Shown here: positions 1 to 64,000 of the stretch, one piece after another
How the letters are laid out: every line of letters starts with the position of its first letter
Position numbering within the stretch: the stretch's first letter is position 1
NCBI GenBank assembly: GCA_963675745.2
Contig: CAXXWX010000026.1
Span: forward strand, 736,001 to 800,000
DNA length: 64,000 nt
Direction: 5' to 3'
Source of the DNA: Phycisphaerae bacterium
GTDB lineage: Bacteria; Planctomycetota; Phycisphaerae; UBA1845; Fen-1342
Translations under genes and position numbers: made by a program
Notes under the pieces: generated by a model
The model's input: the letters and a program-made list of their open reading frames with translations, nothing else
Told to the model about the DNA's origin: nothing
Databases searched by the model: none

Positions 1-134
1 TCGTGAGGGGGAACCTCACAGCGGCGGGCGACCTCCCGCATGCTTGTGTTCTGGTAGCCAAGCTCGGAAAACACCTTGGCGACTGTGGGGAGCAGCTCAC
101 GCCCACGCTGTTCGAGCTGGCTCTGAGGCGACAT
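1..134 (-). CDS. TetR/AcrR-family transcriptional regulator, 5' part (runs off the window start)
   Basis: Not in the ORF track. My translation from ATG 134 is MSPQSQLEQRGRELLPTVAKVFSELGYQNTSMREVARRCEV, matching the TetR N-terminal HTH pattern (F.E.GY..TSM..VA). A purine-rich GGGAAAGG lies upstream. Confidence 0.75.
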   Translation of the reverse strand, partial: MSPQSQLEQRGRELLPTVAKVFSELGYQNTSMREVARRCEVPPH

Positions 135-524
135 GCACGCACCTTTCCCTGGACCGTGTCGTCGATTTGCATGCCACGCGGGCATTTCGGCGCACCGCAT
201 TGGCGTGTTCATTCCATCGGACGAGTTTCCGCCAGGCTTTCGGCGTTCAACCCGAATTCAGGCGCAGAATTCGCCCGTTGCCAACATGTCTGGTCACTAA
301 ATACCGACGGCAATGAGATTTGCGCCCCCGAGGCCGCGCGCCGCCCGGCCAACGTCCCTGACAGCGGCCACGCGATTACCGCGCCCTTCGACTCGCCGGG
401 TCGTTCCCCTGACTTGCGCAGCGGCCGCGTGCCGCGGCCCGGTTGACTGCCGACTGACACACGAGTAGCATCCCGCTCGACCAAAAGAACCTCCTCCGGC
501 TGCCGCCGGCAGATGATGGGTACC

Positions 525-1487
525 ATGCCGACGTTACAGGTCGCCATCTTCGCACTAAACGAAGAATCGACTATCCAGCAAGTCATCCGAGACGTGCCCC
601 AGTCAATCCCCGGGATAAGCCGCATACTGATTACGGTGATTGACGACGGTTCGAGCGACCGGACGGCGGAATTGGCACGTGACGCCGGCGCCGACGTGAT
701 CTCGCATGGTCACAATCGCGGGCTGGGCACGGTGTTTCGTTCCGCGGTGGCCGCCGCGCTCGACAACAACGCCGACATCCTGGTGACGGTCGATGGCGAC
801 GGGCAGTTTCAGACGGGTGACATTCCCACGCTGCTAGCGCCGATACTCGGCGGCACGGCGGACATGGTCACCTGCTCGCGGTTCCTCGACCCCGAGCTTG
901 CTCCGCGCATGCCCGCGGTCAAGGTCTGGGGCAACTCGGTGGTCGCCAGATTGGTGTCGGCGCTGACGGGACATCGTCTGCACGACGCATCGTGCGGCTT
1001 CCGCGCCTACAATCGTGACTGCCTTATCCACCTCAACCTGATGGGCCGTTTCACCTACACGCACGAGACGCTTCTGGAATTGATCTTCAAGCGTATGCGC
1101 GTCGTCGAACGGGCGTTGCCGGTGCGCGGGGTGCGTGAGTTCGGCAAGTCACGCGTGGCATCCAACGTATTCGCCTACGGGTGGCGCACGCTTCGCATCA
1201 TTGTCGGCACGGTGCTGCATCACCGCCCCCATCACGTATTCACCGCGCTCGCGGGGCTCAGCGCCGCTTTGGGTGTGATCCTCGCCGTCGTCGGCTATGT
1301 TCCGTTTCTGCTGACCGGGTATTTCACGAAGTGGGCCATGTTCACAGCCGCGTTCCTGTTTGGGCTGGCGGTGTTGATGATTCTGTTCGGTATGCAGGCG
1401 CGTGTCCTTTACCGCAGCCAGTTCCTGCTCGAGGAGATCCTGTATCAACACCGGCTCGACGCGACCAGGCGCAGACGCGACTCGTGA
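525..1487 (+). CDS. GT2 glycosyltransferase, polyprenol-phosphate glycosyltransferase (DPM1/GtrB-like), with two C-terminal TM helices
   Basis: Motifs ALNEE, VIDDGSSDRT, NRGLG, VDGDGQF and DASCGFRAY; hydrophobic C-terminal pair. Start could be 513, 516 or 525. Confidence 0.9.
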   Translation: MPTLQVAIFALNEESTIQQVIRDVPQSIPGISRILITVIDDGSSDRTAELARDAGADVISHGHNRGLGTVFRSAVAAALDNNADILVTVDGDGQFQTGDIPTLLAPILGGTADMVTCSRFLDPELAPRMPAVKVWGNSVVARLVSALTGHRLHDASCGFRAYNRDCLIHLNLMGRFTYTHETLLELIFKRMRVVERALPVRGVREFGKSRVASNVFAYGWRTLRIIVGTVLHHRPHHVFTALAGLSAALGVILAVVGYVPFLLTGYFTKWAMFTAAFLFGLAVLMILFGMQARVLYRSQFLLEEILYQHRLDATRRRRDS

Positions 1488-1635
1488 CCATCCACGCGCG
1501 ACATTGGCGCAATTGACGCTCGCCGAGGCAGCTTCTAGAATCGCGCGCGTGCTTGCTTCCACCGGTTGAGGTCGGTCTCCGCCACGGGCACGGCGCCACC
1601 GGGGCCGTGACACAATCGGCGGATGGTAGCTAGGC

Positions 1636-1817
1636 CGTCCCGCAGGGACGCAATGAACATAGCCCAGCACGAAGTGCTGGGGCAATCGTGGCCACGTGAA
1701 AACCGAGTCCCGCAGGGACGGCTGAGCTTTCAGTCGTCCCGATGGGACTTGGCGCCAGGTGCGCGATCGAAACCCAGCACCGCGTGCTGGACTATATTCA
1801 GATGCCCCTGCGGGGCA
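1636..1817. repeat. ~180 bp imperfect palindromic REP/REPIN-like element
   Basis: GTCCCGCAGGGAC occurs at ~1637 and ~1707, mirrored by GTCCCGATGGGAC and GCCCCTGCGGGGC. TGAACATAGCCCAGCACGAAGTGCTGGG is mirrored by CCCAGCACCGCGTGCTGGACTATATTCA. The symmetry centre is near 1727. Confidence 0.8.
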
Positions 1818-1902
1818 CATGACTCGGAAACCACGGACGCGGAATTCCCGCCGCAAGTTTCACGGACCCGGCGCCACCCCGCACTGACATGGGCTCGTTC
1901 CG

Positions 1903-2574
1903 TTGATAATTGCACGCAACCAGGTCCGCGAGGCTCTTCTTGCCGCTTTCGAGGCCCACGGCGCCGCGCTGGGCAGCGAGATCACCGACGAGATGGCAAT
2001 CCCGTCGTATCTCCAGCGCGGGTTGATCTCGCGCGCCGTGTTTTGGCGCAAGCTGGACTTCATTCTGCGCGCCGCCAACCTTCGACCCGGCACGCGCGTC
2101 TTCGACTTTGGCTGCGGCACGGGCATCCTGCTTCAGGCCCTCAGCGCCGAGGGCCGGTCGGTGCAGGGCACGGACCTGCACCTGGAGTTGGCCCGCGAAG
2201 TTGTTCAGCGTCTGGGGCTCTCTCGCGTCGAGCTGCTCGCCGCCGACGCCTGGCCCGCCGCGGTGCCCGACGGTGAGATTGAGACCGTTATCGCCGCCAA
2301 CGTGCTGGAGCATATCGACGATCGCCGGGCCCTGATCGCCACACTCGCGAGCAAACTGACCCCCAGCGGCCGGCTGGTTATCTCCGGCCCCACTGAGAAC
2401 ACGCTGTACCGCATGGGCCGGCGTGTGGTAGGTTTCTCGGGGCACTACCACGTGACGACAATCCGAGACATTCTGGACGATGCACGCGCTGTCGGGCTGC
2501 GGCGTGTGCATCTCAAACGTTGGCCGCTGCCCGGACCGGCGTGTCTGTACCAGATTGCCGCCTTTACCCGATAA
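1903..2574 (+). CDS. Class I SAM-dependent methyltransferase
   Basis: Motif I VFDFGCGTG, plus NVLEHI and GRLVISGP. Start codon uncertain. Confidence 0.85.
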   Translation: MIIARNQVREALLAAFEAHGAALGSEITDEMAIPSYLQRGLISRAVFWRKLDFILRAANLRPGTRVFDFGCGTGILLQALSAEGRSVQGTDLHLELAREVVQRLGLSRVELLAADAWPAAVPDGEIETVIAANVLEHIDDRRALIATLASKLTPSGRLVISGPTENTLYRMGRRVVGFSGHYHVTTIRDILDDARAVGLRRVHLKRWPLPGPACLYQIAAFTR

Positions 2575-2598
2575 CCGGCATCGCCGGTGTGAAAGCTC

Positions 2599-4704
2599 AT
2601 GAGTCAGATCGCAGCCACAGTCACCCCACCTGACCAGCCCGCGGCATCCCCGCCGCCCGGCGACCCCGCGCGCGCGTTTCGACGGTTCGAGCGCTTCACG
2701 CTCGTCGCCTTTGCCGTCTTCTGGCTGGCCTGGATGGTGCTGCTGTTTTACATTCGCATACAGCATCCCGGACTTGATCACGGCGACCCGTTGCCCGATG
2801 CCAACGTGCTAAACGCGGGCAAGAACTTCGACGCGCACGGCCTGGGCCTGAATTACGGCGTGCCTCAGTGGGAGACGTACACCGACTCCAGGCGCCCGCC
2901 GCGCCTTTATACACACTACCCACCGTTGGCATACTGGACCCACCAGGGGCTGAAGGCGCTCGGGCTGCACGAGCTGGCCCACTTCCGCGCGTTCTCTCTG
3001 GCCATCTCGGCGGCGGCCGTCTGGCTGGTGCTGATATTCATAGCGATGGTCACGCACAGCCGTCTGCTGGGCGTGCTCGGCGCCTTCTTCTACGCCTGGA
3101 GCATTCCGTTTGCCGAGTATGCCGACAGCATGAACATGCACGGCTACATGCAGTTCACGCTTTTCGGCTGTTTGATTGCTTGGGTCGCATACGAACGCGC
3201 CGAACGCCGTGGACGGCGCGCGCTGTGGCTGGCGCTCGCACTGCTCCTGTTTATCACCGACTGCTGGCTGACCTTCGAGCACATCCTGCTGATCGGGGGC
3301 TTCACCTTCGGCCGGGCCGTGTGGATTCGCTCGCGGCCGAACTGGAAGGGCTGGCTGCTGATCTTCCTGGTCCCGATCCTGGTGATGGGTGTACGTGTCG
3401 TACACAACGGGATGGCGCTCGGCGGCGTGCGCGCCAGCATCGATGACCTCACCGCCGCCGCCAAATTTCGCGCCGGTGGCACTTCAGAGAAGATAACATT
3501 GGCAGCCCTGTGCGATATCTGGGTTGCCCGCCTCGGCGGCGACGAATTGCCACCCGAGCATCACGACGTCGAGATGGAGTATCCGGCGCTTAACCCGCGC
3601 CTGGTCAGGATCGCCGTCCTTTTGTCTCTTGTGCTCATCTGCACATGGCACTACCGGCAGGTGCGTGGGCCGCGCCTGGGCATCTGGAACGGACTATGGC
3701 TACTCGCGTGCGCCATTCCGTGGTTTGTCATCATGCGCGAGGGAACCTTCGGGCACCGGCATAACATTCTCGTGCTCACCCCGGCCCTCGCACTGCTGCT
3801 CGGCAGCCTGGCATCGACCGGCTTGTTGCACGCGTTTGTGCCACGCCCGCGTTTCGCGCCCATCCGCTGGGTCGCGCCGCTGCTGGCCCTGGCGCTGATG
3901 GGCACGTTCGCCTGGCGCATGAAAGACTCTCACGTGCTGAACCAGGTGTGGGACATCAACCCAAGGCTGCGCGAGAGCATTCTATTCCTGCGCAGCTCGC
4001 ATCAGCGCATCGCGGCCGCCGGCCGGCGACTCAACGATGTACGGCGGATAGTCTTCCTCGATCGCTGGCGTGTGCCCGCCTACCTGGCCGATCAGCCATA
4101 CCAGCTTATGGACTGTGTCCAGGTGCCGAAGTCGCTGGTTGCCGGTGACGTCTTCTGGCACCAATGCTGGTCGGCCGAAGAGCAGGAGCTCACGTTTGAC
4201 GCCCTTTCCAGGTACGGCTTCCCAGATCAACTGTCGCCGCCAGCGACACGCTCACTGGTTTTCCATGGCGGGCGCGTGCCTGGACTGCCTTTACACCTCG
4301 CGCTTGACGAACAGCACGAGCTGGCGGCCATGCACGCCAGCCGGGCACTCGACTGCCCACGCTGGTTTGTCCAGTGTCACCTGACCGGCCAGATCGACAA
4401 ACAGTGGGCGGAGCAGCTTGTGTTCAACTGCCGCCTGCTCGATGCGAACGGTGAGCGCGTGGAGGCGGAGGAGACGCGTGTGGCGTGGGGCATCTGGAAC
4501 TCGGAAGAGGCGCTGCTGTGGGTCTCATTCGCCGAAGCTGACGTTGCCCGTTCGAGCGCGCTGCGTATCGGCTTCTGGTCTGACGATCAACTGGCCGCGT
4601 GCAGATTTGCGCCGTCGAGCGGAGAATTGCCCGCGGGGGTCGAACTCGCCGACGACGGCCGCGCGGTTATCTGGCGCCGACCGCCCTGGCTGAACGCTGA
4701 CTGA
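2599..4704 (+). CDS. Multi-pass membrane protein, probable GT-C fold (ArnT/PMT-like) glycosyltransferase with a C-terminal soluble domain
   Basis: About 10 hydrophobic segments; acidic first loop (DHGDPLPD) and YTHYPPL motif typical of GT-C enzymes; adjacent to the GT2 gene. Confidence 0.65.
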   Translation: MSQIAATVTPPDQPAASPPPGDPARAFRRFERFTLVAFAVFWLAWMVLLFYIRIQHPGLDHGDPLPDANVLNAGKNFDAHGLGLNYGVPQWETYTDSRRPPRLYTHYPPLAYWTHQGLKALGLHELAHFRAFSLAISAAAVWLVLIFIAMVTHSRLLGVLGAFFYAWSIPFAEYADSMNMHGYMQFTLFGCLIAWVAYERAERRGRRALWLALALLLFITDCWLTFEHILLIGGFTFGRAVWIRSRPNWKGWLLIFLVPILVMGVRVVHNGMALGGVRASIDDLTAAAKFRAGGTSEKITLAALCDIWVARLGGDELPPEHHDVEMEYPALNPRLVRIAVLLSLVLICTWHYRQVRGPRLGIWNGLWLLACAIPWFVIMREGTFGHRHNILVLTPALALLLGSLASTGLLHAFVPRPRFAPIRWVAPLLALALMGTFAWRMKDSHVLNQVWDINPRLRESILFLRSSHQRIAAAGRRLNDVRRIVFLDRWRVPAYLADQPYQLMDCVQVPKSLVAGDVFWHQCWSAEEQELTFDALSRYGFPDQLSPPATRSLVFHGGRVPGLPLHLALDEQHELAAMHASRALDCPRWFVQCHLTGQIDKQWAEQLVFNCRLLDANGERVEAEETRVAWGIWNSEEALLWVSFAEADVARSSALRIGFWSDDQLAACRFAPSSGELPAGVELADDGRAVIWRRPPWLNAD

Positions 4705-5857
4705 CTTTGCTCGCAGCGCAAGCCCGGCCACCGATGGCCGCCAGCAACCCGGCCGCCAATCCCAGGAAGATCACGCCCGATCCGCCCGTCGAGACGAAGG
4801 GCAACGAAATGCCCTTGGTCGGAATGCTGTTGGTCACGACGCCGATGTTAAACGCGGCCTGCAAACCGATCGTCAGTGTCAGCCCCAGCGCCAGCATGCT
4901 GCCAAACAGGTCGGGGACGCGCCGCGCGATCCACCAGCCGCGCCAGAGCAGCGCGATGAACAGGGCGGTGACAACCATGCCCCCCACGATCCCCAACTCC
5001 TCGCAGATGATTGCGAGGATGAAGTCGTTATTGGCCTGCGGCAGATAGGACTTCTGCACGCCGGCCCCCAGGCCTTGCCCCCACCAGCCGCCGGAGCCGA
5101 TCGCGATCATGGCCTGATTGATCTGATACCCGCCATCGAGCGGATCGGGCGTTTCGAAGTAGAAATCGCGAATGCGCGGCCAACGGTGGGGCTTGAGGCG
5201 GATCATGACCACGCCGGCCGCGAATCCCAGCGGAACCAGCAGCGACAGATGCCACCAGCGGGCACGCGCGGCGAAGAGCATGCCGACCATGATCGTACCC
5301 ATCAGCACGCCCGTGCCAAAGTCCTCGATCGTCACCAGCAGCAGCAGCGGCACCAGCGACAGGATGACCAGTGTGAACCCCCTGAATATCCGGCGCACGT
5401 CGAGCACCGGCGACGTGAGCAGCGCCGCCAACCAGATCACCATCACGAGCTTGGCGACCTCCGGCGGCTGAAAACTGAGCGACCCCACGCCGATCGAGCG
5501 TTTGGCTCCCATCGCGCGCTGTCCGATGCCGGGGATATACATGGCGGCCACCAGCGCAAGCGCCACCAGGGCGATCAGACCCACGCGCCAGCAATCGCGC
5601 CACCGCTCGCAACGCAGCAGAGAGTAGTTGAAGTGCGCGGCGAGCAGCATGGCGAGGAAGCCCATCATTACGAAGACGGTTTGCTTGATCGGGGTGCGCA
5701 ACCAATGGTCGAGCGCCAGGTCCACGCCCTCGTAAGAGATGCGCGCCGAATACGCCATCGCCACGCCCAGCACCATCAGTGCCCCGACGATCAGGATGAC
5801 CACGCCGTCATAGGTCGGCGCGGCGTTGTGACGCAGGTCGGGCGTGTCGGCCATCAC
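4667..5857 (-). CDS. ftsW: SEDS peptidoglycan glycosyltransferase FtsW
   Basis: GAKRSI, FQPPEVAK, DFGT, GYQINQA..AIGSGG..G.G.G, YLPQANNDFI and PTKGISLPFVSTGGS; follows mraY. Confidence 0.95.
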   Translation of the reverse strand: MMADTPDLRHNAAPTYDGVVILIVGALMVLGVAMAYSARISYEGVDLALDHWLRTPIKQTVFVMMGFLAMLLAAHFNYSLLRCERWRDCWRVGLIALVALALVAAMYIPGIGQRAMGAKRSIGVGSLSFQPPEVAKLVMVIWLAALLTSPVLDVRRIFRGFTLVILSLVPLLLLVTIEDFGTGVLMGTIMVGMLFAARARWWHLSLLVPLGFAAGVVMIRLKPHRWPRIRDFYFETPDPLDGGYQINQAMIAIGSGGWWGQGLGAGVQKSYLPQANNDFILAIICEELGIVGGMVVTALFIALLWRGWWIARRVPDLFGSMLALGLTLTIGLQAAFNIGVVTNSIPTKGISLPFVSTGGSGVIFLGLAAGLLAAIGGRACAASKVSQRSARAVGAR

Positions 5858-5858
5858 G

Positions 5859-7013
5859 TCACCTCAGCTTGACCGTGGCCAGGGCAAACACGGCGAACAG
5901 GGCCGCGACCAGCCAGAAGCGCATGACGACCTGCATTTCCGACCAGCCGCCGAGATGCAGGTGGTTGTGCAGCGGTGCGCAGCGCAGGAACCGCCGCCCG
6001 CCGGTCCAGTGGAAATACGAGATTTGCAGCAGCACCGAAACGGCCTCGATCACGAAGATGCCGCCGACAAGGAACAGCATCAGTTCGAGGCGCGTGACGA
6101 TAGCCACGTATCCGATCAACCCGCCCAGCGGCAGTGACCCGGTGTCTCCCATGAACACCTGGGCCGGATACGCATTATACCATAGAAAACCTAGACAGGC
6201 GCCGCAGATCGCCCCGCACAGCACGGCCAGCTCCCCCGCCTCGCGCACGTGGAAGAACAAGAGGTATTCAGCGTACTCCTTGTCCCCCACCACCGTCGAA
6301 AGCACCATGAAGACCACGGCGGTCAACGCCATGCAGCCGCACGCCAGGCCGTCCATGCCGTCAGTCAGGTTGACCGCGTTTGAAGTGCCCGTGATCACGA
6401 TCACGCTGATCAGCCAGAACACCGGCGCCGCCAGCAGGATACCGTGGTAGGGCGCCGGCCCCTTGTAGAACGGCACACTCAGCACGTTGTACGGTACATA
6501 GTCCTTGGCGATGTCGAAGAAGCGATCTTCTTCGGCCAGGCCGCGGCCCGTCTTCAGAATGAACACGCCCAGCAGCGCCCCCAGCGCGATCTGAAAGACG
6601 AGTTTCTCCCACATCTTCAGCCCATCGCGGCCGCCGCGCCGCGTCGCCGTCAGCTTCAGATAGTCATCTATGCCGCCCAGCGCGGCCAGCCACACCAGGC
6701 AGATGAGACCCATGCGCACGTAGTACACGCGCAGGTCCGCCAGCAGCAACACGGTCACCAGAACCGAGACGACGATCATCACGCCGCCCATCGTCGGCGT
6801 GTTGCGTTTGGCCTTCATCATCTCGTTGAGCTGCTCATGGTTGAAGTTGGCGTGGTCACCGATCTTCAGCTTGAGCAATATGCGGATCACGCGCGGGCCC
6901 ATCGCCCACACCACCGTGAATCCCAACAGGATTGCCACCGCGCCGCGAAACGGCGCGTTCTGATACCCGTAGGGCTGTCCGGACATCAGCCATGCAAAAA
7001 ACTCATACAGCAT
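5859..7013 (-). CDS. mraY: Phospho-N-acetylmuramoyl-pentapeptide transferase
   Basis: KRNTPTMGG, GGIDDYLK, NAVNLTDGMDGL, YPAQVFMGDTGSL and APLHNH. Confidence 0.97.
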   Translation of the reverse strand: MLYEFFAWLMSGQPYGYQNAPFRGAVAILLGFTVVWAMGPRVIRILLKLKIGDHANFNHEQLNEMMKAKRNTPTMGGVMIVVSVLVTVLLLADLRVYYVRMGLICLVWLAALGGIDDYLKLTATRRGGRDGLKMWEKLVFQIALGALLGVFILKTGRGLAEEDRFFDIAKDYVPYNVLSVPFYKGPAPYHGILLAAPVFWLISVIVITGTSNAVNLTDGMDGLACGCMALTAVVFMVLSTVVGDKEYAEYLLFFHVREAGELAVLCGAICGACLGFLWYNAYPAQVFMGDTGSLPLGGLIGYVAIVTRLELMLFLVGGIFVIEAVSVLLQISYFHWTGGRRFLRCAPLHNHLHLGGWSEMQVVMRFWLVAALFAVFALATVKLR

Positions 7014-7016
7014 CGG

Positions 7017-8429
7017 TCAACCTGTCGCCGCAAAGGCCGCCCACTTCCGCAGCGGCGTTACCAGTCGTTCCAACCCCACCGCTCGTGAACCCTTCAGCAG
7101 AACCACGTCGCCCGCCCGTAACAAACCCGGCAGCCCCAGCACGCACTCATCAACGCTCACAAAACTCGTCAGCGCCGGACCGCCGCGCGCGCTGAGCACG
7201 CGTTGCATCCGATCGCCGGCGGCCCCCACCAGCACCACATGGTCCAGGGCGCAGGCGCGCACGTGCTCGGCAACCTGCGCGTGTAGTTCCGCCGAACGCG
7301 GGCCCAACTCGCGCATCTCGCCCAAGACGGCAATGCGCCGCCCCGCGCTGGGGTGCTGCACCAGCATCTCGAGCGCCGCCCGCATGCTCTGCGGGTTTGC
7401 GTTATAGGCATCATTGAGAACCGTCAGATCGCCGAAACGCTGCAACTCGCACCGCAGCGCCGGCGGCGCGTAGGTCGCCAGACGCGCCGCGATTTCATCG
7501 TGATCAAGCCCCAGACGCCGCCCAACCGCGACCGCGCCGGCGGCGTTCAGAGCATTATGTGCCCCCGGCATCGGCAAGCGGTATTCAAAACGCCCGTTCA
7601 GCCGGAACATCAGCCACGGCGGCTCGTACACCACGTCGCTGACGCGCAGGTCCGCGTCCTCGCACGTGCCGAACGTCGTCAGCGTCAGCCCCTCGGCCGG
7701 CAGGTGCGCCTGAATCCCCGCCCACTCCACATTCACCGCCGCAAATCCGCTTTCCAGCCAGCCCAGCACCGAGCACTCTTCGGCGGCCACGCCGCCCAGA
7801 TCACCCAGCCCTTCCAGGTGCTCTTCGGCGATGGAGGTGATCACCGCGAGTGTCGGTCGCGCAAGCTCCGCCAGCGCGGCCACCTCGCCGGGTGCGTTGG
7901 TGCCGATTTCAACGACGAGGTAGTCATCAGAAGCGGCCGCCGACAACAGTGTCAGCGGCACGCCGATCGCGTTGTTGAAACTCCTGGGCGAGGCGCGCCC
8001 GGTGAAGCGCTCTCCCAGGATATGGTCGACCATGCTCTTGGTCGTGGTCTTGCCATTGCTCCCGGCGACAGCGATGACGCTGAGCGAGAGCAGGCGTCGG
8101 TGGTAATGAGCCAGCCGTCCCAATGCGGCGAGCACGTCGTCGACACCGATCAGGACCGGTCCCGCGCCTGCGATGCCCAACGCCGCAAGCGACGCCGCGA
8201 CTTCGGGGACGCGTGCCTGTGCCACCACCGCGGCGAGGGCGCCGCCCTCGGCGGCCTGCGTGACAAACTCATGCCCGTCAAAGCGATCACCGCTCAGTGC
8301 GAAGAACACATCACCGGACGCCACTTCGCGCGAATCGGTTGATACGGCGTTCGCGCTTAGCGGCGGCACGGTTTCAACCGTACGTCCTTTGACCGCCTCC
8401 ACGATTTCGCTGAGCGTGAGTTTGATCAC
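7017..8429 (-). CDS. murF: UDP-MurNAc-tripeptide:D-Ala-D-Ala ligase
   Basis: TDSR, GSNGKTTTK, SFNNAIGVPLT, NDAYNANPQSM, LGEMRELG and LKGSR. Confidence 0.96.
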   Translation of the reverse strand: MIKLTLSEIVEAVKGRTVETVPPLSANAVSTDSREVASGDVFFALSGDRFDGHEFVTQAAEGGALAAVVAQARVPEVAASLAALGIAGAGPVLIGVDDVLAALGRLAHYHRRLLSLSVIAVAGSNGKTTTKSMVDHILGERFTGRASPRSFNNAIGVPLTLLSAAASDDYLVVEIGTNAPGEVAALAELARPTLAVITSIAEEHLEGLGDLGGVAAEECSVLGWLESGFAAVNVEWAGIQAHLPAEGLTLTTFGTCEDADLRVSDVVYEPPWLMFRLNGRFEYRLPMPGAHNALNAAGAVAVGRRLGLDHDEIAARLATYAPPALRCELQRFGDLTVLNDAYNANPQSMRAALEMLVQHPSAGRRIAVLGEMRELGPRSAELHAQVAEHVRACALDHVVLVGAAGDRMQRVLSARGGPALTSFVSVDECVLGLPGLLRAGDVVLLKGSRAVGLERLVTPLRKWAAFAATG

Positions 8430-8488
8430 GGCCGCAGGGAACCTCCATTATTCGGCACAACAAACACGTCCGACGCCGCGTGCGCCGG

Positions 8489-8552
8489 GTGCCACGGCTC
8501 TGTGAGCCGTGTGCGCCGCCGCGTGAACACACGGCTCACAGAGCCGTGGCAC
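8489..8552. repeat. Perfect 25-bp inverted repeat (REP doublet) between murE and murF
   Basis: GTGCCACGGCTCTGTGAGCCGTGTG (8489-8513) and its exact reverse complement (8528-8552); each arm is itself a hairpin. Confidence 0.85.
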
Positions 8553-8583
8553 GCAGCCCCGCGCGTTTTCCGGCGACTGCGCA

Positions 8584-10113
8584 CTAGCGGTCGGTGCCTT
8601 GAACACCGGCCAACTCGGCCGCCGCCGCCATCGCCACCTCGACATCGTCAAAGTGTATCCGCTCCTCGCCAATAATCTGGCAGCGCTCGTGACCTTTTCC
8701 TGCTATGAGCACCACATCTCCGTCGCGCGCGGCGGCCAGCGCGCACTTGATCGCGTCCGCGCGGTCCAGTTCGACGATCACGCGTCGGCGCGTGGACTCG
8801 TCGAGGCCACCGAGGGCATCGTCGGCGATCCGCCGAGGATCTTCGCCACGCGGATTATCGTTGGTCAGCACGATCGCGTCGGAAAACTCCGCCACGGCCC
8901 GCGCCATCTTCGGTCGCTTGTCGCGGTCACGGTCGCCGCCGCAGCCGAAAACCGTGATCAACCGGCCACGCGTCAACGGCTTGAGCACGCCGAGCACGTT
9001 TCGCAGGGCATCCTCGGTGTGCGCATAGTCCACAAGCACATCGACGCCGGCCATGCCGGCCACGCGCTGCAACCGCCCGCGGACATTCTGCACGGCGGCC
9101 AGCCCCGCGCCAATGAGCTCCGGTGACACGCCCACCGCGGTTGCCAGTCCGGCCGCCGCCAGTGCGTTGTAGACATTGTGCCGGCCGACAATCCTGTTCT
9201 CCAGCGTAAGCTCCTCGCCCGCGATGCGCAGCACGTACCGGGTGCCCGCGATCGTCTCGGCCACGATGCTACCGGTGACGTCAGCCGGCTGGGTCATTGC
9301 GTAGTACACGACTCGCGCGCGGCAGTTCTCGATCATCGCCTCGTGCGCGGGATCGTCGCGATTGACCACGGCAACCGCGTCTTCACCCAGCCCCGCGAAG
9401 AGCCGGGCCTTGGCCGCCCGGTAGTCTTCCATCGTTCCGTGATAGTCCAGGTGGTCCTGCGTGAGATTGGTGAAACCCGCCGCGCTGAACTCAAGCCCGG
9501 CCGTACGTTGCTGCGCCAGGGCGTGACTCGACACCTCCACCACCGCCGCATCCGCCCCGGCGTCGATGCAGGCGCGCAGATACTCGGCGAGTTCCAACGG
9601 CCCGGGCGTGGTCAGTCGCGACTCCACCGAGCGTGAACAGAGGTTGTAGTGCAGCGTACCCAGCAGACCGCAGCCCCATCCCGCCTCCAGGAGAATCTGG
9701 CGGGTCATTTCCGCGGTCGTGCTCTTACCGTTTGTGCCGGTGATCGCGATCAGCTTGAGCTTGCGCGCCGCGGCGCCGTCGAGCCCGTGCCAGCGCTGCG
9801 CCAGGCGCGCCAGGGCAACGCGCGCATCTTCAACCGGCACAACGATCACGTTCGGCACGCCAGAGATCCCCGTGCCAACCACGACCGCCGCCCCGTTGCG
9901 CAGTGCGTCGTCAATGAAGCGGCGACCATCGGCCGTAGCGCCCGGGACGGTGACAAACACACCCCCGTCCCGCACTCGTCGCGAGTCGTCATGTACGCCC
10001 GTGACTTGACGCGCCCCGTGCGCCGCCAGAGTTTTGGCGTCGGCGATTCCCGCAAATAGCTGTGCCAGTGTCCGCATGCCGACTTGCCGACTGCCACCCG
10101 CCAACACGCGCAT
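8584..10113 (-). CDS. murE: UDP-MurNAc-dipeptide:meso-diaminopimelate ligase
   Basis: ITGTNGKSTT, EVSSHAL, FTNLTQDHLDYH, VDYAHT, GCGGDRD, DNPR (meso-DAP signature) and AGKGHE. Start is 10113 (TGATG overlap with the ftsI stop) or 10077. Confidence 0.96.
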   Translation of the reverse strand: MRVLAGGSRQVGMRTLAQLFAGIADAKTLAAHGARQVTGVHDDSRRVRDGGVFVTVPGATADGRRFIDDALRNGAAVVVGTGISGVPNVIVVPVEDARVALARLAQRWHGLDGAAARKLKLIAITGTNGKSTTAEMTRQILLEAGWGCGLLGTLHYNLCSRSVESRLTTPGPLELAEYLRACIDAGADAAVVEVSSHALAQQRTAGLEFSAAGFTNLTQDHLDYHGTMEDYRAAKARLFAGLGEDAVAVVNRDDPAHEAMIENCRARVVYYAMTQPADVTGSIVAETIAGTRYVLRIAGEELTLENRIVGRHNVYNALAAAGLATAVGVSPELIGAGLAAVQNVRGRLQRVAGMAGVDVLVDYAHTEDALRNVLGVLKPLTRGRLITVFGCGGDRDRDKRPKMARAVAEFSDAIVLTNDNPRGEDPRRIADDALGGLDESTRRRVIVELDRADAIKCALAAARDGDVVLIAGKGHERCQIIGEERIHFDDVEVAMAAAAELAGVQGTDR

Positions 10114-11933
10114 CAGTTGTCCGCATTCTGCGGCGGCACGTGCAGGTAGGCGAGCGTGTCTGCCAGGATTGCCGCCGCCGCTGGTGCCGATACGGCTCCG
10201 CCGTAATACGATTTGCCCTTCGGACGACACACTGAAACCAGGACGGCCACTTGCGGATTGTCAGCCGGTGCCCCGCAGATGAACGACGCCATATACGCGT
10301 TGTCTTCGTAGCCCTCCCGCTCGCCTTCCAGGTTGTCGTCGCTGCTCGTGGTCGCGATTTGCGCCGTCGCCGTCTTGCCGAACACCTGGTAGTCCGGCAG
10401 GATCGCCTTGCGTCCGGTGCCTTCCGGGCTGACCACCGCCGTAAGCGCCGTCATGCGGAACTCGTCGGCCACTTCCGGGCGTAACACACGCCGCCGGACA
10501 ATCGGCTCGGAGTAGTCGGCGAGCACCTCCCCATCCGGCGATACGACTCCGCGCACGATCCGCGGTTGATACAGAATCCCACCGTTGCATATCGCACAAA
10601 AGGCGGTCAGCATCTGCAGCGGCGTGACGGCGATCTCCTGGCCGAACGACACCGACGGCGTCGAGAAGCTCGTCCACAGGGACAGATCCTGCACCAGTCC
10701 ATAGCTCTCTCCGGGCAACTGGATACCGGTCCGATCGCCGAAACCAAAACCCTTGATCCAACCGTGCAGCCGCTCGTTACCCGATCGCAGCCCGATCACG
10801 GTCATGCCGATGTTGCTGGACTTGCTGATGATCCGATGTGCCGGCACGGTCCCCAATGTCACTCCCACATCGTGGATCGTCCGCCGCCCGAAGGAGCGCA
10901 CCGGCCCGTTGACCGCGATCGGTTCATCAATGCTGATCAGCCCCTCGTTGAGCGCTGACGAGAAAATGATCGGCTTGAACATGCTACCGGGCTCGTACGA
11001 TTCCTGGATCGCGCGGTTCTCCAGACGCTCGCGAGCCGCCTTGTACTCGGGGGCCGTCTCGCTGATCCCGAGCGGAATGGGCTGCTGCGGCTCATAGGTC
11101 GGGTAGGTCGCCATCGCCAGCACTTCGCCGGCCTGCGGGTCCATGACCAGAGCCACGCCCCATTCACCCACGAATTCCTCAACCGCCGCGCGCAGATGCT
11201 GTTCAGCGCGTTGCTGAATGTGAACGTCGATCGTCAGAAAGACGCTCGCACCATCGCGCGGCGGCTCATATTCATCCAGCCTTGATCGCAGCGAGCGGCG
11301 GCGCACGTCGACGGTCATCGTCCGCTTGCCATCCGTGCCGCGCAGGACACTGTCAAAACGCTGCTCAATGCCCGCCAATCCCAGGCGTGGCGGGAGGTTC
11401 GGATCCTCCGTGCCGCCGACGAAACCAACGACATGCGCGGCGGTCGATCCATACGGATAATCGCGCCGCGGTTCATAACGCACCACAAACGCGCCCAGCC
11501 GGCGCTCTCCGCGAATCTCCTGAAACGCGGCGAGTTCGTCCTCGGGCACGTCGCGCTTCACCCAGACAAACCCGTGACTCCGGCGCGCCAGAATCGTGTC
11601 GTATAGCTCCGACGCCTCCACGCCGTCGAATATCGGCGCGATGCTGTATGCGGCAAAGCGCGCGTCATCGACATCGGAAGGGTCCATGTAGACGCATGGA
11701 AAACGCGTCGAGCCGGCCAGCACGCGCCCGCGCGTATCCAGTATTTCACCGCGTTGCGCCGGAATCGGCAGCATGGCCGTCTGTTGCCGCGCCGCCTTGG
11801 AGCGCAGCTCATCCCCCTGCGCGTATTCGATGTATGCCAGCCGCCCCGCCCCGCTGAATAGCAGGATGCTGACCAGCCCGACAAGCACGTCGCCACGCCG
11901 TACAAACTTCATGATGGCCCGGAAGCAGCGCAT
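10113..11933 (-). CDS. ftsI: Class B penicillin-binding protein (FtsI/PBP3-like)
   Basis: N-terminal TM, RGEILD, YEPGSMFK (SxxK), SSN (SxN) and KTATAQ (KTG variant); dcw position. Start uncertain (11954, 11933 or 11912). Confidence 0.9.
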   Translation of the reverse strand: MRCFRAIMKFVRRGDVLVGLVSILLFSGAGRLAYIEYAQGDELRSKAARQQTAMLPIPAQRGEILDTRGRVLAGSTRFPCVYMDPSDVDDARFAAYSIAPIFDGVEASELYDTILARRSHGFVWVKRDVPEDELAAFQEIRGERRLGAFVVRYEPRRDYPYGSTAAHVVGFVGGTEDPNLPPRLGLAGIEQRFDSVLRGTDGKRTMTVDVRRRSLRSRLDEYEPPRDGASVFLTIDVHIQQRAEQHLRAAVEEFVGEWGVALVMDPQAGEVLAMATYPTYEPQQPIPLGISETAPEYKAARERLENRAIQESYEPGSMFKPIIFSSALNEGLISIDEPIAVNGPVRSFGRRTIHDVGVTLGTVPAHRIISKSSNIGMTVIGLRSGNERLHGWIKGFGFGDRTGIQLPGESYGLVQDLSLWTSFSTPSVSFGQEIAVTPLQMLTAFCAICNGGILYQPRIVRGVVSPDGEVLADYSEPIVRRRVLRPEVADEFRMTALTAVVSPEGTGRKAILPDYQVFGKTATAQIATTSSDDNLEGEREGYEDNAYMASFICGAPADNPQVAVLVSVCRPKGKSYYGGAVSAPAAAAILADTLAYLHVPPQNADN

Positions 11934-11934
11934 G

Positions 11935-12201
11935 TCAGGGGCCCACCGCATCATTGGAGTCGGCCGCGGATTCCGGCCCGGCCAACCGCAGATCGGCGGC
12001 GCGCCCCCGGATCAGCGCCGGATCGCGCAGCCGGGCCAACTCGAGCTCGCGCTCGCGCAGTTGCTGGCGCAGAACGCGTGCGTCGAACTCCAGTTGCGCG
12101 AACCGGTTGTGCAGCCGCGTGGTCTCCGCCCGTACGATCACAACTGTCAACATCACCGCGAGCGCCACCGCAAGCAAAACTATGGTCCGTGTCAGCGTCA
12201 T
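11935..12201 (-). CDS. ftsL: FtsL-like small bitopic coiled-coil protein
   Basis: 88 aa: one TM, a heptad coiled coil, then L.DP..IR..A..L.L; directly upstream of ftsI. Confidence 0.65.
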   Translation of the reverse strand: MTLTRTIVLLAVALAVMLTVVIVRAETTRLHNRFAQLEFDARVLRQQLRERELELARLRDPALIRGRAADLRLAGPESAADSNDAVGP

Positions 12202-12236
12202 ACTAATCCCAGGCGGGCTTTGCGAGTCGGTTGACT

Positions 12237-13190
12237 CTACCCGGTCACCACGGCGACCAGGGGCGGCAGTTTTATCCTCATCCCGGGCATAAGCCGATTG
12301 GCGTCGCGCAGCTTGTTCAGGCGCTTGATCTCCGGCCAGCGACGCTCGTTGTTCAGGACGCGGCGCGCGATGCTGCTCAGCGAATCAGACTTCTGGATGG
12401 TATACCAGAACGTACCATCTGTCTCGGATGCTTCCACCGCTGCGATGTTCACAGCATGCGCGCCGCTGCCACCTCGACCATCGTTCGACGCCGACCGCGC
12501 CAGCGTGAGCGCCGATTCCAGATCGGGGTGTGCGGGGATAATCAGCTTCTCATCTACCAGTAAACGATGGCGACGACCCTTCAGCTTGGGGTTGGCCGCC
12601 ACCAATACATCCAACGCCTGTGGACTGCTGGTTCCCCAGAACCGCCGCGCCAGCCGCGCCAGCGAGTCGCCGCGACGTACGACGTGTATCGCCGCGGCGG
12701 GAACGGGCGGCTCATCCACCACCGGAGGCTCCTCCACTACTGCGACCACAGTGTCCTGAGTGCCCTCGTCCTCGGCCCAGCCTGCCGGATCGCCGGCGGC
12801 GTCGATCTCGTCTACGTACTCACTCTCCTCCCAGGACGAGTCCGCGTACGCCACCGGCCGGACTACCAGAGGCGGCAGCGTTGACGCAACCGTGTCCTGA
12901 TGACGCACGTTCGCCGGTGCGATGGCCAGCATTGGCTGCGCGCCGCGTTGGGCGGTTTGCGCCCGTTCCACGATGCTGGGCACACTGAACATCGCACGCG
13001 CCTGGCCCGCATCGGTCCGCGCCACGGGCGCGGACAACTCACCACCCAACCAGGCCTCGTCCGACATGCGCGCGACGAGCGGGGACGGCTCGGCCTCGAG
13101 TGGCTGTGGTGCCCAGTCCAGCAGATACGCCATACCGACAGTGAACGCTACGCAAGCCCCCAGCGCGGTACGCACACCTCCGATTGCCAT
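12237..13190 (-). CDS. Membrane-anchored protein with two LysM peptidoglycan-binding domains
   Basis: N-terminal hydrophobic anchor, acidic linker, then HVVRRGDSLARLARRFWG and YTIQKSDSLSSIARRVL..LMPGMRIKLP. Confidence 0.85.
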   Translation of the reverse strand: MAIGGVRTALGACVAFTVGMAYLLDWAPQPLEAEPSPLVARMSDEAWLGGELSAPVARTDAGQARAMFSVPSIVERAQTAQRGAQPMLAIAPANVRHQDTVASTLPPLVVRPVAYADSSWEESEYVDEIDAAGDPAGWAEDEGTQDTVVAVVEEPPVVDEPPVPAAAIHVVRRGDSLARLARRFWGTSSPQALDVLVAANPKLKGRRHRLLVDEKLIIPAHPDLESALTLARSASNDGRGGSGAHAVNIAAVEASETDGTFWYTIQKSDSLSSIARRVLNNERRWPEIKRLNKLRDANRLMPGMRIKLPPLVAVVTG

Positions 13191-13205
13191 CGCCGCCTCC
13201 TTGCG

Positions 13206-14111
13206 TCAACGCACTTCCGCCAGACGTTCCGCTACGCGCAGCTTGGCGCTGCGACTGCGCCGATTTCGCGCGCGTTCCTGCACATCGGCGATCACGGGCC
13301 GCTTGGTGAGCTCCCTGAATGTGCCCGCCGACTTCGCCTCGCGCAGAAAGCGCTTGATGAATCCGTCTTCAATGCTGTGATAGGCCAGCACGCCCAGGCG
13401 TCCACCCGGGCGCATATGCGCCGTAATCTCCGATAGGAAACGCTCCAGGTTGTCAAACTCGCGGTTTACGGCGACGCGGAGCGCCTGAAACGTGCGTGTG
13501 CCCGGGTGATGCTTACCCCCGCCGCCCACAACCGACTCGATCGCGCTGGCCAATACGCGCGTGGTCGTGATGCGCGCGGCACGGCGGACTTCGCAGATGC
13601 GCTTTGCGATCTTGCGACTCATGCCTTCTTGACCGAACTCGTAAAACATGTCCGCCAGCTCTGTTTCACTCAGGCCGTTGACCAGATCGAGCGCCCTGGT
13701 TTTCTGCCTCCGATCGAAGCGCATATCCAGGGGCCCGTCGCGTTCAAAGGAGAATCCGCGTTCCCTGTCCGCCAACTGGGCGGAATTGACGCCCAAATCC
13801 AGCAACGCCAGGTCGATTTGCTGGATGCCCTCGGCTTCGAGAACCGCCGGGAAGTCGGCGTAGTTGGCCGCGACCAGACGCACGGTCGCCCCGCCCGTGT
13901 GTGCCAACCGATGGCGGGTTGTCGCAAGCATCTCTTCATCGATGTCCACGCCGATGTAGACGCCGTCCGGCTCGATGCCGGGCAGGATAGCGCGCGCGTG
14001 CCCACCCAGGCCGACGGTGCCGTCAAGGACGACTTGGCCGGGTTGCGGCGCGAGCAGGCGCACGGTCTCCGCCACGAGTACGGGTTCGTGTTCCGGAGTC
14101 TGCTCGGCCAC
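13206..14111 (-). CDS. rsmH: 16S rRNA m4C1402 methyltransferase RsmH (MraW)
   Basis: HEPVL, DGTVGLGGH, DLGVNS.QL, RGFSF, GPLDMR, FQALRVAVNRE and RSRSAKLR. Confidence 0.97.
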   Translation of the reverse strand: MAEQTPEHEPVLVAETVRLLAPQPGQVVLDGTVGLGGHARAILPGIEPDGVYIGVDIDEEMLATTRHRLAHTGGATVRLVAANYADFPAVLEAEGIQQIDLALLDLGVNSAQLADRERGFSFERDGPLDMRFDRRQKTRALDLVNGLSETELADMFYEFGQEGMSRKIAKRICEVRRAARITTTRVLASAIESVVGGGGKHHPGTRTFQALRVAVNREFDNLERFLSEITAHMRPGGRLGVLAYHSIEDGFIKRFLREAKSAGTFRELTKRPVIADVQERARNRRSRSAKLRVAERLAEVR

Positions 14112-14462
14112 GACGGATTCGGTTCGTGACGGGCGGGCAAACAGCGCGCCGCCCTCGGATTAGTGGTGGACGTGCCAGCCCAGTGCTGGTACAAATACCG
14201 TCACCCCACCGGCCCCACCGATGGGGAGGGTGGCCGCCGCCCGCCATCCTTGGCTGCGGTACGGCCGAGAGCAAAGCGGATGTCCTTACCCGCTATCAGG
14301 AGCGCGGTAAAAAACCTAGCTCAGGAACTCCGAGCCCCTCGGGGCAGAGGCTCGACCGACGCTCCAGACGTTTCGTGGCGGCTACAGCGGGCCCGCTCGA
14401 AAGCCCGCTGTAGCCTGCACCCCTGTTCACACAACCCACCAATATCGTCCGTCGTCCACGCT

Positions 14463-14993
14463 CTATGACTGCTCTGGGGCCACCGCGCTACCAACACCCG
14501 CATCCGCGGGCCGGCCGCCTGAGGCCACTGCCCCAATCGCGCGCAGCTCGTTAATCGCCTCGTCACGGTGGCTCGTATATTCCTGCCAGAACCGGTCCTC
14601 GAATTCCTCGTACTGCTTTCGGTCCCACACTTCGAGATGGTCGTGTACACCGACCAGCATCACCTCGCGCCCCAGCCCGGCGCGTTCGAGCAGCTTGGCC
14701 GGTATGGTCAAACGGCCCTGTTGTTCGTCGGGCGTGAGGTGCATACACTGCGAGTACTCGAACTGGGTCCAGGTGTATGTCGCGTCCGATGTGCGGTCGG
14801 TGGCAAAACTGCACGGCCGGGCTTTCTCGAAGTACTCGTCGGGGAAGAGCATCAGCGTGCCCGGTCGCCGGCCGGGCGTTACATAGAACGCCCCGCTCCC
14901 GCCGGAGTTCTTCATGCGCTCGCGTACTGGATATGGCACCGGGACCCGCGACCGGGAATCGACCATCAGCGGAAAGGACCCGACAAAGAACAT
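14463..14993 (-). CDS. mraZ: Division/cell-wall cluster regulator MraZ
   Basis: MFFVGSF.LMVDSRSRVPVP, DEQQGRLTIP and VGVHDHLEVWD (two SpoVT/AbrB-like repeats); first gene of the dcw cluster. Confidence 0.9.
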   Translation of the reverse strand: MFFVGSFPLMVDSRSRVPVPYPVRERMKNSGGSGAFYVTPGRRPGTLMLFPDEYFEKARPCSFATDRTSDATYTWTQFEYSQCMHLTPDEQQGRLTIPAKLLERAGLGREVMLVGVHDHLEVWDRKQYEEFEDRFWQEYTSHRDEAINELRAIGAVASGGRPADAGVGSAVAPEQS

Positions 14994-15010
14994 CGCCAGA
15001 CACGCTCGTC

Positions 15011-15104
15011 CCCCCTCATCCCCCAGGGGGCCCACTTGAAGTCTGATTTGCCCACAACCACATCACACCGACGTGCAGTATACCCCCATCGCCCCCATTT
15101 GCAA
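15011..15104 (-). promoter_or_regulatory. dcw promoter with MraZ-box-like repeats
   Basis: Minus strand TTGCAA (15104-15099)-16 nt-TATACT (15082-15077), with two TGGGG in the spacer. Downstream GTGGG/TGGGG/GGGGG pentamers at 15055, 15035, 15025 and 15015 are in 10-bp phase, as in known MraZ operators. Confidence 0.7.
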
Positions 15105-15235
15105 ATCAAAATAGGCGCAGATGCTAAAAATCCGGCCGCTTTTCTGGCTGCCGCCCCCATCGAGCTCATTCTGGCGCTGATGTAGCGCTACCACATCTGG
15201 GGCATCGGTCGCCGGTCGCCCGTCGAACGCGACTA

Positions 15236-15766
15236 TCAGTTGTGGTGGTGCTCCGAGCCGTGCTCGTCCCAGGTGCTGCGGACAAGTTGCAGGCCGTGGA
15301 CACAACTTTCGAATTGTTCACTCAGCTTGCGCAGTAATGCCGCTGGCGGTTCTTCGTCAGGCTGGCTGAGCTCGCTGGCTATTTCGTATGAACGTTTGCC
15401 CTCGAGCATGTACCGATCGAGCAGGTCGGCGCCCTGCTGCCGCGGACGAAGCTGCTCCGGGAATACGCCGGCCCAGAACAACGTGAAGTCCCCGATGTAG
15501 CGGTTGACCGAGCGCCGCCGTGCATGTTCGTCAATATCCGGCCCGAGGCACGCCGCGCTGCGCATGCGCGAGAGTTCGCGGATTGCCGCTCCATCCACAC
15601 GCCGCAGGCGATACACATCATCGACATGGATGAACTCGGTAAGCAATTGGCTCAGGTAATCCGTCAGGCGCATGTCACAGATCCCCACATCGGTCAGGAA
15701 CACCTGCTCCACGGCGCCGCGAAAGAGCAATCGCAACGGATGTCTGGGACCAAGCTCACAACGCAT
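15236..15766 (-). CDS. Hypothetical protein
   Basis: ATG with upstream GCGAGG; protein-like helical sequence (DYLSQLL, RYIGDFTLFW.G.FPE, GKRSY.IAS). Confidence 0.75.
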   Translation of the reverse strand: MRCELGPRHPLRLLFRGAVEQVFLTDVGICDMRLTDYLSQLLTEFIHVDDVYRLRRVDGAAIRELSRMRSAACLGPDIDEHARRRSVNRYIGDFTLFWAGVFPEQLRPRQQGADLLDRYMLEGKRSYEIASELSQPDEEPPAALLRKLSEQFESCVHGLQLVRSTWDEHGSEHHHN

Positions 15767-15972
15767 GGCAAGACCTCGCTCTGAACACGCGCTGCCCGGC
15801 TGACGACGGCTCTCCTGATCTTAGAGGCGACCAATGGCTCGTGGTCACAGCGCGGCACGTGCGCCACCACCGGATTTAGACGCGGTGGATCGCTTGTCTT
15901 AGCGTCGGCAGGGCGAAGCGTGGGGTTTGCCAATACGCGCCGGCTGTCGGCGTGCCTGATAATCCGGCGGGT

Positions 15973-17046
15973 TCAGTTGCGCGAGCGGCGCCGCGGCGTC
16001 TGCGGCATCCCCTCCGGGCGTCCGAAAATCATGCGTCCGGCGGATGTCTGCAAGACACTCGTCACCGTGATTGTCACTTCTTCATTGAGATGGTCGCGCG
16101 AGTTTTCGGCGACCACCATCGTGCCGTCTTCCAGATAACCGACACCCTGCCCACTCTCTTCGCCGGGCTTCACGATCCGCACCATCATCGTTTCGCCGGG
16201 CAGGACCACCGGTTTGAGCGCGTTTGCCAGGTCGTTGATGTTGATCACGTCAACGCCGCGGAGCTGCGCGATCTTGTTCAGGTTGTAGTCGTTGGTAACG
16301 ACGCGGCCGTCGGTCTTCTTGGCCAGGGCAAGCAGCTTCTGGTCCACGTCACTGGCCTCTTCGATGCTCGGCAAGCGCGTATCCGAGATCTTGATCTCGA
16401 CCTTGTCGTTGGTCTGGAGCTTGTTGAGCATGTCCAGGCCGCGACGCCCGCGCGTGCGTTTGAGCTTGTCCGAACTATCAGCGATCGTTTGCAGTTCCTG
16501 GAGCACAAAGCGCGGAATCACGAGGGGCGAGTCGATGATCTTCGTGTCACAGATGTCAGCGATCCGTCCATCGATGATCACGGACGTATCGAGGATCAAC
16601 GGCCGGGCCCCGCGCGTCTGCCGCGCAAACTCCACATAGGGAATGACAAAGCGCACGTCGTCTTTCGTCTGCAACACGAAGCTGATCGCGAGATAGCAGC
16701 ACACAATCCCAATCATCACCTTGACGGCTCCGATGAGACGCGGGACTTCCTCGGCGTAGGGGCTGTTGGCGTCGAGACTTGACAGGTCGATGCGGAAGAA
16801 TACCTCGAGCACCAGGTCCAGGATCAGGCCAAAGCCGAAGGCGAAAACCATCCCGGCCACCAGTCCCAGGAACGCCCCGGAGAGCGCTGCCAGCGATTTG
16901 CGCGTGGTGAAGAGGTCCACGGCGACCATCAGGCAGGCCGCGCCGATGGCCGACGTCATCAGCAATGGTGTGCGTTGCCCCGGCGCTGACATCGCCACTG
17001 CCGCCATCAGCAACACAAACAACCCCCGCAGCACCCAAAGCAGCAT
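15973..17046 (-). CDS. Membrane PIN/TRAM domain protein (YacL-like)
   Basis: Four N-terminal TMs, [28 protein letters not shown] and [12 protein letters not shown]. Confidence 0.93.
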
Positions 17047-17369
17047 GATTTACTCCTCACCCGCCGGCAGACTACGCGCCACAGCGCGGCGGCGGGTTGA
17101 CTCCTGTATGTGAGCGTTCGGTCGCATCTTCGCGGAAGACGTTCTCACGGTCTAAGCTCCGAGCGTTTGAAACGTCCACCGGTCAAATGCGTCATGAAAC
17201 ACTCCCCGTTATAATCCGTCGCCCATGGGTATGATCGCATGGCCCCCGAGACCACAAGGGGGCGGGTCGGGATCAAGGCCCGCGGGCATTCTACCGGGCC
17301 GCGAGCGCTGCACAAGGCGGCGAGCACCAGGGAGCCCTTGTCACCGCCACGTAGGAGCGCAAAGACCAC

Positions 17370-18041
17370 GTGTCCACCAGCAGATCAGCGAGGTCCGAGG
17401 AGAAGGCGGCTCAGCGCCGTCGCGTCGCGCGGCGAGCCGTGCGTGCGCTCAGCCGCAGTGACGTCCGCCTGGCCAAGCTGATCAAGCGGGTCGGCCCGTA
17501 CCAGCCGAAACTGACGACCAATGCGTTCGTCGCGCTGATCGGCTCAATCATCCACCAGCAGGTGTCGCTCGCGGCCGGCGCTACGATCTTAGCGCGTCTG
17601 AGAGACCGTTGCGCGGGGCGCCGACTTTCGCCGAAATCCGTGCTCGCGCTTGATACGGACGCCCTGTGCGCGGTCGGGCTCTCACGCCAGAAGCGACGTT
17701 ACGTTCGCGATGTGGCCGAGCACTTCGCCGATGGGCGACTCAGCGGCGCCAAACTGCGTCGCATGTCCGATGAAGACGTGATCACCGCCGCAACACAGGT
17801 TGTGGGCGTCGGGCGCTGGACGGCCGAGATGCTGCTGATCTTCTGCCTCGAGCGCCCCGACGTCTGGCCAGTGGATGATCTCGGCCTGCGCAGCGCGGTG
17901 CGCAACCACCTGGATCTTCACGAGCCACCAGATCGAGGCACGATGCTGCGGACCGGCGAGCACTGGCGACCATACCGCACGTATGCCACATGGTATCTAT
18001 GGCGCAGCCTGGAAAATCCGATAGCACCGGCGATAAGTTGA
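17370..18041 (+). CDS. alkA: DNA-3-methyladenine glycosylase II (AlkA/HhH-GPD family)
   Basis: IIHQQVS, GLSRQK, GVGRWTAEM.LIF.L.RPDVWPVDDLG and WRPYRTYA.WYLW. Confidence 0.9.
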   Translation: MSTSRSARSEEKAAQRRRVARRAVRALSRSDVRLAKLIKRVGPYQPKLTTNAFVALIGSIIHQQVSLAAGATILARLRDRCAGRRLSPKSVLALDTDALCAVGLSRQKRRYVRDVAEHFADGRLSGAKLRRMSDEDVITAATQVVGVGRWTAEMLLIFCLERPDVWPVDDLGLRSAVRNHLDLHEPPDRGTMLRTGEHWRPYRTYATWYLWRSLENPIAPAIS

Positions 18042-18045
18042 AACA

Positions 18046-18143
18046 AAGTAAGAAGTCAGAAGTAAGAAGTCAGAAATACGCCATCGGGCGCCGGACATGC
18101 CACGACAGCGCGTTTCTTACTTCTTACTTCTGACTTCTGACTT
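18046..18143. repeat. Inverted arrays of heptamer AGT(A/C)AGA between convergent genes; hairpin or bidirectional terminator-like
   Basis: AAGTAAGAAGTCAGAAGTAAGAAGTCAGAAA ... TTTCTTACTTCTTACTTCTGACTTCTGACTT. Confidence 0.8.
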
Positions 18144-18150
18144 TGAGCCG

Positions 18151-19635
18151 CTACCACGTCAATCCGCCGCGCTCCGGACGCTTGCGGTCCTTCGCGGGCT
18201 TGATTGGCTCGGCGGGCTCCGGAGCTGTTTCCGACTCCTGCGCCGCCTTGATGGAGAGTGATATGCGCCGCTGCCCCAGGTCGACGTTCAACACGCGGCA
18301 CTCGACCACGTCGCCAACCTTGACAACGTCGCCGGCGGACCGGACGCGTTCGTGGCTCATCTCGGAGATGTGCACCAATCCCTCGATACCTTCTTCAAGC
18401 TGCACGAACGCACCAAACTGCACGATGCGCGTAACGGCGCCTTTGACAACGCTGTCCTGCTGATAGCGTTCGCCGGCGTTGTTCCAGGGATCTTCACCGA
18501 GCGCGCGAAGGCTGAGGCTGACGCGGCGTTTGGCCGCATCCACGCTCAAGACCGACACGCGCACGGCGTCGTTCTCGCTGACGATCTCGCGCGGGTGCCT
18601 TACGTGCTGTGTCCAGCTCAGCTCACTGAGCGGGATCAGCCCCTCCACGCCCGGCTCCAGCTCGACAAACGCGCCGAAGTCCATCAGCCGGGTAACGCGC
18701 CCTTCGACGGTTTGTCCGGCACGGTAGTTGGCTTCGATCAACATCCAAGGATCAGGCGACATCTGCTTGATGCCCAGGGAGATTCGATCACGCCGGCTGT
18801 CGATCTTCAGGATCTGCACGTCGAGTTCCTGGCCGACTTTCAACATCTCCTTGGGATGCTGAATTCGCGAGTAGCTCATATCACTGACGTGCAGCAGACC
18901 CTCGATTCCACCGATATCGACGAACGCGCCGAAATCCACCAGACGGCGCACAGTGCCTTTGCGCACCTGTCCGACCTCGAGCTGGCCCTTGAGCTCCTCG
19001 CGGGCGGTCTCCTGCTCGCGCTCGAGCACGCGGCGACGACTGAGCAGGACATTCTTGCCACGCCGGTTGACCTCGGTAACCTCACACTCGAGCCGGCGAC
19101 CCACGAATCCGCGAAAGTCCTCGTGGCGCACAGTGTCAACCTGGCTGCGCGGCATGAATGCCCGAATGCCGTGGATGGCGAGTTCGAGCCCGCCTATGTT
19201 CGTACCGGTGACGCGCGCCTCGACGACATCGCCGACTTTGATTGAATCCCAGTCGGTATCGAGTTTGGTCTCGCGCAGTGACAGGCGCATCTGACCGGAA
19301 TCACGATCAAAGCCGTGCGGGATGAACTCGAATACCTGCCCCACCTCGGGAGGGTTCTCCGGCTCGAATTCGTCGCTCGAGATAAAGCCCTCGGCTTTGC
19401 CGCCATAGTCGATGAAGACGTCGTTGTCGCGCATGCCGACGATTCGCCCCTGAATCCGATTGCGCTCGCCTTCTGCTGGACTGTGCTCATGGCGACGCTT
19501 CCTGGACCGCGGCTCCATCGCATCGGGCTTCATGCCCTCCAGGGCCTTGTCCATTTCCTGCTTGAGGGATTCGTCGTCGAATTGCTGTGGGTCAATTGAC
19601 ACGCCGGCACCATTCCCGCCGCGGCCACGCCGCAT
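18151..19635 (-). CDS. Ribosomal protein S1-like protein with five S1 domains (may be a paralog rather than the main rpsA)
   Basis: Repeated DFGAFV..G.EGL.H.S(D/E)(M/L)S...RISL(G/S)IK units; five domains counted. Confidence 0.9.
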   Translation of the reverse strand: MRRGRGGNGAGVSIDPQQFDDESLKQEMDKALEGMKPDAMEPRSRKRRHEHSPAEGERNRIQGRIVGMRDNDVFIDYGGKAEGFISSDEFEPENPPEVGQVFEFIPHGFDRDSGQMRLSLRETKLDTDWDSIKVGDVVEARVTGTNIGGLELAIHGIRAFMPRSQVDTVRHEDFRGFVGRRLECEVTEVNRRGKNVLLSRRRVLEREQETAREELKGQLEVGQVRKGTVRRLVDFGAFVDIGGIEGLLHVSDMSYSRIQHPKEMLKVGQELDVQILKIDSRRDRISLGIKQMSPDPWMLIEANYRAGQTVEGRVTRLMDFGAFVELEPGVEGLIPLSELSWTQHVRHPREIVSENDAVRVSVLSVDAAKRRVSLSLRALGEDPWNNAGERYQQDSVVKGAVTRIVQFGAFVQLEEGIEGLVHISEMSHERVRSAGDVVKVGDVVECRVLNVDLGQRRISLSIKAAQESETAPEPAEPIKPAKDRKRPERGGLTW

Positions 19636-19730
19636 GCGGCCTGATCGTTGTGACCGTTCTCATGTTATCCGGACCTATCGCCGCGTGGTCACATTGACGC
19701 GGTACGTCCAGCGATCGTCGGAGGAGCTGA

Positions 19731-21071
19731 CTATCTTGAGAATAACACCCAGACTCCCAGCGCCAAGAATACCCCGAAACCGACGATATCGGTAATCGCC
19801 GTCAGAATAATGCTGGACGATTGGGCGGGGTCAAACCCGAGACGCCTCATGACCCAGGGTACAAACGCCCCGCACACGGTAGCCACCATCATACACAGCA
19901 GCATGGCGCTACCCAACACCATCGACAGACGGGTGTCGCGCCACCAGATCCAACTCGCGATTCCAGCCAGGAGGCCGATGACGCTGCCGCTGGAAAACCC
20001 GATCAGGATGTTTCTCAGAAATAGCGTGCCCAGCCCCAGGCCGCGCGTTTCACCCGTGGCAATCCCGCGGATCACCACCGCCATGGACTGCGCGCCGGTG
20101 TTGCCGGCCAGCAAGGCCACCACGGGCATCAGCACCGCCAGCGTGGTCAATTGGGCCAGATGCGTTTCAAACACGCCGATCACCGATGCCACGAGGAAGC
20201 CGGTACACAGGTTGACCATCAGCCACGGCACACGGCTCCGCAGGACGAACCAGACAGGCGAATCGACACGCTCGTCGGCACCGGCGCCGACCATCACCTG
20301 CATGTCCTCGGTCGCCTCTTCCTGGATTACTTCGACGACGTCGTCAACGGTCACGATTCCCAGCAAGCGATCATCTTCGGCCACCACCGGTAGTGCGTAG
20401 TAGCCGTACTTGCTGAACATCGAGGCGACTTCTTCGCGGTCCATGGTCACCGGGATGCTGACGATCTTGTCCTGCATGATCTCATGCAGCTTGCGCGTTT
20501 CCGGCGCCAGAATCAGGTCACGCAAAGACAGGACGCCGACCAGTCGGTGCTGGTGGTCCACGACGTAGGTGTAGTAGATCTGTTCCAGCTCATCCGCCAG
20601 ACGGCGCAGCTCCGCCACGGCCTCGAGCGCCGTCAGGTTGGCCGGCAATGCCGAGGCCTCGGGTGACATGATCCCGCCGGCGCTCTCCGGCGGGTATGCC
20701 ATCAGCCCTTTGAGTTCGGCCCGATGAGCTTCGGGCAACTCGTCGAGGATGCGCGCGCGGTAGCCGGCATCGCTCTCCGCGAGCAGGTCCGCCGCGTCAT
20801 CCAGGGCCATGAGGTACAGCACCTTGGCCGCGACGGCCGGCTCCATGTCTTCCAGAACAAGGTGCGCGTCCTCTTCGTCCATTTCTTCGAGCGTGTCGGC
20901 CGCCTGTTCCGGCGGCAATGCTTCGAGGACGTCGGCACCTTCGTCCGGCGGCAGGGCCTCGATCCGGTCGGCAACGTCGGCCGGGTGTTCGTCGGCCAGC
21001 GCGGCCGGGTTCGTGACCTCGATCATCTGCTCATCGAGAGTGTGCGGCGTGTCGTCGGATTCGCTCATCAT
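19731..21071 (-). CDS. mgtE: Magnesium transporter MgtE
   Basis: HPADVAD N-domain, YPPESAGGIM, CBS pair, GIVTVDDV, R.PWL.VNL, AGNTGAQS and DPAQSS..LT.ITD. ATG overlaps the MFS stop; the 582-aa ORF start is over-extended. Confidence 0.95.
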   Translation of the reverse strand: MMSESDDTPHTLDEQMIEVTNPAALADEHPADVADRIEALPPDEGADVLEALPPEQAADTLEEMDEEDAHLVLEDMEPAVAAKVLYLMALDDAADLLAESDAGYRARILDELPEAHRAELKGLMAYPPESAGGIMSPEASALPANLTALEAVAELRRLADELEQIYYTYVVDHQHRLVGVLSLRDLILAPETRKLHEIMQDKIVSIPVTMDREEVASMFSKYGYYALPVVAEDDRLLGIVTVDDVVEVIQEEATEDMQVMVGAGADERVDSPVWFVLRSRVPWLMVNLCTGFLVASVIGVFETHLAQLTTLAVLMPVVALLAGNTGAQSMAVVIRGIATGETRGLGLGTLFLRNILIGFSSGSVIGLLAGIASWIWWRDTRLSMVLGSAMLLCMMVATVCGAFVPWVMRRLGFDPAQSSSIILTAITDIVGFGVFLALGVWVLFSR

Positions 21072-22372
21072 CGGCCCTGGCCTGTTATCTGGCTTCTTGA
21101 CGTGCGTATGGAACCGTGCAATGACCACATTTGCAGCGCCGCCGCGACAAATGCAAGTGCGGCGATGACGAATGGCACGGTGAATGAACCCGTGCCGGCC
21201 AGCAATCCCATCCCCAGAAACTGGAAGACCAGTCCGCGGACGCCCACCATGGTGGCGTGGATTGCGACGTATTGCGGCACCTTCTCCGGGCGCGGCGCAA
21301 AAGCAACCGGCCCCAACATCCACCCGACCGAGACACCCGCCATCGCAATCCCGAAGATAACGCTGGCGATCGCGATCATGTCCGGCCCGGTAGCCGCGGC
21401 CAGCAGTAGAGGGTAGAGCGTCAGAAGGCCGAAGGAAAACGCGCAGACACGCGTGGCGCCCACGCGGTCGTTGATCCAACCCATCGGGTAGACGACAAGC
21501 AACATGGCCGCGCTGAGCGCGACGCGCGTGGCGTGTCCGTATTCGTCGGGACTCAATCCGAGTTTGCCTTCCGCGAGCACGGGCAGCAACGCGTCACAGA
21601 ACATGAACGCACCGCCGTACGTCATGAAGGCGAGTTCATAGCGAAAGAAGAGCGGATCCTGCCGGAACACGCCGACGAGCCCCAGCATGGCCTCGCGCAG
21701 CGCTCCCAGCGGGTGTCCCGTCGGGCCGATGGCCAGACGGTCGGCGCCGGTTCGCCGGGCAAGAAAAAGCAGGATTGCCAGCCCCGATGCCGCCGAGATG
21801 CCGGCCAATGGCAGGAAGACACGGAACGCGTTCGCATCCAGCTTCAGCCACTCCGCCACGAAGTAGGCCGTGATCATCCCGGACGCGAGCTGCACGACCG
21901 TGAGAATGGCATACACGCGGCCGCGCACCGCATCAGAGTAAAATGACTTCAGCAGTTTCCCATAGAGGGGTATCCAGCCGGCTTGTCCCACGGCCGAGAT
22001 CACGTAACAGGCAAGTAGCTGCCAGTAATTCTGCGCGAGGGCCATACAGATCAGCGGAAACACCGCCATGAGCCACTGGGCCGAGACATAGCGCCACAGT
22101 GAGACGCGTCCCAGCAGCTCGTTCCACAGGACCGAGAACAGCAGAAACACGGGGACCGCCGCCGTCACCAGCACGGTTTGCAGGTTGCCCGCGCCAAACT
22201 CGCGCCGCGCGAGGAACGGAATCATCCACATGACGTTGGCGAACAGCAGCGCTGTCAGCGACACCGCCGCCGCGTGCATGGCCAGCAGGCGCAGCGGTGA
22301 CATTCGCGCCCGGCCGCCCGATAGGCCCAGGCGCTCATTCAGCCACGCGTCGTTACGGAGCGCAGGTTTCAT
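21068..22372 (-). CDS. MFS transporter
   Basis: About 12 hydrophobic segments; RGRVY and GWINDRVG motif-A-like loops. Confidence 0.85.
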   Translation of the reverse strand: MKPALRNDAWLNERLGLSGGRARMSPLRLLAMHAAAVSLTALLFANVMWMIPFLARREFGAGNLQTVLVTAAVPVFLLFSVLWNELLGRVSLWRYVSAQWLMAVFPLICMALAQNYWQLLACYVISAVGQAGWIPLYGKLLKSFYSDAVRGRVYAILTVVQLASGMITAYFVAEWLKLDANAFRVFLPLAGISAASGLAILLFLARRTGADRLAIGPTGHPLGALREAMLGLVGVFRQDPLFFRYELAFMTYGGAFMFCDALLPVLAEGKLGLSPDEYGHATRVALSAAMLLVVYPMGWINDRVGATRVCAFSFGLLTLYPLLLAAATGPDMIAIASVIFGIAMAGVSVGWMLGPVAFAPRPEKVPQYVAIHATMVGVRGLVFQFLGMGLLAGTGSFTVPFVIAALAFVAAALQMWSLHGSIRTSRSQITGQGR

Positions 22373-22561
22373 GTGTGTGCTTCGCGATGGTCAAGCACGG
22401 TATATGATCACGGCCATAGGCGGTCAAGTTCCGTGCCCATGGCGCCGAGCCCGGTGTGGCGCGTGCGACCCAGTGACGCCGGGTAGTGCGCAAGCGAACG
22501 GAGCGAACGACCGCATTAGGCCATTCGCTCCGCTCGTTAGCCATGCACAAAATAGTTCTGC

Positions 22562-23596
22562 CTAGGGCACGATCAGCGAGTCTGTCTCGGCGCTCGGACC
22601 CAGGTCTTCGTTGTCATCGATGCTCGCGTTTACACCAGCGAGGACGTTCTCCAGATCGGTGTCGCCGCCCTGCACTTCGTGGGCGGTGAAGATGTTGTCG
22701 TTGTTGGCGCCGACGATCGGCTTGGTCTGGAACTCGACGTGGCTGTCCACGTAGAGCACGGACTGGCCTTCACCATTGTGGTTCGGGCTGTTGCCGTTTG
22801 CCCAATCGTCCGCACCGGCGCGCAGCAGGCGTTCGGCGTCGTCGCCGCCACTGCTGCCTTCCAGGATGCCGTCTACGACGTCATCGATGGTCTGGCCGGA
22901 GTCAGCGTCACCGCGGCCGGCATCACCGGCCACGAAGTACGGGCTCTTGTCAGCCCCGAATGCCATGCGCACATCCATGTCAGTGTTGGGCTGTGCTTTG
23001 CTGTTGTAAGGCATCTGGTAGCCGTAGCTGAGGTTGGAGTAGCCCCAGAAGTCGAAGCGGTTGACGCCCGGCTGGCAGGCCTCTTCCGTGATCGACGAGC
23101 CCGACCCGCTGAGGTTTCTCAGGTTGTCTTCCTGATCACCGGCGCTGGGGCACACGAACTGCTTCGGCGTCGAGGCGTTCTGGATGACCAGCAGGAAGAG
23201 TGACCGGCTGGCCGGTATCTCCCAATCCCACGTCATCTCATACGTGCCAGGCGTGAGATCGTCAGGGATGATCTCGAGCGTGACATCCTTACCGGCGGGA
23301 TTGGACTCGCCGGCACCCGTTGGGCCGCCGCCGCCCATCACACCAACGTACTTGACGCCGGTGTTGGAGCCGGAACCCGATGTACGGTGATAGGCGATCG
23401 GGAAATACTCGTCGTAGTCGTTTGAGTAAATGTAGCAGGCCTGTCCGATGCCGCGCAGATTAGCACGACACACGGCGCGCTTGGCGAGCTCCCGTGCGCG
23501 GGCGAGGCTGGGCAGCAGGATGGAGATCAACAGCGCGATGATCGCCACCACAACCAGCAACTCAATCAGCGTAAAACCTCTCTTTTTCACTTTCAC
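22562..23596 (-). CDS. Prepilin-type N-terminal cleavage/methylation protein (planctomycete DUF1559/H-X9-DG-like family)
   Basis: RGFTLIELLVVVAIIALLISILLPSLARARE..C.ANLRGIG; C-terminal NH.GEGQSVLYVDSHV; AGGAGG RBS. Confidence 0.92.
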   Translation of the reverse strand: MKVKKRGFTLIELLVVVAIIALLISILLPSLARARELAKRAVCRANLRGIGQACYIYSNDYDEYFPIAYHRTSGSGSNTGVKYVGVMGGGGPTGAGESNPAGKDVTLEIIPDDLTPGTYEMTWDWEIPASRSLFLLVIQNASTPKQFVCPSAGDQEDNLRNLSGSGSSITEEACQPGVNRFDFWGYSNLSYGYQMPYNSKAQPNTDMDVRMAFGADKSPYFVAGDAGRGDADSGQTIDDVVDGILEGSSGGDDAERLLRAGADDWANGNSPNHNGEGQSVLYVDSHVEFQTKPIVGANNDNIFTAHEVQGGDTDLENVLAGVNASIDDNEDLGPSAETDSLIVP

Positions 23597-24082
23597 TGAG
23601 AACCTCCTGAAACTCTCCCATGAACCTCGTACCGTGATCGGGGCCGCCCGTCGACGAGCGTCCTTTTAGTACGTTGTAAATAGACCAGTTCAAAACATCG
23701 CGTCACGCTCGCGTGACCGTCCACGCACCCAACATTGCGCAAACGACCACAGTGCCACGAAACGTCCGATCGCCACGCATCCGGAGGCTGAACGCCAACC
23801 GTCCGGCTCGTGTCCGCACGGGAGAGAAAATTCGGACACGGCGCAGCCGTTAATCACTCCGACAAGTTCTTACGCTGTGGATTCGCGCGCGCAAGACTCA
23901 AGCAGCCGCCAGAAGCGACCCGCAGGCATGCACTACGCGTTGGCGTGAACGGTCAGGGGAGAAGGAAAAGCAAAACTTAACAGCTCGTTAATGTATGATA
24001 CGTAATGACTTACAAGATAACAGGCGTATGATACGTGCTTTATGATGATCCACTGTACCGCTTACTGCCATCCACTATCGCA

Positions 24083-24110
24083 ATCCTAGCACATTCTCCA
24101 TGACAGTCAA
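24083..24110 (-). promoter_or_regulatory. Sigma70-like promoter facing the prepilin-like gene
   Basis: TTGACT-16 nt-TAGGAT with an extended -10 TG, at the edge of an AT-rich tract. Confidence 0.45.
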
Positions 24111-24145
24111 CCCGATTCTCGGGCCCAGGCGGCGACTGAGTGCGG

Positions 24146-25225
24146 TCAGCGCCGCGGCCCCAGCATTACACATTCAAGCTCGTTAACCTCACGCCTACCC
24201 AGCCCCAACCTCACCGCCTCCTCGATGTGTGGAGCGTGCCTGGCCCCAAGCTCGGCTGCCCGTCGCTCGTGCAGCAGTAAATCCAGCGCCACGCTATCGA
24301 CGGCAACCGGATCAAAACCGACGAGCAGTCCGCCGTAGGGAACAATCTGGGCCTCGGTCGCATCAGCGCCACCGTCAATGATCACGCGGAGCGCATTAAC
24401 CACGTTGAGACGCAATCGAGAGTGAACTTGTTTATCAGCAAGGACTTGCGCGATCTGGCGCGGCCCGTCATCGAGGTAATACTTCGCTGGATGCCGCACG
24501 AGTGAGTACGCTAACGTGTTGGTGCAGCAGGACATACCGCCAATCGGGGCGGCCGCCAGAAATGGTACGTTGATGATTGCATCGGACTCGAAGAGCCAGT
24601 TGGCGAGCTGCTCGCGGTTCTCACCGACCGGTGCGGCTGCCCCCCAACCAATGACGGGCTTGCGGACGCCCAGCGCTCGGTACAAATACTCCGGGGCGTT
24701 GACGACGGTTATGGACTCTGTCGGATAGTCGGCCCGCTGCAACTCCTGGACCAGCACCCGGATCATCGAGTCTCCGGTTCGCAGCACGTCCGCGGCGAAG
24801 GCATCGACGCGGATCGTGATGCGTTTGGATGAGCCCAGAATCGTCCGCCACGCCCCCTCCGATGAAGACTCGTCGACGAGTGCTCCCACAGCCTTTCCCA
24901 ACAAATCCTCGACGGCCCCCGGTGCCGGAATCATGTTGCGCAGAGCGCTATCTGAACGATTTTCAACCACCCGCGAGCGCGCGTATTTCGGCCCCATCCA
25001 CCACGGTCCGGCATTGCTTTCCGCGGTCGTAGGCTGCGTCGTGGGCTGTGTTGTGAGCTGAGTGGTCGGCGCTGTTGTCGGCGTTGATTGCTGAGCTTGG
25101 GCCACGTGCGACACAAATGGCGCACCCGCCAGTGTGCCGAGCGCGGCGGCGACAAACTGACGCCGAGTCAGGCTGTTACCGGTTGACAACGCCGAATTGA
25201 CCGTGTGTTGGGCCACATTTAACAT
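24146..25225 (-). CDS. Tat-exported DUF362-like protein
   Basis: TRRQFV twin-arginine signal ending AQA, Thr/Gln/Pro linker, SRVV, DAIINVP and DPVAVD...LL...R. Confidence 0.7.
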   Translation of the reverse strand: MLNVAQHTVNSALSTGNSLTRRQFVAAALGTLAGAPFVSHVAQAQQSTPTTAPTTQLTTQPTTQPTTAESNAGPWWMGPKYARSRVVENRSDSALRNMIPAPGAVEDLLGKAVGALVDESSSEGAWRTILGSSKRITIRVDAFAADVLRTGDSMIRVLVQELQRADYPTESITVVNAPEYLYRALGVRKPVIGWGAAAPVGENREQLANWLFESDAIINVPFLAAAPIGGMSCCTNTLAYSLVRHPAKYYLDDGPRQIAQVLADKQVHSRLRLNVVNALRVIIDGGADATEAQIVPYGGLLVGFDPVAVDSVALDLLLHERRAAELGARHAPHIEEAVRLGLGRREVNELECVMLGPRR

Positions 25226-25267
25226 GTCGGGACTTTCGGACTCCCCAATTGATGGAACTTCCGCCGA

Positions 25268-26700
25268 TGCAAAGCCTCAAAGACCGCCATGATGTGTACG
25301 TAAGCAGTTTGCAGGCACACGGTCAATCCCACCTGCTTGCGTTTTGGGACGAACTGACGGACCCGCAGCGCAGCGAGCTGCTCGACGATCTGGATCAGAT
25401 CGACTTCACCCGCTGCGCGCCTCTGATAGAGCCATATATCAAGAAGCGCCCGACACTCGATCTGCCAACGCGGCTGGAGCCGCCAAAGACATTGCCGGCC
25501 GAAGCGGATAGCCAGCACGCCGACCACTACGCCCGCGCCCGGCAGGCCGGTGAGGCCGCGGTAAGAAACGGCCAGGTGGCGGCGTTCACCGTGGCCGGAG
25601 GGCAGGGAACCCGGCTCGGCTATGACGGGCCTAAAGGCGGATTCAAGATCAGCCCGGTGCGCGACGCCTGCCTGTTTCAACTCTTCGCCGAGTTCCTGCG
25701 CGGCATTGAGCGGCGTTACGGCACACGCCCGCCCTGGTACATCATGACCAGCCCGAGCAACCATGCGCAGACTCTGGCGATTTTCGAAGAGCACCGGCAC
25801 TTCGGCCTGGCTCCGGGTGACGTGGTCTTTTTCTCGCAGGGGCAGATGCCCGCATTTCTGCCCGACGGACGCATCGCGCTGGCTGACAAACACCGTATCG
25901 CCCTGTCACCGGACGGGCATGGCGGCAGTCTCACCGCGCTCGCCGCAAGTGGCGCGCTGGCCGACATGCGCAAACGTGGCGTCGAGCACATCAGCTACTT
26001 CCAGGTCGACAACCCGCTGGTTAAGCCGATCGATCCGCTGTTCGTCGGCCTTCATATCGTCGGCGAATCTGAGATGTCGAGCAAAGCCGTCACCAAGGCG
26101 TTTGACAAGGAGCGCGTCGGCAACTTCTGCCTTGCCGACGGTCAGGTCACCGTCATTGAGTACAGCGATCTGCCCGACGAGCTGGCCGAGAAGAAAAACC
26201 CGGACGGGACGCGTGCATTTGATGCCGGCAGCATTGCGATCCACATTCTCAGTCGCGCATTCGTCGAGCGTCTGACCGGCGGCGATGCCAACCTGAGCCT
26301 GCCGTGGCACCGCGCTGACAAGCAGGTCGCCACGATCGACGAACAGGGCCGGCCGGTGACACCGACGCAACCCAATGCGGTCAAGCTCGAGATGTTTGTT
26401 TTTGACGCGATTCCGCTGGCGCGCAACCCGCTCGTGCTTTACACCTTGCGTGAGGAAGAATTCAGCCCGGTAAAGAACGCCGAGGGTGTCGATTCGGCGC
26501 AGTCAGCAAGGCGTGACATGGTGCGCCGGGCGGCCCGCTGGCTGGAGGCCTGTGGCGGCACCGTCCCACGCGACGAACAGGGCGAGCCGGCCGCGACCGT
26601 CGAGATTAGTCCCGAATTCGCGCTGGACGCCAACGATCTGCGCACACGGCTGAAAGAGCCGCCAACGATTGCCGTCGGCCAGCGGCGCGTGTTCGAGTAA
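25268..26700 (+). CDS. UDP-N-acetylhexosamine pyrophosphorylase (UAP1/UDPGP type 1 family)
   Basis: AGGQGTRLGYDGPKG, WYIMTS, SPDGHGG, QVDNPL, VIEYSDLP, KLEMFVFDA and EEFSPVKNA. Confidence 0.93.
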
Positions 26701-26861
26701 TTCAGCCGGGGACGGGACGGCCGGTTGAGCCGGTCGCCCCTCGCGCCGAGTGGGCTGACGCGCGGCCAGACATTTCGATGTTCCGCGGGCCAGCGGGTCG
26801 CCGTGACACCGCGCTGGCGAGTATGATTGCGTTGCCGTGGGTCTATGTTGAAAGGACGGCG

Positions 26862-28218
26862 ATGCCCGGGCCGGCATCCGACAGGCAAGCTGGAAGACGG
26901 CGCTCGGCTGAAGTGGTTGATTGGCCGCGACTGGTGTTGCGCGCCACACGGGCGCTTCAGCATGCGTTCATCAGGTCACCGCAGCTCGCCCCGGATCGAG
27001 TGGCGGGAGTCGTGCTGAGCGCATTGCCGCCGCATGCGCGCCGCGTGTTGCGCTACCGGCTGGACCAGTTGCGCTGGCTATCACCCGAAGCCGAGTTGCC
27101 GGCTGATCTGCTGGAGTCCGCGCGCTGCCCGGCGGACTTGCGTGACGGCCGGCGTGAGCTTGTGCGCCTGGCGCTTTTTGGCTTGCCCGGCCAGGGTCGC
27201 CCGACGGATAACAAGCATCGCGAGGCAATCTACCAGCAGTTGTGCGCGCAGATCAGGCGTGAGTCTCCGGACCAGCTGAGGCTGCGCGCCGCCGGCGCCC
27301 GTGCTCTCGTCCCACCCGGATGTGGCGGCCGACCCGACGCTGGCGGCGATGCTGCGCAGCTTCATCGCGGGCTGCGAAACCGAACTGCACGTCGTCGAAG
27401 CCGAACAGGGGGATCTCGCGGATGATGAATCGCAGCTTCGCCGCGCTTTCAAGGACGACACGGCGGGTTGCGACAAGCTGCCGGACCTGATCCTGGCACT
27501 GGAGCGTGCGCGTTTGCAATTCGAGGATCGCGCGGATCACTTTGATGAACCGGGAGCGCTGGCCGCCATCGAACGGATCGAGACGCTTTGTGCGCGCTCC
27601 GGCGGTCTGCTGAGTGAAAGCACCCCCGCGACCTGCCGCGAGCGCATGGCTGAACTCCGGGCCCAGTGCGATGCCTTCCGCAAGCAGTTGGATGAGCTGG
27701 CGCGCCGCGCGGAGGAAGCCGCCCGGGTCGGCGACGACGCCACCGCCGGCTGGGCTCTACGGCGCATGGCGGCGATCCACGCGCTGCGGCCGGCGTTGTT
27801 ACCCGACGATCACTACGAACACATCCGTGTCCGGGTCGAGGAGAGCGCTGACCAGATTGAGCACCGTGCGGCGGCGCGGGAGCTGGTGCGGCGCGAGCGG
27901 GCGATCGCCGCCGACATCAAGACCGTTGCCCAGATCATCCGGAAATTCCGCGAAGTGACGCGCACGGTGGCGGTCGACGATCCGGTGTATCGCCAGGCCG
28001 AGCGGGAGTTTCGCGAAGCGGCCGCCACGGTGCTGTCGCGCGATACGGACTGGATGGCGGGCCTGCTGCTCGAACTCAATGAGCTGGTTGATGAAATCGC
28101 CGATCAGAGCGGCAAGGCCGAGCACCAGGTCAACTACTTCATGATGAGTGTGCGCGAGAGCCTGGTGACACTCCGGCGTGAGATAGACACCATCCAGCGC
28201 CGCCGGAGCGGGCAATAA
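26862..28218 (+). pseudogene. Helical hypothetical protein split by an apparent +1 frameshift near 27300 (pseudogene or sequence error)
   Basis: ATG 26862 has a GAAAGGA RBS and reads protein-like to ..QLRLRAAGA. The +1 frame then continues VLSSHPDVAAD.. to 28218 and has no obvious RBS of its own. Confidence 0.55.
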
Positions 28219-28343
28219 AAGGCGGCCGACCTCCCGAGCCGGCGGCCGACGGGTTAACAGAGGAACGTCGCGCGCGACGGCACCGCCGGAATCGGGAGCT
28301 TCTGCTTGCGTCGCCGGGCCCGGCACAGCACAATGATATCTCC

Positions 28344-29345
28344 ATGGCAGGAAGTGTACCCAAGATTCGTGACGCCGACGCCGAAAGCGGCGTGCTTCAG
28401 GCGCATGGTGCGGTTTCCTCGCCGGGTATCAATCGGTTGATGACGGCGCGCCGTCTGCCCTGGCTGACCCGTGCCAAGTTTGCCGTGGTGCGCTGGGTTC
28501 TCGCGACTTACGCGCGTGTGGTGGGGCTCACCGGGCTGTATTGGACCGGCAGCCTGTTCGCCACGATTGAGTTCATGGTCAACCGCGGCCGGCGCCGGCG
28601 TTACCGGCGCGCGCTGGCGCGCGTGTTCCCCGAGGGTCTCAGCAAGACGCGTGAGTTGCGGATAATCCGGCGCTATTTCCGGCGCAGCCGGTGCGACAAG
28701 CTGTTCTACCTGATCTACGACAAACTCCCGCGGGCCAAGGTTTTCAGCCGGTTGCGCTTCCACGGGCGCGAGCACCTGGACGCCGCCCTGGCGCGCGGCG
28801 ACGGCGCATACCTGGCGATGAGCCACCACGGATCACACCACGTGCTGGGGATTCTGCTGAGCCTGCTGGGTTATCGCATCACGGGTATCCGTGATCGCAA
28901 CGAGGGAGCAATCCGCAGCTACATGCAGCAGACGGTCGGCCCGACGGTGCCGGAGTTCAGTCTGGTGCAGGTGCTGTACGCCGACGACTTTCCGCGCGAG
29001 ATATTCCGCCGTTTTCATGAAAACCGACTGATCGTCAGCGCGCTCGACGTGAATCGCGATCGCGGATTGAAGCTCAAGACGTGTCCGGTACGCATCTTCG
29101 GCGAGACGCGGGAGTTTCTGACCGGGACGATGCAGATCGCGCTGCGCTGCGGCGCCACGATCGTGCCCACATTCCTGGTTTCACGGCCGAACTTCTACTA
29201 CCGCGTGACCGTGCTTCCGCCGATCTACGCGCCGGCCGCCGCTGAATCCAACGGCGCGCCGAGCCTGGAATCGCTGATGCAAGAGTACGCCAACGCGATA
29301 GAAAACCACATCCGAAAGCGCCCCGACCACATGAGCCGCATCTGA
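28344..29345 (+). CDS. LpxL/HtrB-family (lipid A late) acyltransferase-like protein
   Basis: G.EHLDAALARGDGAYL..SHHG, V.IFG and IALRCGATIVP; C-terminal IE.HIRKRPDH. Confidence 0.8.
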   Translation: MAGSVPKIRDADAESGVLQAHGAVSSPGINRLMTARRLPWLTRAKFAVVRWVLATYARVVGLTGLYWTGSLFATIEFMVNRGRRRRYRRALARVFPEGLSKTRELRIIRRYFRRSRCDKLFYLIYDKLPRAKVFSRLRFHGREHLDAALARGDGAYLAMSHHGSHHVLGILLSLLGYRITGIRDRNEGAIRSYMQQTVGPTVPEFSLVQVLYADDFPREIFRRFHENRLIVSALDVNRDRGLKLKTCPVRIFGETREFLTGTMQIALRCGATIVPTFLVSRPNFYYRVTVLPPIYAPAAAESNGAPSLESLMQEYANAIENHIRKRPDHMSRI

Positions 29346-29353
29346 GGAACGGC

Positions 29354-29441
29354 GGGGAACAGGGAACGGGGAACGGGGAACAGAAAAGAAACAGGGGCGA
29401 GCACGCCGCACACCGTTCCCTGTTCCCCGTTCCCCGTTCCC
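29354..29441. repeat. Inverted arrays of heptamer (A/G)GGGAAC
   Basis: Four GGGAAC units followed by four GTTCCC units, forming a long hairpin. Confidence 0.8.
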
Positions 29442-29594
29442 TTTCCTCCCCCCCTGGATTTGCGTCCTGTCTGCCGCTAGAATCCCGGCAAACTGGGCTG
29501 GGTTGGCCGTCGCACGGCGGATGTGCGACGGGCGAAGGGTGTGTATACTCGCCGCTCAGCATTGGATTCGACTGCGGTCTTGCGAGGCCAGCGC

Positions 29595-30095
29595 GTGAAG
29601 TTTGTCCTGATCGACCGGATCGACGAATTTGAGCCCGGCCAGCGGATTGTCGCACACAAGGCGCTTTCGCTGGCCGAAGAGTATCTGGCGGACCATTTCC
29701 CCGCGTTCCCGGTGCTGCCGGGCGTGCTGATGCTCGAGGCGCTGGTGCAGGCGTCGGCCTGGATAGTCCGAGAGCACCTGAACTTCGCGGTGGGGCCCGT
29801 GTTGCTCAAAGAGGCCCGCAACGTTACATATAAGAGCTTCATCGCACCCGGAGATGTGTTGACCGTTGAATCGCTGTGCAAGGAGCTTACGCCCGAGCAG
29901 AGCGTGTTTTCGGCTTCAGGAACCGCCGGCGGGAGGCCGATTGTCAAGGCCCGCCTGACGCTCCGTCATCTCAGGATGTCTGATTTGGGAACTGGGTTAG
30001 AGGAAACCGACAAGCAACTGCAAGCGCACTTCCGCGCGATGTTCGCCCGGCTGTGGAAAGCCGAGCGGGCGACGCAGGCGGCAGGAGTCAGCTAG
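29595..30095 (+). CDS. FabZ/FabA-family 3-hydroxyacyl-ACP dehydratase
   Basis: KFVLIDRI and EEYLADHFPAFPVLPGVLMLEAL; GTG start at 29595. Confidence 0.9.
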   Translation: MKFVLIDRIDEFEPGQRIVAHKALSLAEEYLADHFPAFPVLPGVLMLEALVQASAWIVREHLNFAVGPVLLKEARNVTYKSFIAPGDVLTVESLCKELTPEQSVFSASGTAGGRPIVKARLTLRHLRMSDLGTGLEETDKQLQAHFRAMFARLWKAERATQAAGVS

Positions 30096-30122
30096 GACGT
30101 TGGCGCGGTCGAGTGGAGGTAG

Positions 30123-30527
30123 ATGTCGATGTCGACGGTAACTCGAGATGAGATTATGGAGAAGGTGACCGAGACTCTCGTTGACGCGTTGAGCGTCGAG
30201 GAGGACGAGGTTACCGAGCAAGCTCGATTGACCGAGGATCTCGGGGCCGAGTCCATCGACTTCCTCGATATCGTCTTTCGGCTTGAAAAGTCCTTCAACA
30301 TCAAGATCCCGCAGGATGAGCTGATCCCACGCGACATCCTCAGCAATCCCGACTACGTCGACGATCGCAAACTCAATGCGGCGGGACTCGCGGCGCTCAA
30401 ACAGGGTATGCCCCACGCCGACCTCGGCGAGTTTGAGAAAGACCCCGACATTGACAAGATCTCCGACGTCTTCACGGTCGGCACGATCGTGCGCTTTGTG
30501 GAAGCGAAGCTGGCCGCGGGAAACTGA
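30123..30527 (+). CDS. Acyl carrier protein with a ~50-aa internal insertion
   Basis: DLGAESIDFLDIVFRLEKSFNIKIP (phosphopantetheine Ser) ... FTVGTIVRFVE; GGAGG RBS. Confidence 0.92.
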   Translation: MSMSTVTRDEIMEKVTETLVDALSVEEDEVTEQARLTEDLGAESIDFLDIVFRLEKSFNIKIPQDELIPRDILSNPDYVDDRKLNAAGLAALKQGMPHADLGEFEKDPDIDKISDVFTVGTIVRFVEAKLAAGN

Positions 30528-30535
30528 GGTAGACG

Positions 30536-31024
30536 GTGCGCTGGATCTGGATTGATCGATTCGAGACCTTCGAATCAGGACATCGGGCCGTGGCGGTGAA
30601 GAACGTCACGATGGCCGAGGACCATCTGCACGACCACTTCCCGGGCATGCCCATCATGCCGGCCAGCCTGATGATCGAGGGCATGGCCCAGACCGCCGGG
30701 ATTCTCGTCGGTGAGGCCAAGAACTTCACCGAGAAAGTGATCCTGGCCAAGGTGAAGCACGCGCGCTTCGACTCGATTGTGCGGCCCGGCGATCAGATCC
30801 GCTATGACGCCACCGTCGAGCAGCTTACCGACTCGGCCGCCGTCACCAGCGGACGCATCACCGTCGGCGACGAGCTTGTCGGCGAGGTCGAGATCGTGTT
30901 CTCGCACATCGATCAAAACATCAGCGGGTTGGCATTCCCCGAAGAGAATTTCGTCTTCACACCTGAGTTCATGTCACTGCTGAACACCTACCGGCGCAGC
31001 GGGGAGGCAAGGGTGGCCCTATGA
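30536..31024 (+). CDS. Second FabZ-family dehydratase
   Basis: WIWIDR, KNVT.AEDHLHDHFPG.PIMPASLMIEGMAQ and VRPGDQ. Confidence 0.9.
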   Translation: MRWIWIDRFETFESGHRAVAVKNVTMAEDHLHDHFPGMPIMPASLMIEGMAQTAGILVGEAKNFTEKVILAKVKHARFDSIVRPGDQIRYDATVEQLTDSAAVTSGRITVGDELVGEVEIVFSHIDQNISGLAFPEENFVFTPEFMSLLNTYRRSGEARVAL

Positions 31025-32367
31025 GTAGGCGCCGCGTCGTCGTTACCGGGCTGGGCCCCGTGACGTCCATCGGGATCGGAGTGAGCGACTTCTGGGGGGC
31101 CCTGGTCGAGGGACGCTCGGGGATTCGACGGCTGGAGTCCTTTGACCCGGCGCGCTTCGACTCGCAGATCGGGGGCGAGATCGACGAAGTCAAGTTCGCG
31201 AACTACGTCCCCAAGAGCTATCGCAAGGGTGCGAAGATCGTATCACGCGATATCGTCCTGGCCGTCGCGGCCGCCTACGAAGCCGTCAAAGACGCCGGCC
31301 TGACCACCAAGTGTCTGGTTGAGCGTGGTGAGGGAGCGGACGAGCCCAACGTGGATTCGCCCAGGTTCGGCGCCAATATCGGCGCGGGTCTGATCTGTGC
31401 CGATCTTCCGGAGTTGGCCGCGGCGCTCGCCATTGCCAAGGCGCCTGACGGCACATTCGATATGCACAAGTGGGGCACCGACGGCATGAACGACCTCACG
31501 CCGCTCTGGCTGCTCAAGTTTCTGCCGAACATGCTGGCCTGCCACGTCACGATCGTGCACCAGGCGCGCGGCCCCAGCAACACGATCACCTGCGGCGAAG
31601 CCAGCAGCCATCTCGCGATCGGAGAGGCATACCGCACTATCGAGGGCGGTACGGCGGAGGTGTGCATCTGCGGCGGCGCCGAGAGCAAAACCAACCCGAT
31701 GGCGCTTATCCGACAATCGCTCGGCAAGCGTCTGAGTCGGCGGAACGACACGCCGGAAAGCGCCTGTCGCCCGTTTGCCGCCGACCGCGATGGAACCGCC
31801 ATCTCCGAAGGCGGTGGGCTGGTTATCATCGAAGAGCTCGAACACGCACAAGCGCGTGGCGCCCGGATTTACGCCGAGTTGGTGGGTTTTGGCGCGAGTA
31901 ATGACGCATATCACCCCAGTCAGCCCAGCAAACCGCATCCAGAGGGTCGCGGTGTGGCACTGGCCATCAGGAAGGCGCTCAAGGACGCAGCCCTCGCCCC
32001 TGACCAGATCAGCATGGCGGCAGCGTGTGCGTGCGGCCTCATCGATCATGACGCGGCCGAAGCTCGCGCCCTGCACACGGTCTTCGGCGCGCGCACGCCG
32101 GAGTTGCCGATCATGGCGATCAAGGGTGGGATCGGCAACAACGGTGCCGGCAGCGGCGCCGTCGATTTCATCGCCGCCGTCCTCGCACTCCACAACCGCA
32201 CGATCCCCGGTGCGATCAACAGCGGCAACGCCGACCCGGCGTGCAACCTGAACGTCGTCGCGCCAGGGCCGACTGACGCGAACATTGACGCGGCGGTATC
32301 CGCGTCTTACGCACTCGGCGGCGGCCAGAACGCGGCTTTGGTAATCAAACGCTACGCAGCGCAGTGA
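31021..32367 (+). CDS. Ketosynthase-like protein lacking the catalytic triad (chain-length-factor-like)
   Basis: RRVVVTGLG, CRPF..DRDG and EGGG are present. TAC is replaced by CGE, HGTGT by CACGL, and GH by GN. Confidence 0.85.
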   Translation: MSRRRVVVTGLGPVTSIGIGVSDFWGALVEGRSGIRRLESFDPARFDSQIGGEIDEVKFANYVPKSYRKGAKIVSRDIVLAVAAAYEAVKDAGLTTKCLVERGEGADEPNVDSPRFGANIGAGLICADLPELAAALAIAKAPDGTFDMHKWGTDGMNDLTPLWLLKFLPNMLACHVTIVHQARGPSNTITCGEASSHLAIGEAYRTIEGGTAEVCICGGAESKTNPMALIRQSLGKRLSRRNDTPESACRPFAADRDGTAISEGGGLVIIEELEHAQARGARIYAELVGFGASNDAYHPSQPSKPHPEGRGVALAIRKALKDAALAPDQISMAAACACGLIDHDAAEARALHTVFGARTPELPIMAIKGGIGNNGAGSGAVDFIAAVLALHNRTIPGAINSGNADPACNLNVVAPGPTDANIDAAVSASYALGGGQNAALVIKRYAAQ

Positions 32368-32393
32368 CACGCGGGAGAAGCGGACACCAGGCG

Positions 32394-33689
32394 ATGAAAA
32401 GACGAGTGGTCATCACGGGCATGGGTTGGATCACGCCGCTCGGCTGCGACGTCGAAGCGGTCTGGCAGCGCCTGTTGAAAGGCGACAGCGGCATTCTGCC
32501 CACGACGATCTTTGACGCCACCACATTTCCGACCACGTTTGCCGCGGAAGTGAAGGATTTCGATCTGAAGCACTTCCTCGGGGAGCGTTACGCCGACCAC
32601 CAGACTTGCAGCCGCAATGCCGGATTCGCGCTGGCGGCGGCGGAGCTCGCCTGGCAACACGCCGGACTGAACGGCGCCCCCGGCGTCGATCCGGAGATGG
32701 TGGGTGTTTATCTCGGATCGGGTGAGGGGCCCATCGATTTTGACAACTTCGCGGCGGCGGCGCTGGCGGGCTGGGACGGCGCCGAGCGCAAGCTGGACGC
32801 CGCGCGCTGGGCCGAGGCCGGTTATGAGCGTCTCGATGCGGTGAAGGAGTTTGAGCAGGATCCGAACTGTGCCGCCGGCCATCTGGCCTGCCGCTTCAAT
32901 GCGCAGGGTCCGAACCTGAACACGCTGACGGCTTGCGCCGCCAGCACGCAGGCGCTCGGCGAGGCCAGCCGGCTGATTCGGCGCGGCGACGCGGATGTGA
33001 TGATCTCGGGTGGGGCGCACAGCATGATTCACCCGCTGGGCGTCACGGGTTTCAATCGTCTGACCGCGCTGTCCACGCGCAATGATGATTGCACGACGTC
33101 TTCGCGGCCGTTCGACAGCACGCGCGACGGCTTTGTGCTCGGCGAAGGCTCGGGCATTCTGATCCTCGAGGAATACGAGGTCGCCCGGAGACGTGGAGCG
33201 CGAATCCTGGCCGAGATTACCGGGTTTGGCTCGACCGCCGACGCCTTCCGTGTAACTGATATGCACGATGAGGGTCGCGGAGCGGTCGGCGCGATGAGCG
33301 CTGCACTGGCGGACGCCGGCGTTGAGCCCGCGGATATCGACTACATCTCGGCCCACGGCACGGGCACCGAGGAAAACGACAAGATCGAATCAAAAGCCAT
33401 ACAAACGCTGTTCGGCGAGCGCGCGTCGCAGGTTCCGGTGAGCAGCGTCAAGAGCATGTTCGGCCACTTGATCGCGGGCGCGGGGGCCGTCGAGCTGATC
33501 ACGTGCGTGCTCGCGCTGCGCGACGGCGTCATCCCGCCGACCATGAACTACACGCATCCCGATCCCAACTGCACGCTCGACTACGTCCCCAACAAACCCC
33601 GCAAGGCACAGCTTAAGACCGTGTTGTCAAACAGCTTCGGCTTCGGCGGTCAAAACGACACCATTGTCGTCAAGGCGATTGACCAGTAG
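32394..33689 (+). CDS. fabF: Beta-ketoacyl-ACP synthase II family protein (catalytically intact)
   Basis: TACAAS, AHGTGT, KSMFGHLIAGAG and SNSFGFGGQN. Confidence 0.92.
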   Translation: MKRRVVITGMGWITPLGCDVEAVWQRLLKGDSGILPTTIFDATTFPTTFAAEVKDFDLKHFLGERYADHQTCSRNAGFALAAAELAWQHAGLNGAPGVDPEMVGVYLGSGEGPIDFDNFAAAALAGWDGAERKLDAARWAEAGYERLDAVKEFEQDPNCAAGHLACRFNAQGPNLNTLTACAASTQALGEASRLIRRGDADVMISGGAHSMIHPLGVTGFNRLTALSTRNDDCTTSSRPFDSTRDGFVLGEGSGILILEEYEVARRRGARILAEITGFGSTADAFRVTDMHDEGRGAVGAMSAALADAGVEPADIDYISAHGTGTEENDKIESKAIQTLFGERASQVPVSSVKSMFGHLIAGAGAVELITCVLALRDGVIPPTMNYTHPDPNCTLDYVPNKPRKAQLKTVLSNSFGFGGQNDTIVVKAIDQ

Positions 33690-33799
33690 CGCCGAGCCAC
33701 TGCGCCCGACCGTCGCCGCCGTCGTTCCACGGCCAACGAGGCCGGGTGCCATGCCGACGGCTGTTCGCGTCGGCATGTCCTTCGGTGTGGCTGCGGCAG

Positions 33800-36049
33800 T
33801 CAGTGTGTTAAGGCGTATAGCACTATGTTGGCGGCGAGGCGTTGGGCGTCGGTGGGTTCCAGGCCGCGGCAACCGAAGGCGGCTTGGGCACTTGTCCCGC
33901 AGAGATACGCGTAAGGGCTGTAGACCAGCGCCAGACGCCCGTCCAGAGTGAGTCCCCACAGTTCGGGCATATCCAGACCCGGTTGCTCGCTGAGTGCGGC
34001 GGCGTTGTAGCGCACGTGGCTCACATCGAAACCCGGCCGGCCTTGAATGATCGCATGGTCCACCGGCAAACGCGCGAGCTGTGCGTTCGGGAACGTCTCG
34101 GCGATCATCGCGCGGAATGCCTCATCGAAGGACTCCCAGCCGCAACACGCGTCGGCCATTAAGAAACCCGCCCCGCCTGAGATGGCCGGCCAATGCCGTA
34201 CGCGTTCCTCCGGCGATAGAGTGAACCCCGAACAGCCGGTCATGTAGAGGATGGGACTGGTGGCGAGCTCTTCGCTGGTCAGGCGCAACTGCCGATAGCG
34301 CGAGACGACGTCGAGCTTAAGCTCGTCGCGCAGGAACTCCGCCAGGCCGACCGGCGCCAGCGGATAGGGCCGCCAATCGCCGTCGTATACGATCTGCGTG
34401 AGTCGCAACGCGTCGCCGGGTGGCGTGCCGGGGTCGTCCGGCTGGTCGGCTTCGGGCATGACCAGTGCATCGAGCCGATCGCGCAACGGTCGCCGACCCA
34501 GGGCGTGCGCCGCGATATTCGCGCCGAGTTGCAGCGCCTTCTCGCTCAACGCGGGCTTGGTGGTCATTTCCCACAGCGCGCCGATGTTCGCCGGCGAGAA
34601 AAACACAGCAGTTCGGCAGCCAACGTCGATGCCGCGCAGCTCGGCGGGCTCAAGGTCAAACTCAAGGTGATAAACCGGATGGGCCGGGCCCAGCTCGCGT
34701 AGCGGATACTCCGGGAATGTCGCGCTGGCGAATTGCTCGAATCCCTGCACAAACGCACGCCGCCGGCAGCACGCGTCGAAGAAAATCGTGCCGCCCTGCT
34801 CGACGTATTCGCGCAGTTTCTCACGTTGGCGCGCGGACCATTTGGGAAACTGATGCCCCTCGACATACAGCAGGGGCGCTTCGAGCCACTCGCTCAACGG
34901 CGCCTCGAACGGTATCGACTGAGAGGCGGTTGCTTTCCCGAACCGGTCGCCAACGAAGCCAACCAGGCCGGCCACGTCATAACGATCCAGGTTCCACTGC
35001 TGGTCGTCCGACCACTTGAGTTTCTGTACGAGCAGGGGCTTGCGCCCCTTGGCCAGGAACATCACGGCGAAGCAGGTGTTGTGGAAGTCGCCGGTCCACG
35101 TGCCGTCGGCGCGCTGGTGGCTCACCAGGTACGCCGCGCCTTCGCGGTACCAGTCATGCCCGCCGAAGTAACGCTCGCCGGAGAAGATCCCGGTGCGTTC
35201 GACTGCCAACAGCCAGTAGTACACCCAGTTATCGTCGCCGCCCGGGTGGTGGTCGGCCCTGAACGCGCGGGACAGCCACTCCATGCCCTCGGCCATAGGC
35301 CGGCTGTAGCGATACTCGCCGCAGTGCGTCACGACACCGTTGGAGTAGTTGCGACCCATGCGCGCCGCGGCTCGTTCACCGACGATGTGCAGATTGGTGA
35401 CATTGGCCGCGGTGGCGGCACCGAAACTGCTGCCGCGCGCCCGATAGCTCCACCCGCCGTCGGATTGCTGCGTGTCGAGAACGGCTTTGCGGATGTCGCG
35501 CCACACGCCCCGCGGGATCTCCGCACCGGCTTCGGCGGCGGCGTGCAACCCGAGTAGTGCGAACTGCGTGTTCGAGTGGTCGAAGTTGCAGTTCGCCGCG
35601 CTCGCGCCGTATGACCACAGGCCGCTCGGGCAGCGCGTGAGCAGCAGCCAGTCGGCGGCGGCGTCGATCTCAGCGCGGTATCGATCGGGATCCGCGGCCG
35701 CCGCCAGCGCCATCAGCTTGAGCCCGACAACATATGTCCGCTCATTTGGCACAGCGCGTACGCGTTCGAGTGCGGCGGCGAGTAGCGGCGACTTGGGTGA
35801 CTCGCCGGCCTCGAGCAGCGCCAGACTCGCCAGGCAAGTGTAACCGCCGGTGTACCGGCGATATTCAGGCCATGAACCATCGGCGCGACACCGCTGCTTG
35901 ATCGCAATCACGCCTTCCTCAAGAGCCCGATTCACTTCGGCACTGGTCACGTCGGCGCGACCGGTTGCGGGCGTACCGGCCGCGACGCCAGCGATCAACC
36001 CGACGACCACAACCAACCACGACCCGCGGTTTCGCGTGCATCGAACCAT
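33800..36049 (-). CDS. Secreted protein with prenyltransferase-like alpha/alpha-barrel repeats and two DUF4159-like domains
   Basis: Signal peptide, D.SNTQFALLGL, QQSDGGWSY, HDWYREGA.YL..Q.ADG.W, and two LREY...GG..F.DAC..F modules. Confidence 0.8.
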   Translation of the reverse strand: MVRCTRNRGSWLVVVVGLIAGVAAGTPATGRADVTSAEVNRALEEGVIAIKQRCRADGSWPEYRRYTGGYTCLASLALLEAGESPKSPLLAAALERVRAVPNERTYVVGLKLMALAAAADPDRYRAEIDAAADWLLLTRCPSGLWSYGASAANCNFDHSNTQFALLGLHAAAEAGAEIPRGVWRDIRKAVLDTQQSDGGWSYRARGSSFGAATAANVTNLHIVGERAAARMGRNYSNGVVTHCGEYRYSRPMAEGMEWLSRAFRADHHPGGDDNWVYYWLLAVERTGIFSGERYFGGHDWYREGAAYLVSHQRADGTWTGDFHNTCFAVMFLAKGRKPLLVQKLKWSDDQQWNLDRYDVAGLVGFVGDRFGKATASQSIPFEAPLSEWLEAPLLYVEGHQFPKWSARQREKLREYVEQGGTIFFDACCRRRAFVQGFEQFASATFPEYPLRELGPAHPVYHLEFDLEPAELRGIDVGCRTAVFFSPANIGALWEMTTKPALSEKALQLGANIAAHALGRRPLRDRLDALVMPEADQPDDPGTPPGDALRLTQIVYDGDWRPYPLAPVGLAEFLRDELKLDVVSRYRQLRLTSEELATSPILYMTGCSGFTLSPEERVRHWPAISGGAGFLMADACCGWESFDEAFRAMIAETFPNAQLARLPVDHAIIQGRPGFDVSHVRYNAAALSEQPGLDMPELWGLTLDGRLALVYSPYAYLCGTSAQAAFGCRGLEPTDAQRLAANIVLYALTH

Positions 36050-36133
36050 CGGGCACAGTATAGCGGCGACAGCCCGGCGGCAGGTCTCGCTTCGCTCAAC
36101 CTACCCTACTATGCTCGACCTACCCTACGCGGC

Positions 36134-36168
36134 TGTTCCCCGTTCCCCGTTCCCTGTTCCCCGCTCCC
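36134..36168. repeat. Tandem heptamer GTTCCC(C/T) array (same family as 29354-29441)
   Basis: TGTTCCCCGTTCCCCGTTCCCTGTTCCCCGCTCCC. Confidence 0.75.
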
Positions 36169-36215
36169 GGCCCCGCACCTCGTCAGGCGCCCGCCGCGGT
36201 GCTATAGTGCGACTT

Positions 36216-37133
36216 ATGGCGGCGTCAGCCAGTGAATCTGAGCCCTGGACGGTCAAACGGCTGCTTGGCTGGACACAGGAGCACTTCGCGCGTCAGGGCC
36301 TCGAATCGCCGCGCCTGTGCAGCGAGATTCTGCTGGCGCATGCGATGGGCTGCCAACGGCTGATGCTCTTTACGCAGCATGAGCTTGTGCCGGGCAAGGA
36401 TGTGCTGGATGCGTTTCGCGCCAACGTCCAGCAGGCCGCCGAGGGTCGGCCGATAGCACATCTGACCGGCAGCAAGGAGTTCTTCTCACTGTCGTTTGAG
36501 GTCAGTGCCGATGTGCTGATCCCGCGCCCGGAGACCGAGATACTGGTCGAGCGCGTGATCCATCTTGTGCGGCACGGCGGCCAACCCGCTCCGACGATTA
36601 TCGACCTCGGAACCGGCAGCGGCTGCATCGCGATCAGCCTGGCCGCAAACCTGCCCGACGCCAAGGTGATCGCCACGGATATCTCCGAGCAAGCGATCAC
36701 AGTCGCCCGGCGAAACGCCGAACGTCACGGTGTGTCCGACCGCATCGATTTTCTGGTCGGAGACCTACTGGCCCCCTGGGAGCACTCTTCGGGCAGCCGT
36801 CCGGCGGACATCATCGTCAGCAACCCGCCTTATATCGCGGAAACGCAGGTCGACACGCTATCCAGGACGGTGCGCGCGTTTGAGCCACATGCGGCGTTGT
36901 TTGGTGGACGTGACGGTCTGGCGGTGATACGGCGCATATTGGCGGAAGCGCCGCGCTGGATGGTGCCAGGCGGCCATTTGCTGCTGGAGATCGCTTTTGA
37001 CCAGGCGGAACGCGTGCGCGACTTACCGGATGCCGCGCACTGGACCGATCTGGTGACGTACCGCGACGGCGGCGGCCATGAGCGCGTGGTGCATCTCCGC
37101 CGCCGCGCCGATGATCAATCACAAGTAGCGTGA
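36216..37133 (+). CDS. prmC: Release factor glutamine methyltransferase
   Basis: WTVKRLL.WT, VLIPRPETE, DLGTGSGCIA, IVSNPPYI and EPH.ALFGG.DGL. Confidence 0.96.
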   Translation: MAASASESEPWTVKRLLGWTQEHFARQGLESPRLCSEILLAHAMGCQRLMLFTQHELVPGKDVLDAFRANVQQAAEGRPIAHLTGSKEFFSLSFEVSADVLIPRPETEILVERVIHLVRHGGQPAPTIIDLGTGSGCIAISLAANLPDAKVIATDISEQAITVARRNAERHGVSDRIDFLVGDLLAPWEHSSGSRPADIIVSNPPYIAETQVDTLSRTVRAFEPHAALFGGRDGLAVIRRILAEAPRWMVPGGHLLLEIAFDQAERVRDLPDAAHWTDLVTYRDGGGHERVVHLRRRADDQSQVA

Positions 37134-37144
37134 AAGGAAGCACG

Positions 37145-38425
37145 ATGTCGCTGCCGTATTTCGAGATTCGCGGGGGCAATCGCCTCAAGGGGGCGGTGCG
37201 TATCAGCGGCGCCAAAAACGCCGCCCTGCCCATCATGGCCGCCTGCATTCTGTGCGAGGGCGAAGTGATCCTGCACGACGTGCCCGAGGTCAGCGACGTG
37301 CGCTTTCTGGGCGACCTGCTGACCAAGCTGGGCGTGGATGTCAGCCGGCAGGCGGACGGTTCGCTGCGCCTCGTGGTGCGCGACGAGATGAACTGCAAAG
37401 CCGAGTACGACATAGTCCGCAAGATGCGCGCCTCGATCTGCGTGCTCGGGCCGCTGCTGGCCAAGCGCGGCCAGGCCCAGGTCTCGATGCCCGGTGGCTG
37501 CCTGATCGGTGATCGACCGGTCAACCTGCACCTCGCCGCCATGCGCAAGCTCGGCGCCGACATCGACCTGATGACCGGCGACATCGCCGCCAAAGCGCGC
37601 AAGCTGAAGGGCACCGAGATGTTTCTCGGGGGGCCGTTCGGATCCACCGTGCTCGGCACGGCCAATGCCATGATGGCGGCCACCCTGGCCGCGGGGCGCA
37701 CCGTGATCGAGATGGCCGCCTGTGAACCCGAGGTCGTCGACCTGGCTGACTTCCTCAACAAGTGCGGCGCGCAAATCAGTGGCCAGGGCACCCCCCGCAT
37801 TACCGTTGAGGGCGTCAAGGAGCTGAAGGGCTGCGAGTATCGGATCATCCCCGACCGCATCGAGGCCGGCACGTTCATGGTCGCCGCGGCCATCACCAAC
37901 GGCGACGTCAAGCTCGAGAATTGTCGACTTGACCACCTGGTGGCGTTCGTCGATCGACTTAACGCGGTTGGTGTGAATGTGGAGCGCAACGGGGAGCTGG
38001 TCGGGGTTACGTCGGCCCGGCGCCTGGAGCCCGTCGACGTAACCACCCAGCCGTTCCCGGGCATGCCGACCGATTTACAGGCCCAGCTCATGGCCCTGTT
38101 GTGCCTCGCGGATGGCAACAGCATTATCACGGAGAAAATCTACCCGGATCGCTACCTGCACGTGCCCGAGCTGAACCGCATGGGCGCCCGGTTGCGGCGC
38201 GAAGGACCAACAGTGATTGTGCAGGGGGTGAAACGGCTGCTCGGAGCGCCGGTGATGGCGTCAGACCTGCGCGCGTCGGCGGCGCTGGTGTTGGCCGGCC
38301 TCTGCGCGCGCGGCACGACACAGGTGAATCGCATATACCACATCGACCGGGGTTATCAGAGAATCGACGAGAAACTCCGCACGCTCGGCGCCGACATCGA
38401 ACGGCTGGAAGGCGGCAAGGAATAG
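37145..38425 (+). CDS. murA: UDP-N-acetylglucosamine 1-carboxyvinyltransferase
   Basis: [26 protein letters not shown] (Cys-type), [23 protein letters not shown] and HIDRGY. Confidence 0.97.
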
Positions 38426-38550
38426 CTGAAAAACACGCGCGCCAGCGGCGCAGCGCCACGCCGGCGGAATCGGCCACTCGTTGCGGCGGCCGCGGCGCGG
38501 CACTCACCATTGACACCACCAGGCATGCTTCAACCGCGGGAGCAACTGCG

Positions 38551-39531
38551 ATGACTGCTACACTCATCAAAACGGCCGGCTGGCGCGCCATGTTGCTCGC
38601 CGCAACCCTGACCTCTGCCGCAGCGCTACCGGCCTCGGCCGAGCCCCCACCCGCCGACAAGATAACCGTGGCCGTCAGCATCCTGCCCCAAGCGTATTTC
38701 GTTGAGCGGATCGGCGGCGAAAACGTCGATGTCCTCGTGCTGGTCGGCCCCGGTCAGTCGCCCCATTCCTATGACCCCACACCGCGACAGATTGCCACTC
38801 TGTCCAAGGCCCGCGTGTACTTCCGCATCGGTGTCGAGTTTGAGAGTATCGTCATGCCGCGCGTGCGGCGCATGTTCCCTGATATGCGCGTCATCGATCT
38901 GCGCGCGGGCCTCAAGCTGCGCGACATGACCGAGGAACACGGGCACGACCACGATCACGGGCACAGTCACGATGACGAACACCAACCCGCCGACGAAGAT
39001 GACCACGACGCTGAAGACGGCGACTACTCAGGCAAGGACCCGCACACCTGGCTCAGCCCACTTATGGCCAAGGCCCAGGCGCGGGCAGTCGCCGACGCAC
39101 TGAGCGATCTTGATCCCGCTCACTCCGACGTGTACCAGCGCAGTCTCCAGGCGCTTCAGCGTGATCTCGATGAGCTGCATCGTGAACTCGCCGAGGTGCT
39201 GGCGCCGGTCAAGGGACAAGATGTTCTGGTCTTCCACCCGGCCTACGGATATTTCCTTGATGAATTCGGCTTGAAGCAGGTGCCGGTTGAGATTGCCGGC
39301 AAGGAGCCGACCGCACGGCAATTGGTCGAACTCATCTCGCGGGCTCGGAAGATGCGTGTCAGGGTGATCTTTGTGCAGCCGCAATTCTCGGAAAAATCCG
39401 CAGCCGCGATCGCGGAGGGTATTGACGGCGTGGTTGTACCGCTGGACCCGTTGGCGCGTGACTACCTGGGCAACCTGCGGCAAATGGCGACTAAAATCAA
39501 AGGTGCATTGCGCGAGCAGAAAGCCCCATGA
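38551..39531 (+). CDS. znuA: Zn/Mn ABC transporter substrate-binding protein
   Basis: SPHSYDPTP, His/Asp-rich loop, DPHTWLSP and FHPAYGYF. Confidence 0.9.
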   Translation: MTATLIKTAGWRAMLLAATLTSAAALPASAEPPPADKITVAVSILPQAYFVERIGGENVDVLVLVGPGQSPHSYDPTPRQIATLSKARVYFRIGVEFESIVMPRVRRMFPDMRVIDLRAGLKLRDMTEEHGHDHDHGHSHDDEHQPADEDDHDAEDGDYSGKDPHTWLSPLMAKAQARAVADALSDLDPAHSDVYQRSLQALQRDLDELHRELAEVLAPVKGQDVLVFHPAYGYFLDEFGLKQVPVEIAGKEPTARQLVELISRARKMRVRVIFVQPQFSEKSAAAIAEGIDGVVVPLDPLARDYLGNLRQMATKIKGALREQKAP

Positions 39532-40271
39532 CCGCGGACACCGTTATCAACATCCAGGGCTTGTCTTTTGCATACAGCGCGGCGCCGGTGCTGGAAAACG
39601 TCAGTTTCCAGATCCGGCGCGGTGACTTCGCGTGCATCGTCGGCCCGAATGGCGGCGGCAAAACCACGTTGCTGAGACTCATGCTTGGCCTGCTGAAGCC
39701 GGCCCAGGGGCAGGTGACCATATTCGGTCAGCCGCCGCACCGGGCACGCCGCCGCATCGGCTATATGCCGCAGCACACACAGCTCGATCCACTGTTTCCC
39801 ATGCGCGTTTACGATGTTGTGCTGATGGGGCGTCTGGGAATTCGGCGCGGATTCGGCCCGTATGGGGCGCAGGATCGCGCCAAGGCCACGGCGGCACTGG
39901 ACGAGGTCGGATTGAACGGGTTTGCCAAGCGCCCCTTCTCGGCGCTCTCGGGGGGCCAGCGACAGCGCGTCTTGATCGCGCGCGCCCTGGCCTGCGATCC
40001 AGACCTGTTGCTGCTTGACGAGCCAACCGCCAACCTCGACCCGGCCGTGCAGGATGACATGACCGGGCTGCTCGGGCGCCTCAGCGAGCGCCTGACCATC
40101 ATCCTCGTCTCGCACGATGTCGGTTTCGTCGTCCGGCATGTTAAGACCGTCGTTTGCGTCAATCGTGAGGTAGTCGTGCACGACGCCGGCAGCCTCACGG
40201 GCGATTCGATCCGCCGGCTTTACGGAGACGAAATGCAGATCGTGCATCATCACCACCAGCACCCGCACTGA
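39528..40271 (+). CDS. znuC: Zn/Mn ABC transporter ATPase with a His-rich C-terminus
   Basis: GPNGGGKTT, LSGGQRQR, LLLDEPT, SHD; ends HHHHQHPH. Confidence 0.92.
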   Translation: MTADTVINIQGLSFAYSAAPVLENVSFQIRRGDFACIVGPNGGGKTTLLRLMLGLLKPAQGQVTIFGQPPHRARRRIGYMPQHTQLDPLFPMRVYDVVLMGRLGIRRGFGPYGAQDRAKATAALDEVGLNGFAKRPFSALSGGQRQRVLIARALACDPDLLLLDEPTANLDPAVQDDMTGLLGRLSERLTIILVSHDVGFVVRHVKTVVCVNREVVVHDAGSLTGDSIRRLYGDEMQIVHHHHQHPH

Positions 40272-40279
40272 GAAACGCC

Positions 40280-41173
40280 GTGCTCGAGTTCTTTCAGGCC
40301 GTTCGTGAGTTTTCGTTCTTACAGGTTGCCCTGCTGGCCGGTGTGCTGGCCAGCGTGGCGTGTGGCGTGGTCGGCAGCTACGTGGTTGTCCGGCGGATCT
40401 CGTTTGTCGCCGGCGGCATCGCGCACTGCGTGCTGGGGGGCATGGGCGCGGCCCGCTATCTGGCGGTCGTCCATGGCTGGGAGATGTACGAGCCGTTTCG
40501 CGGCTGGCAACCCTTGCACCCGCTTTACGGCGCTATTACCGCCGCCCTGCTCGCCGCCGTGATCATCGGCCTGGTGAGCATGCGCGGCGGACAACGCGAA
40601 GACACGGTGATCGGCGCCCTGTGGGCCATCGGCATGGCGACCGGCGTGCTCTTCATCGCCCGCACGCCGGGATACCAGGAAGAGTTGATGAGCTACCTGT
40701 TCGGCAACATTCTGATGGTCGCCCAGCAGGATTTGTGGCTGCTCGCGCTGCTGGACATCGTGATCGTCGGGGTTGGTCTGCTCTTCTATAACCAGCTTCA
40801 GGCCGTGTGCTTTGACGAGGAGTTCGCCCGACTGCGCGGGCTGCGCGTCGAGTTGTACTACATCCTGCTACTGTGTCTCACCGCCCTGACCGTCGTGCTG
40901 CTGATCAGCGTGGTGGGCATTGTCATGGTCATCGCGCTGCTTACGTTGCCGGTGGCGGTCGCCGGCTACTTCTGCCGTACGCTCTGGCAGCTCATGCTCG
41001 TGTCGTCATTGCTGAGCATGGTGTTCACGTCGGCGGGATTGGCGTTGAGCTATGGTCCCGATCTGCCCGCGGGGGCCACAACAATCGTCCTCGCCGGCGC
41101 GGTTTACGTGCTGGTGCTGATCGGCTCACGCGTGGCCCGGTCCTGGACAGCGCGCGTCCAGCGCCATGCGTAA
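40280..41173 (+). CDS. znuB: Zn/Mn ABC transporter permease
   Basis: G.YVVVRR...GGIAH..LGG, YLFGNIL, FDEEFA and GATT. Confidence 0.92.
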   Translation: MLEFFQAVREFSFLQVALLAGVLASVACGVVGSYVVVRRISFVAGGIAHCVLGGMGAARYLAVVHGWEMYEPFRGWQPLHPLYGAITAALLAAVIIGLVSMRGGQREDTVIGALWAIGMATGVLFIARTPGYQEELMSYLFGNILMVAQQDLWLLALLDIVIVGVGLLFYNQLQAVCFDEEFARLRGLRVELYYILLLCLTALTVVLLISVVGIVMVIALLTLPVAVAGYFCRTLWQLMLVSSLLSMVFTSAGLALSYGPDLPAGATTIVLAGAVYVLVLIGSRVARSWTARVQRHA

Positions 41174-41210
41174 CCTCGTGCATACACGTCAAAGCACCTA
41201 CAATCCGCGC

Positions 41211-42329
41211 ATGCATCATAGACGCACGATTCCACTGATCCTCCTGGTCGCGGTCGCGGTCGGCGGCTGCGACCGTCCCCCGCAAAAGCCGCAAACGCAC
41301 AACGGCCCCGTAACGGCCGACCAAAGCCCTGTAACGGCCGGCGCCCCGCCGGCCGCCGATGGTGCGCCACGCTGCGACACGCCAACACCCACCGGACACA
41401 CCGTCAAGCGCGCGCGCGAAGTCATGGGCACCTTCGCCGAGGTGACGGCGATCGCCCCGGACAAGGCGACCGCCGCTTCGGCCGTCGAGATCGCCTATCA
41501 GCGCATCGACGACGTCAACCGGTTGATGAGCGACTACGTTGACGACAGCGAGATCGGCCGGCTAAACCGCCTCGGCGCGGGCGAAGCGCTGGTAGTCTCG
41601 CCCGAGACTTTTCGATGTTTGCAGCGCGCGGCGGAGATCGCGGAGGCCAGCGGCGGGGCGTTTGACGCCACCTGCCGCCCACTGGTGCGGCTCTGGCGCC
41701 GCGCAGGCAAGGTACAACAGCTACCTTCAGCCGAGGACATCCGCGCCACGCTGCGGAAGGTCGGCTGGCAAAAAGTCAGGCTCGATCCAGCCACGCGCCG
41801 CGTGACCCTTGCTACCGAGGGGATGCAATTGGACGTCGGCGGCATCGCCAAGGGCTACGCCCTCGACCTGGCCGCCGAGGCGATGCTCTCCGCCGGCGCA
41901 ACCGGCGTACTGGTCAACATTGGCGGCGATTTGCGCGCGCTGGGCGGTCAGCCAGGAGATACGCCGTGGCGCATCGGCGTCAAGCACCCCTTCCAGACCG
42001 GGTTGTTCGGCAAGCTGGCCTTGAAGGACGGCGCCGTGGCCACGTCGGGGGTGCAACAGAGGTTCGTCGAGATTGACGGGCAACGCTACTCGCACGTGAT
42101 TGACCCGCGCACCGGGCAGCCGGCGGCCGAAGCCCCCAGCGTAACGGTCATCGCTCCTGACGGGATCACCGCCGATGCCTGGGCGACGGCGTTTAGCGTT
42201 CTGCCGGTGGCTGAGGCCCGTGAACTGGCTCAGCGCCTCGATGGTATTGAAGTGATGTGGATCTCAGGCACGGCCGCCGCGCCGATCGTCACACAGACAA
42301 GCGGTTTTGCCGCCTACGTCATCGAGTAG
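41211..42329 (+). CDS. apbE: FAD:protein FMN transferase lipoprotein
   Basis: Lipobox VGGC; MGT, GAFDAT, LDVGGIAKGYA, GGD, ATSG, YSHVIDPRTG and ADAWATA. Confidence 0.94.
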   Translation: MHHRRTIPLILLVAVAVGGCDRPPQKPQTHNGPVTADQSPVTAGAPPAADGAPRCDTPTPTGHTVKRAREVMGTFAEVTAIAPDKATAASAVEIAYQRIDDVNRLMSDYVDDSEIGRLNRLGAGEALVVSPETFRCLQRAAEIAEASGGAFDATCRPLVRLWRRAGKVQQLPSAEDIRATLRKVGWQKVRLDPATRRVTLATEGMQLDVGGIAKGYALDLAAEAMLSAGATGVLVNIGGDLRALGGQPGDTPWRIGVKHPFQTGLFGKLALKDGAVATSGVQQRFVEIDGQRYSHVIDPRTGQPAAEAPSVTVIAPDGITADAWATAFSVLPVAEARELAQRLDGIEVMWISGTAAAPIVTQTSGFAAYVIE

Positions 42330-42362
42330 CGTCCGCCGCTACTTGAGATGTAGCGCCACTCG

Positions 42363-44156
42363 TCATGCGTAGCTGTGTACGCTGGCGATATAGAAATTCA
42401 CGAAGAACCAGTTGAAGGCCATCATCACACAGCCGGCGATCGAAAGCCATGCGGTCCACAAGCCTCGGTTGCGCACGACGAAGCGCACGTGCAGCAGAAT
42501 CGCGTACACGAGCCACGTGTTCAGCGCGAAGACTTCCTTTGGATCCCAGCCCCAGGGCCGACCCCACGAGTAGTCGGCCCACCACGCGCCCAGGATAATC
42601 CCGCCGACGAAGAGCAACAGAAAGACCATGTTGAGGATGATCAGATGCGCCCAGTCAAAATCGTTGAGCCACTGAGGCAGTGACTGGTCAGCTTCATCGC
42701 CCGGCGTGGCACCCGCCAGAATCGGACGCTGCTGCACAAACCCCAGCCCCATGCCGAGCCCGCTGCCGTCGTCGAGCCCCGTCCCCGCCTGTCGCTGAAA
42801 CTTGCGCCCGAGCATCACCGCGTAATACCCGATCAGGTAGATCACGGCGATGACGGCCGCCAGGTAGACCAGCGCGTAGGCCGCGATAATCATGACCGTG
42901 TGCAGCCGCAGTTGAATGTCGTCGAGAATGGCCGGGATGGTCCCGAGTTCGGCGCCGGGCAGCACGAAGCTGCCCATGACCAGGCCGAGAAAACCGGTTG
43001 CCGCCGCGGCGACCAGCAGGATGCGTGTCCGCTGGAAGATCTCGATCAAAAGGGCCACCGCGATGCCCATCCACGCCGACGCGACGACCGCCTCGAACAT
43101 GTTCGCGACGGGAATGCGCCCCAGAATGCTCCAGCGCAGCCCCACTCCATAGGCGTGGATCGACAGTGCGACGAGCATCAGCGCAAACGCCGTGCCCCAC
43201 GCCCAACGCCAGCGTGTTACCAGCGCGGGCAGCGCAAACAGCAGCGCCAGAAAGTACACCAGCCACCCCCAGGTGAATTTGCCGAACGAGTAGTACCGCG
43301 CCTCGGCCGCGCGTTGAGCGACGGACGGATACACTCCCGGCCCGGCCAACGTGGGCAGGAAAGCCGCCAGGCGATCCAGGTATTTTTGCGTGCCTGCCGC
43401 ATCACCGCCCAGCCAGGCCTTCTTGAGCAGTTTCCAGTCAACGGTTATGCGCAGCGCGTCGTCGGCGCTGAACTCCGGCATCGGGCTCATCGCGTGCGGC
43501 GAGATGGTGGCCCGCGTCAACCCGAGCTGCGCCATCTGTTCAAGCGTCAGATTGCCTTCGACCTGACCGGCGGTCCCCCACGGCGCGACGTCGTCACCGC
43601 CGGGCTGGGGCACGAAAGTCAGGAATTGGTCGAGACGCTGGGCGATGGCCTGGGCGCCGCGCACGCGGTTCAGCGCGCTGCGCATGATGTTGTGCGTCTC
43701 CATTTCGCGAATCTGCGCATTGAGACGCTCGTCATCGAATTCGCGGGGTGTGAAGTGGCGGCTTTCGAGCAGCTCCGCGCGCCGCTCGGCATCAAGGTGC
43801 CCCGCCAGCCGCATGCGCACGGCTTTCTCGCGGACCTTGATCAGCGGCTCGTCGGCATATGCGTCGCGGTTGAACTCCCATTCGAGCAGAGACGCCACCG
43901 GGCTCAGGCCGGGCAGATGCTCGCGCCCGGTCATCGCGGCGAACGACTCGCGCGCGAACGAATCCAGCGTCTTGTAGCGCCCGCGATCCTGCACCGCGAT
44001 CAAGCTCGCCGCCGACCAGTCGATCTGGTCGTCCAGGGCGGCCGCCCGGCCTGACGGTTCGAGCGGCTCGCTCTTGCCACACGAGACCAGCGGGAGCACC
44101 ACCAGCAATATCCCCAGCCGTGCAAAACGGGTTGTGAATGATGTCCGCGCTATCAC
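42363..44156 (-). CDS. ccsA: System II cytochrome c maturation protein CcsA/ResC with a large N-terminal periplasmic domain
   Basis: GR.KTLDSFAR, GRIPVANMFE, LRLHT and the WWD motif GAWWADYSWGRPWGWDPKE. The GTG start overlaps the upstream stop. Confidence 0.93.
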   Translation of the reverse strand: MIARTSFTTRFARLGILLVVLPLVSCGKSEPLEPSGRAAALDDQIDWSAASLIAVQDRGRYKTLDSFARESFAAMTGREHLPGLSPVASLLEWEFNRDAYADEPLIKVREKAVRMRLAGHLDAERRAELLESRHFTPREFDDERLNAQIREMETHNIMRSALNRVRGAQAIAQRLDQFLTFVPQPGGDDVAPWGTAGQVEGNLTLEQMAQLGLTRATISPHAMSPMPEFSADDALRITVDWKLLKKAWLGGDAAGTQKYLDRLAAFLPTLAGPGVYPSVAQRAAEARYYSFGKFTWGWLVYFLALLFALPALVTRWRWAWGTAFALMLVALSIHAYGVGLRWSILGRIPVANMFEAVVASAWMGIAVALLIEIFQRTRILLVAAAATGFLGLVMGSFVLPGAELGTIPAILDDIQLRLHTVMIIAAYALVYLAAVIAVIYLIGYYAVMLGRKFQRQAGTGLDDGSGLGMGLGFVQQRPILAGATPGDEADQSLPQWLNDFDWAHLIILNMVFLLLFVGGIILGAWWADYSWGRPWGWDPKEVFALNTWLVYAILLHVRFVVRNRGLWTAWLSIAGCVMMAFNWFFVNFYIASVHSYA

Positions 44157-45841
44157 TTCGCAATACCTCGTGATTTCATGCGTCGTAGCATTACCGGCTT
44201 GACATAGAATGCATACAGGCAACCGATCGTGATCAGCACCCACCCGACGCTCATCGGCCAGATGCCCCGCCGGTTACCAACGCCCAGGACCGTGTAACTC
44301 CACCCGTCCTGCGCTGCTCCGCTCTGGTAGAGTGTCCAGCCACCAATCGTGCTGGTCTCGTTTGTGTAGGTCGTATCCGGCCGCGGTGTCGCATCCGGCC
44401 CCTCGGCCACGAGAAAGTCGCTGCGGTAGGACTCAACGCCGCGCATCCCCGGGAAATACGTCACGCTCAGCTTGATCGGTGCGAGTGTGAAGCCCAGGTC
44501 GTGTCGCTGGCGGGAATAGACCAGGCGCCACGGGGCGTCCTCTCCGGGAACATCGACGGTCAGCGCCTGCACATTCACGTCCGTGTAGTGGCTGAAGGGC
44601 AGCCAATGCGTCCGTGTCCAGTCGGCGTGGTCACCACGGCCGGTGAGCTTCAGGCGGATTGCCGAGAGAGCCCGCGCGCTGATGCTCGGCATGCGTCTTT
44701 CGATCGGCTCGATGATCGGCTCACGCTCGATCATGCCATCGGGCCCCACGACCGGCTCGCCGGAGCCATCGACGCGCGCGCCCATCTCGGCGATATACGG
44801 AACATAGCCGGTAATCTGCACGTCGAAGGGCAACCCCGCCGAGTCGACGTTGATCGGCATGCGCCAGCGTTCGAACCACCCCGTCGGGATGGTCAATCCC
44901 ATCAGGCTGAGCGCCGGCGAGCTGCGTTTGGAAGGCACGGGTTCACCACGCGTGTCGCGCAGCACAACCCCCTCGTCGGTGTAGCGCTCGCGGTGAATGG
45001 GCAGGCCGATGATCGGCTTGATGTGTTCGCCGCTGTCGCCGACTTTGCTGACATAGAGCGTGACCTCTTCGCGGTCAAAGAACTGGTCTTTGGTCGAGAA
45101 GGTCAACAGGCCGAGCTCGGCGCCGTTGGCCAGGCGTTGCCACGGCTGCCCATCAGTGAGCGTGACATCGCTGGGGGGATTCTGGCCGATGTGAACGCGG
45201 ACGCGCGCGGTCGCGACGGGAGTGAGTCCGTCGCCCTGGGTGTCCAGCACGGTAACGTGCATCGCGCCGCCCAGCCCCGGAAGAAACCGCGCCCACTCGT
45301 TGCCCGTCTCCGCCAGCAACTGCCCCACGTTCGTGGCTTTTCCGCGCGCCTGGGCACGAATGATAATCTGGGGCGAACGCAGCATCACGTCGCCTTCCAC
45401 CTTTGAGCCGAAGTACCAGCCGGCGCCGAGGATCAGCAGGATCATGCCGATGTGCGTCAGCAACCCGCCGGCATTGACCGCCTTCCAGCGCGAACGGTAA
45501 AACGTGACCAGCAGCATCGATATCAACAGCAGCGCGGATAGCAGTGCGAACAGCCAGTGTCTGAACGCCTGCATCTCGGTGACTTCGACCGCGCCACGCA
45601 CCTGGGGCAGCGCCGACATGATCGACGCGTACGCCAATACAAGAAACAGCAGCGCGATTCCGAACCAGAAGCTCGTGAACAGCCGAATGATTGGGTTGCG
45701 TATGCGTTGCGCGCGAGAGCGCGAGTCGCCGCTTACCGACTCTGATCGCGCGACCGGCTCCACCTCGGGCGGTTTCACCGGCGCGGTGCTCTGACCGGCG
45801 TCGCGCGCCTGTGTTAATTGCTCATGACCGATTGTGCCCAT
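44153..45841 (-). CDS. CcsB/ResB-like cytochrome c maturation protein
   Basis: Three N-terminal TMs with LTHIG (conserved His), a large periplasmic domain (Y.S, LYQS) and a C-terminal TM (G...AFYVKP); translationally coupled to ccsA. Confidence 0.8.
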   Translation of the reverse strand: MGTIGHEQLTQARDAGQSTAPVKPPEVEPVARSESVSGDSRSRAQRIRNPIIRLFTSFWFGIALLFLVLAYASIMSALPQVRGAVEVTEMQAFRHWLFALLSALLLISMLLVTFYRSRWKAVNAGGLLTHIGMILLILGAGWYFGSKVEGDVMLRSPQIIIRAQARGKATNVGQLLAETGNEWARFLPGLGGAMHVTVLDTQGDGLTPVATARVRVHIGQNPPSDVTLTDGQPWQRLANGAELGLLTFSTKDQFFDREEVTLYVSKVGDSGEHIKPIIGLPIHRERYTDEGVVLRDTRGEPVPSKRSSPALSLMGLTIPTGWFERWRMPINVDSAGLPFDVQITGYVPYIAEMGARVDGSGEPVVGPDGMIEREPIIEPIERRMPSISARALSAIRLKLTGRGDHADWTRTHWLPFSHYTDVNVQALTVDVPGEDAPWRLVYSRQRHDLGFTLAPIKLSVTYFPGMRGVESYRSDFLVAEGPDATPRPDTTYTNETSTIGGWTLYQSGAAQDGWSYTVLGVGNRRGIWPMSVGWVLITIGCLYAFYVKPVMLRRMKSRGIAK

Positions 45842-46024
45842 ATGTGCTCCACGCGCCCCGCTTGCGGCCCTGGAATACTCACAATTGCGCCACTATAGCG
45901 GAATGCGCCGTGTGTGACAGCCTCAGACCGGCACTCGGACCGGCCGGGCAATCAGGCCCAGATGTAATCAGGGGATTATACGTGCATCCGGCCGGCCGGC
46001 GCGCCGTCCACGCGCGCCGGTACC

Positions 46025-46070
46025 AAACAAAGCGGGCCGGCCCGGAGCAATGATGACTTCCGGGCCGGCC
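46025..46070 (-). terminator. Rho-independent terminator of the octaheme cytochrome gene
   Basis: Minus strand GGCCGGCCCGGA-loop-TCCGGGCCGGCC followed by CGCTTTGTTT, about 35 bp after the stop. Confidence 0.75.
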
Positions 46071-46103
46071 GTTGCTTATTCCACAGGTACTCGCCGTCGA
46101 CGG

Positions 46104-47714
46104 CTAACCGCCAAACGGATCGCCCTCGTATCCCAGGGCCTCAAAGAAGCCCGCCACGCCATGGCACTGCTCGCACTTAAGTGCGTCCGCGCCACTTACG
46201 ACCTCGTGGTTGATCGTCAGGTACGCAACGGTGTTTACGAAGCCATACGTGCCGCTGTAATCCTGGCCGGTGTATGCGGTGCCGTCCTGGATCGCCAGAT
46301 CCCAGTCGTACTTGACCCAATAGGGGTTTTCACCACCCTTGGTGCCGAACAGGTGCGGAACAACGACGCGCTGGTTAACAGTGTCAGCCGGCTGGTCCCC
46401 GATCATCTTCTTGAACGGGTATATCTTGGCGCCCTCGGTCTCGATGGTCGCCGTCGGCCGCGCCAGGACAACCGGGTCCGCGACGGTGCCGGCCTCGGTG
46501 TAAGTGTCGCTGACGCCGACGATCATGCGCTCCCACTTGCCGTCATACCACATGTATGTGGGTCGAACGCTCTTGGCCCAGACAAAGCTCCCCTTCTTCT
46601 TGTCGTAGGTCGCCTTGCCGTAGTCGTCGGTGGGAATCGGGTCGAGATCCTGACCGGCCTCTGACCAGTACCACTCAACCTTGGTCGGCATGCTGCGCGC
46701 GAACGTTGGGATGTGGCAGGTCTGGCACGCTACCGTCGCGCCATGGAAGTTCAGAACCGACGAAAGCAGGGCCGAGGCCGAGTGCGCCGCTTCTCCGTGA
46801 CAGCGGATACATGACGCGTCGCCTCCTCCTTCGGTAACCGAGTGCAGCGGCATGCCGGCGATGCCGTGATTCTCAGTGACGTGGCACTGCTGGCAGGCGA
46901 AGTTCATGCCCTCGGCAGCCATGTGCACGTCCATCGCCTCGGTGGGATCAGTCAGGTCGGAAGACAGGTCGCCATGTTTGACGTTGTCGCCGCCACCGGC
47001 GTAGAAATGGCAACTGCCGCAGTTCTGGCGCTGCGGGGCACCGACGTTGTAGGCCACGTCCTGCAACGCATCGGCCCCGACAACCGTCAGCTCGCCGTCA
47101 ATCATCAGCGCCGGCGGCCCACCGCCACCATCGGCCGTCGGATGCTTCTTGTACGTGTCCGTGGTATCGTGGCACACTAGGCAGTCGACGTTGTCAACGC
47201 TCGCGAAATCGAACGTATCGTCCTTCCAACCATAGCCGGGGTGGCACGCCGTGCAGCGGCCCTCGTTGGAGGGGACCGCGATGCAGAAGTTGTTGATCAG
47301 GTCGGCCTTGCCGTGCACCTCGCCTTCGACGCCGATGATGTTGGCCACCTCGCCCTGCCAGTTCCAGTGTCCGGTCTGGATCAGATCGCGGGCCGAGGCG
47401 GAGTGGCACACCAGGCAACTTTCGCCCACCCCCTGAAAGCCGTCGGGTATGATCTCAGTGAAGATCAACTCGTGTTTTGATTTGGCCGTGCCGTCGGTTC
47501 CATCCGTACCATCGGTGCCGTCTGTGCCGTCGGTACCATCCGTGCCGTCGGTGCCGTCGGTGCCGTCGCCCGGACCCACGTCATTTGGATCGGTGACATC
47601 CCCATCGCCGCCGTCCGTGGGGATACCGTCAATAGCCGGGCAACCGGCGAGATTCGCTGTCACCGCCACACCGAGCGCGGCCAGCATGACAAAACGCGCC
47701 ATCCGTGCTGACAT
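46104..47714 (-). CDS. Octaheme cytochrome c, tetrathionate reductase (OTR) family, lipoprotein
   Basis: Eight CXXCH motifs; family motifs HW.W, GK...INNFC, CT.CH.GYGW, GGGDNVKHGDL, DVHM, CQTCHIP.FAR and KIYPFK; lipobox LAGC; GCAGGAG RBS. Confidence 0.92.
   Translation of the reverse strand: MSARMARFVMLAALGVAVTANLAGCPAIDGIPTDGGDGDVTDPNDVGPGDGTDGTDGTDGTDGTDGTDGTDGTDGTAKSKHELIFTEIIPDGFQGVGESCLVCHSASARDLIQTGHWNWQGEVANIIGVEGEVHGKADLINNFCIAVPSNEGRCTACHPGYGWKDDTFDFASVDNVDCLVCHDTTDTYKKHPTADGGGGPPALMIDGELTVVGADALQDVAYNVGAPQRQNCGSCHFYAGGGDNVKHGDLSSDLTDPTEAMDVHMAAEGMNFACQQCHVTENHGIAGMPLHSVTEGGGDASCIRCHGEAAHSASALLSSVLNFHGATVACQTCHIPTFARSMPTKVEWYWSEAGQDLDPIPTDDYGKATYDKKKGSFVWAKSVRPTYMWYDGKWERMIVGVSDTYTEAGTVADPVVLARPTATIETEGAKIYPFKKMIGDQPADTVNQRVVVPHLFGTKGGENPYWVKYDWDLAIQDGTAYTGQDYSGTYGFVNTVAYLTINHEVVSGADALKCEQCHGVAGFFEALGYEGDPFGG
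47487..47567 (-). repeat. Nine tandem 9-bp units encoding (DGT)9, a collagen-like linker
   Basis: GAYGGNACN x9 with synonymous variation. Confidence 0.9.
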
Positions 47715-47912
47715 TGTCTGTGCTCTCCTGCATAGAGACGGGCGACGGCAGATCCCGCGCACCCGGTTGACCAATGATCCCAAACCACACGACGTCGCGA
47801 CGGCTCGCACCCCCGTGAGAAATTCATGTTGCGCCGCGAAATACACGACCTTTCGATCGGGTATTATCCCCTACCGGCGCGCTTCAGACAATCCCCCCAC
47901 CGGGTAGTTTCT

Positions 47913-47928
47913 TCCCCTTTAAAGGGGA
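47913..47928. promoter_or_regulatory. Perfect 16-bp palindrome, candidate LuxR/NarL-type operator upstream of the octaheme gene
   Basis: TCCCCTTTAAAGGGGA; related ATCCCC(T/C) half-sites at ~47866 and ~47891. Confidence 0.5.
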
Positions 47929-47953
47929 TGGAAACCACGGCCTGAATGATGGA

Positions 47954-48601
47954 CTATGCGGGATGATTGCGGGCGGCATAGCTTACCGCTTCGGCCCGCG
48001 AGTTTAGCTGGAGCTTGCGATAGACGCCCTTGAGATGCGAACGCACCGTAGACGGAGAAATGCCCAGTTCCTCACCGATCTCATCGTTGCCCAGCCCGCG
48101 TCCCACCAGACGCAGCACTCGCATTTCCTGCTGCGTAAGGTTCGCCACCGGCTCGGCACGCATCTGCCCGGCCGTCAATGTCAGCAGCCGGTTTGCAACC
48201 TCCTCGGACAACTCGACTTGCACCGCTCGTTCCGCGGTCACATCGCAAAAGAGCAGCGCGCGACCGACCTCGTCGCCATGCCGATCGACGTAGCGCGTCG
48301 CGTTTACTTTCAGCGACAGGTTTTCCGGCCATGTTACTCCGACGTCGGCGAGCACGTTCCCGTTGGTCGCCGCGCTGTCTTGCCAGAACGCCAGAAGCTG
48401 CAAGTCTCGCAGCAGGCCACCCAATTGCCGGCCGAGTGCGTCGGCGGCGCTGGTGCCAAGCACGCGCTCGGCAGCGCGGTTCAGCCAGATGACCCGCTCA
48501 CGGGGATCTGTCAGCACCAACCCAACGCACAAGCCCGAGAGAGCCTGTGTGACGATGCAGTCTTGCAGGCAGTCCTTGTAGTCTTGTTCCAAACGGTGCA
48601 T
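47954..48601 (-). CDS. PAS-domain LuxR-family transcriptional regulator
   Basis: PAS motif (W.NRAAE..LG....ALG) plus LTQQEMRVLRLVGRGLGN.EI...LGIS..TVRSHL..VYRKL; no receiver domain. Confidence 0.92.
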   Translation of the reverse strand: MHRLEQDYKDCLQDCIVTQALSGLCVGLVLTDPRERVIWLNRAAERVLGTSAADALGRQLGGLLRDLQLLAFWQDSAATNGNVLADVGVTWPENLSLKVNATRYVDRHGDEVGRALLFCDVTAERAVQVELSEEVANRLLTLTAGQMRAEPVANLTQQEMRVLRLVGRGLGNDEIGEELGISPSTVRSHLKGVYRKLQLNSRAEAVSYAARNHPA

Positions 48602-48897
48602 TCGCTACTCCAGGGCACTGCCCCCGGCGGCCGCCAGCCCGCAGCCGGTTCGGCACACCAGGAATGTCCACGACCCGGCATTTCACATTCTAGCCCGATC
48701 AGGTGTCTCGGCACAGACATCAGTCGACGAGCCGCCTGTCAGCAGCGCGGCCCATGCGGAATAGGGCACATGCGAATTGCAATCACGCCGCGCGTCCCTA
48801 GAATGCGGCGAGCTTGGCCGAATGCGGCACCGATCATCAAACGCACACCACCAATACCGGTGGCAACGCCGATAAGAGTAACTGCGCGAGCCCACTC

Positions 48898-51840
48898 ATG
48901 GACATCGACAGAGGTGTGAGACCGACGGGTAGCCGACAACTTGTATCGTTCGCCCTGCTGACCGCGTGGCTGCTGTGCGCACCGCTGGCGGCGCTGGCCC
49001 AGGATCCGGAAAACTGCCTCTCCTGCCACCGTTTCCGTGGTCTGAGTCGGCTTGACACAGACACCGGCGAGCTGCGCCTGTTCTTCTGTAGCGCCGAGTA
49101 TTACATGCACCGCCAGGGCGCGCATGCGCGCCTGCGCTGCACCGATTGTCACGAGCGCTCCGAAGTCCGCGTGATCCCGCACAAGGTCGAGACGCGAGTG
49201 GATTGTACGCGCACGTGCCACATCACGCCCGCCGCCACCGGAACGGCGCTCCAGTTCAGCCATCAACGCGTCGCGGATAGCATTGCGCGCAGCAGTCATG
49301 CGCCGGAGAAACTGGAGGGGCTGTTCGACCCGCCGCTGTTGCACGCCGGCCAATCGCAATGCTTGTATTGCCACGATCAGCCGGTGTTCGGCCTTGCGCA
49401 CGGTGTTCCGGAAGGCTTTCTTGATCACAGCGGCGGAACGCGCTGCGACACCTGTCACCGCGAGGAACTGCCGCTCGAGGTCGAGTACTTTGCCAATCAC
49501 GTAGCGGCGCGCATGAAGCCCGCGCGGTCCATCCGCCAACTCGCCCAGGTCTGCGCCGTCTGTCACAGCGACAAGAAGATCGTGGAGCGGTTTGACGGCC
49601 ATGATGCCGTCGCCAGCTATCTGCACAGCTTCCACGGCAAGGCAAGTCTGCTCGGCAGTCACGACACGGCGACCTGTGTCGCCTGCCACTCGACCGAGGC
49701 GGGCGACCAGCACATGATGCTGCCCGCCGACGATCCCGACTCGTCAATCAACCCGGTGCAACTCCCCGACACGTGCCGGACCACCGAATGTCACCCCGGC
49801 TACCCGCCCGAAATGAGCAACGCGGCGGTTCACCTCGAGCTCGATCCAAACAAACGCACGCCTGAGTGGTACGTTGCGGCATTCTTCATCCTGATGACCG
49901 CGACCGTGATGGCCGTGTTCTTTCTGCTGGTTATCCTCGAACTGCTGAGCGCGGCGCTGCGCCGGTCAGACAGCGAGCACCATCGTCTCGCCAGATTGGC
50001 GGGCATGATCCAGGCACATCCGCAGGGCCGCCGGTTGCTGGAGCGCACCACTGTTCACCAGCGCTACCAACACTGGATCCTGGTAGTCTCCTTCGCGGTG
50101 CTGGTTATCACCGGGATGCCGTTGAAGTTCGCCGAGGCCGAGTGGGCGCACACGCTGGCGTATCTGTGCGGCGGCGTCTCCGTGGCCCGGCTGTTTCACC
50201 GCATCGCCGGCGTGGTGCTGATCGCCATCTTTCTGTATCACATAGTCCACCTGCTGGTTCTGCTCGTGCTCCAGATTCGCGCGGACCGCAAACAGGGCAT
50301 CCGCGTGCCGCTTTGGAAACGCATCGTCTTCTCGCCGATGATGCTGACACCCACAGACGCCGTTCAGTTCATCCAATTGATGGCGCATCTGGTGGGCCTG
50401 CGAAAGCGGCGGCCGGCCTTTGGGCGCTACAATTTCGCCGAGAAGTTTGAATACTGGGCGGTCTTCTGGGGCGTGCCGATCATGGGCCTGAGCGGACTGG
50501 CCTTGTGGGGCATGCCGTGGGTGGTCGAGTGGCTCCCCGGCCGGGTGATGAACTTCGCATTCATCATCCATTCCGACGAGGCCTATCTGGCGTTCATCTA
50601 CATCGCGGCGATTCACCTGTTCTCGGTGATCTTCGCGCCGGCCGTATTCCCCCTCTCGCTCGGCACGCTCACCGGCCAGGCGCCCGCCGCCGAATGGGTC
50701 GAGAATCATCGCGGCCAGTTGGAGGAGATTGCCCGCGAGCTCGATGTCACCCCGCCGAAAGATGCGCACACTCCCGCCGGCGGGATCACACAGGCCGGCG
50801 AGTTGATCAGGAATCTGGCGCTGCGCGTTTACAGCGCCGCACTGGCCGGCGCCTATGCCATTCTCGCCTTTGTCTCGCTGCGTTTTCTGATTCTCATGCT
50901 GATCACGCGCGCGACCGCCCCGGTGGAGATTGTCGATATCCCCAAGCGCCTCGATGCCGACGCCTTTTTCGCCGGCGCGCTGGCACCGATTGAGCACAGC
51001 GCCGACCTCGAACATCGCTCGCGCGGCCCCCTCGCCCACTTCCATCAGGTGCCCCAGTGGTTCGAGCCTGATCCACGCGACACATGCGCGACGTCCGGCT
51101 GTCACACACCCCTGCCACACGGTCAGCGGATAGAAGTGCGGGCGTTCCTAAACATGCACGCAACGTTTGTGGATTGCATGGTGTGCCACGCCGAAGAGCG
51201 GCCGGATACGGCGCGCGGCCGCTGGTTCTCTCTGCCGGATCGCGAGTTGCGCGACACCCCGGCCATCCTGCGCGCGGCTGCCCGTCTCGAAAACCAGACC
51301 CGGGCCGATATCGACGATGCGGCCGGGTTTAACGCGGAGCTTGTTCAACTCTTGCAAGAGGCCCTGCCGGCTTCGGGCAATGACGTGCAATTGCAGGACT
51401 GGCTGCTGCGGCTCGAGACAACCTATCCGGGCAGCAAGGTCTGGTCGCGCCTCATCGACGAACTGCGCGGCAAAATCCAAGCACACGTTCGCGGCGAGTA
51501 CGCGGCAAAGATCGGTCTGTACGTTGGCCAGCGGCGCATTGGCGAGCCCGGCGCCGAGCAGCGCCGCGCCACCGCCGATTTCCTGAACGCACCGGGTGAC
51601 ATGACCGAAGCCCGCCGTCAGGAGTTGCTCGATACGGTCCACACGGGCGTACACTCCGTCGGCGCGATGTGTACGCCGTGTCATTCGCAGGACCCAACCC
51701 TGATCGAGATCAGCAAGCTCGGCTATCCGGAGAGCCGCGTGCGCGCCCTGCGCGACAGCCAGATCATGCGCTCGGTGCTGACGATCGAGGCCGGCCAGCC
51801 GTTCTATCTGCCGCTTGACACGGAGAGTGAGCACGAGTGA
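48898..51840 (+). CDS. Multiheme cytochrome c / cytochrome b (FdnI-like) / triheme fusion, CbcL-like membrane quinol oxidoreductase
   Basis: Signal peptide; 6 CXXCH + CX3CH + CX4CH; TM; cytochrome b module with four His (QHW, FHR, IHSDEA, IHL) and EKFEYWA..WG; one more TM; then CX4CH + 2 CXXCH. Confidence 0.88.
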   Translation: MDIDRGVRPTGSRQLVSFALLTAWLLCAPLAALAQDPENCLSCHRFRGLSRLDTDTGELRLFFCSAEYYMHRQGAHARLRCTDCHERSEVRVIPHKVETRVDCTRTCHITPAATGTALQFSHQRVADSIARSSHAPEKLEGLFDPPLLHAGQSQCLYCHDQPVFGLAHGVPEGFLDHSGGTRCDTCHREELPLEVEYFANHVAARMKPARSIRQLAQVCAVCHSDKKIVERFDGHDAVASYLHSFHGKASLLGSHDTATCVACHSTEAGDQHMMLPADDPDSSINPVQLPDTCRTTECHPGYPPEMSNAAVHLELDPNKRTPEWYVAAFFILMTATVMAVFFLLVILELLSAALRRSDSEHHRLARLAGMIQAHPQGRRLLERTTVHQRYQHWILVVSFAVLVITGMPLKFAEAEWAHTLAYLCGGVSVARLFHRIAGVVLIAIFLYHIVHLLVLLVLQIRADRKQGIRVPLWKRIVFSPMMLTPTDAVQFIQLMAHLVGLRKRRPAFGRYNFAEKFEYWAVFWGVPIMGLSGLALWGMPWVVEWLPGRVMNFAFIIHSDEAYLAFIYIAAIHLFSVIFAPAVFPLSLGTLTGQAPAAEWVENHRGQLEEIARELDVTPPKDAHTPAGGITQAGELIRNLALRVYSAALAGAYAILAFVSLRFLILMLITRATAPVEIVDIPKRLDADAFFAGALAPIEHSADLEHRSRGPLAHFHQVPQWFEPDPRDTCATSGCHTPLPHGQRIEVRAFLNMHATFVDCMVCHAEERPDTARGRWFSLPDRELRDTPAILRAAARLENQTRADIDDAAGFNAELVQLLQEALPASGNDVQLQDWLLRLETTYPGSKVWSRLIDELRGKIQAHVRGEYAAKIGLYVGQRRIGEPGAEQRRATADFLNAPGDMTEARRQELLDTVHTGVHSVGAMCTPCHSQDPTLIEISKLGYPESRVRALRDSQIMRSVLTIEAGQPFYLPLDTESEHE

Positions 51841-51875
51841 ATCGTCACCGGCTGCGTCATCCTGGAGTGTGTGTT

Positions 51876-53765
51876 ATGCGTGTAAACCGGCGCGAACGCG
51901 CCGCCATCGGCAGACTGCTGCCCCAAGCTGCACTGGTGGTGGCACTCTTGCTCGGATCTGCGGCCGTCACCGCGTGGGCGGACGATCCGGACAACTGCCT
52001 GCTCTGCCATCAGTATCGCGGGCTGGGGCGTTACATCCCCGAGAGTGACGCAGTCCACCTGTATTTCACCAGTCCCGACTACCAACACCTGCGTCTCGGG
52101 GCTCACGCGCGCATCGCCTGCACCGACTGCCACGAACGCTCCGAAGTTAACGTGATCCCGCACAAACCGGTGTCACGCGTCGATTGCACGCGGCAGTGTC
52201 ATTTGCACAACATGAGCGGCGTGGCGCGGCGGTACACGCATGCCAACGTCGCCGACGCGCTCCAGCAGAGCATCCACAGCTTTGACACGCTCGCGCAACT
52301 GGAGTTCACCGACGGCCCGCTATTGGGCGCGGGGCAGTCCTATTGTCTGTATTGCCACGACGAACCCCTGTACCGCGACCCGGTCGAGCTGATTCCAACG
52401 CTCGAATATGTCGGCGAACACGTATATCGCCGCTGCTACGGGTGCCACGCCGATCAGGTGCCGACCGACACCGACTTCTACTTGCGTCACGTAACCTCGC
52501 GGTTGCAAAACGCTCGGCCGCCGCTCGAGATGGCCCAGGCCTGCGCGGTGTGCCACAGCGACAAGAAAGTCCGCGAGAAGTACGGGCTTCAGGATGGCGT
52601 GGTCCGCTATGCCAGCACGTACCACGGCAAGGCGGCGCTGCTCGGCTCGCACGATACGGCGAACTGCATCAACTGCCACGCCCGCGAGAGCGAGGACACA
52701 CACCTGATTCGTTCGCAGTACGACGAAGCATCGATCAGCCATCCCGACCACAAGGCCGACTCCTGCCGCTCGGTCAATTGTCATCCGGGCGCCGATCGCA
52801 GCATCGGGCGCGCAGCCGTCCACTTGGACGTGCCGACGCTGACCGGCATAGAGATCGGCCTGGTGATCGCTTTCATCATCTTCACCATGCTGACCTTCGG
52901 CCCGTCGCTGGTGCTCACGCTGCTCGAGCTGTTTCAGGTGGTGATCGGACGCCACGTGGCGGACGAGGAACCCATGCGCCGCCTGACGCTCTCGGTGCTG
53001 CGTCATCCCGAAGGTCGCCGGCGTCTGCGGCGCTTCACACCCAGCCAACGCTGGCAACACTGGCTGCTGGCGCTGCTCTTCGCCCTTTTGGTGATTACCG
53101 GCTTCCCGATGAAGTTTGCCGCCGAGCCGTGGGCGCGGCACGTAATCGACACCATCGGCGGGTTGGCCGTGGCGCGGCACATCCACCACTACTCCGGCGT
53201 GGCCCTGGTCGTCGGGTTCGGCCTGCACTTGCTGACCGCGATTGTGCGCATGCTCGCCGCCGCGCTGCGTGCCGGTTCCGACGGCAAGCGCCAGGGGTTG
53301 ATCAAGGCGTTGATCACGATGCCGATGTTTGTCGGCCCCAAGGATCTCATCAAGGGCGGGCAGCTAATGGCCTACCTGCTCTTCCTGCGCAAGAAGCCGC
53401 CGTCGTTCGGGCGCTTCAGCCTCGACCAGAAGTTTGAATATCTCGGGGTGTTCTGGGGCACGATGCTGCTGGGAGTCACCGGCGCCCTGCTCTGGGACAC
53501 GCAGATCAGTTCGCGATTCGTGAGCGGAAACGTGTTTAACCTGGCGCTGATCGCGCACACGTACGAGGCGTTTTTGGCGGTAATTCACGTGGGCATCCTG
53601 CACATCTGTAACGTGGTCTTCGCGCCGCAGGTCTTCCCGTTCTCGCCCGCGACGCTCACTGGGCAGACGCCCATCACGCGTCTGGCCGAGGTTCACGCCG
53701 ATCTGGTCGTCGATGTGGCCCAAGATCTTGGCATCGAGATCCCGAAGGAGGTGTCCCATGCCTGA
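51876..53765 (+). CDS. Paralogous multiheme cytochrome c / cytochrome b protein (CbcL-like)
   Basis: Same motif order as the N-terminal ~two-thirds of the preceding gene (DP.NCL.CH..RGL.R, GAHAR..CTDCHERSEV..IPHK, HGKA.LLGSHDTA.C..CH, KFEY..VFWG); 6 CXXCH + 2 variants. Confidence 0.88.
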   Translation: MRVNRRERAAIGRLLPQAALVVALLLGSAAVTAWADDPDNCLLCHQYRGLGRYIPESDAVHLYFTSPDYQHLRLGAHARIACTDCHERSEVNVIPHKPVSRVDCTRQCHLHNMSGVARRYTHANVADALQQSIHSFDTLAQLEFTDGPLLGAGQSYCLYCHDEPLYRDPVELIPTLEYVGEHVYRRCYGCHADQVPTDTDFYLRHVTSRLQNARPPLEMAQACAVCHSDKKVREKYGLQDGVVRYASTYHGKAALLGSHDTANCINCHARESEDTHLIRSQYDEASISHPDHKADSCRSVNCHPGADRSIGRAAVHLDVPTLTGIEIGLVIAFIIFTMLTFGPSLVLTLLELFQVVIGRHVADEEPMRRLTLSVLRHPEGRRRLRRFTPSQRWQHWLLALLFALLVITGFPMKFAAEPWARHVIDTIGGLAVARHIHHYSGVALVVGFGLHLLTAIVRMLAAALRAGSDGKRQGLIKALITMPMFVGPKDLIKGGQLMAYLLFLRKKPPSFGRFSLDQKFEYLGVFWGTMLLGVTGALLWDTQISSRFVSGNVFNLALIAHTYEAFLAVIHVGILHICNVVFAPQVFPFSPATLTGQTPITRLAEVHADLVVDVAQDLGIEIPKEVSHA

Positions 53766-54939
53766 TCCCACCGCCCCGCGGGATGATCCCTGGCCGGATG
53801 TCGATCCAGAGCTCGCCGCCGAGCATGAGCAGCGGCGGCACGAACAGCAGAAGCACGACGTTGGTCTGTTACGCCGCGTCTACGCACTGTTGCCGATCAT
53901 CGGGGTGCTATATCTGAGTTACCGGGCGATTGCCTATCTGATCGTGGCACTGCTGGTCGAGGAATACGCGCCGCCGAAGCAGTTCACGCAGATCCCGGCC
54001 CGGCTGACGGCCGAGGTATGGCGTACGGCACCCGACCGCTGGCTGGGTAGCGCGCTGGCCGAGAGCCCGCGTGCCCCGCTTTCGCACTATCACCAGATCG
54101 ACGGCTGGTTCCAGCCGGACGCTGTCAACGACTGCACGCGCGCCGGCTGTCACAGTCTGATGCCACACAGTCGGCACAAGGAAGTCCGCGCCTTTCTCAA
54201 CATGCACGCCACCAGCCTGCACTGCGCCGTGTGCCACCTCGACACACCCGCCAAGCCGCTTCCGTTGGTTTGGTACAACCTGAAGGCCGGCGCGATGACC
54301 GACCCGCCCGCGCTATTGCAGGCCTATGGCTGGCTCGAATCCGACGCCGGCGCACAACTGCTGAGCACCCCGACGGCCGACGGCCAGAAACATCTTGTCC
54401 GACTTCTCGAGCAAGCCGCCGCCCAGGCCGGCGACGATCCGTCGCTTACGCGCATGGCGCAGCTCGTGGCCGGCCCGCGCTACACCAGCCGGCAATTCCT
54501 CACCACGGTCGCCAACGTGCGCGCCAGGCTGCCATCGTTTTTCCGCGGCGAGTATGGCGCGAAACTGACGCTGCGCGACCAGGCCACCGGTCGGCCAATA
54601 CACGGCCACCCAGGCGTGGAGAAGCTTGTGCGCGAGTTCATCGCGCGCGGCGATCAGCTTAATGAGCAGGCGCGCGATGACCTGCTCGGCCGCCTCCACC
54701 CGGCCCGCCGATCCGTCACGCTGCAATGTACCGATTGCCATCGTCAGGAGGGTGGCCTGGTCGATCTCGCCGTGGCCGGCTATCCGCCGCAGCGCATCGC
54801 CACTCTGCAACAAGGTTGGATATTCCGTGCCATCGATCACATCATGGAGGGCAATCCCCTGAATCTGCCCGGTTTTCTGGCGTCGCAGAGTAAGGATTCT
54901 CCAGTTCCGCCATCACCGGAGCCACCCGAGGAGCCGTAG
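53758..54939 (+). CDS. Membrane-anchored triheme cytochrome c, homolog of the C-terminal domain of 48898-51840
   Basis: One TM; R.PL.H.HQ...WF.PD, C...GCH..PH...EVRAFLNMHAT..C.VCH, RGEY.AK and CT.CH are shared with that domain. Confidence 0.85.
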   Translation: MPDPTAPRDDPWPDVDPELAAEHEQRRHEQQKHDVGLLRRVYALLPIIGVLYLSYRAIAYLIVALLVEEYAPPKQFTQIPARLTAEVWRTAPDRWLGSALAESPRAPLSHYHQIDGWFQPDAVNDCTRAGCHSLMPHSRHKEVRAFLNMHATSLHCAVCHLDTPAKPLPLVWYNLKAGAMTDPPALLQAYGWLESDAGAQLLSTPTADGQKHLVRLLEQAAAQAGDDPSLTRMAQLVAGPRYTSRQFLTTVANVRARLPSFFRGEYGAKLTLRDQATGRPIHGHPGVEKLVREFIARGDQLNEQARDDLLGRLHPARRSVTLQCTDCHRQEGGLVDLAVAGYPPQRIATLQQGWIFRAIDHIMEGNPLNLPGFLASQSKDSPVPPSPEPPEEP

Positions 54940-57900
54940 TGCCCGTCCACCGCCAGAGCTGCGTAGCGCGCGGAGCTTGCTTGCCCGCCGCCGCCCGGAC
55001 GTCCGGGGCTTCTGCTCCCGGCGGAGTGCTGCTGCGCTTCGCCGCCCTGGCAACTCTCGTGATGCTCGCGCCGGCCGGCGTGGCCCTTGGCGATCAGCCC
55101 TGGCCGCTGATCGGCAAGCCAATCCTCACATTCGAAACTCCGCCGGATGACGCACTCTTCATGCCCACCGCCGTAACGATCGCCCCCGACGGCTCGGTCT
55201 ACGTGGTTGATGGCGTAAACGACCGCGTCGTGCATTTCGACGCCCAGGGCCGGCCGCTCGAGCGCATCAGCGCGGTTGGCACCGCCCAACTCAGCAGCCC
55301 GGTTGGCGCACGTGTGGATGCACAGGGACGGCTTTGGATCGCCGACACCGGAAACCACCGTGTACTTGTCCGAAACCCGGATGGTGCATTGGAGCGCGAG
55401 ATCGTGGTTCCGGCGGCGGTGCTGAAAGAACCTCCCGATTTGACCGATCTGGCCATCAGCCCGGACGGCAAAACGGTGTTCCTGGTCGACAACGACCATC
55501 ACCGGATCATCAGTTATGACCTGGCTGACTCGCGAGTGAGCACGTTCGGCACGCTGGGCGAATCTCTCGGGGAGTTTCACTACCCATTCACCATCGCGCT
55601 CGCACCAGACGGCGAGTTGCTGGTGACCGACGTCATCAACGGGCGCATCCAGCGACTCACCCGTGACGGAGTGCCGACCGGGACCGTCGGCGGATATGGC
55701 GTGGATTACGGCCAGCTTTACCGCCCCAAAAGCACCGCGCTCGACGCCGAGCAGGTCGTGTGGATATCCGATGGGACGCTGGACGTTATCCAGGCGTTCA
55801 GATCAGACGGCCGCCTGGTAGACGTGCTGCGCACTGAGGACGGCGAGCCGCTGCGTCTGGATTCGCCGATGGGGCTCGCGTTTGATCCGGACGGCTATTT
55901 GTACGCTGTTGAGCTGGGCGCCGGCCGCGTGCGGAAGTTCGAGATCCTCCGAGATGCCAGCGCCCCCCCGCCGGTCGTCGTGACCCGCCGCGGCACATCA
56001 ACCATCGGCCCCCAGGCGCGTGGCTGCACAATCTGTCACTTCGAATGGGTGCGGCCGCTGGTGAACGGGCAATCCACGCCACTGGCAGACGTACCGCCGA
56101 ACCCACCCGAGCACCCGTGGGTCAGCCGCGCCGAACAATGCCTGAGCTGCCATGACGGCTCTGTCGGCGACGCGCGCCGCCGCGTCTGGGTCGAGCACGG
56201 ACACCGCGTCGGCATCGAGCCCCCCGACAGCATAACGATCCCCGCAGACATGCCGCTGGCCAACGGGAAGCTCGCCTGCCGCACGTGCCATTCGGCCCAC
56301 AGCTCATCGGAGGAACGAACCACGATCGAGGGAATCGTCTTTCTACGCACCGACGAATCGCCCGCCGAATTGTGCAGCAAGTGCCATACGAGTTTCACGG
56401 GAGACGTTTCGGCCGGCATGCACCCGCTGGTCAAGATGCCATTCGAATTGCCCGCGGACCTGGTACACATCGATAGCCCGGAGACACGTTCGCAAATAAC
56501 GTGCCTCGGCTGCCACACGGGCCACGGCGGCGTCCATGATGACCTGCTCGTGCTCAATCCGAACTCCAACGATCTATGCCTGGCCTGCCATCAGAAGCTC
56601 ACGCCCGATCTCTTTGGCCCCGATGTCGTTGGTCGGCACGGACACGCCGTGCGGCTCACCGCCGAGCAGGTCGCGGTTGCTGGTGAGTTAGGCACGCGGC
56701 GTGGTCCTGGCGACGAGCTACTCTGCACGACGTGCCACGTTTCACATAACGCACCAACCGAACACAACCTCCTCGCATTTGATCTCGCCCAGCGCGACGC
56801 ATGCGCCGAATGTCACGTCGAGCAGAATGGTGTGATCGACTCGCCGCACGACATGCGAACCAGCGAACCCGGTGCGGTGGAAGTCGCCGGCGCGCGCGTT
56901 GAATCTTCCGGCGCCTGCGCCGGCTGCCACACCGCCCATCACGCGGGTATCGAGCCGAATCCCACGATCGACGACCCGCGCGGCCTCTGCATGAACTGCC
57001 ACGCCGCCGGGCGCATGGCTGGTGACAGCACACTCGGCCCCCACAATCACCCTGAAAGCGTGTGTACCGATTGCCACGACCCCCACGCCACCGGGTTTGG
57101 GAACTTCCTCACGGCGCGCCCCAGTGAGCGCTGCATCGAGTGCCACGCCGACTATGCCGGCGTGGTCAGCGGTCCCCATGATGTGTCCAACCGCGCGCCC
57201 GCCTGGCCAGCGAGTTCGGTGCAGGCCGGCGACACCTGCCTGGCCTGTCATCGACCGCACGGTGACGCGGCGCAGGGCATGTTCCGCGCCGGGCTGGCCG
57301 AGGATAAGTCGGGTGTGGACGCCGCCTGTCTCGCCTGTCACGCGGCCGCCACGCCGGGCCACGCCAGCGGCATCGCGCTGCTGCACCCGCGTGAAGTCCG
57401 CGCCCTGCACAGCACGCGCGAATTGCCATTCGCCACAGGAAATGACGGCAAGCCACGCGTCGCCTGCAACACCTGTCATGATCCGCATCGCGCTGACGCC
57501 GACACGTCCCTCCTGCGCGTGCGTGACGACCAGACCCTTGAAGACATGTGCCTCACGTGCCATGCCGAACGCGTCAACGTCCACATGATCGGTCATGCGG
57601 AGGATTCGATGCGCCGCGCCGGCTTCGCGGTCGGCGGGTGCCAGCCCTGCCACCTGACGCATGGCGAGCACGACCAGGTCGAGCCGCACATCATGTGGCC
57701 CAAGGCCCTGTCGCAGTTCGAAGGGGCCGAGAACACGCCAATCGCCGACCACTATTGCGTCTCGTGTCACCGCACGGGCGGGCCGGTGGCCCCGCCGGCG
57801 ATCGCTTCACATCCGGAAGTGGAGATGTTCAACCCCGAGCAGCCAGACTCCCCGGGCTTTCTGCCGTTGTTCAACGAGAACGGCGAGGTCGACCCGGCTG

Positions 57901-58130
57901 GCCACATCTCCTGTCGCACGTGCCACCTGACGCATGGACGCAGTGAGCCGGCCCCGCTCGCCCAGTCACTTGCGGACACGGCCGATCGTGAACGCCGCGC
58001 TCGTGCGTGGCACGTCCGTACGCTGGGACCGGCCAATGTCTGCACGACGTGTCATGGTTTTGACGCGCTGCGCCGTTTCATGTATTTCCATGATGCGACT
58101 CGACGGGGCGGGCCGATCGAGAGCCGCTGA
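54939..58130 (+). CDS. Secreted NHL-repeat beta-propeller fused to a 20-heme cytochrome c
   Basis: Signal peptide; NHL repeats (P..V...DG.VYVVD..N.RV, IADTGNHRV, G.F.YP); 20 CXXCH motifs counted, mostly as CXXCHxxH...CXXCH pairs. Confidence 0.9.
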   Translation: MPVHRQSCVARGACLPAAARTSGASAPGGVLLRFAALATLVMLAPAGVALGDQPWPLIGKPILTFETPPDDALFMPTAVTIAPDGSVYVVDGVNDRVVHFDAQGRPLERISAVGTAQLSSPVGARVDAQGRLWIADTGNHRVLVRNPDGALEREIVVPAAVLKEPPDLTDLAISPDGKTVFLVDNDHHRIISYDLADSRVSTFGTLGESLGEFHYPFTIALAPDGELLVTDVINGRIQRLTRDGVPTGTVGGYGVDYGQLYRPKSTALDAEQVVWISDGTLDVIQAFRSDGRLVDVLRTEDGEPLRLDSPMGLAFDPDGYLYAVELGAGRVRKFEILRDASAPPPVVVTRRGTSTIGPQARGCTICHFEWVRPLVNGQSTPLADVPPNPPEHPWVSRAEQCLSCHDGSVGDARRRVWVEHGHRVGIEPPDSITIPADMPLANGKLACRTCHSAHSSSEERTTIEGIVFLRTDESPAELCSKCHTSFTGDVSAGMHPLVKMPFELPADLVHIDSPETRSQITCLGCHTGHGGVHDDLLVLNPNSNDLCLACHQKLTPDLFGPDVVGRHGHAVRLTAEQVAVAGELGTRRGPGDELLCTTCHVSHNAPTEHNLLAFDLAQRDACAECHVEQNGVIDSPHDMRTSEPGAVEVAGARVESSGACAGCHTAHHAGIEPNPTIDDPRGLCMNCHAAGRMAGDSTLGPHNHPESVCTDCHDPHATGFGNFLTARPSERCIECHADYAGVVSGPHDVSNRAPAWPASSVQAGDTCLACHRPHGDAAQGMFRAGLAEDKSGVDAACLACHAAATPGHASGIALLHPREVRALHSTRELPFATGNDGKPRVACNTCHDPHRADADTSLLRVRDDQTLEDMCLTCHAERVNVHMIGHAEDSMRRAGFAVGGCQPCHLTHGEHDQVEPHIMWPKALSQFEGAENTPIADHYCVSCHRTGGPVAPPAIASHPEVEMFNPEQPDSPGFLPLFNENGEVDPAGHISCRTCHLTHGRSEPAPLAQSLADTADRERRARAWHVRTLGPANVCTTCHGFDALRRFMYFHDATRRGGPIESR

Positions 58131-58231
58131 AACACGCCCCGGCCACTGCGGGCTCATGGATTCGGCTGTGTTCCCCGCTACAATCTTCAGAAATCGAGAC
58201 AATCCCGCCGAAGCAACGGAGAGCCAGACGA

Positions 58232-58993
58232 ATGCCGTCAAACAACCGCATGCCATTACTTCTTTGCCTGATCGTCGCTGGAGTTGTCGCATTCACAGGG
58301 TGCGACAAGGGTTCGCGCGAGGCGGCGCAGCCGGCCGCATCTTCCGCGGCCGACGACCAGCCCAGCGCCGATGAACTGTCCGACGTCCGCGAACTGGTCC
58401 AGAAAGAGGCTACCGAACGGCGGTCAGCCGCGCCCGGCGCGATGGACGGCATCCCCGCGGGACATCCACCGATCGACCAGCAGACCACCCGGCAGCGGCC
58501 GCCGCGACCGGCCGAGGCGACCGGCATCAAGTACGTCGCCCCGGAGTCATGGACCAAGGAAACGCCGGCTTCCTCGATGCGCGCCGATCAATACAGCTTG
58601 CCACGCGCCGAAGGTGACGAGGAAGACGGTGAGCTGGCGATCTTCAAATTCGCGGCCGGATCAGGCGGCGCCATCGACGCCAATATCTCCCGCTGGCGCA
58701 AGCAGTTCTCCACCGCCGACGGCCAACCATTGCCGGATGACAAAGCGCTCCCCACGAAGACCGAGGTTAACGGCCTCGAGGTCACCTTGATCGACATCGA
58801 CGGACGCTACCAGGCAACCAGCATGATGTTCGGCGGTGCGCCGCCCGCCGCCAAGGACAATTACCGCATGCTCGGCGCGCTGGTTGATACTCCCGTCGGA
58901 TTGTGGGTCTTCAAAGCAGTCGGTCCCGCCGCCACGATGGCCAAACATGAAGAGAGTTTCAGCCAGTTCGTGCAGTCAGTGGAAACCGAGTAA
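58232..58993 (+). CDS. Lipoprotein of unknown function
   Basis: Lipobox FTGC; PAGHPPI motif; P..W....SSMR, GG...ANI.RW..QF and W.FK..GP. Confidence 0.8.
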   Translation: MPSNNRMPLLLCLIVAGVVAFTGCDKGSREAAQPAASSAADDQPSADELSDVRELVQKEATERRSAAPGAMDGIPAGHPPIDQQTTRQRPPRPAEATGIKYVAPESWTKETPASSMRADQYSLPRAEGDEEDGELAIFKFAAGSGGAIDANISRWRKQFSTADGQPLPDDKALPTKTEVNGLEVTLIDIDGRYQATSMMFGGAPPAAKDNYRMLGALVDTPVGLWVFKAVGPAATMAKHEESFSQFVQSVETE

Positions 58994-59024
58994 CGCCGGT
59001 GTGTCAGTGAGGCCCAGCGCACCG

Positions 59025-59705
59025 ATGCCGGTCGTCGCAGGTGCCATCTGGATGGTGGCGGCCGTGCTGTGCAGCGGCTGCGCCCAGGTTAACGTCGATC
59101 TAAACGCCTACCTGGCGCGTGACGCATCATTCCCCGAGCCCGAGCGCGGTCAGACCATCGGCGTCGTCGTGGCATCGTCGCGCAACAACGCGCTGCTGGA
59201 GGATGAGGTCGCCGCAAAGGTCACGCGACTACTCGAGCAACAGGGCTATACCGTTGCCGTTGATAAAGAGCCGGACTATGTCCTGACCTGCGAGTTTGCG
59301 GTTGATTCCGGCCGCACCGTGGTCCGGACCGTCCGCCACGACGAGCCCCCCACCGTCTATCGTTCGTACTACCACGGCCCCGGTCGCATCTGTCGCGTGC
59401 GCACGACAACCCTGCCGGGCCGCACGCGTTATTTCACGCAGCGCCGCACCATCTACACACGTAGTCTGCACCTATCGCTGATCCGCGTTAGTGCCGCGCG
59501 TACCGACTCCGGCGAAACGCTCAGCGGGACCACCCTCTGGCAGTGTGACGCTCACAGCCCCGGTCAAAGCGCCGACCTGCGCTGGGTGATCAATCACCTG
59601 TTGCTCGCCGCGTTCGACCACTTCGGCGTCGATACGGGGCGGCGGGTGCATCTCACGCTGCCGTGGGAGGGAGAGCGCGTCATGAACCTGGCGGCCGGTG
59701 ATTGA
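59025..59705 (+). CDS. Putative lipoprotein (DUF4136-like)
   Basis: Lipobox-like CSGC; L...GY.....PDY and L.L.LI....LW pattern. Start uncertain (59001 or 59025). Confidence 0.6.
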   Translation: MPVVAGAIWMVAAVLCSGCAQVNVDLNAYLARDASFPEPERGQTIGVVVASSRNNALLEDEVAAKVTRLLEQQGYTVAVDKEPDYVLTCEFAVDSGRTVVRTVRHDEPPTVYRSYYHGPGRICRVRTTTLPGRTRYFTQRRTIYTRSLHLSLIRVSAARTDSGETLSGTTLWQCDAHSPGQSADLRWVINHLLLAAFDHFGVDTGRRVHLTLPWEGERVMNLAAGD

Positions 59706-59717
59706 ATCGCAACGCCA

Positions 59718-60992
59718 TTAATGCTCGTCAACCGTGATCACGTCTGCATCTTCACCGACGCCCAGGTAGCGCATGAGCGGCCCCATCGTCAGGCCCTGGA
59801 CAACCAACGAGAAAAACACGCAGCCAAAGCCGGCCACCAGCAGCGCCGGGCGGTAGTACGCCAGTATGCTTCCCTCGGGCAGTGCGTCCGCCGTCGGTAT
59901 GTGCAACAGTAGCGCGATCGGAATTGATCCGCGCAAACCGCCCCAGAACAGGATGTGCTTCCATGACTTCGGTCGCCGGCGGCCCACCTGGTTCAACCCC
60001 CAGTAGAACGAGTACGCGACCACACCGCGGCCGACCAGCATCGCCAGGATAGCCACCAGGCCGAGTCGCCACGGATCAACGGGAATCGGCCCCTGGATCT
60101 CGCGCAGCTCGAGCCCGATCAGAATGAACAGAAAGGAGTTCACAACGAATTCGAGCGATTCAAAGAACGTGTCGATTGTCTCGCGGGTTTTTGCGCCCAT
60201 CGTGAACTGCCGGCCGAAGTTGCCGATCAACAGCCCCGCCATCACCGTCGCAATCACACCCGAGAAGTGCAGCACCTCCGCCGCCCAGAAGGCCCCATAG
60301 GCCAGGACCAGACACAGGGCGTTTTCGAGCAGATGATCCTCAACACTGCGCAGCAGGGCGAACGTGATCAAACCCGCGACGGCCCCCAGCACCAGGCCGC
60401 CGGTGGAGATCTTCACAAACTCGAGCGCCGCCGACCCGACGCTCAGGTCGCCGCCACGCATGGCCGCTTCCAGCAGGATCGTGAACAGCACAATCCCGGT
60501 GGCATCATTGAATAGCGACTCACCCTCGACCAGGGCACGCAGGTCTTCCGGCGCCCGCGCCTGTTTGAACAGCGCCAATACACTGACCGGATCAGTCGGC
60601 GATATCATCGCCCCGAACAGCATCGCCACCAGAACCGACGATATGCCGGCCTGCCACCAGACCAGGCCCCCCACCAACAGCGTGGAGATGATCACACCCG
60701 GGACGGCGAAACACACGATCGGCGCAAGCTGTTTGAGCAGCCGACTGAGCTCCATGTGCAGCGCCCCCTGAAAGAGCAAGGGCGGCAGGAACACAAAGAA
60801 GATCAACTCGGTGCCGAAGCCCGTCTCCTCCGATTGGGGCCCCAGGTGCAGGACACCGATGCCAAACCCGACCAGCGTCAGAAAAATCGTGTACGGCAGG
60901 CGGGTGAACAACTTCACGACCACCCCGACGGCACAGGCCAGCAGCAACAGGCCTATGTAGACGCCGACGGCATGTTCAATCGCGTGTGGCAT
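59718..60992 (-). CDS. nhaP: CPA1/NhaP-family Na+(K+)/H+ antiporter
   Basis: FLPPLLF, SPTDPVSV, EGESLFNDATG and WGGLRG. Confidence 0.92.
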   Translation of the reverse strand: MPHAIEHAVGVYIGLLLLACAVGVVVKLFTRLPYTIFLTLVGFGIGVLHLGPQSEETGFGTELIFFVFLPPLLFQGALHMELSRLLKQLAPIVCFAVPGVIISTLLVGGLVWWQAGISSVLVAMLFGAMISPTDPVSVLALFKQARAPEDLRALVEGESLFNDATGIVLFTILLEAAMRGGDLSVGSAALEFVKISTGGLVLGAVAGLITFALLRSVEDHLLENALCLVLAYGAFWAAEVLHFSGVIATVMAGLLIGNFGRQFTMGAKTRETIDTFFESLEFVVNSFLFILIGLELREIQGPIPVDPWRLGLVAILAMLVGRGVVAYSFYWGLNQVGRRRPKSWKHILFWGGLRGSIPIALLLHIPTADALPEGSILAYYRPALLVAGFGCVFFSLVVQGLTMGPLMRYLGVGEDADVITVDEH

Positions 60993-61215
60993 GCGGCGTA
61001 GTGTAGCGGCTTACGCGGATGGATCGAGGGCGGGCGAGCTTCCGCAAAGGGTGGCCGGACGCAAAATCCACCGATTGTCGGCGCCAAATAACGTCGTTGC
61101 AAAACCACACGGCGTCAGGAACCGATATGAACAGCGTCCACGGTGTCGCCTTGAGGTAGTGCGTGGCAGATCGCTTGCCGTGGCGTCCCGCAAAAGTTCG
61201 ATGGGAGATCCTGAT

Positions 61216-62178
61216 ATGCGAACGGTCCTGATCACTGGCGCCGACGGTTTTGCAGGCAGCGTACTATTGGAGCACTTGCGCCAGCAGGGCTATAAGGCGG
61301 TTGCCGGCGTCCGTAACCGCGCACGCAAACTCGCATTGGAACAGCGTTACATCAGGTCGCTCGTCTGCGAGGTGGCTGACGCCATCAACGTCGCGCGCGT
61401 CGTCGCCGCCGTCAAGCCGGACAGCATCGTGCATCTGGCGGGCATGACGCGTGCGTACGAGGCTGAGGTGGATCCACTCGCCGGTTACCAGTCGATCGTA
61501 ACTGGTTGGGCCAACGTGCTGGATGCTGCACGCCGGGTCGTACCACGCGCGCGCATCCTGCTCATCAGTGCCTGCGACGTCTATGGCACATCCGCCACTG
61601 CGGACCGGCCGCTAAGCGAGAGCGACGGAATCTGCCCCGCAACGACCTTTGGCTCGCTGAAAGCCACCGCCGAGTCAATCGCCCATACCTTCCACAAGAA
61701 CCACCATCTCGACATCACGATCGCCAGGCCTTTCCATCACACCGGCCCGTGTCAGTCTGAGCATTTCTTCTTTGGCGCGGTCGCGAAGCGTCTGGCGGCC
61801 TGGGATCCAAGTGTCGATGGCGACCAGCTCGAACTGCCCGACCTGGACTGTCGCCGTGATGTGCTGCACGTCAAGGACGTGGCGGAGGCATACGAGGCAC
61901 TGCTCACAAACGGTCGGCCCAACGAGGTTTACAACGTCTGTGCGAACGCGACCCATACCTGCCGTGAGCTCGTACAGACGATGATCGACGCCAGCGGCGT
62001 ACAGGTGACTCTGCGGGATCAGCCGCCCTCCGACGACGAGAGCTGCGTGCCACCGGTCCTGTGGGGCGACAACCGGAAGATCTGCGAGGAAACCGGCTGG
62101 CAACCCGCCAGCAATGCCAATACGGCCGTCACCGAGCTGATGCGGCACTGCCAATCGCAGGTCGCCGCGCGCACGTAA
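61216..62178 (+). CDS. Extended SDR, GDP-mannose dehydratase/Rmd-like; catalytic Tyr replaced by Phe
   Basis: VLITGADGFAG, PDSIVHLAG, RPFHHTGP, RDVLHVKDV and EVYNVC; FGSLK in place of YxxxK. Confidence 0.85.
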   Translation: MRTVLITGADGFAGSVLLEHLRQQGYKAVAGVRNRARKLALEQRYIRSLVCEVADAINVARVVAAVKPDSIVHLAGMTRAYEAEVDPLAGYQSIVTGWANVLDAARRVVPRARILLISACDVYGTSATADRPLSESDGICPATTFGSLKATAESIAHTFHKNHHLDITIARPFHHTGPCQSEHFFFGAVAKRLAAWDPSVDGDQLELPDLDCRRDVLHVKDVAEAYEALLTNGRPNEVYNVCANATHTCRELVQTMIDASGVQVTLRDQPPSDDESCVPPVLWGDNRKICEETGWQPASNANTAVTELMRHCQSQVAART

Positions 62179-62321
62179 CGGGTGCGCCCGGTCCAACAGG
62201 TCTCGCCCCAGGGCGTGACGCCTCCCGAGCCGGCCGCCATAGCCGACACCTCCGCTCCACAATTGCACTGCCACAGCGGCGAGTTATCGGCTCGCACCCG
62301 TAATATCAGCGCGAACGGGGC

Positions 62322-62350
62322 TTGTCAGCTTTCTCCACCCGCGATATTAT
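62322..62350 (+). promoter_or_regulatory. Sigma70 promoter of rpsP-trmD-rplS
   Basis: TTGTCA-17 nt-TATTAT, about 100 bp upstream of rpsP. Confidence 0.7.
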
Positions 62351-62451
62351 GCATGACTCGCGCCCGTCCTCCGGTGATAGGGCGCACTGGTGAACCGTCT
62401 AGCAACCGTCTTTCGGCACCGCTCAACCGCGGCGCCGAATCGGAGATCGCG

Positions 62452-62706
62452 ATGTCTGTAAGGCTTCGGCTGAAACGCATGGGTCGTACGCACAGGTCGT
62501 TCTTTCGCGTAACTGCGATCGACACACGCAGTCCGCGCGACGGACGAGTTCTGGAGGAACTCGGCATTTACGATCCGGCGAACAAGAACGCCGAGCAACA
62601 GGTCGACTTGAACAAAGAGCGGATCGAATATTGGCTGAGCGTTGGCGCCCAGCCGTCCGACACCGTGCGAAACCTGCTCAGGAAAAACGATATTGCCGTC
62701 AAGTAG
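62452..62706 (+). CDS. rpsP: 30S ribosomal protein S16
   Basis: MSVRLRLKRMGR..R.FFR..AID.RSPRDGR.LEELG.YDP...YWLSVGAQPSDTV. Confidence 0.97.
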   Translation: MSVRLRLKRMGRTHRSFFRVTAIDTRSPRDGRVLEELGIYDPANKNAEQQVDLNKERIEYWLSVGAQPSDTVRNLLRKNDIAVK

Positions 62707-62740
62707 GACGGGTTGAAGCGGCCCATGGCCAAGAGAAACG

Positions 62741-63520
62741 ATGCGTATCGACGTCCTGACATTGTTCCCGGAGGTATTGCAGCCGTATCTAGCGGCGAGC
62801 ATCCTGGGGCGCGCGCAGGATGCCGGCCACGTTAGCTTCCACCTTCATCAACTCCGCGACTACACCGACGATCAACGCCATTTTACAGTAGACGATCGCC
62901 CGTTCGGCGGCGGCGCCGGCATGGTCCTAATGTGCCAGCCGATCTGTAACGCCGTCGAGGCGATAGAAGCGATGGACTCGCGAACGGCCCTGCGAATTCT
63001 CATGACTCCGCAGGGCCGTCCGTTTAACCAGCCGGCCGCCGCCCGTTTCGCTGGGGCCGAGCGGCTGCTGCTCATTTGCGGGCATTACGAAGGCTACGAT
63101 GAGCGGATCGTCGAGATTCTGCGGCCAATCGAGGTCAGCCTCGGCGATTTCGTGCTCACCGGCGGCGAGGTAGCCGCTCTGGCAGTCATCGACAGCGTTG
63201 TCCGTTTGTTGCCCGGTGTGCTGGGCAACGACGGCGCCACGCAAGACGAGAGCTTCCAGGGCAGCGAACTGGAATACCCGCAATACACCAGGCCACGCGA
63301 GTATCGCGGGCACGCGGTTCCCGAAGTCCTGCTGTCAGGGAACCATGCCGCCATCGATGCGTGGCGCAGACAGCAATCTGAACACCGCACCCGTCAGCGC
63401 CGGCCGGACCTGGCCCGCGATACCCGCTCCGGGTTCGCGACACGCGCGGCCGTTGGGTCGCGCAGCCACGGCGGCTATATGGGCGCAGAGGTGCGGCCCG
63501 CGGCGCAATGCGTCGCTTGA
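62741..63520 (+). CDS. trmD: tRNA (guanine-N1)-methyltransferase
   Basis: LTLFPE, VDDRPFGGGAGMV, CGHYEGYDER, GDFVLTGGE, EYPQYTRP and VPEVLLSGNH. Confidence 0.97.
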   Translation: MRIDVLTLFPEVLQPYLAASILGRAQDAGHVSFHLHQLRDYTDDQRHFTVDDRPFGGGAGMVLMCQPICNAVEAIEAMDSRTALRILMTPQGRPFNQPAAARFAGAERLLLICGHYEGYDERIVEILRPIEVSLGDFVLTGGEVAALAVIDSVVRLLPGVLGNDGATQDESFQGSELEYPQYTRPREYRGHAVPEVLLSGNHAAIDAWRRQQSEHRTRQRRPDLARDTRSGFATRAAVGSRSHGGYMGAEVRPAAQCVA

Positions 63521-63544
63521 CGACCCACGAGGGAGAGCCGATCC

Positions 63545-64000
63545 ATGCGTAATCATCTGGTTGATGTTGTCGAAAGCAAATACCGCCGTCCCAATAGCCT
63601 GGACTTCGAGATCGGCGACAACGTGGTGGTGACGATCCGCATCATCGAGGGTGAAAAAGAACGCTTGCAGGACTTCAGCGGCACGGTCATCGCGCGACGT
63701 GGTGGCGGACTGAGCGAGACGTTCACGGTGCGCAAGCTGGTCGGCGACGAGGGCGTGGAACGCATCTTCCCGATCCACTCGCCGAAGGTCACCTCGATCA
63801 AGACGACACGCAGCGGCAAGGTCCGCCGGTGCAAGCTGTACTACCTACGTGATCGCGTCGGCAAGGCTCGCAAGCTGAAAGAACGCCGCATCACGGCCGA
63901 CGCGCGCCGCGCCGCGGCTGAGGCGCGGGCCGCCAAGCAGCGTGCGATCGCCGAGGCGCAGGAGCGCATCACGCGCGCCAAGGCCGAGCGCGCCGCGCAT
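63545..64000 (+). CDS. rplS: 50S ribosomal protein L19 (runs off the window end; Ala/Arg-rich C-terminal extension)
   Basis: Not in the ORF track. My translation: [44 protein letters not shown]....GVERIFP.HSP...[15 protein letters not shown]. Confidence 0.96.

Follow-up and report, generated by a model that had tools for sequence, protein, structure and literature searches.

Results

Gene content of the locus

Within the window, i.e., the whole stretch of 64,000 nucleotides that was analysed, five multiheme cytochromes are encoded close together: an OTR-family lipoprotein, two cytochrome c/cytochrome b proteins (A1 and A2), an anchored triheme protein (B) and a 20-heme protein with an NHL beta-propeller (C). 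All the open reading frames (ORFs) named in the original prediction were found in place, and its count of 44 CXXCH and six CX3-4CH motifs proved exact (OTR 8, A1 8, A2 6, B 2 and C 20 for the former; A1 3, A2 2 and B 1 for the latter). When the residues of the five proteins were shuffled (n = 1000), means of 0.19 CXXCH (maximum 2) and 0.33 CX3-4CH motifs (maximum 3) were obtained. Judged from their conservation, the noncanonical motifs look real, because the c domain of A has eight motif His and exactly eight further invariant His (39/39 aligned sequences), and the CX4CH of B is kept in 40/40 sequences. One contig from sequencing run X1 covers positions 43456-58088 with differences at two positions; since X1 may be the source sample, this contig lends no independent support. 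Of the signs of recent insertion that were sought, the GC3 of the island genes (0.74-0.82) is not distinct, being similar to that of the flanks, and long flanking repeats were not found. The whole genome carries 22 real multiheme ORFs and not 23, since a 90-aa ORF with three CXXCH (C26:517286) was a low-complexity artefact.

The core proteins A, B and C

A1 (48898..51840, + strand; ORF open from 48814) has a signal peptide, an octaheme c domain (six CXXCH, one CX3CH and one CX4CH), a transmembrane (TM) anchor and an FdnI-type cytochrome b, continued in frame by a B-like TM helix and triheme; it thus joins one half that resembles A2 (41% over 593 aa) to another that resembles B (32% over 345 aa). 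A2 (51837..53765, + strand), whose start overlaps the stop of A1, comprises an octaheme c domain, a TM anchor and an FdnI-type diheme cytochrome b, as expected for a quinone-interacting subunit like those of CbcL and CbcBA. Both proteins match the cytochrome b family PF01292 over its cut-off, and the profile of A matches FdnI (1kqf_C) with an E of 1e-8. His 396, 438, 452, 562 and 577, together with 16 His of the c domain, are invariant in 39/39 aligned sequences; four of them (396, 438, 562 and 577) align with the His of FdnI and His452 is additionally invariant, while the His-572 position holds Tyr in 4/4 fused copies. A crude hydropathy scan of A2 gave four segments past the signal peptide, whereas homology implies five, and a sixth is reached only with B. 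The original prediction is supported in its quinone-linked cytochrome c/cytochrome b entry to a multiheme wire and in its comparison with the architecture of CbcL. The fused A+B form occurs in 3/35 relatives, and with an adjoining A2 in 7/78 loci. The tree of A comes from a quick IQ-TREE run, and the doubled entry of this genome (A1, with A and B fused, plus A2 and B) was probably acquired laterally.

B (53758..54939, + strand) is composed of a single N-in TM helix and a periplasmic triheme domain (one CX4CH and two CXXCH) with an inserted helical bundle. It matched no Pfam entry or named family, and it carries a specific marker motif, RAFLN[ML]HAT. Single-sequence searches of A2 and of B against the PDB gave weak matches only, and a locus scan with the single B protein gave none, although an alignment-based scan did find loci. 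The profile of B matches OTR (1sp3) with an E of 2.8e-5, and that of its short class matches residues 300-448 of the OTR in the window with an E of 1e-18; on this profile similarity, B is homologous to hemes 6-8 of OTR. The predicted structure of B (pLDDT 81.8) had no Foldseek match at E<=0.001, and the best Z from VIA (7.8) covers the helical insert only.

C (54939..58130, + strand) has a signal peptide followed by NHL and Paired_CXXCH domains, and its 20 motif His are accompanied by 20 conserved distal His (22 sequences), from which 20 bis-His hemes are predicted.

Accessory and flanking genes

On the opposite strand, the accessory OTR gene (46104..47714, - strand; ORF open from 47846) encodes a lipoprotein (lipobox LAGC) with eight CXXCH, which scores 489.5 bits against TIGR04315 (cut-off 375) and matches 1sp3 with an E of 4e-114. 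It keeps the equivalents of C74xxC77H78 and of Lys56, the ligand of heme II in OTR (PMC3769277), and is thus the real OTR that had been proposed. Upstream of it lies a putative operator/promoter (47871..47932, - strand). Its two CCCC-N4-GGGG palindromes are separated by about 21 bp, and the second adjoins a -35-like element, which is followed downstream by a -10-like GATAAT. In leave-one-out tests, a position weight matrix (PWM) of the operator scored 17.5-35 bits in 10/15 luxR loci and its site was the top one of the genome; upstream of A no such operator was found (PWM at most 6.3). The adjacent accessory gene (47954..48601, - strand) encodes a regulator with PAS and GerE/LuxR domains that may bind this putative operator. 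It lies near the module in 8/35 relatives and in 12/78 loci, and it travels with the downstream lipoprotein cytochrome. The earlier assignment of this regulator to the whole system is not supported, given the conserved putative operator upstream of OTR and the failure to find one upstream of A.

The system II heme lyase gene ccsA (42363..44243, - strand) is a housekeeping gene and the sole PF01578 copy of the genome (94 bits, over the cut-off; TIGR03144 142 bits, under the cut-off of 187.6), with the WWD domain motif WGRPWGWDPKE, and it is near the module in 4/35 relatives. The ccsB/ResB-like membrane protein (44153..45841, - strand) had no match in Pfam or NCBIfam and is named by position and hydropathy only; its TM pattern fits and its homologs adjoin ccsA in relatives. 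The conserved lipoprotein after C (58232..58993, + strand), without a match in Pfam or the PDB and of no named family, is linked to C and the ccs genes (adjoining ccsA in L141 and L146) and not specific to the module, as it occurs in 43/61 genomes, including six of the family in which the module was not found. The flanking apbE (41166..42329, + strand; PF02424) lies outside the system: it was sought in 113 related loci without a match, and flavinylation of an island protein by its product was rejected on this lack of synteny. With ccsA present once in this genome of 22 multiheme ORFs, apbE unlinked and the lipoprotein also found in genomes without the module, the island is not self-contained as first described.

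Conservation of the module and its outer-membrane partner

A total of 60 related genomes were surveyed, 35 of which carry B and 25 of which do not. In 35/35 B-bearing relatives, B comes directly after A, and C is also present, together with an MtrB-like barrel of approximately 28 strands and a tetraheme resembling OmcE; these counts come from related genomes, which are non-independent samples. The conserved unit is the three proteins A, B and C. Fusions also link the parts, joining A to B, cytochrome b to B (P0142, P0146 and P0148) and A and B to a C-like heme chain (P0098). The expectation of a co-occurring gene set was thus borne out, and in the synteny check that had been suggested the order OTR-luxR-A1-A2-B-C recurred in 4/78 loci. 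Within the family, the barrel is found in 28/28 B-positive and 2/8 B-negative genomes. Of the 35 B-bearing relatives, 14 have the barrel on the same contig, <=20 kb from B, and in L151 and L152 all parts of the system stand together without a break. Since 10/25 B-negative relatives keep both barrel and OmcE, this cluster does not need A-B-C. Four loci with Verrucomicrobia titles contain A-B but lack a nearby C.

A distant lineage, with B proteins that bear Desulfobulbaceae and Nitrospirota names, has the module as five separate genes in order in 26/45 loci, four of the 45 running on into an OmcE-like gene; the barrel was matched weakly (31-37 bits) in 3/45 of these short loci.

In the genome under study, the barrel/OmcE cluster lies outside the window, on another contig (G000:C3, about 22.4-31.6 kb), and encodes a tetraheme resembling OmcE, a large barrel, a pair of NHL proteins, one propeller being fused to an octaheme domain, and further multiheme cytochromes. 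This gene set agrees with the minimal OmcE cluster as given in PMC13712944, i.e., a tetraheme, an outer-membrane beta-barrel of large size, a pair of beta-propeller proteins and a further two multiheme cytochromes. The tetraheme profile matches OmcE-type filaments (9yuq, E 1e-22; 7tfs, E 7e-19) with four CXXCH and four distal His aligned, and among 20 sequences H21 is conserved in at least 90% and H41, H115 and H155 are invariant. The barrel model is all-beta, with approximately 28 strands (pLDDT 85), and its best fold match is MtrB (6r2q_B; Foldseek E 1.2e-9; Z 17.1, rmsd 9.8, 434 aligned; next Z 14.2), a likeness at fold level only (TM 0.36), with LptD and TonB barrels nearly equal in Foldseek.

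Elsewhere in the genome, futalosine menaquinone genes and a heme-copper oxidase are present, molybdopterin oxidoreductases are represented by one weak match, and searches gave no clear match for Nar, Nap or Ttr and no small PpcA-like triheme among ORFs >=60 aa. An ImcH-type gene (G000:C16:28391-30154; three TM, seven CXXCH and one CX3CH) has a cluster representative that matches PF03264. A itself was rejected as ImcH on architecture, as no island protein has three N-terminal TM, a NapC/NirT-like region and seven CXXCH.

Discussion

The passing of respiratory electrons outside the cell is best known from metal-breathing Geobacter. The individual parts of the module described here are already known, and we did not find the five-part module described in the literature. 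By architecture, A is likened to CbcL (Geobacter GSU0274) and the MtrH/MtoC family, because in all of them a periplasmic multiheme c domain at the N terminus is joined to a diheme cytochrome b that is HydC/FdnI-like and has conserved His; this wider family has 3-23 hemes (PMC6295460). A strict CbcL, however, has nine CXXCH and A has eight hemes, no CbcL sequence was among the matches listed, and CbcL passes electrons to soluble PpcA (PMC13591261), whereas A is paired with an obligate anchored triheme, B, and with the 20-heme NHL protein C. Two Planctomycetes homologs in the supplement of PMC6295460, with 11 heme regions and six TM helices, are of a different type. Compared by description, CbcBA and Cbc5 (CbcEDCBA) of Geobacter consist of a C-terminally anchored multiheme c and a separate cytochrome b, then a larger periplasmic cytochrome (PMC13591261). 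The split form of the distant lineage shares this CbcBA-type pair, but the genes downstream in the module encode a triheme derived from OTR, an NHL propeller and a protein with 18-24 hemes in place of the dodecaheme CbcC.

The OTR of the window belongs to the family of the Shewanella enzyme (1SP3), yet it differs in being a lipoprotein and in carrying an acidic repeat linker; B shares the module of hemes 6-8, lacks catalytic hemes 1-5 and is TM-anchored. Another planctomycete multiheme c and heme b module with a triheme partner is the anammox electron transfer module (ETM; kuste2855-2856, its triheme being kuste2854), again compared by description (PMC12053348), and ETM-like genes have been annotated in UBA1845 MAGs (PMC10732223). 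The anammox ETM, however, supplies hydrazine synthase and has a soluble triheme; the searches with A and B gave no PDB match of the kuste2854-2856 type, and the identification of B with the anammox triheme was set aside on that account. The cluster on the other contig matches that of OmcE nanowires from Geobacter and Desulfuromonas (7TFS and 9YUQ), except that one propeller here is octaheme-fused; no linked cytochrome b module is mentioned in the accessible part of PMC13712944. The Uet cluster of Tenderia and DFE_0448-0465 of D. ferrophilus also have a tetraheme, NHL propellers and large multiheme cytochromes, with a barrel and ccsAB in Uet, but their gene lists, as far as accessible, contain no cytochrome b and no B-type triheme.

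With a probability of about 0.55, we propose that A-B-C is a Cbc-type menaquinol oxidase hard-wired over the periplasm to the OmcE nanowire/porin system, by which Phycisphaerae would carry out extracellular electron transfer. This explanation starts from what was observed, namely the domains, heme-ligand arithmetic, gene order, fusions and co-occurrence; for the chemistry with quinol, the contacts between the proteins, the direction of the electrons, the assembly of nanowires and expression, we infer the following course. The diheme cytochrome b of A, which is of FdnI type, would oxidise menaquinol, whose electrons would cross the membrane to the eight bis-His c hemes of A and pass through the anchored triheme B to the 20 hemes of C, which would span the periplasm. 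From C they would reach the beta-barrel/OmcE cluster and finally metal oxides, humics, electrodes or partner cells, with OTR and the other lipoprotein cytochromes as optional side branches under their own PAS-LuxR control. The futalosine genes, the single weak molybdopterin-oxidoreductase match and the failure to find a small PpcA-like triheme would be consistent with this proposal, and in Geobacter both CbcL and CbcBA oxidise quinol in the outward direction (PMC13591261). Against the proposal stand the A-B loci without a nearby C, the few barrel matches in the short loci of the distant lineage and the occurrence of barrel and OmcE without B.

FdnI/HydC-type cytochromes b normally reduce quinone, which counts against the outward reading, and all four FdnI-equivalent His are kept in A. 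The same hardware could run inward: electrons given up by reduced minerals, by humics, by cathodes or by partner cells would enter via OmcE and the barrel, and A would reduce menaquinone with them in the manner of the FdnI redox loop. No sequence feature tells the two directions apart, and MtoC has been proposed to work inward (PMC6295460), as has CbcBA in Seep-SRB2 (PMC10553843); furthermore, Tenderia is held to take up electrons through the similar tetraheme/barrel/NHL/undecaheme Uet cluster, and the heme-copper oxidase is available as a sink. Even so, we consider inward flow unlikely, given that the order is described as heterotrophic and mostly from low-oxygen habitats (PMC11266412), that oxidative EET markers are rare in Phycisphaerae MAGs (3/139 OTUs; 10.1101/2022.03.26.485925) and that OmcE, where characterised, works in the reduction of Fe(III)/Mn(IV) (PMC13591261).

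The original prediction had the chain end at OTR, so that A-B-C would feed reductases of soluble substrates (here tetrathionate, nitrite or hydroxylamine) and OmcE and the barrel would be a separate trait. The intact OTR with its Lys56, the recurring gene order, the apparent origin of B from OTR electron-entry hemes and the searches for Nar, Nap and Ttr, which found no clear match, all speak for it. OTR is probably not the end point, however, since it was found in 14/35 module-bearing relatives (near the module in 9/35) and had no match in the other 21/35, other cytochromes fill its slot and the strict partner is the barrel/OmcE cluster (35/35). Moreover, OTR is read from the other strand and has a putative operator of its own, and in L147 it adjoins the OmcE/barrel cluster of a genome in which B was not found; this is the least likely of the readings considered here. 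The slot beside the core holds an 8/9-heme lipoprotein in 18/35, OTR in 9/35 and an ImcH-like protein in 3/35, and elsewhere an MtrC-family decaheme or a Rieske-fused nonaheme; the octaheme lipoprotein often found there could not be named and matches c554 and two other multiheme chains. Such variety, like the number of multiheme ORFs in the genome, would suit a periplasmic electron hub of a general kind, or a heme capacitor, that buffers redox swings and passes quinol electrons to OTR, octaheme lipoproteins, MtrC-like decaheme and the OmcE system, with no single terminus. We regard such a hub as unlikely, about on a par with inward flow; it leaves the 35/35 link to barrel and OmcE unexplained and is partly compatible with the menaquinol oxidase and nanowire explanation.

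A wider claim, for which we put the odds slightly below even, is that A-B-C represents an undescribed cross-phylum respiratory module of five parts (multiheme c, cytochrome b, OTR-derived anchored triheme, NHL adaptor and 18-24-heme wire), a fixed cable from quinol to the outer membrane and the OmcE nanowire in place of soluble shuttles, and that one Phycisphaerae order consists of widespread, overlooked nanowire-bearing electroactive heterotrophs. B would be a new subunit family in which the electron-entry hemes of OTR were reused as a membrane adaptor, and the same order of parts in the distant lineage suggests an old and general quinol-to-wire design, so far reported only piecemeal by homology screens. 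OmcE-type systems would also extend to a phylum not among the five named for OmcE clusters in PMC13712944, the Planctomycetota. Such Phycisphaerae are met repeatedly in wastewater as well as in anammox and other autotrophic enrichments, where their persistence has been called curious (PMC11266412). A complete path from the inner membrane to a nanowire would give them a testable energy metabolism and, if the proposal is true, they could swap electrons directly with minerals or neighbouring cells.

Results

The original prediction of a respiratory island was borne out in its ORFs and heme numbers, with 44 CXXCH and 6 CX3-4CH motifs across five proteins, against means of 0.19 and 0.33, respectively, in shuffled sequences. 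On the plus strand, the fused protein A1 (48898-51840) is followed by its unfused paralog A2 (51837-53765), the anchored triheme protein B (53758-54939) and the 20-heme NHL protein C (54939-58130); A2 and B share stop/start overlaps with their neighbours, and the start of C overlaps the B stop. Because A1 joins an A2-like half of 593 aa (41%) in frame to a B-like half of 345 aa (32%), the window carries the A-B pair twice. The ccsA, ccsB-like, PAS-LuxR and octaheme tetrathionate reductase (OTR)-family lipoprotein genes lie on the minus strand. Between its lipid anchor and heme domain, the OTR protein has a (GTD)n acidic linker encoded by a 9-nt tandem repeat (47488-47577, minus strand). The flanks (38101-41173 and 59718-63520) are housekeeping DNA, with genes for a metal ABC transporter, a CPA1 Na+/H+ antiporter, a sugar epimerase, rpsP and trmD.

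Protein A begins with a signal peptide and an octaheme c domain; an anchor helix and a cytochrome b of the FdnI type (PF01292; 1kqf_C, E 1e-8) follow. Across 39 aligned copies, the c domain keeps eight motif histidines and exactly eight others invariant, a tally that fits eight bis-His hemes, CX3CH and CX4CH sites included. The transmembrane part has five invariant histidines, four of them aligned to FdnI histidines, and a sixth position occupied by His in 35 copies and by Tyr in the four fused ones. In C, the NHL propeller precedes 20 motif and 20 conserved distal histidines (22 sequences), which makes for a balanced wire with no catalytic heme evident. No Pfam family matched B. Its profile aligns with hemes 6-7 and 8 of Shewanella OTR (E 2.8e-5), and a profile built from 14 shorter relatives of B matches residues 300-448 of the window OTR (E 1e-18), the other scorers among the genome's multiheme ORFs being A1, an OTR-family ORF (E 6e-6) and one further ORF (E 1e-3), with all the rest at E>0.5; from these matches, we infer that B is the electron-entry triheme of OTR placed on a membrane anchor. 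B also carries a helical insert (model pLDDT 81.8) and two surplus conserved histidines (H110, H112), and a fold search with its model gave no clear match. The window OTR retains the Lys56 ligand, a feature defined in PMC3769277.

Among relatives, B was found in 35 of 60, a tally derived from 37/61 by setting aside the window genome itself and G051, a genome with a weak OTR-type match. A lies directly upstream of B in all 35. The neighbourhoods of B spanned at most 20 kb, some 13 kb of this upstream, and many ended at contig ends; in them we found the C hemes in 26 relatives, an 8/9-heme lipoprotein in 18, an OmcE-like tetraheme in 12, a barrel in 11, OTR in 9, luxR in 8, the lipoprotein in 8, ccsA in 4 and apbE in none. 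Genome-wide, C occurs in all 35 B-positive relatives and one more, and OTR in 14 of the 35. A set of 78 loci agrees with this picture, though it has genomes in common with the 35 relatives and the counts are not additive. The conserved lipoprotein is present in 43/61 genomes, including those of six family members that yielded no B, and ccsA is the sole PF01578 gene of the genome, where it must serve 22 multiheme ORFs. Taken together, the neighbour counts and the distribution of ccsA and the lipoprotein recast the predicted self-contained unit as a conserved core with changing neighbours.

Across the class, B was found in 25/38 genomes of the same order and 4/212 outside it. The titles of related loci are mostly Phycisphaerae or Planctomycetota, with Verrucomicrobia in 4/78 (L102, L118, L126 and L129); all four carry A-B, a heme chain of the C type is missing within 10 kb, and L102 contains a second copy, split and inverted. 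The gene most often found beside the module (18/35 relatives) encodes an octaheme lipoprotein with c554 and c552-like domains; the window genome has it at G000:C15:152084-153679 (L060:6085-7680). Homologs of an ImcH-like protein (G000:C16:28391-30154; 3 TM, 7 CXXCH and a CX3CH) adjoin the module in 3/35 relatives; an OmcA/MtrC-family decaheme lipoprotein (L022:4565-7024; TIGR03507 over cut-off) occupies the luxR-OTR interval of some, and a nonaheme cytochrome with a fused C-terminal Rieske domain (L044:10988-12973) is close to the module in several.

The shorter B relatives, which align with B at a probability of 99.9, have the source names Desulfobulbaceae, Desulfolithobacter, Desulfocapsa and Nitrospirota. 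Among the 45 of 80 metagenome loci (L154-L233) of at least 5 kb, cytochrome b is upstream of B in 45 and a c gene upstream of cytochrome b in 44; the complete order c, b, B, NHL, large multiheme is found in 26, and the five genes are followed by an OmcE-like gene in four and a weakly scoring barrel in three. Tandem double copies occur in L177, L192, L194 and L198, outside the strict count, where the second B scored under threshold. At times, this split form is trailed by an OmcE-NHL-pentaheme-barrel series. Fusions among database proteins join b to B, or A to B and a heme chain.

Fused A1 stands beside A2 in 3/35 relatives and in 7/78 loci, four of which also have OTR and luxR. In a quick tree, the A2 proteins of the four doubled genomes, which belong to four genera, group in a single clade (SH-aLRT 100), and the two congeners of the window genome place elsewhere, which suggests that the doubled cassette moved laterally. 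The luxR-OTR interval holds a CCCC-N4-GGGG palindrome in tandem arrangement, accompanied by promoter-like elements (47871-47932). Across 15 luxR loci, the palindrome scored 17.5-35 bits in ten, 6-9 bits in two and negatively in three, against shuffled maxima of at most 9.5 and at most 6.3 bits upstream of A; the window site ranks top in the genome. The regulator assigned to the whole chain by the original prediction probably acts on OTR rather than on the core.

Outside the window, contig C3 encodes an 11-heme protein, an NHL protein, a barrel, an OmcE-like tetraheme, an NHL-octaheme and an octaheme lipoprotein (G000:C3:22417-31575; L057:8418-17576). The barrel ORF (787 aa) has no annotation and is predicted to be all-beta, with about 28 strands (pLDDT 85); the top structural match of its model is MtrB, other large barrels scoring close behind. 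The tetraheme profile matched only 9YUQ and 7TFS, both OmcE-type filaments, and its four distal histidines are conserved. As judged from its predicted products, this gene set is a complete nanowire cluster of the OmcE type and corresponds to the minimal OmcE cluster described in PMC13712944. Barrel and tetraheme occur in the identical 46/61 genomes, including 35/35 B-positive and 10/25 B-negative relatives, counts to be read as patterns and not statistics, since related genomes are not independent. In 14/35, barrel and B lie no more than 20 kb apart, and L152 has barrel, NHL, 11-heme, octaheme, A, B, NHL and 24-heme genes on a single strand.

Elsewhere in the genome, an ORF of 1804 aa with 46 CXXCH in near-identical tandem repeats (G000:C26:165465-170879; L058:7466-12880) is probably a lipoprotein and a candidate surface wire. 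On contig C6 (156945-161632; L059), an NrfD/HybB-type membrane subunit fused to a c3-like hexaheme precedes a 23-heme paralog of the C chain, a putative second quinone-linked wire. Two more OTR-like multiheme proteins are encoded at G000:C1:68448-70754 (10 CXXCH, with an inserted repeat domain) and C26:538616-541387 (8 CXXCH).

Discussion

We favor, with a probability of roughly 0.55, a path from menaquinol through A, B and C to the barrel/OmcE system and an extracellular acceptor. Menaquinol electrons would enter at heme b of A, pass through its eight c hemes to B and then C, and leave through the barrel/OmcE system for an acceptor outside the cell. FdnI works in a redox loop. The genome has futalosine menaquinone genes, hydrogenases, one heme-copper oxidase and one weak molybdopterin match; the ORFs scanned include no small shuttle of the PpcA type. 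This inventory is in keeping with a fixed wire and with a requirement for anaerobic acceptors. The single oxidase follows apparent alternative complex III genes (G000:C3:248766-261782), assigned by eye except for the COX1 match.

Electron direction is the weakest step of this path: according to PMC6295460, sequence cannot tell quinol oxidases from quinone reductases in the CbcL/MtrH/MtoC family. Uptake, with electrons running inward, as proposed for CbcBA of Seep-SRB2 (PMC10553843) and for the Tenderia cluster, is unlikely. That A-B-C serves as a general electron hub is slightly less probable than uptake; the barrel/OmcE pair is present in every B-positive relative. Slightly less probable again is OTR as the terminus, as the original prediction had it; OTR lies near B in nine of the 35 relatives.

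A-B-C probably resembles CbcL/CbcBA in its manner of working, but heme number and partners set it apart from strict membership. Earlier reports already contain CbcL and 'DFE variant' matches for Phycisphaerae MAGs (10.1101/2022.03.26.485925) and ETM-like and porin-cytochrome annotations for UBA1845 and other Planctomycetota MAGs (PMC10732223 for the ETM-like genes of UBA1845). In a literature in which subscription papers were thinly covered, we found neither the five-part module nor B described, nor any OmcE cluster in Planctomycetota, and the supplements of the two bioRxiv preprints, PMC10732223, PMC10553843 and PMC13712944 might name these genes. The island is real and conserved and says more than its coordinates imply, but its parts are of known kinds.
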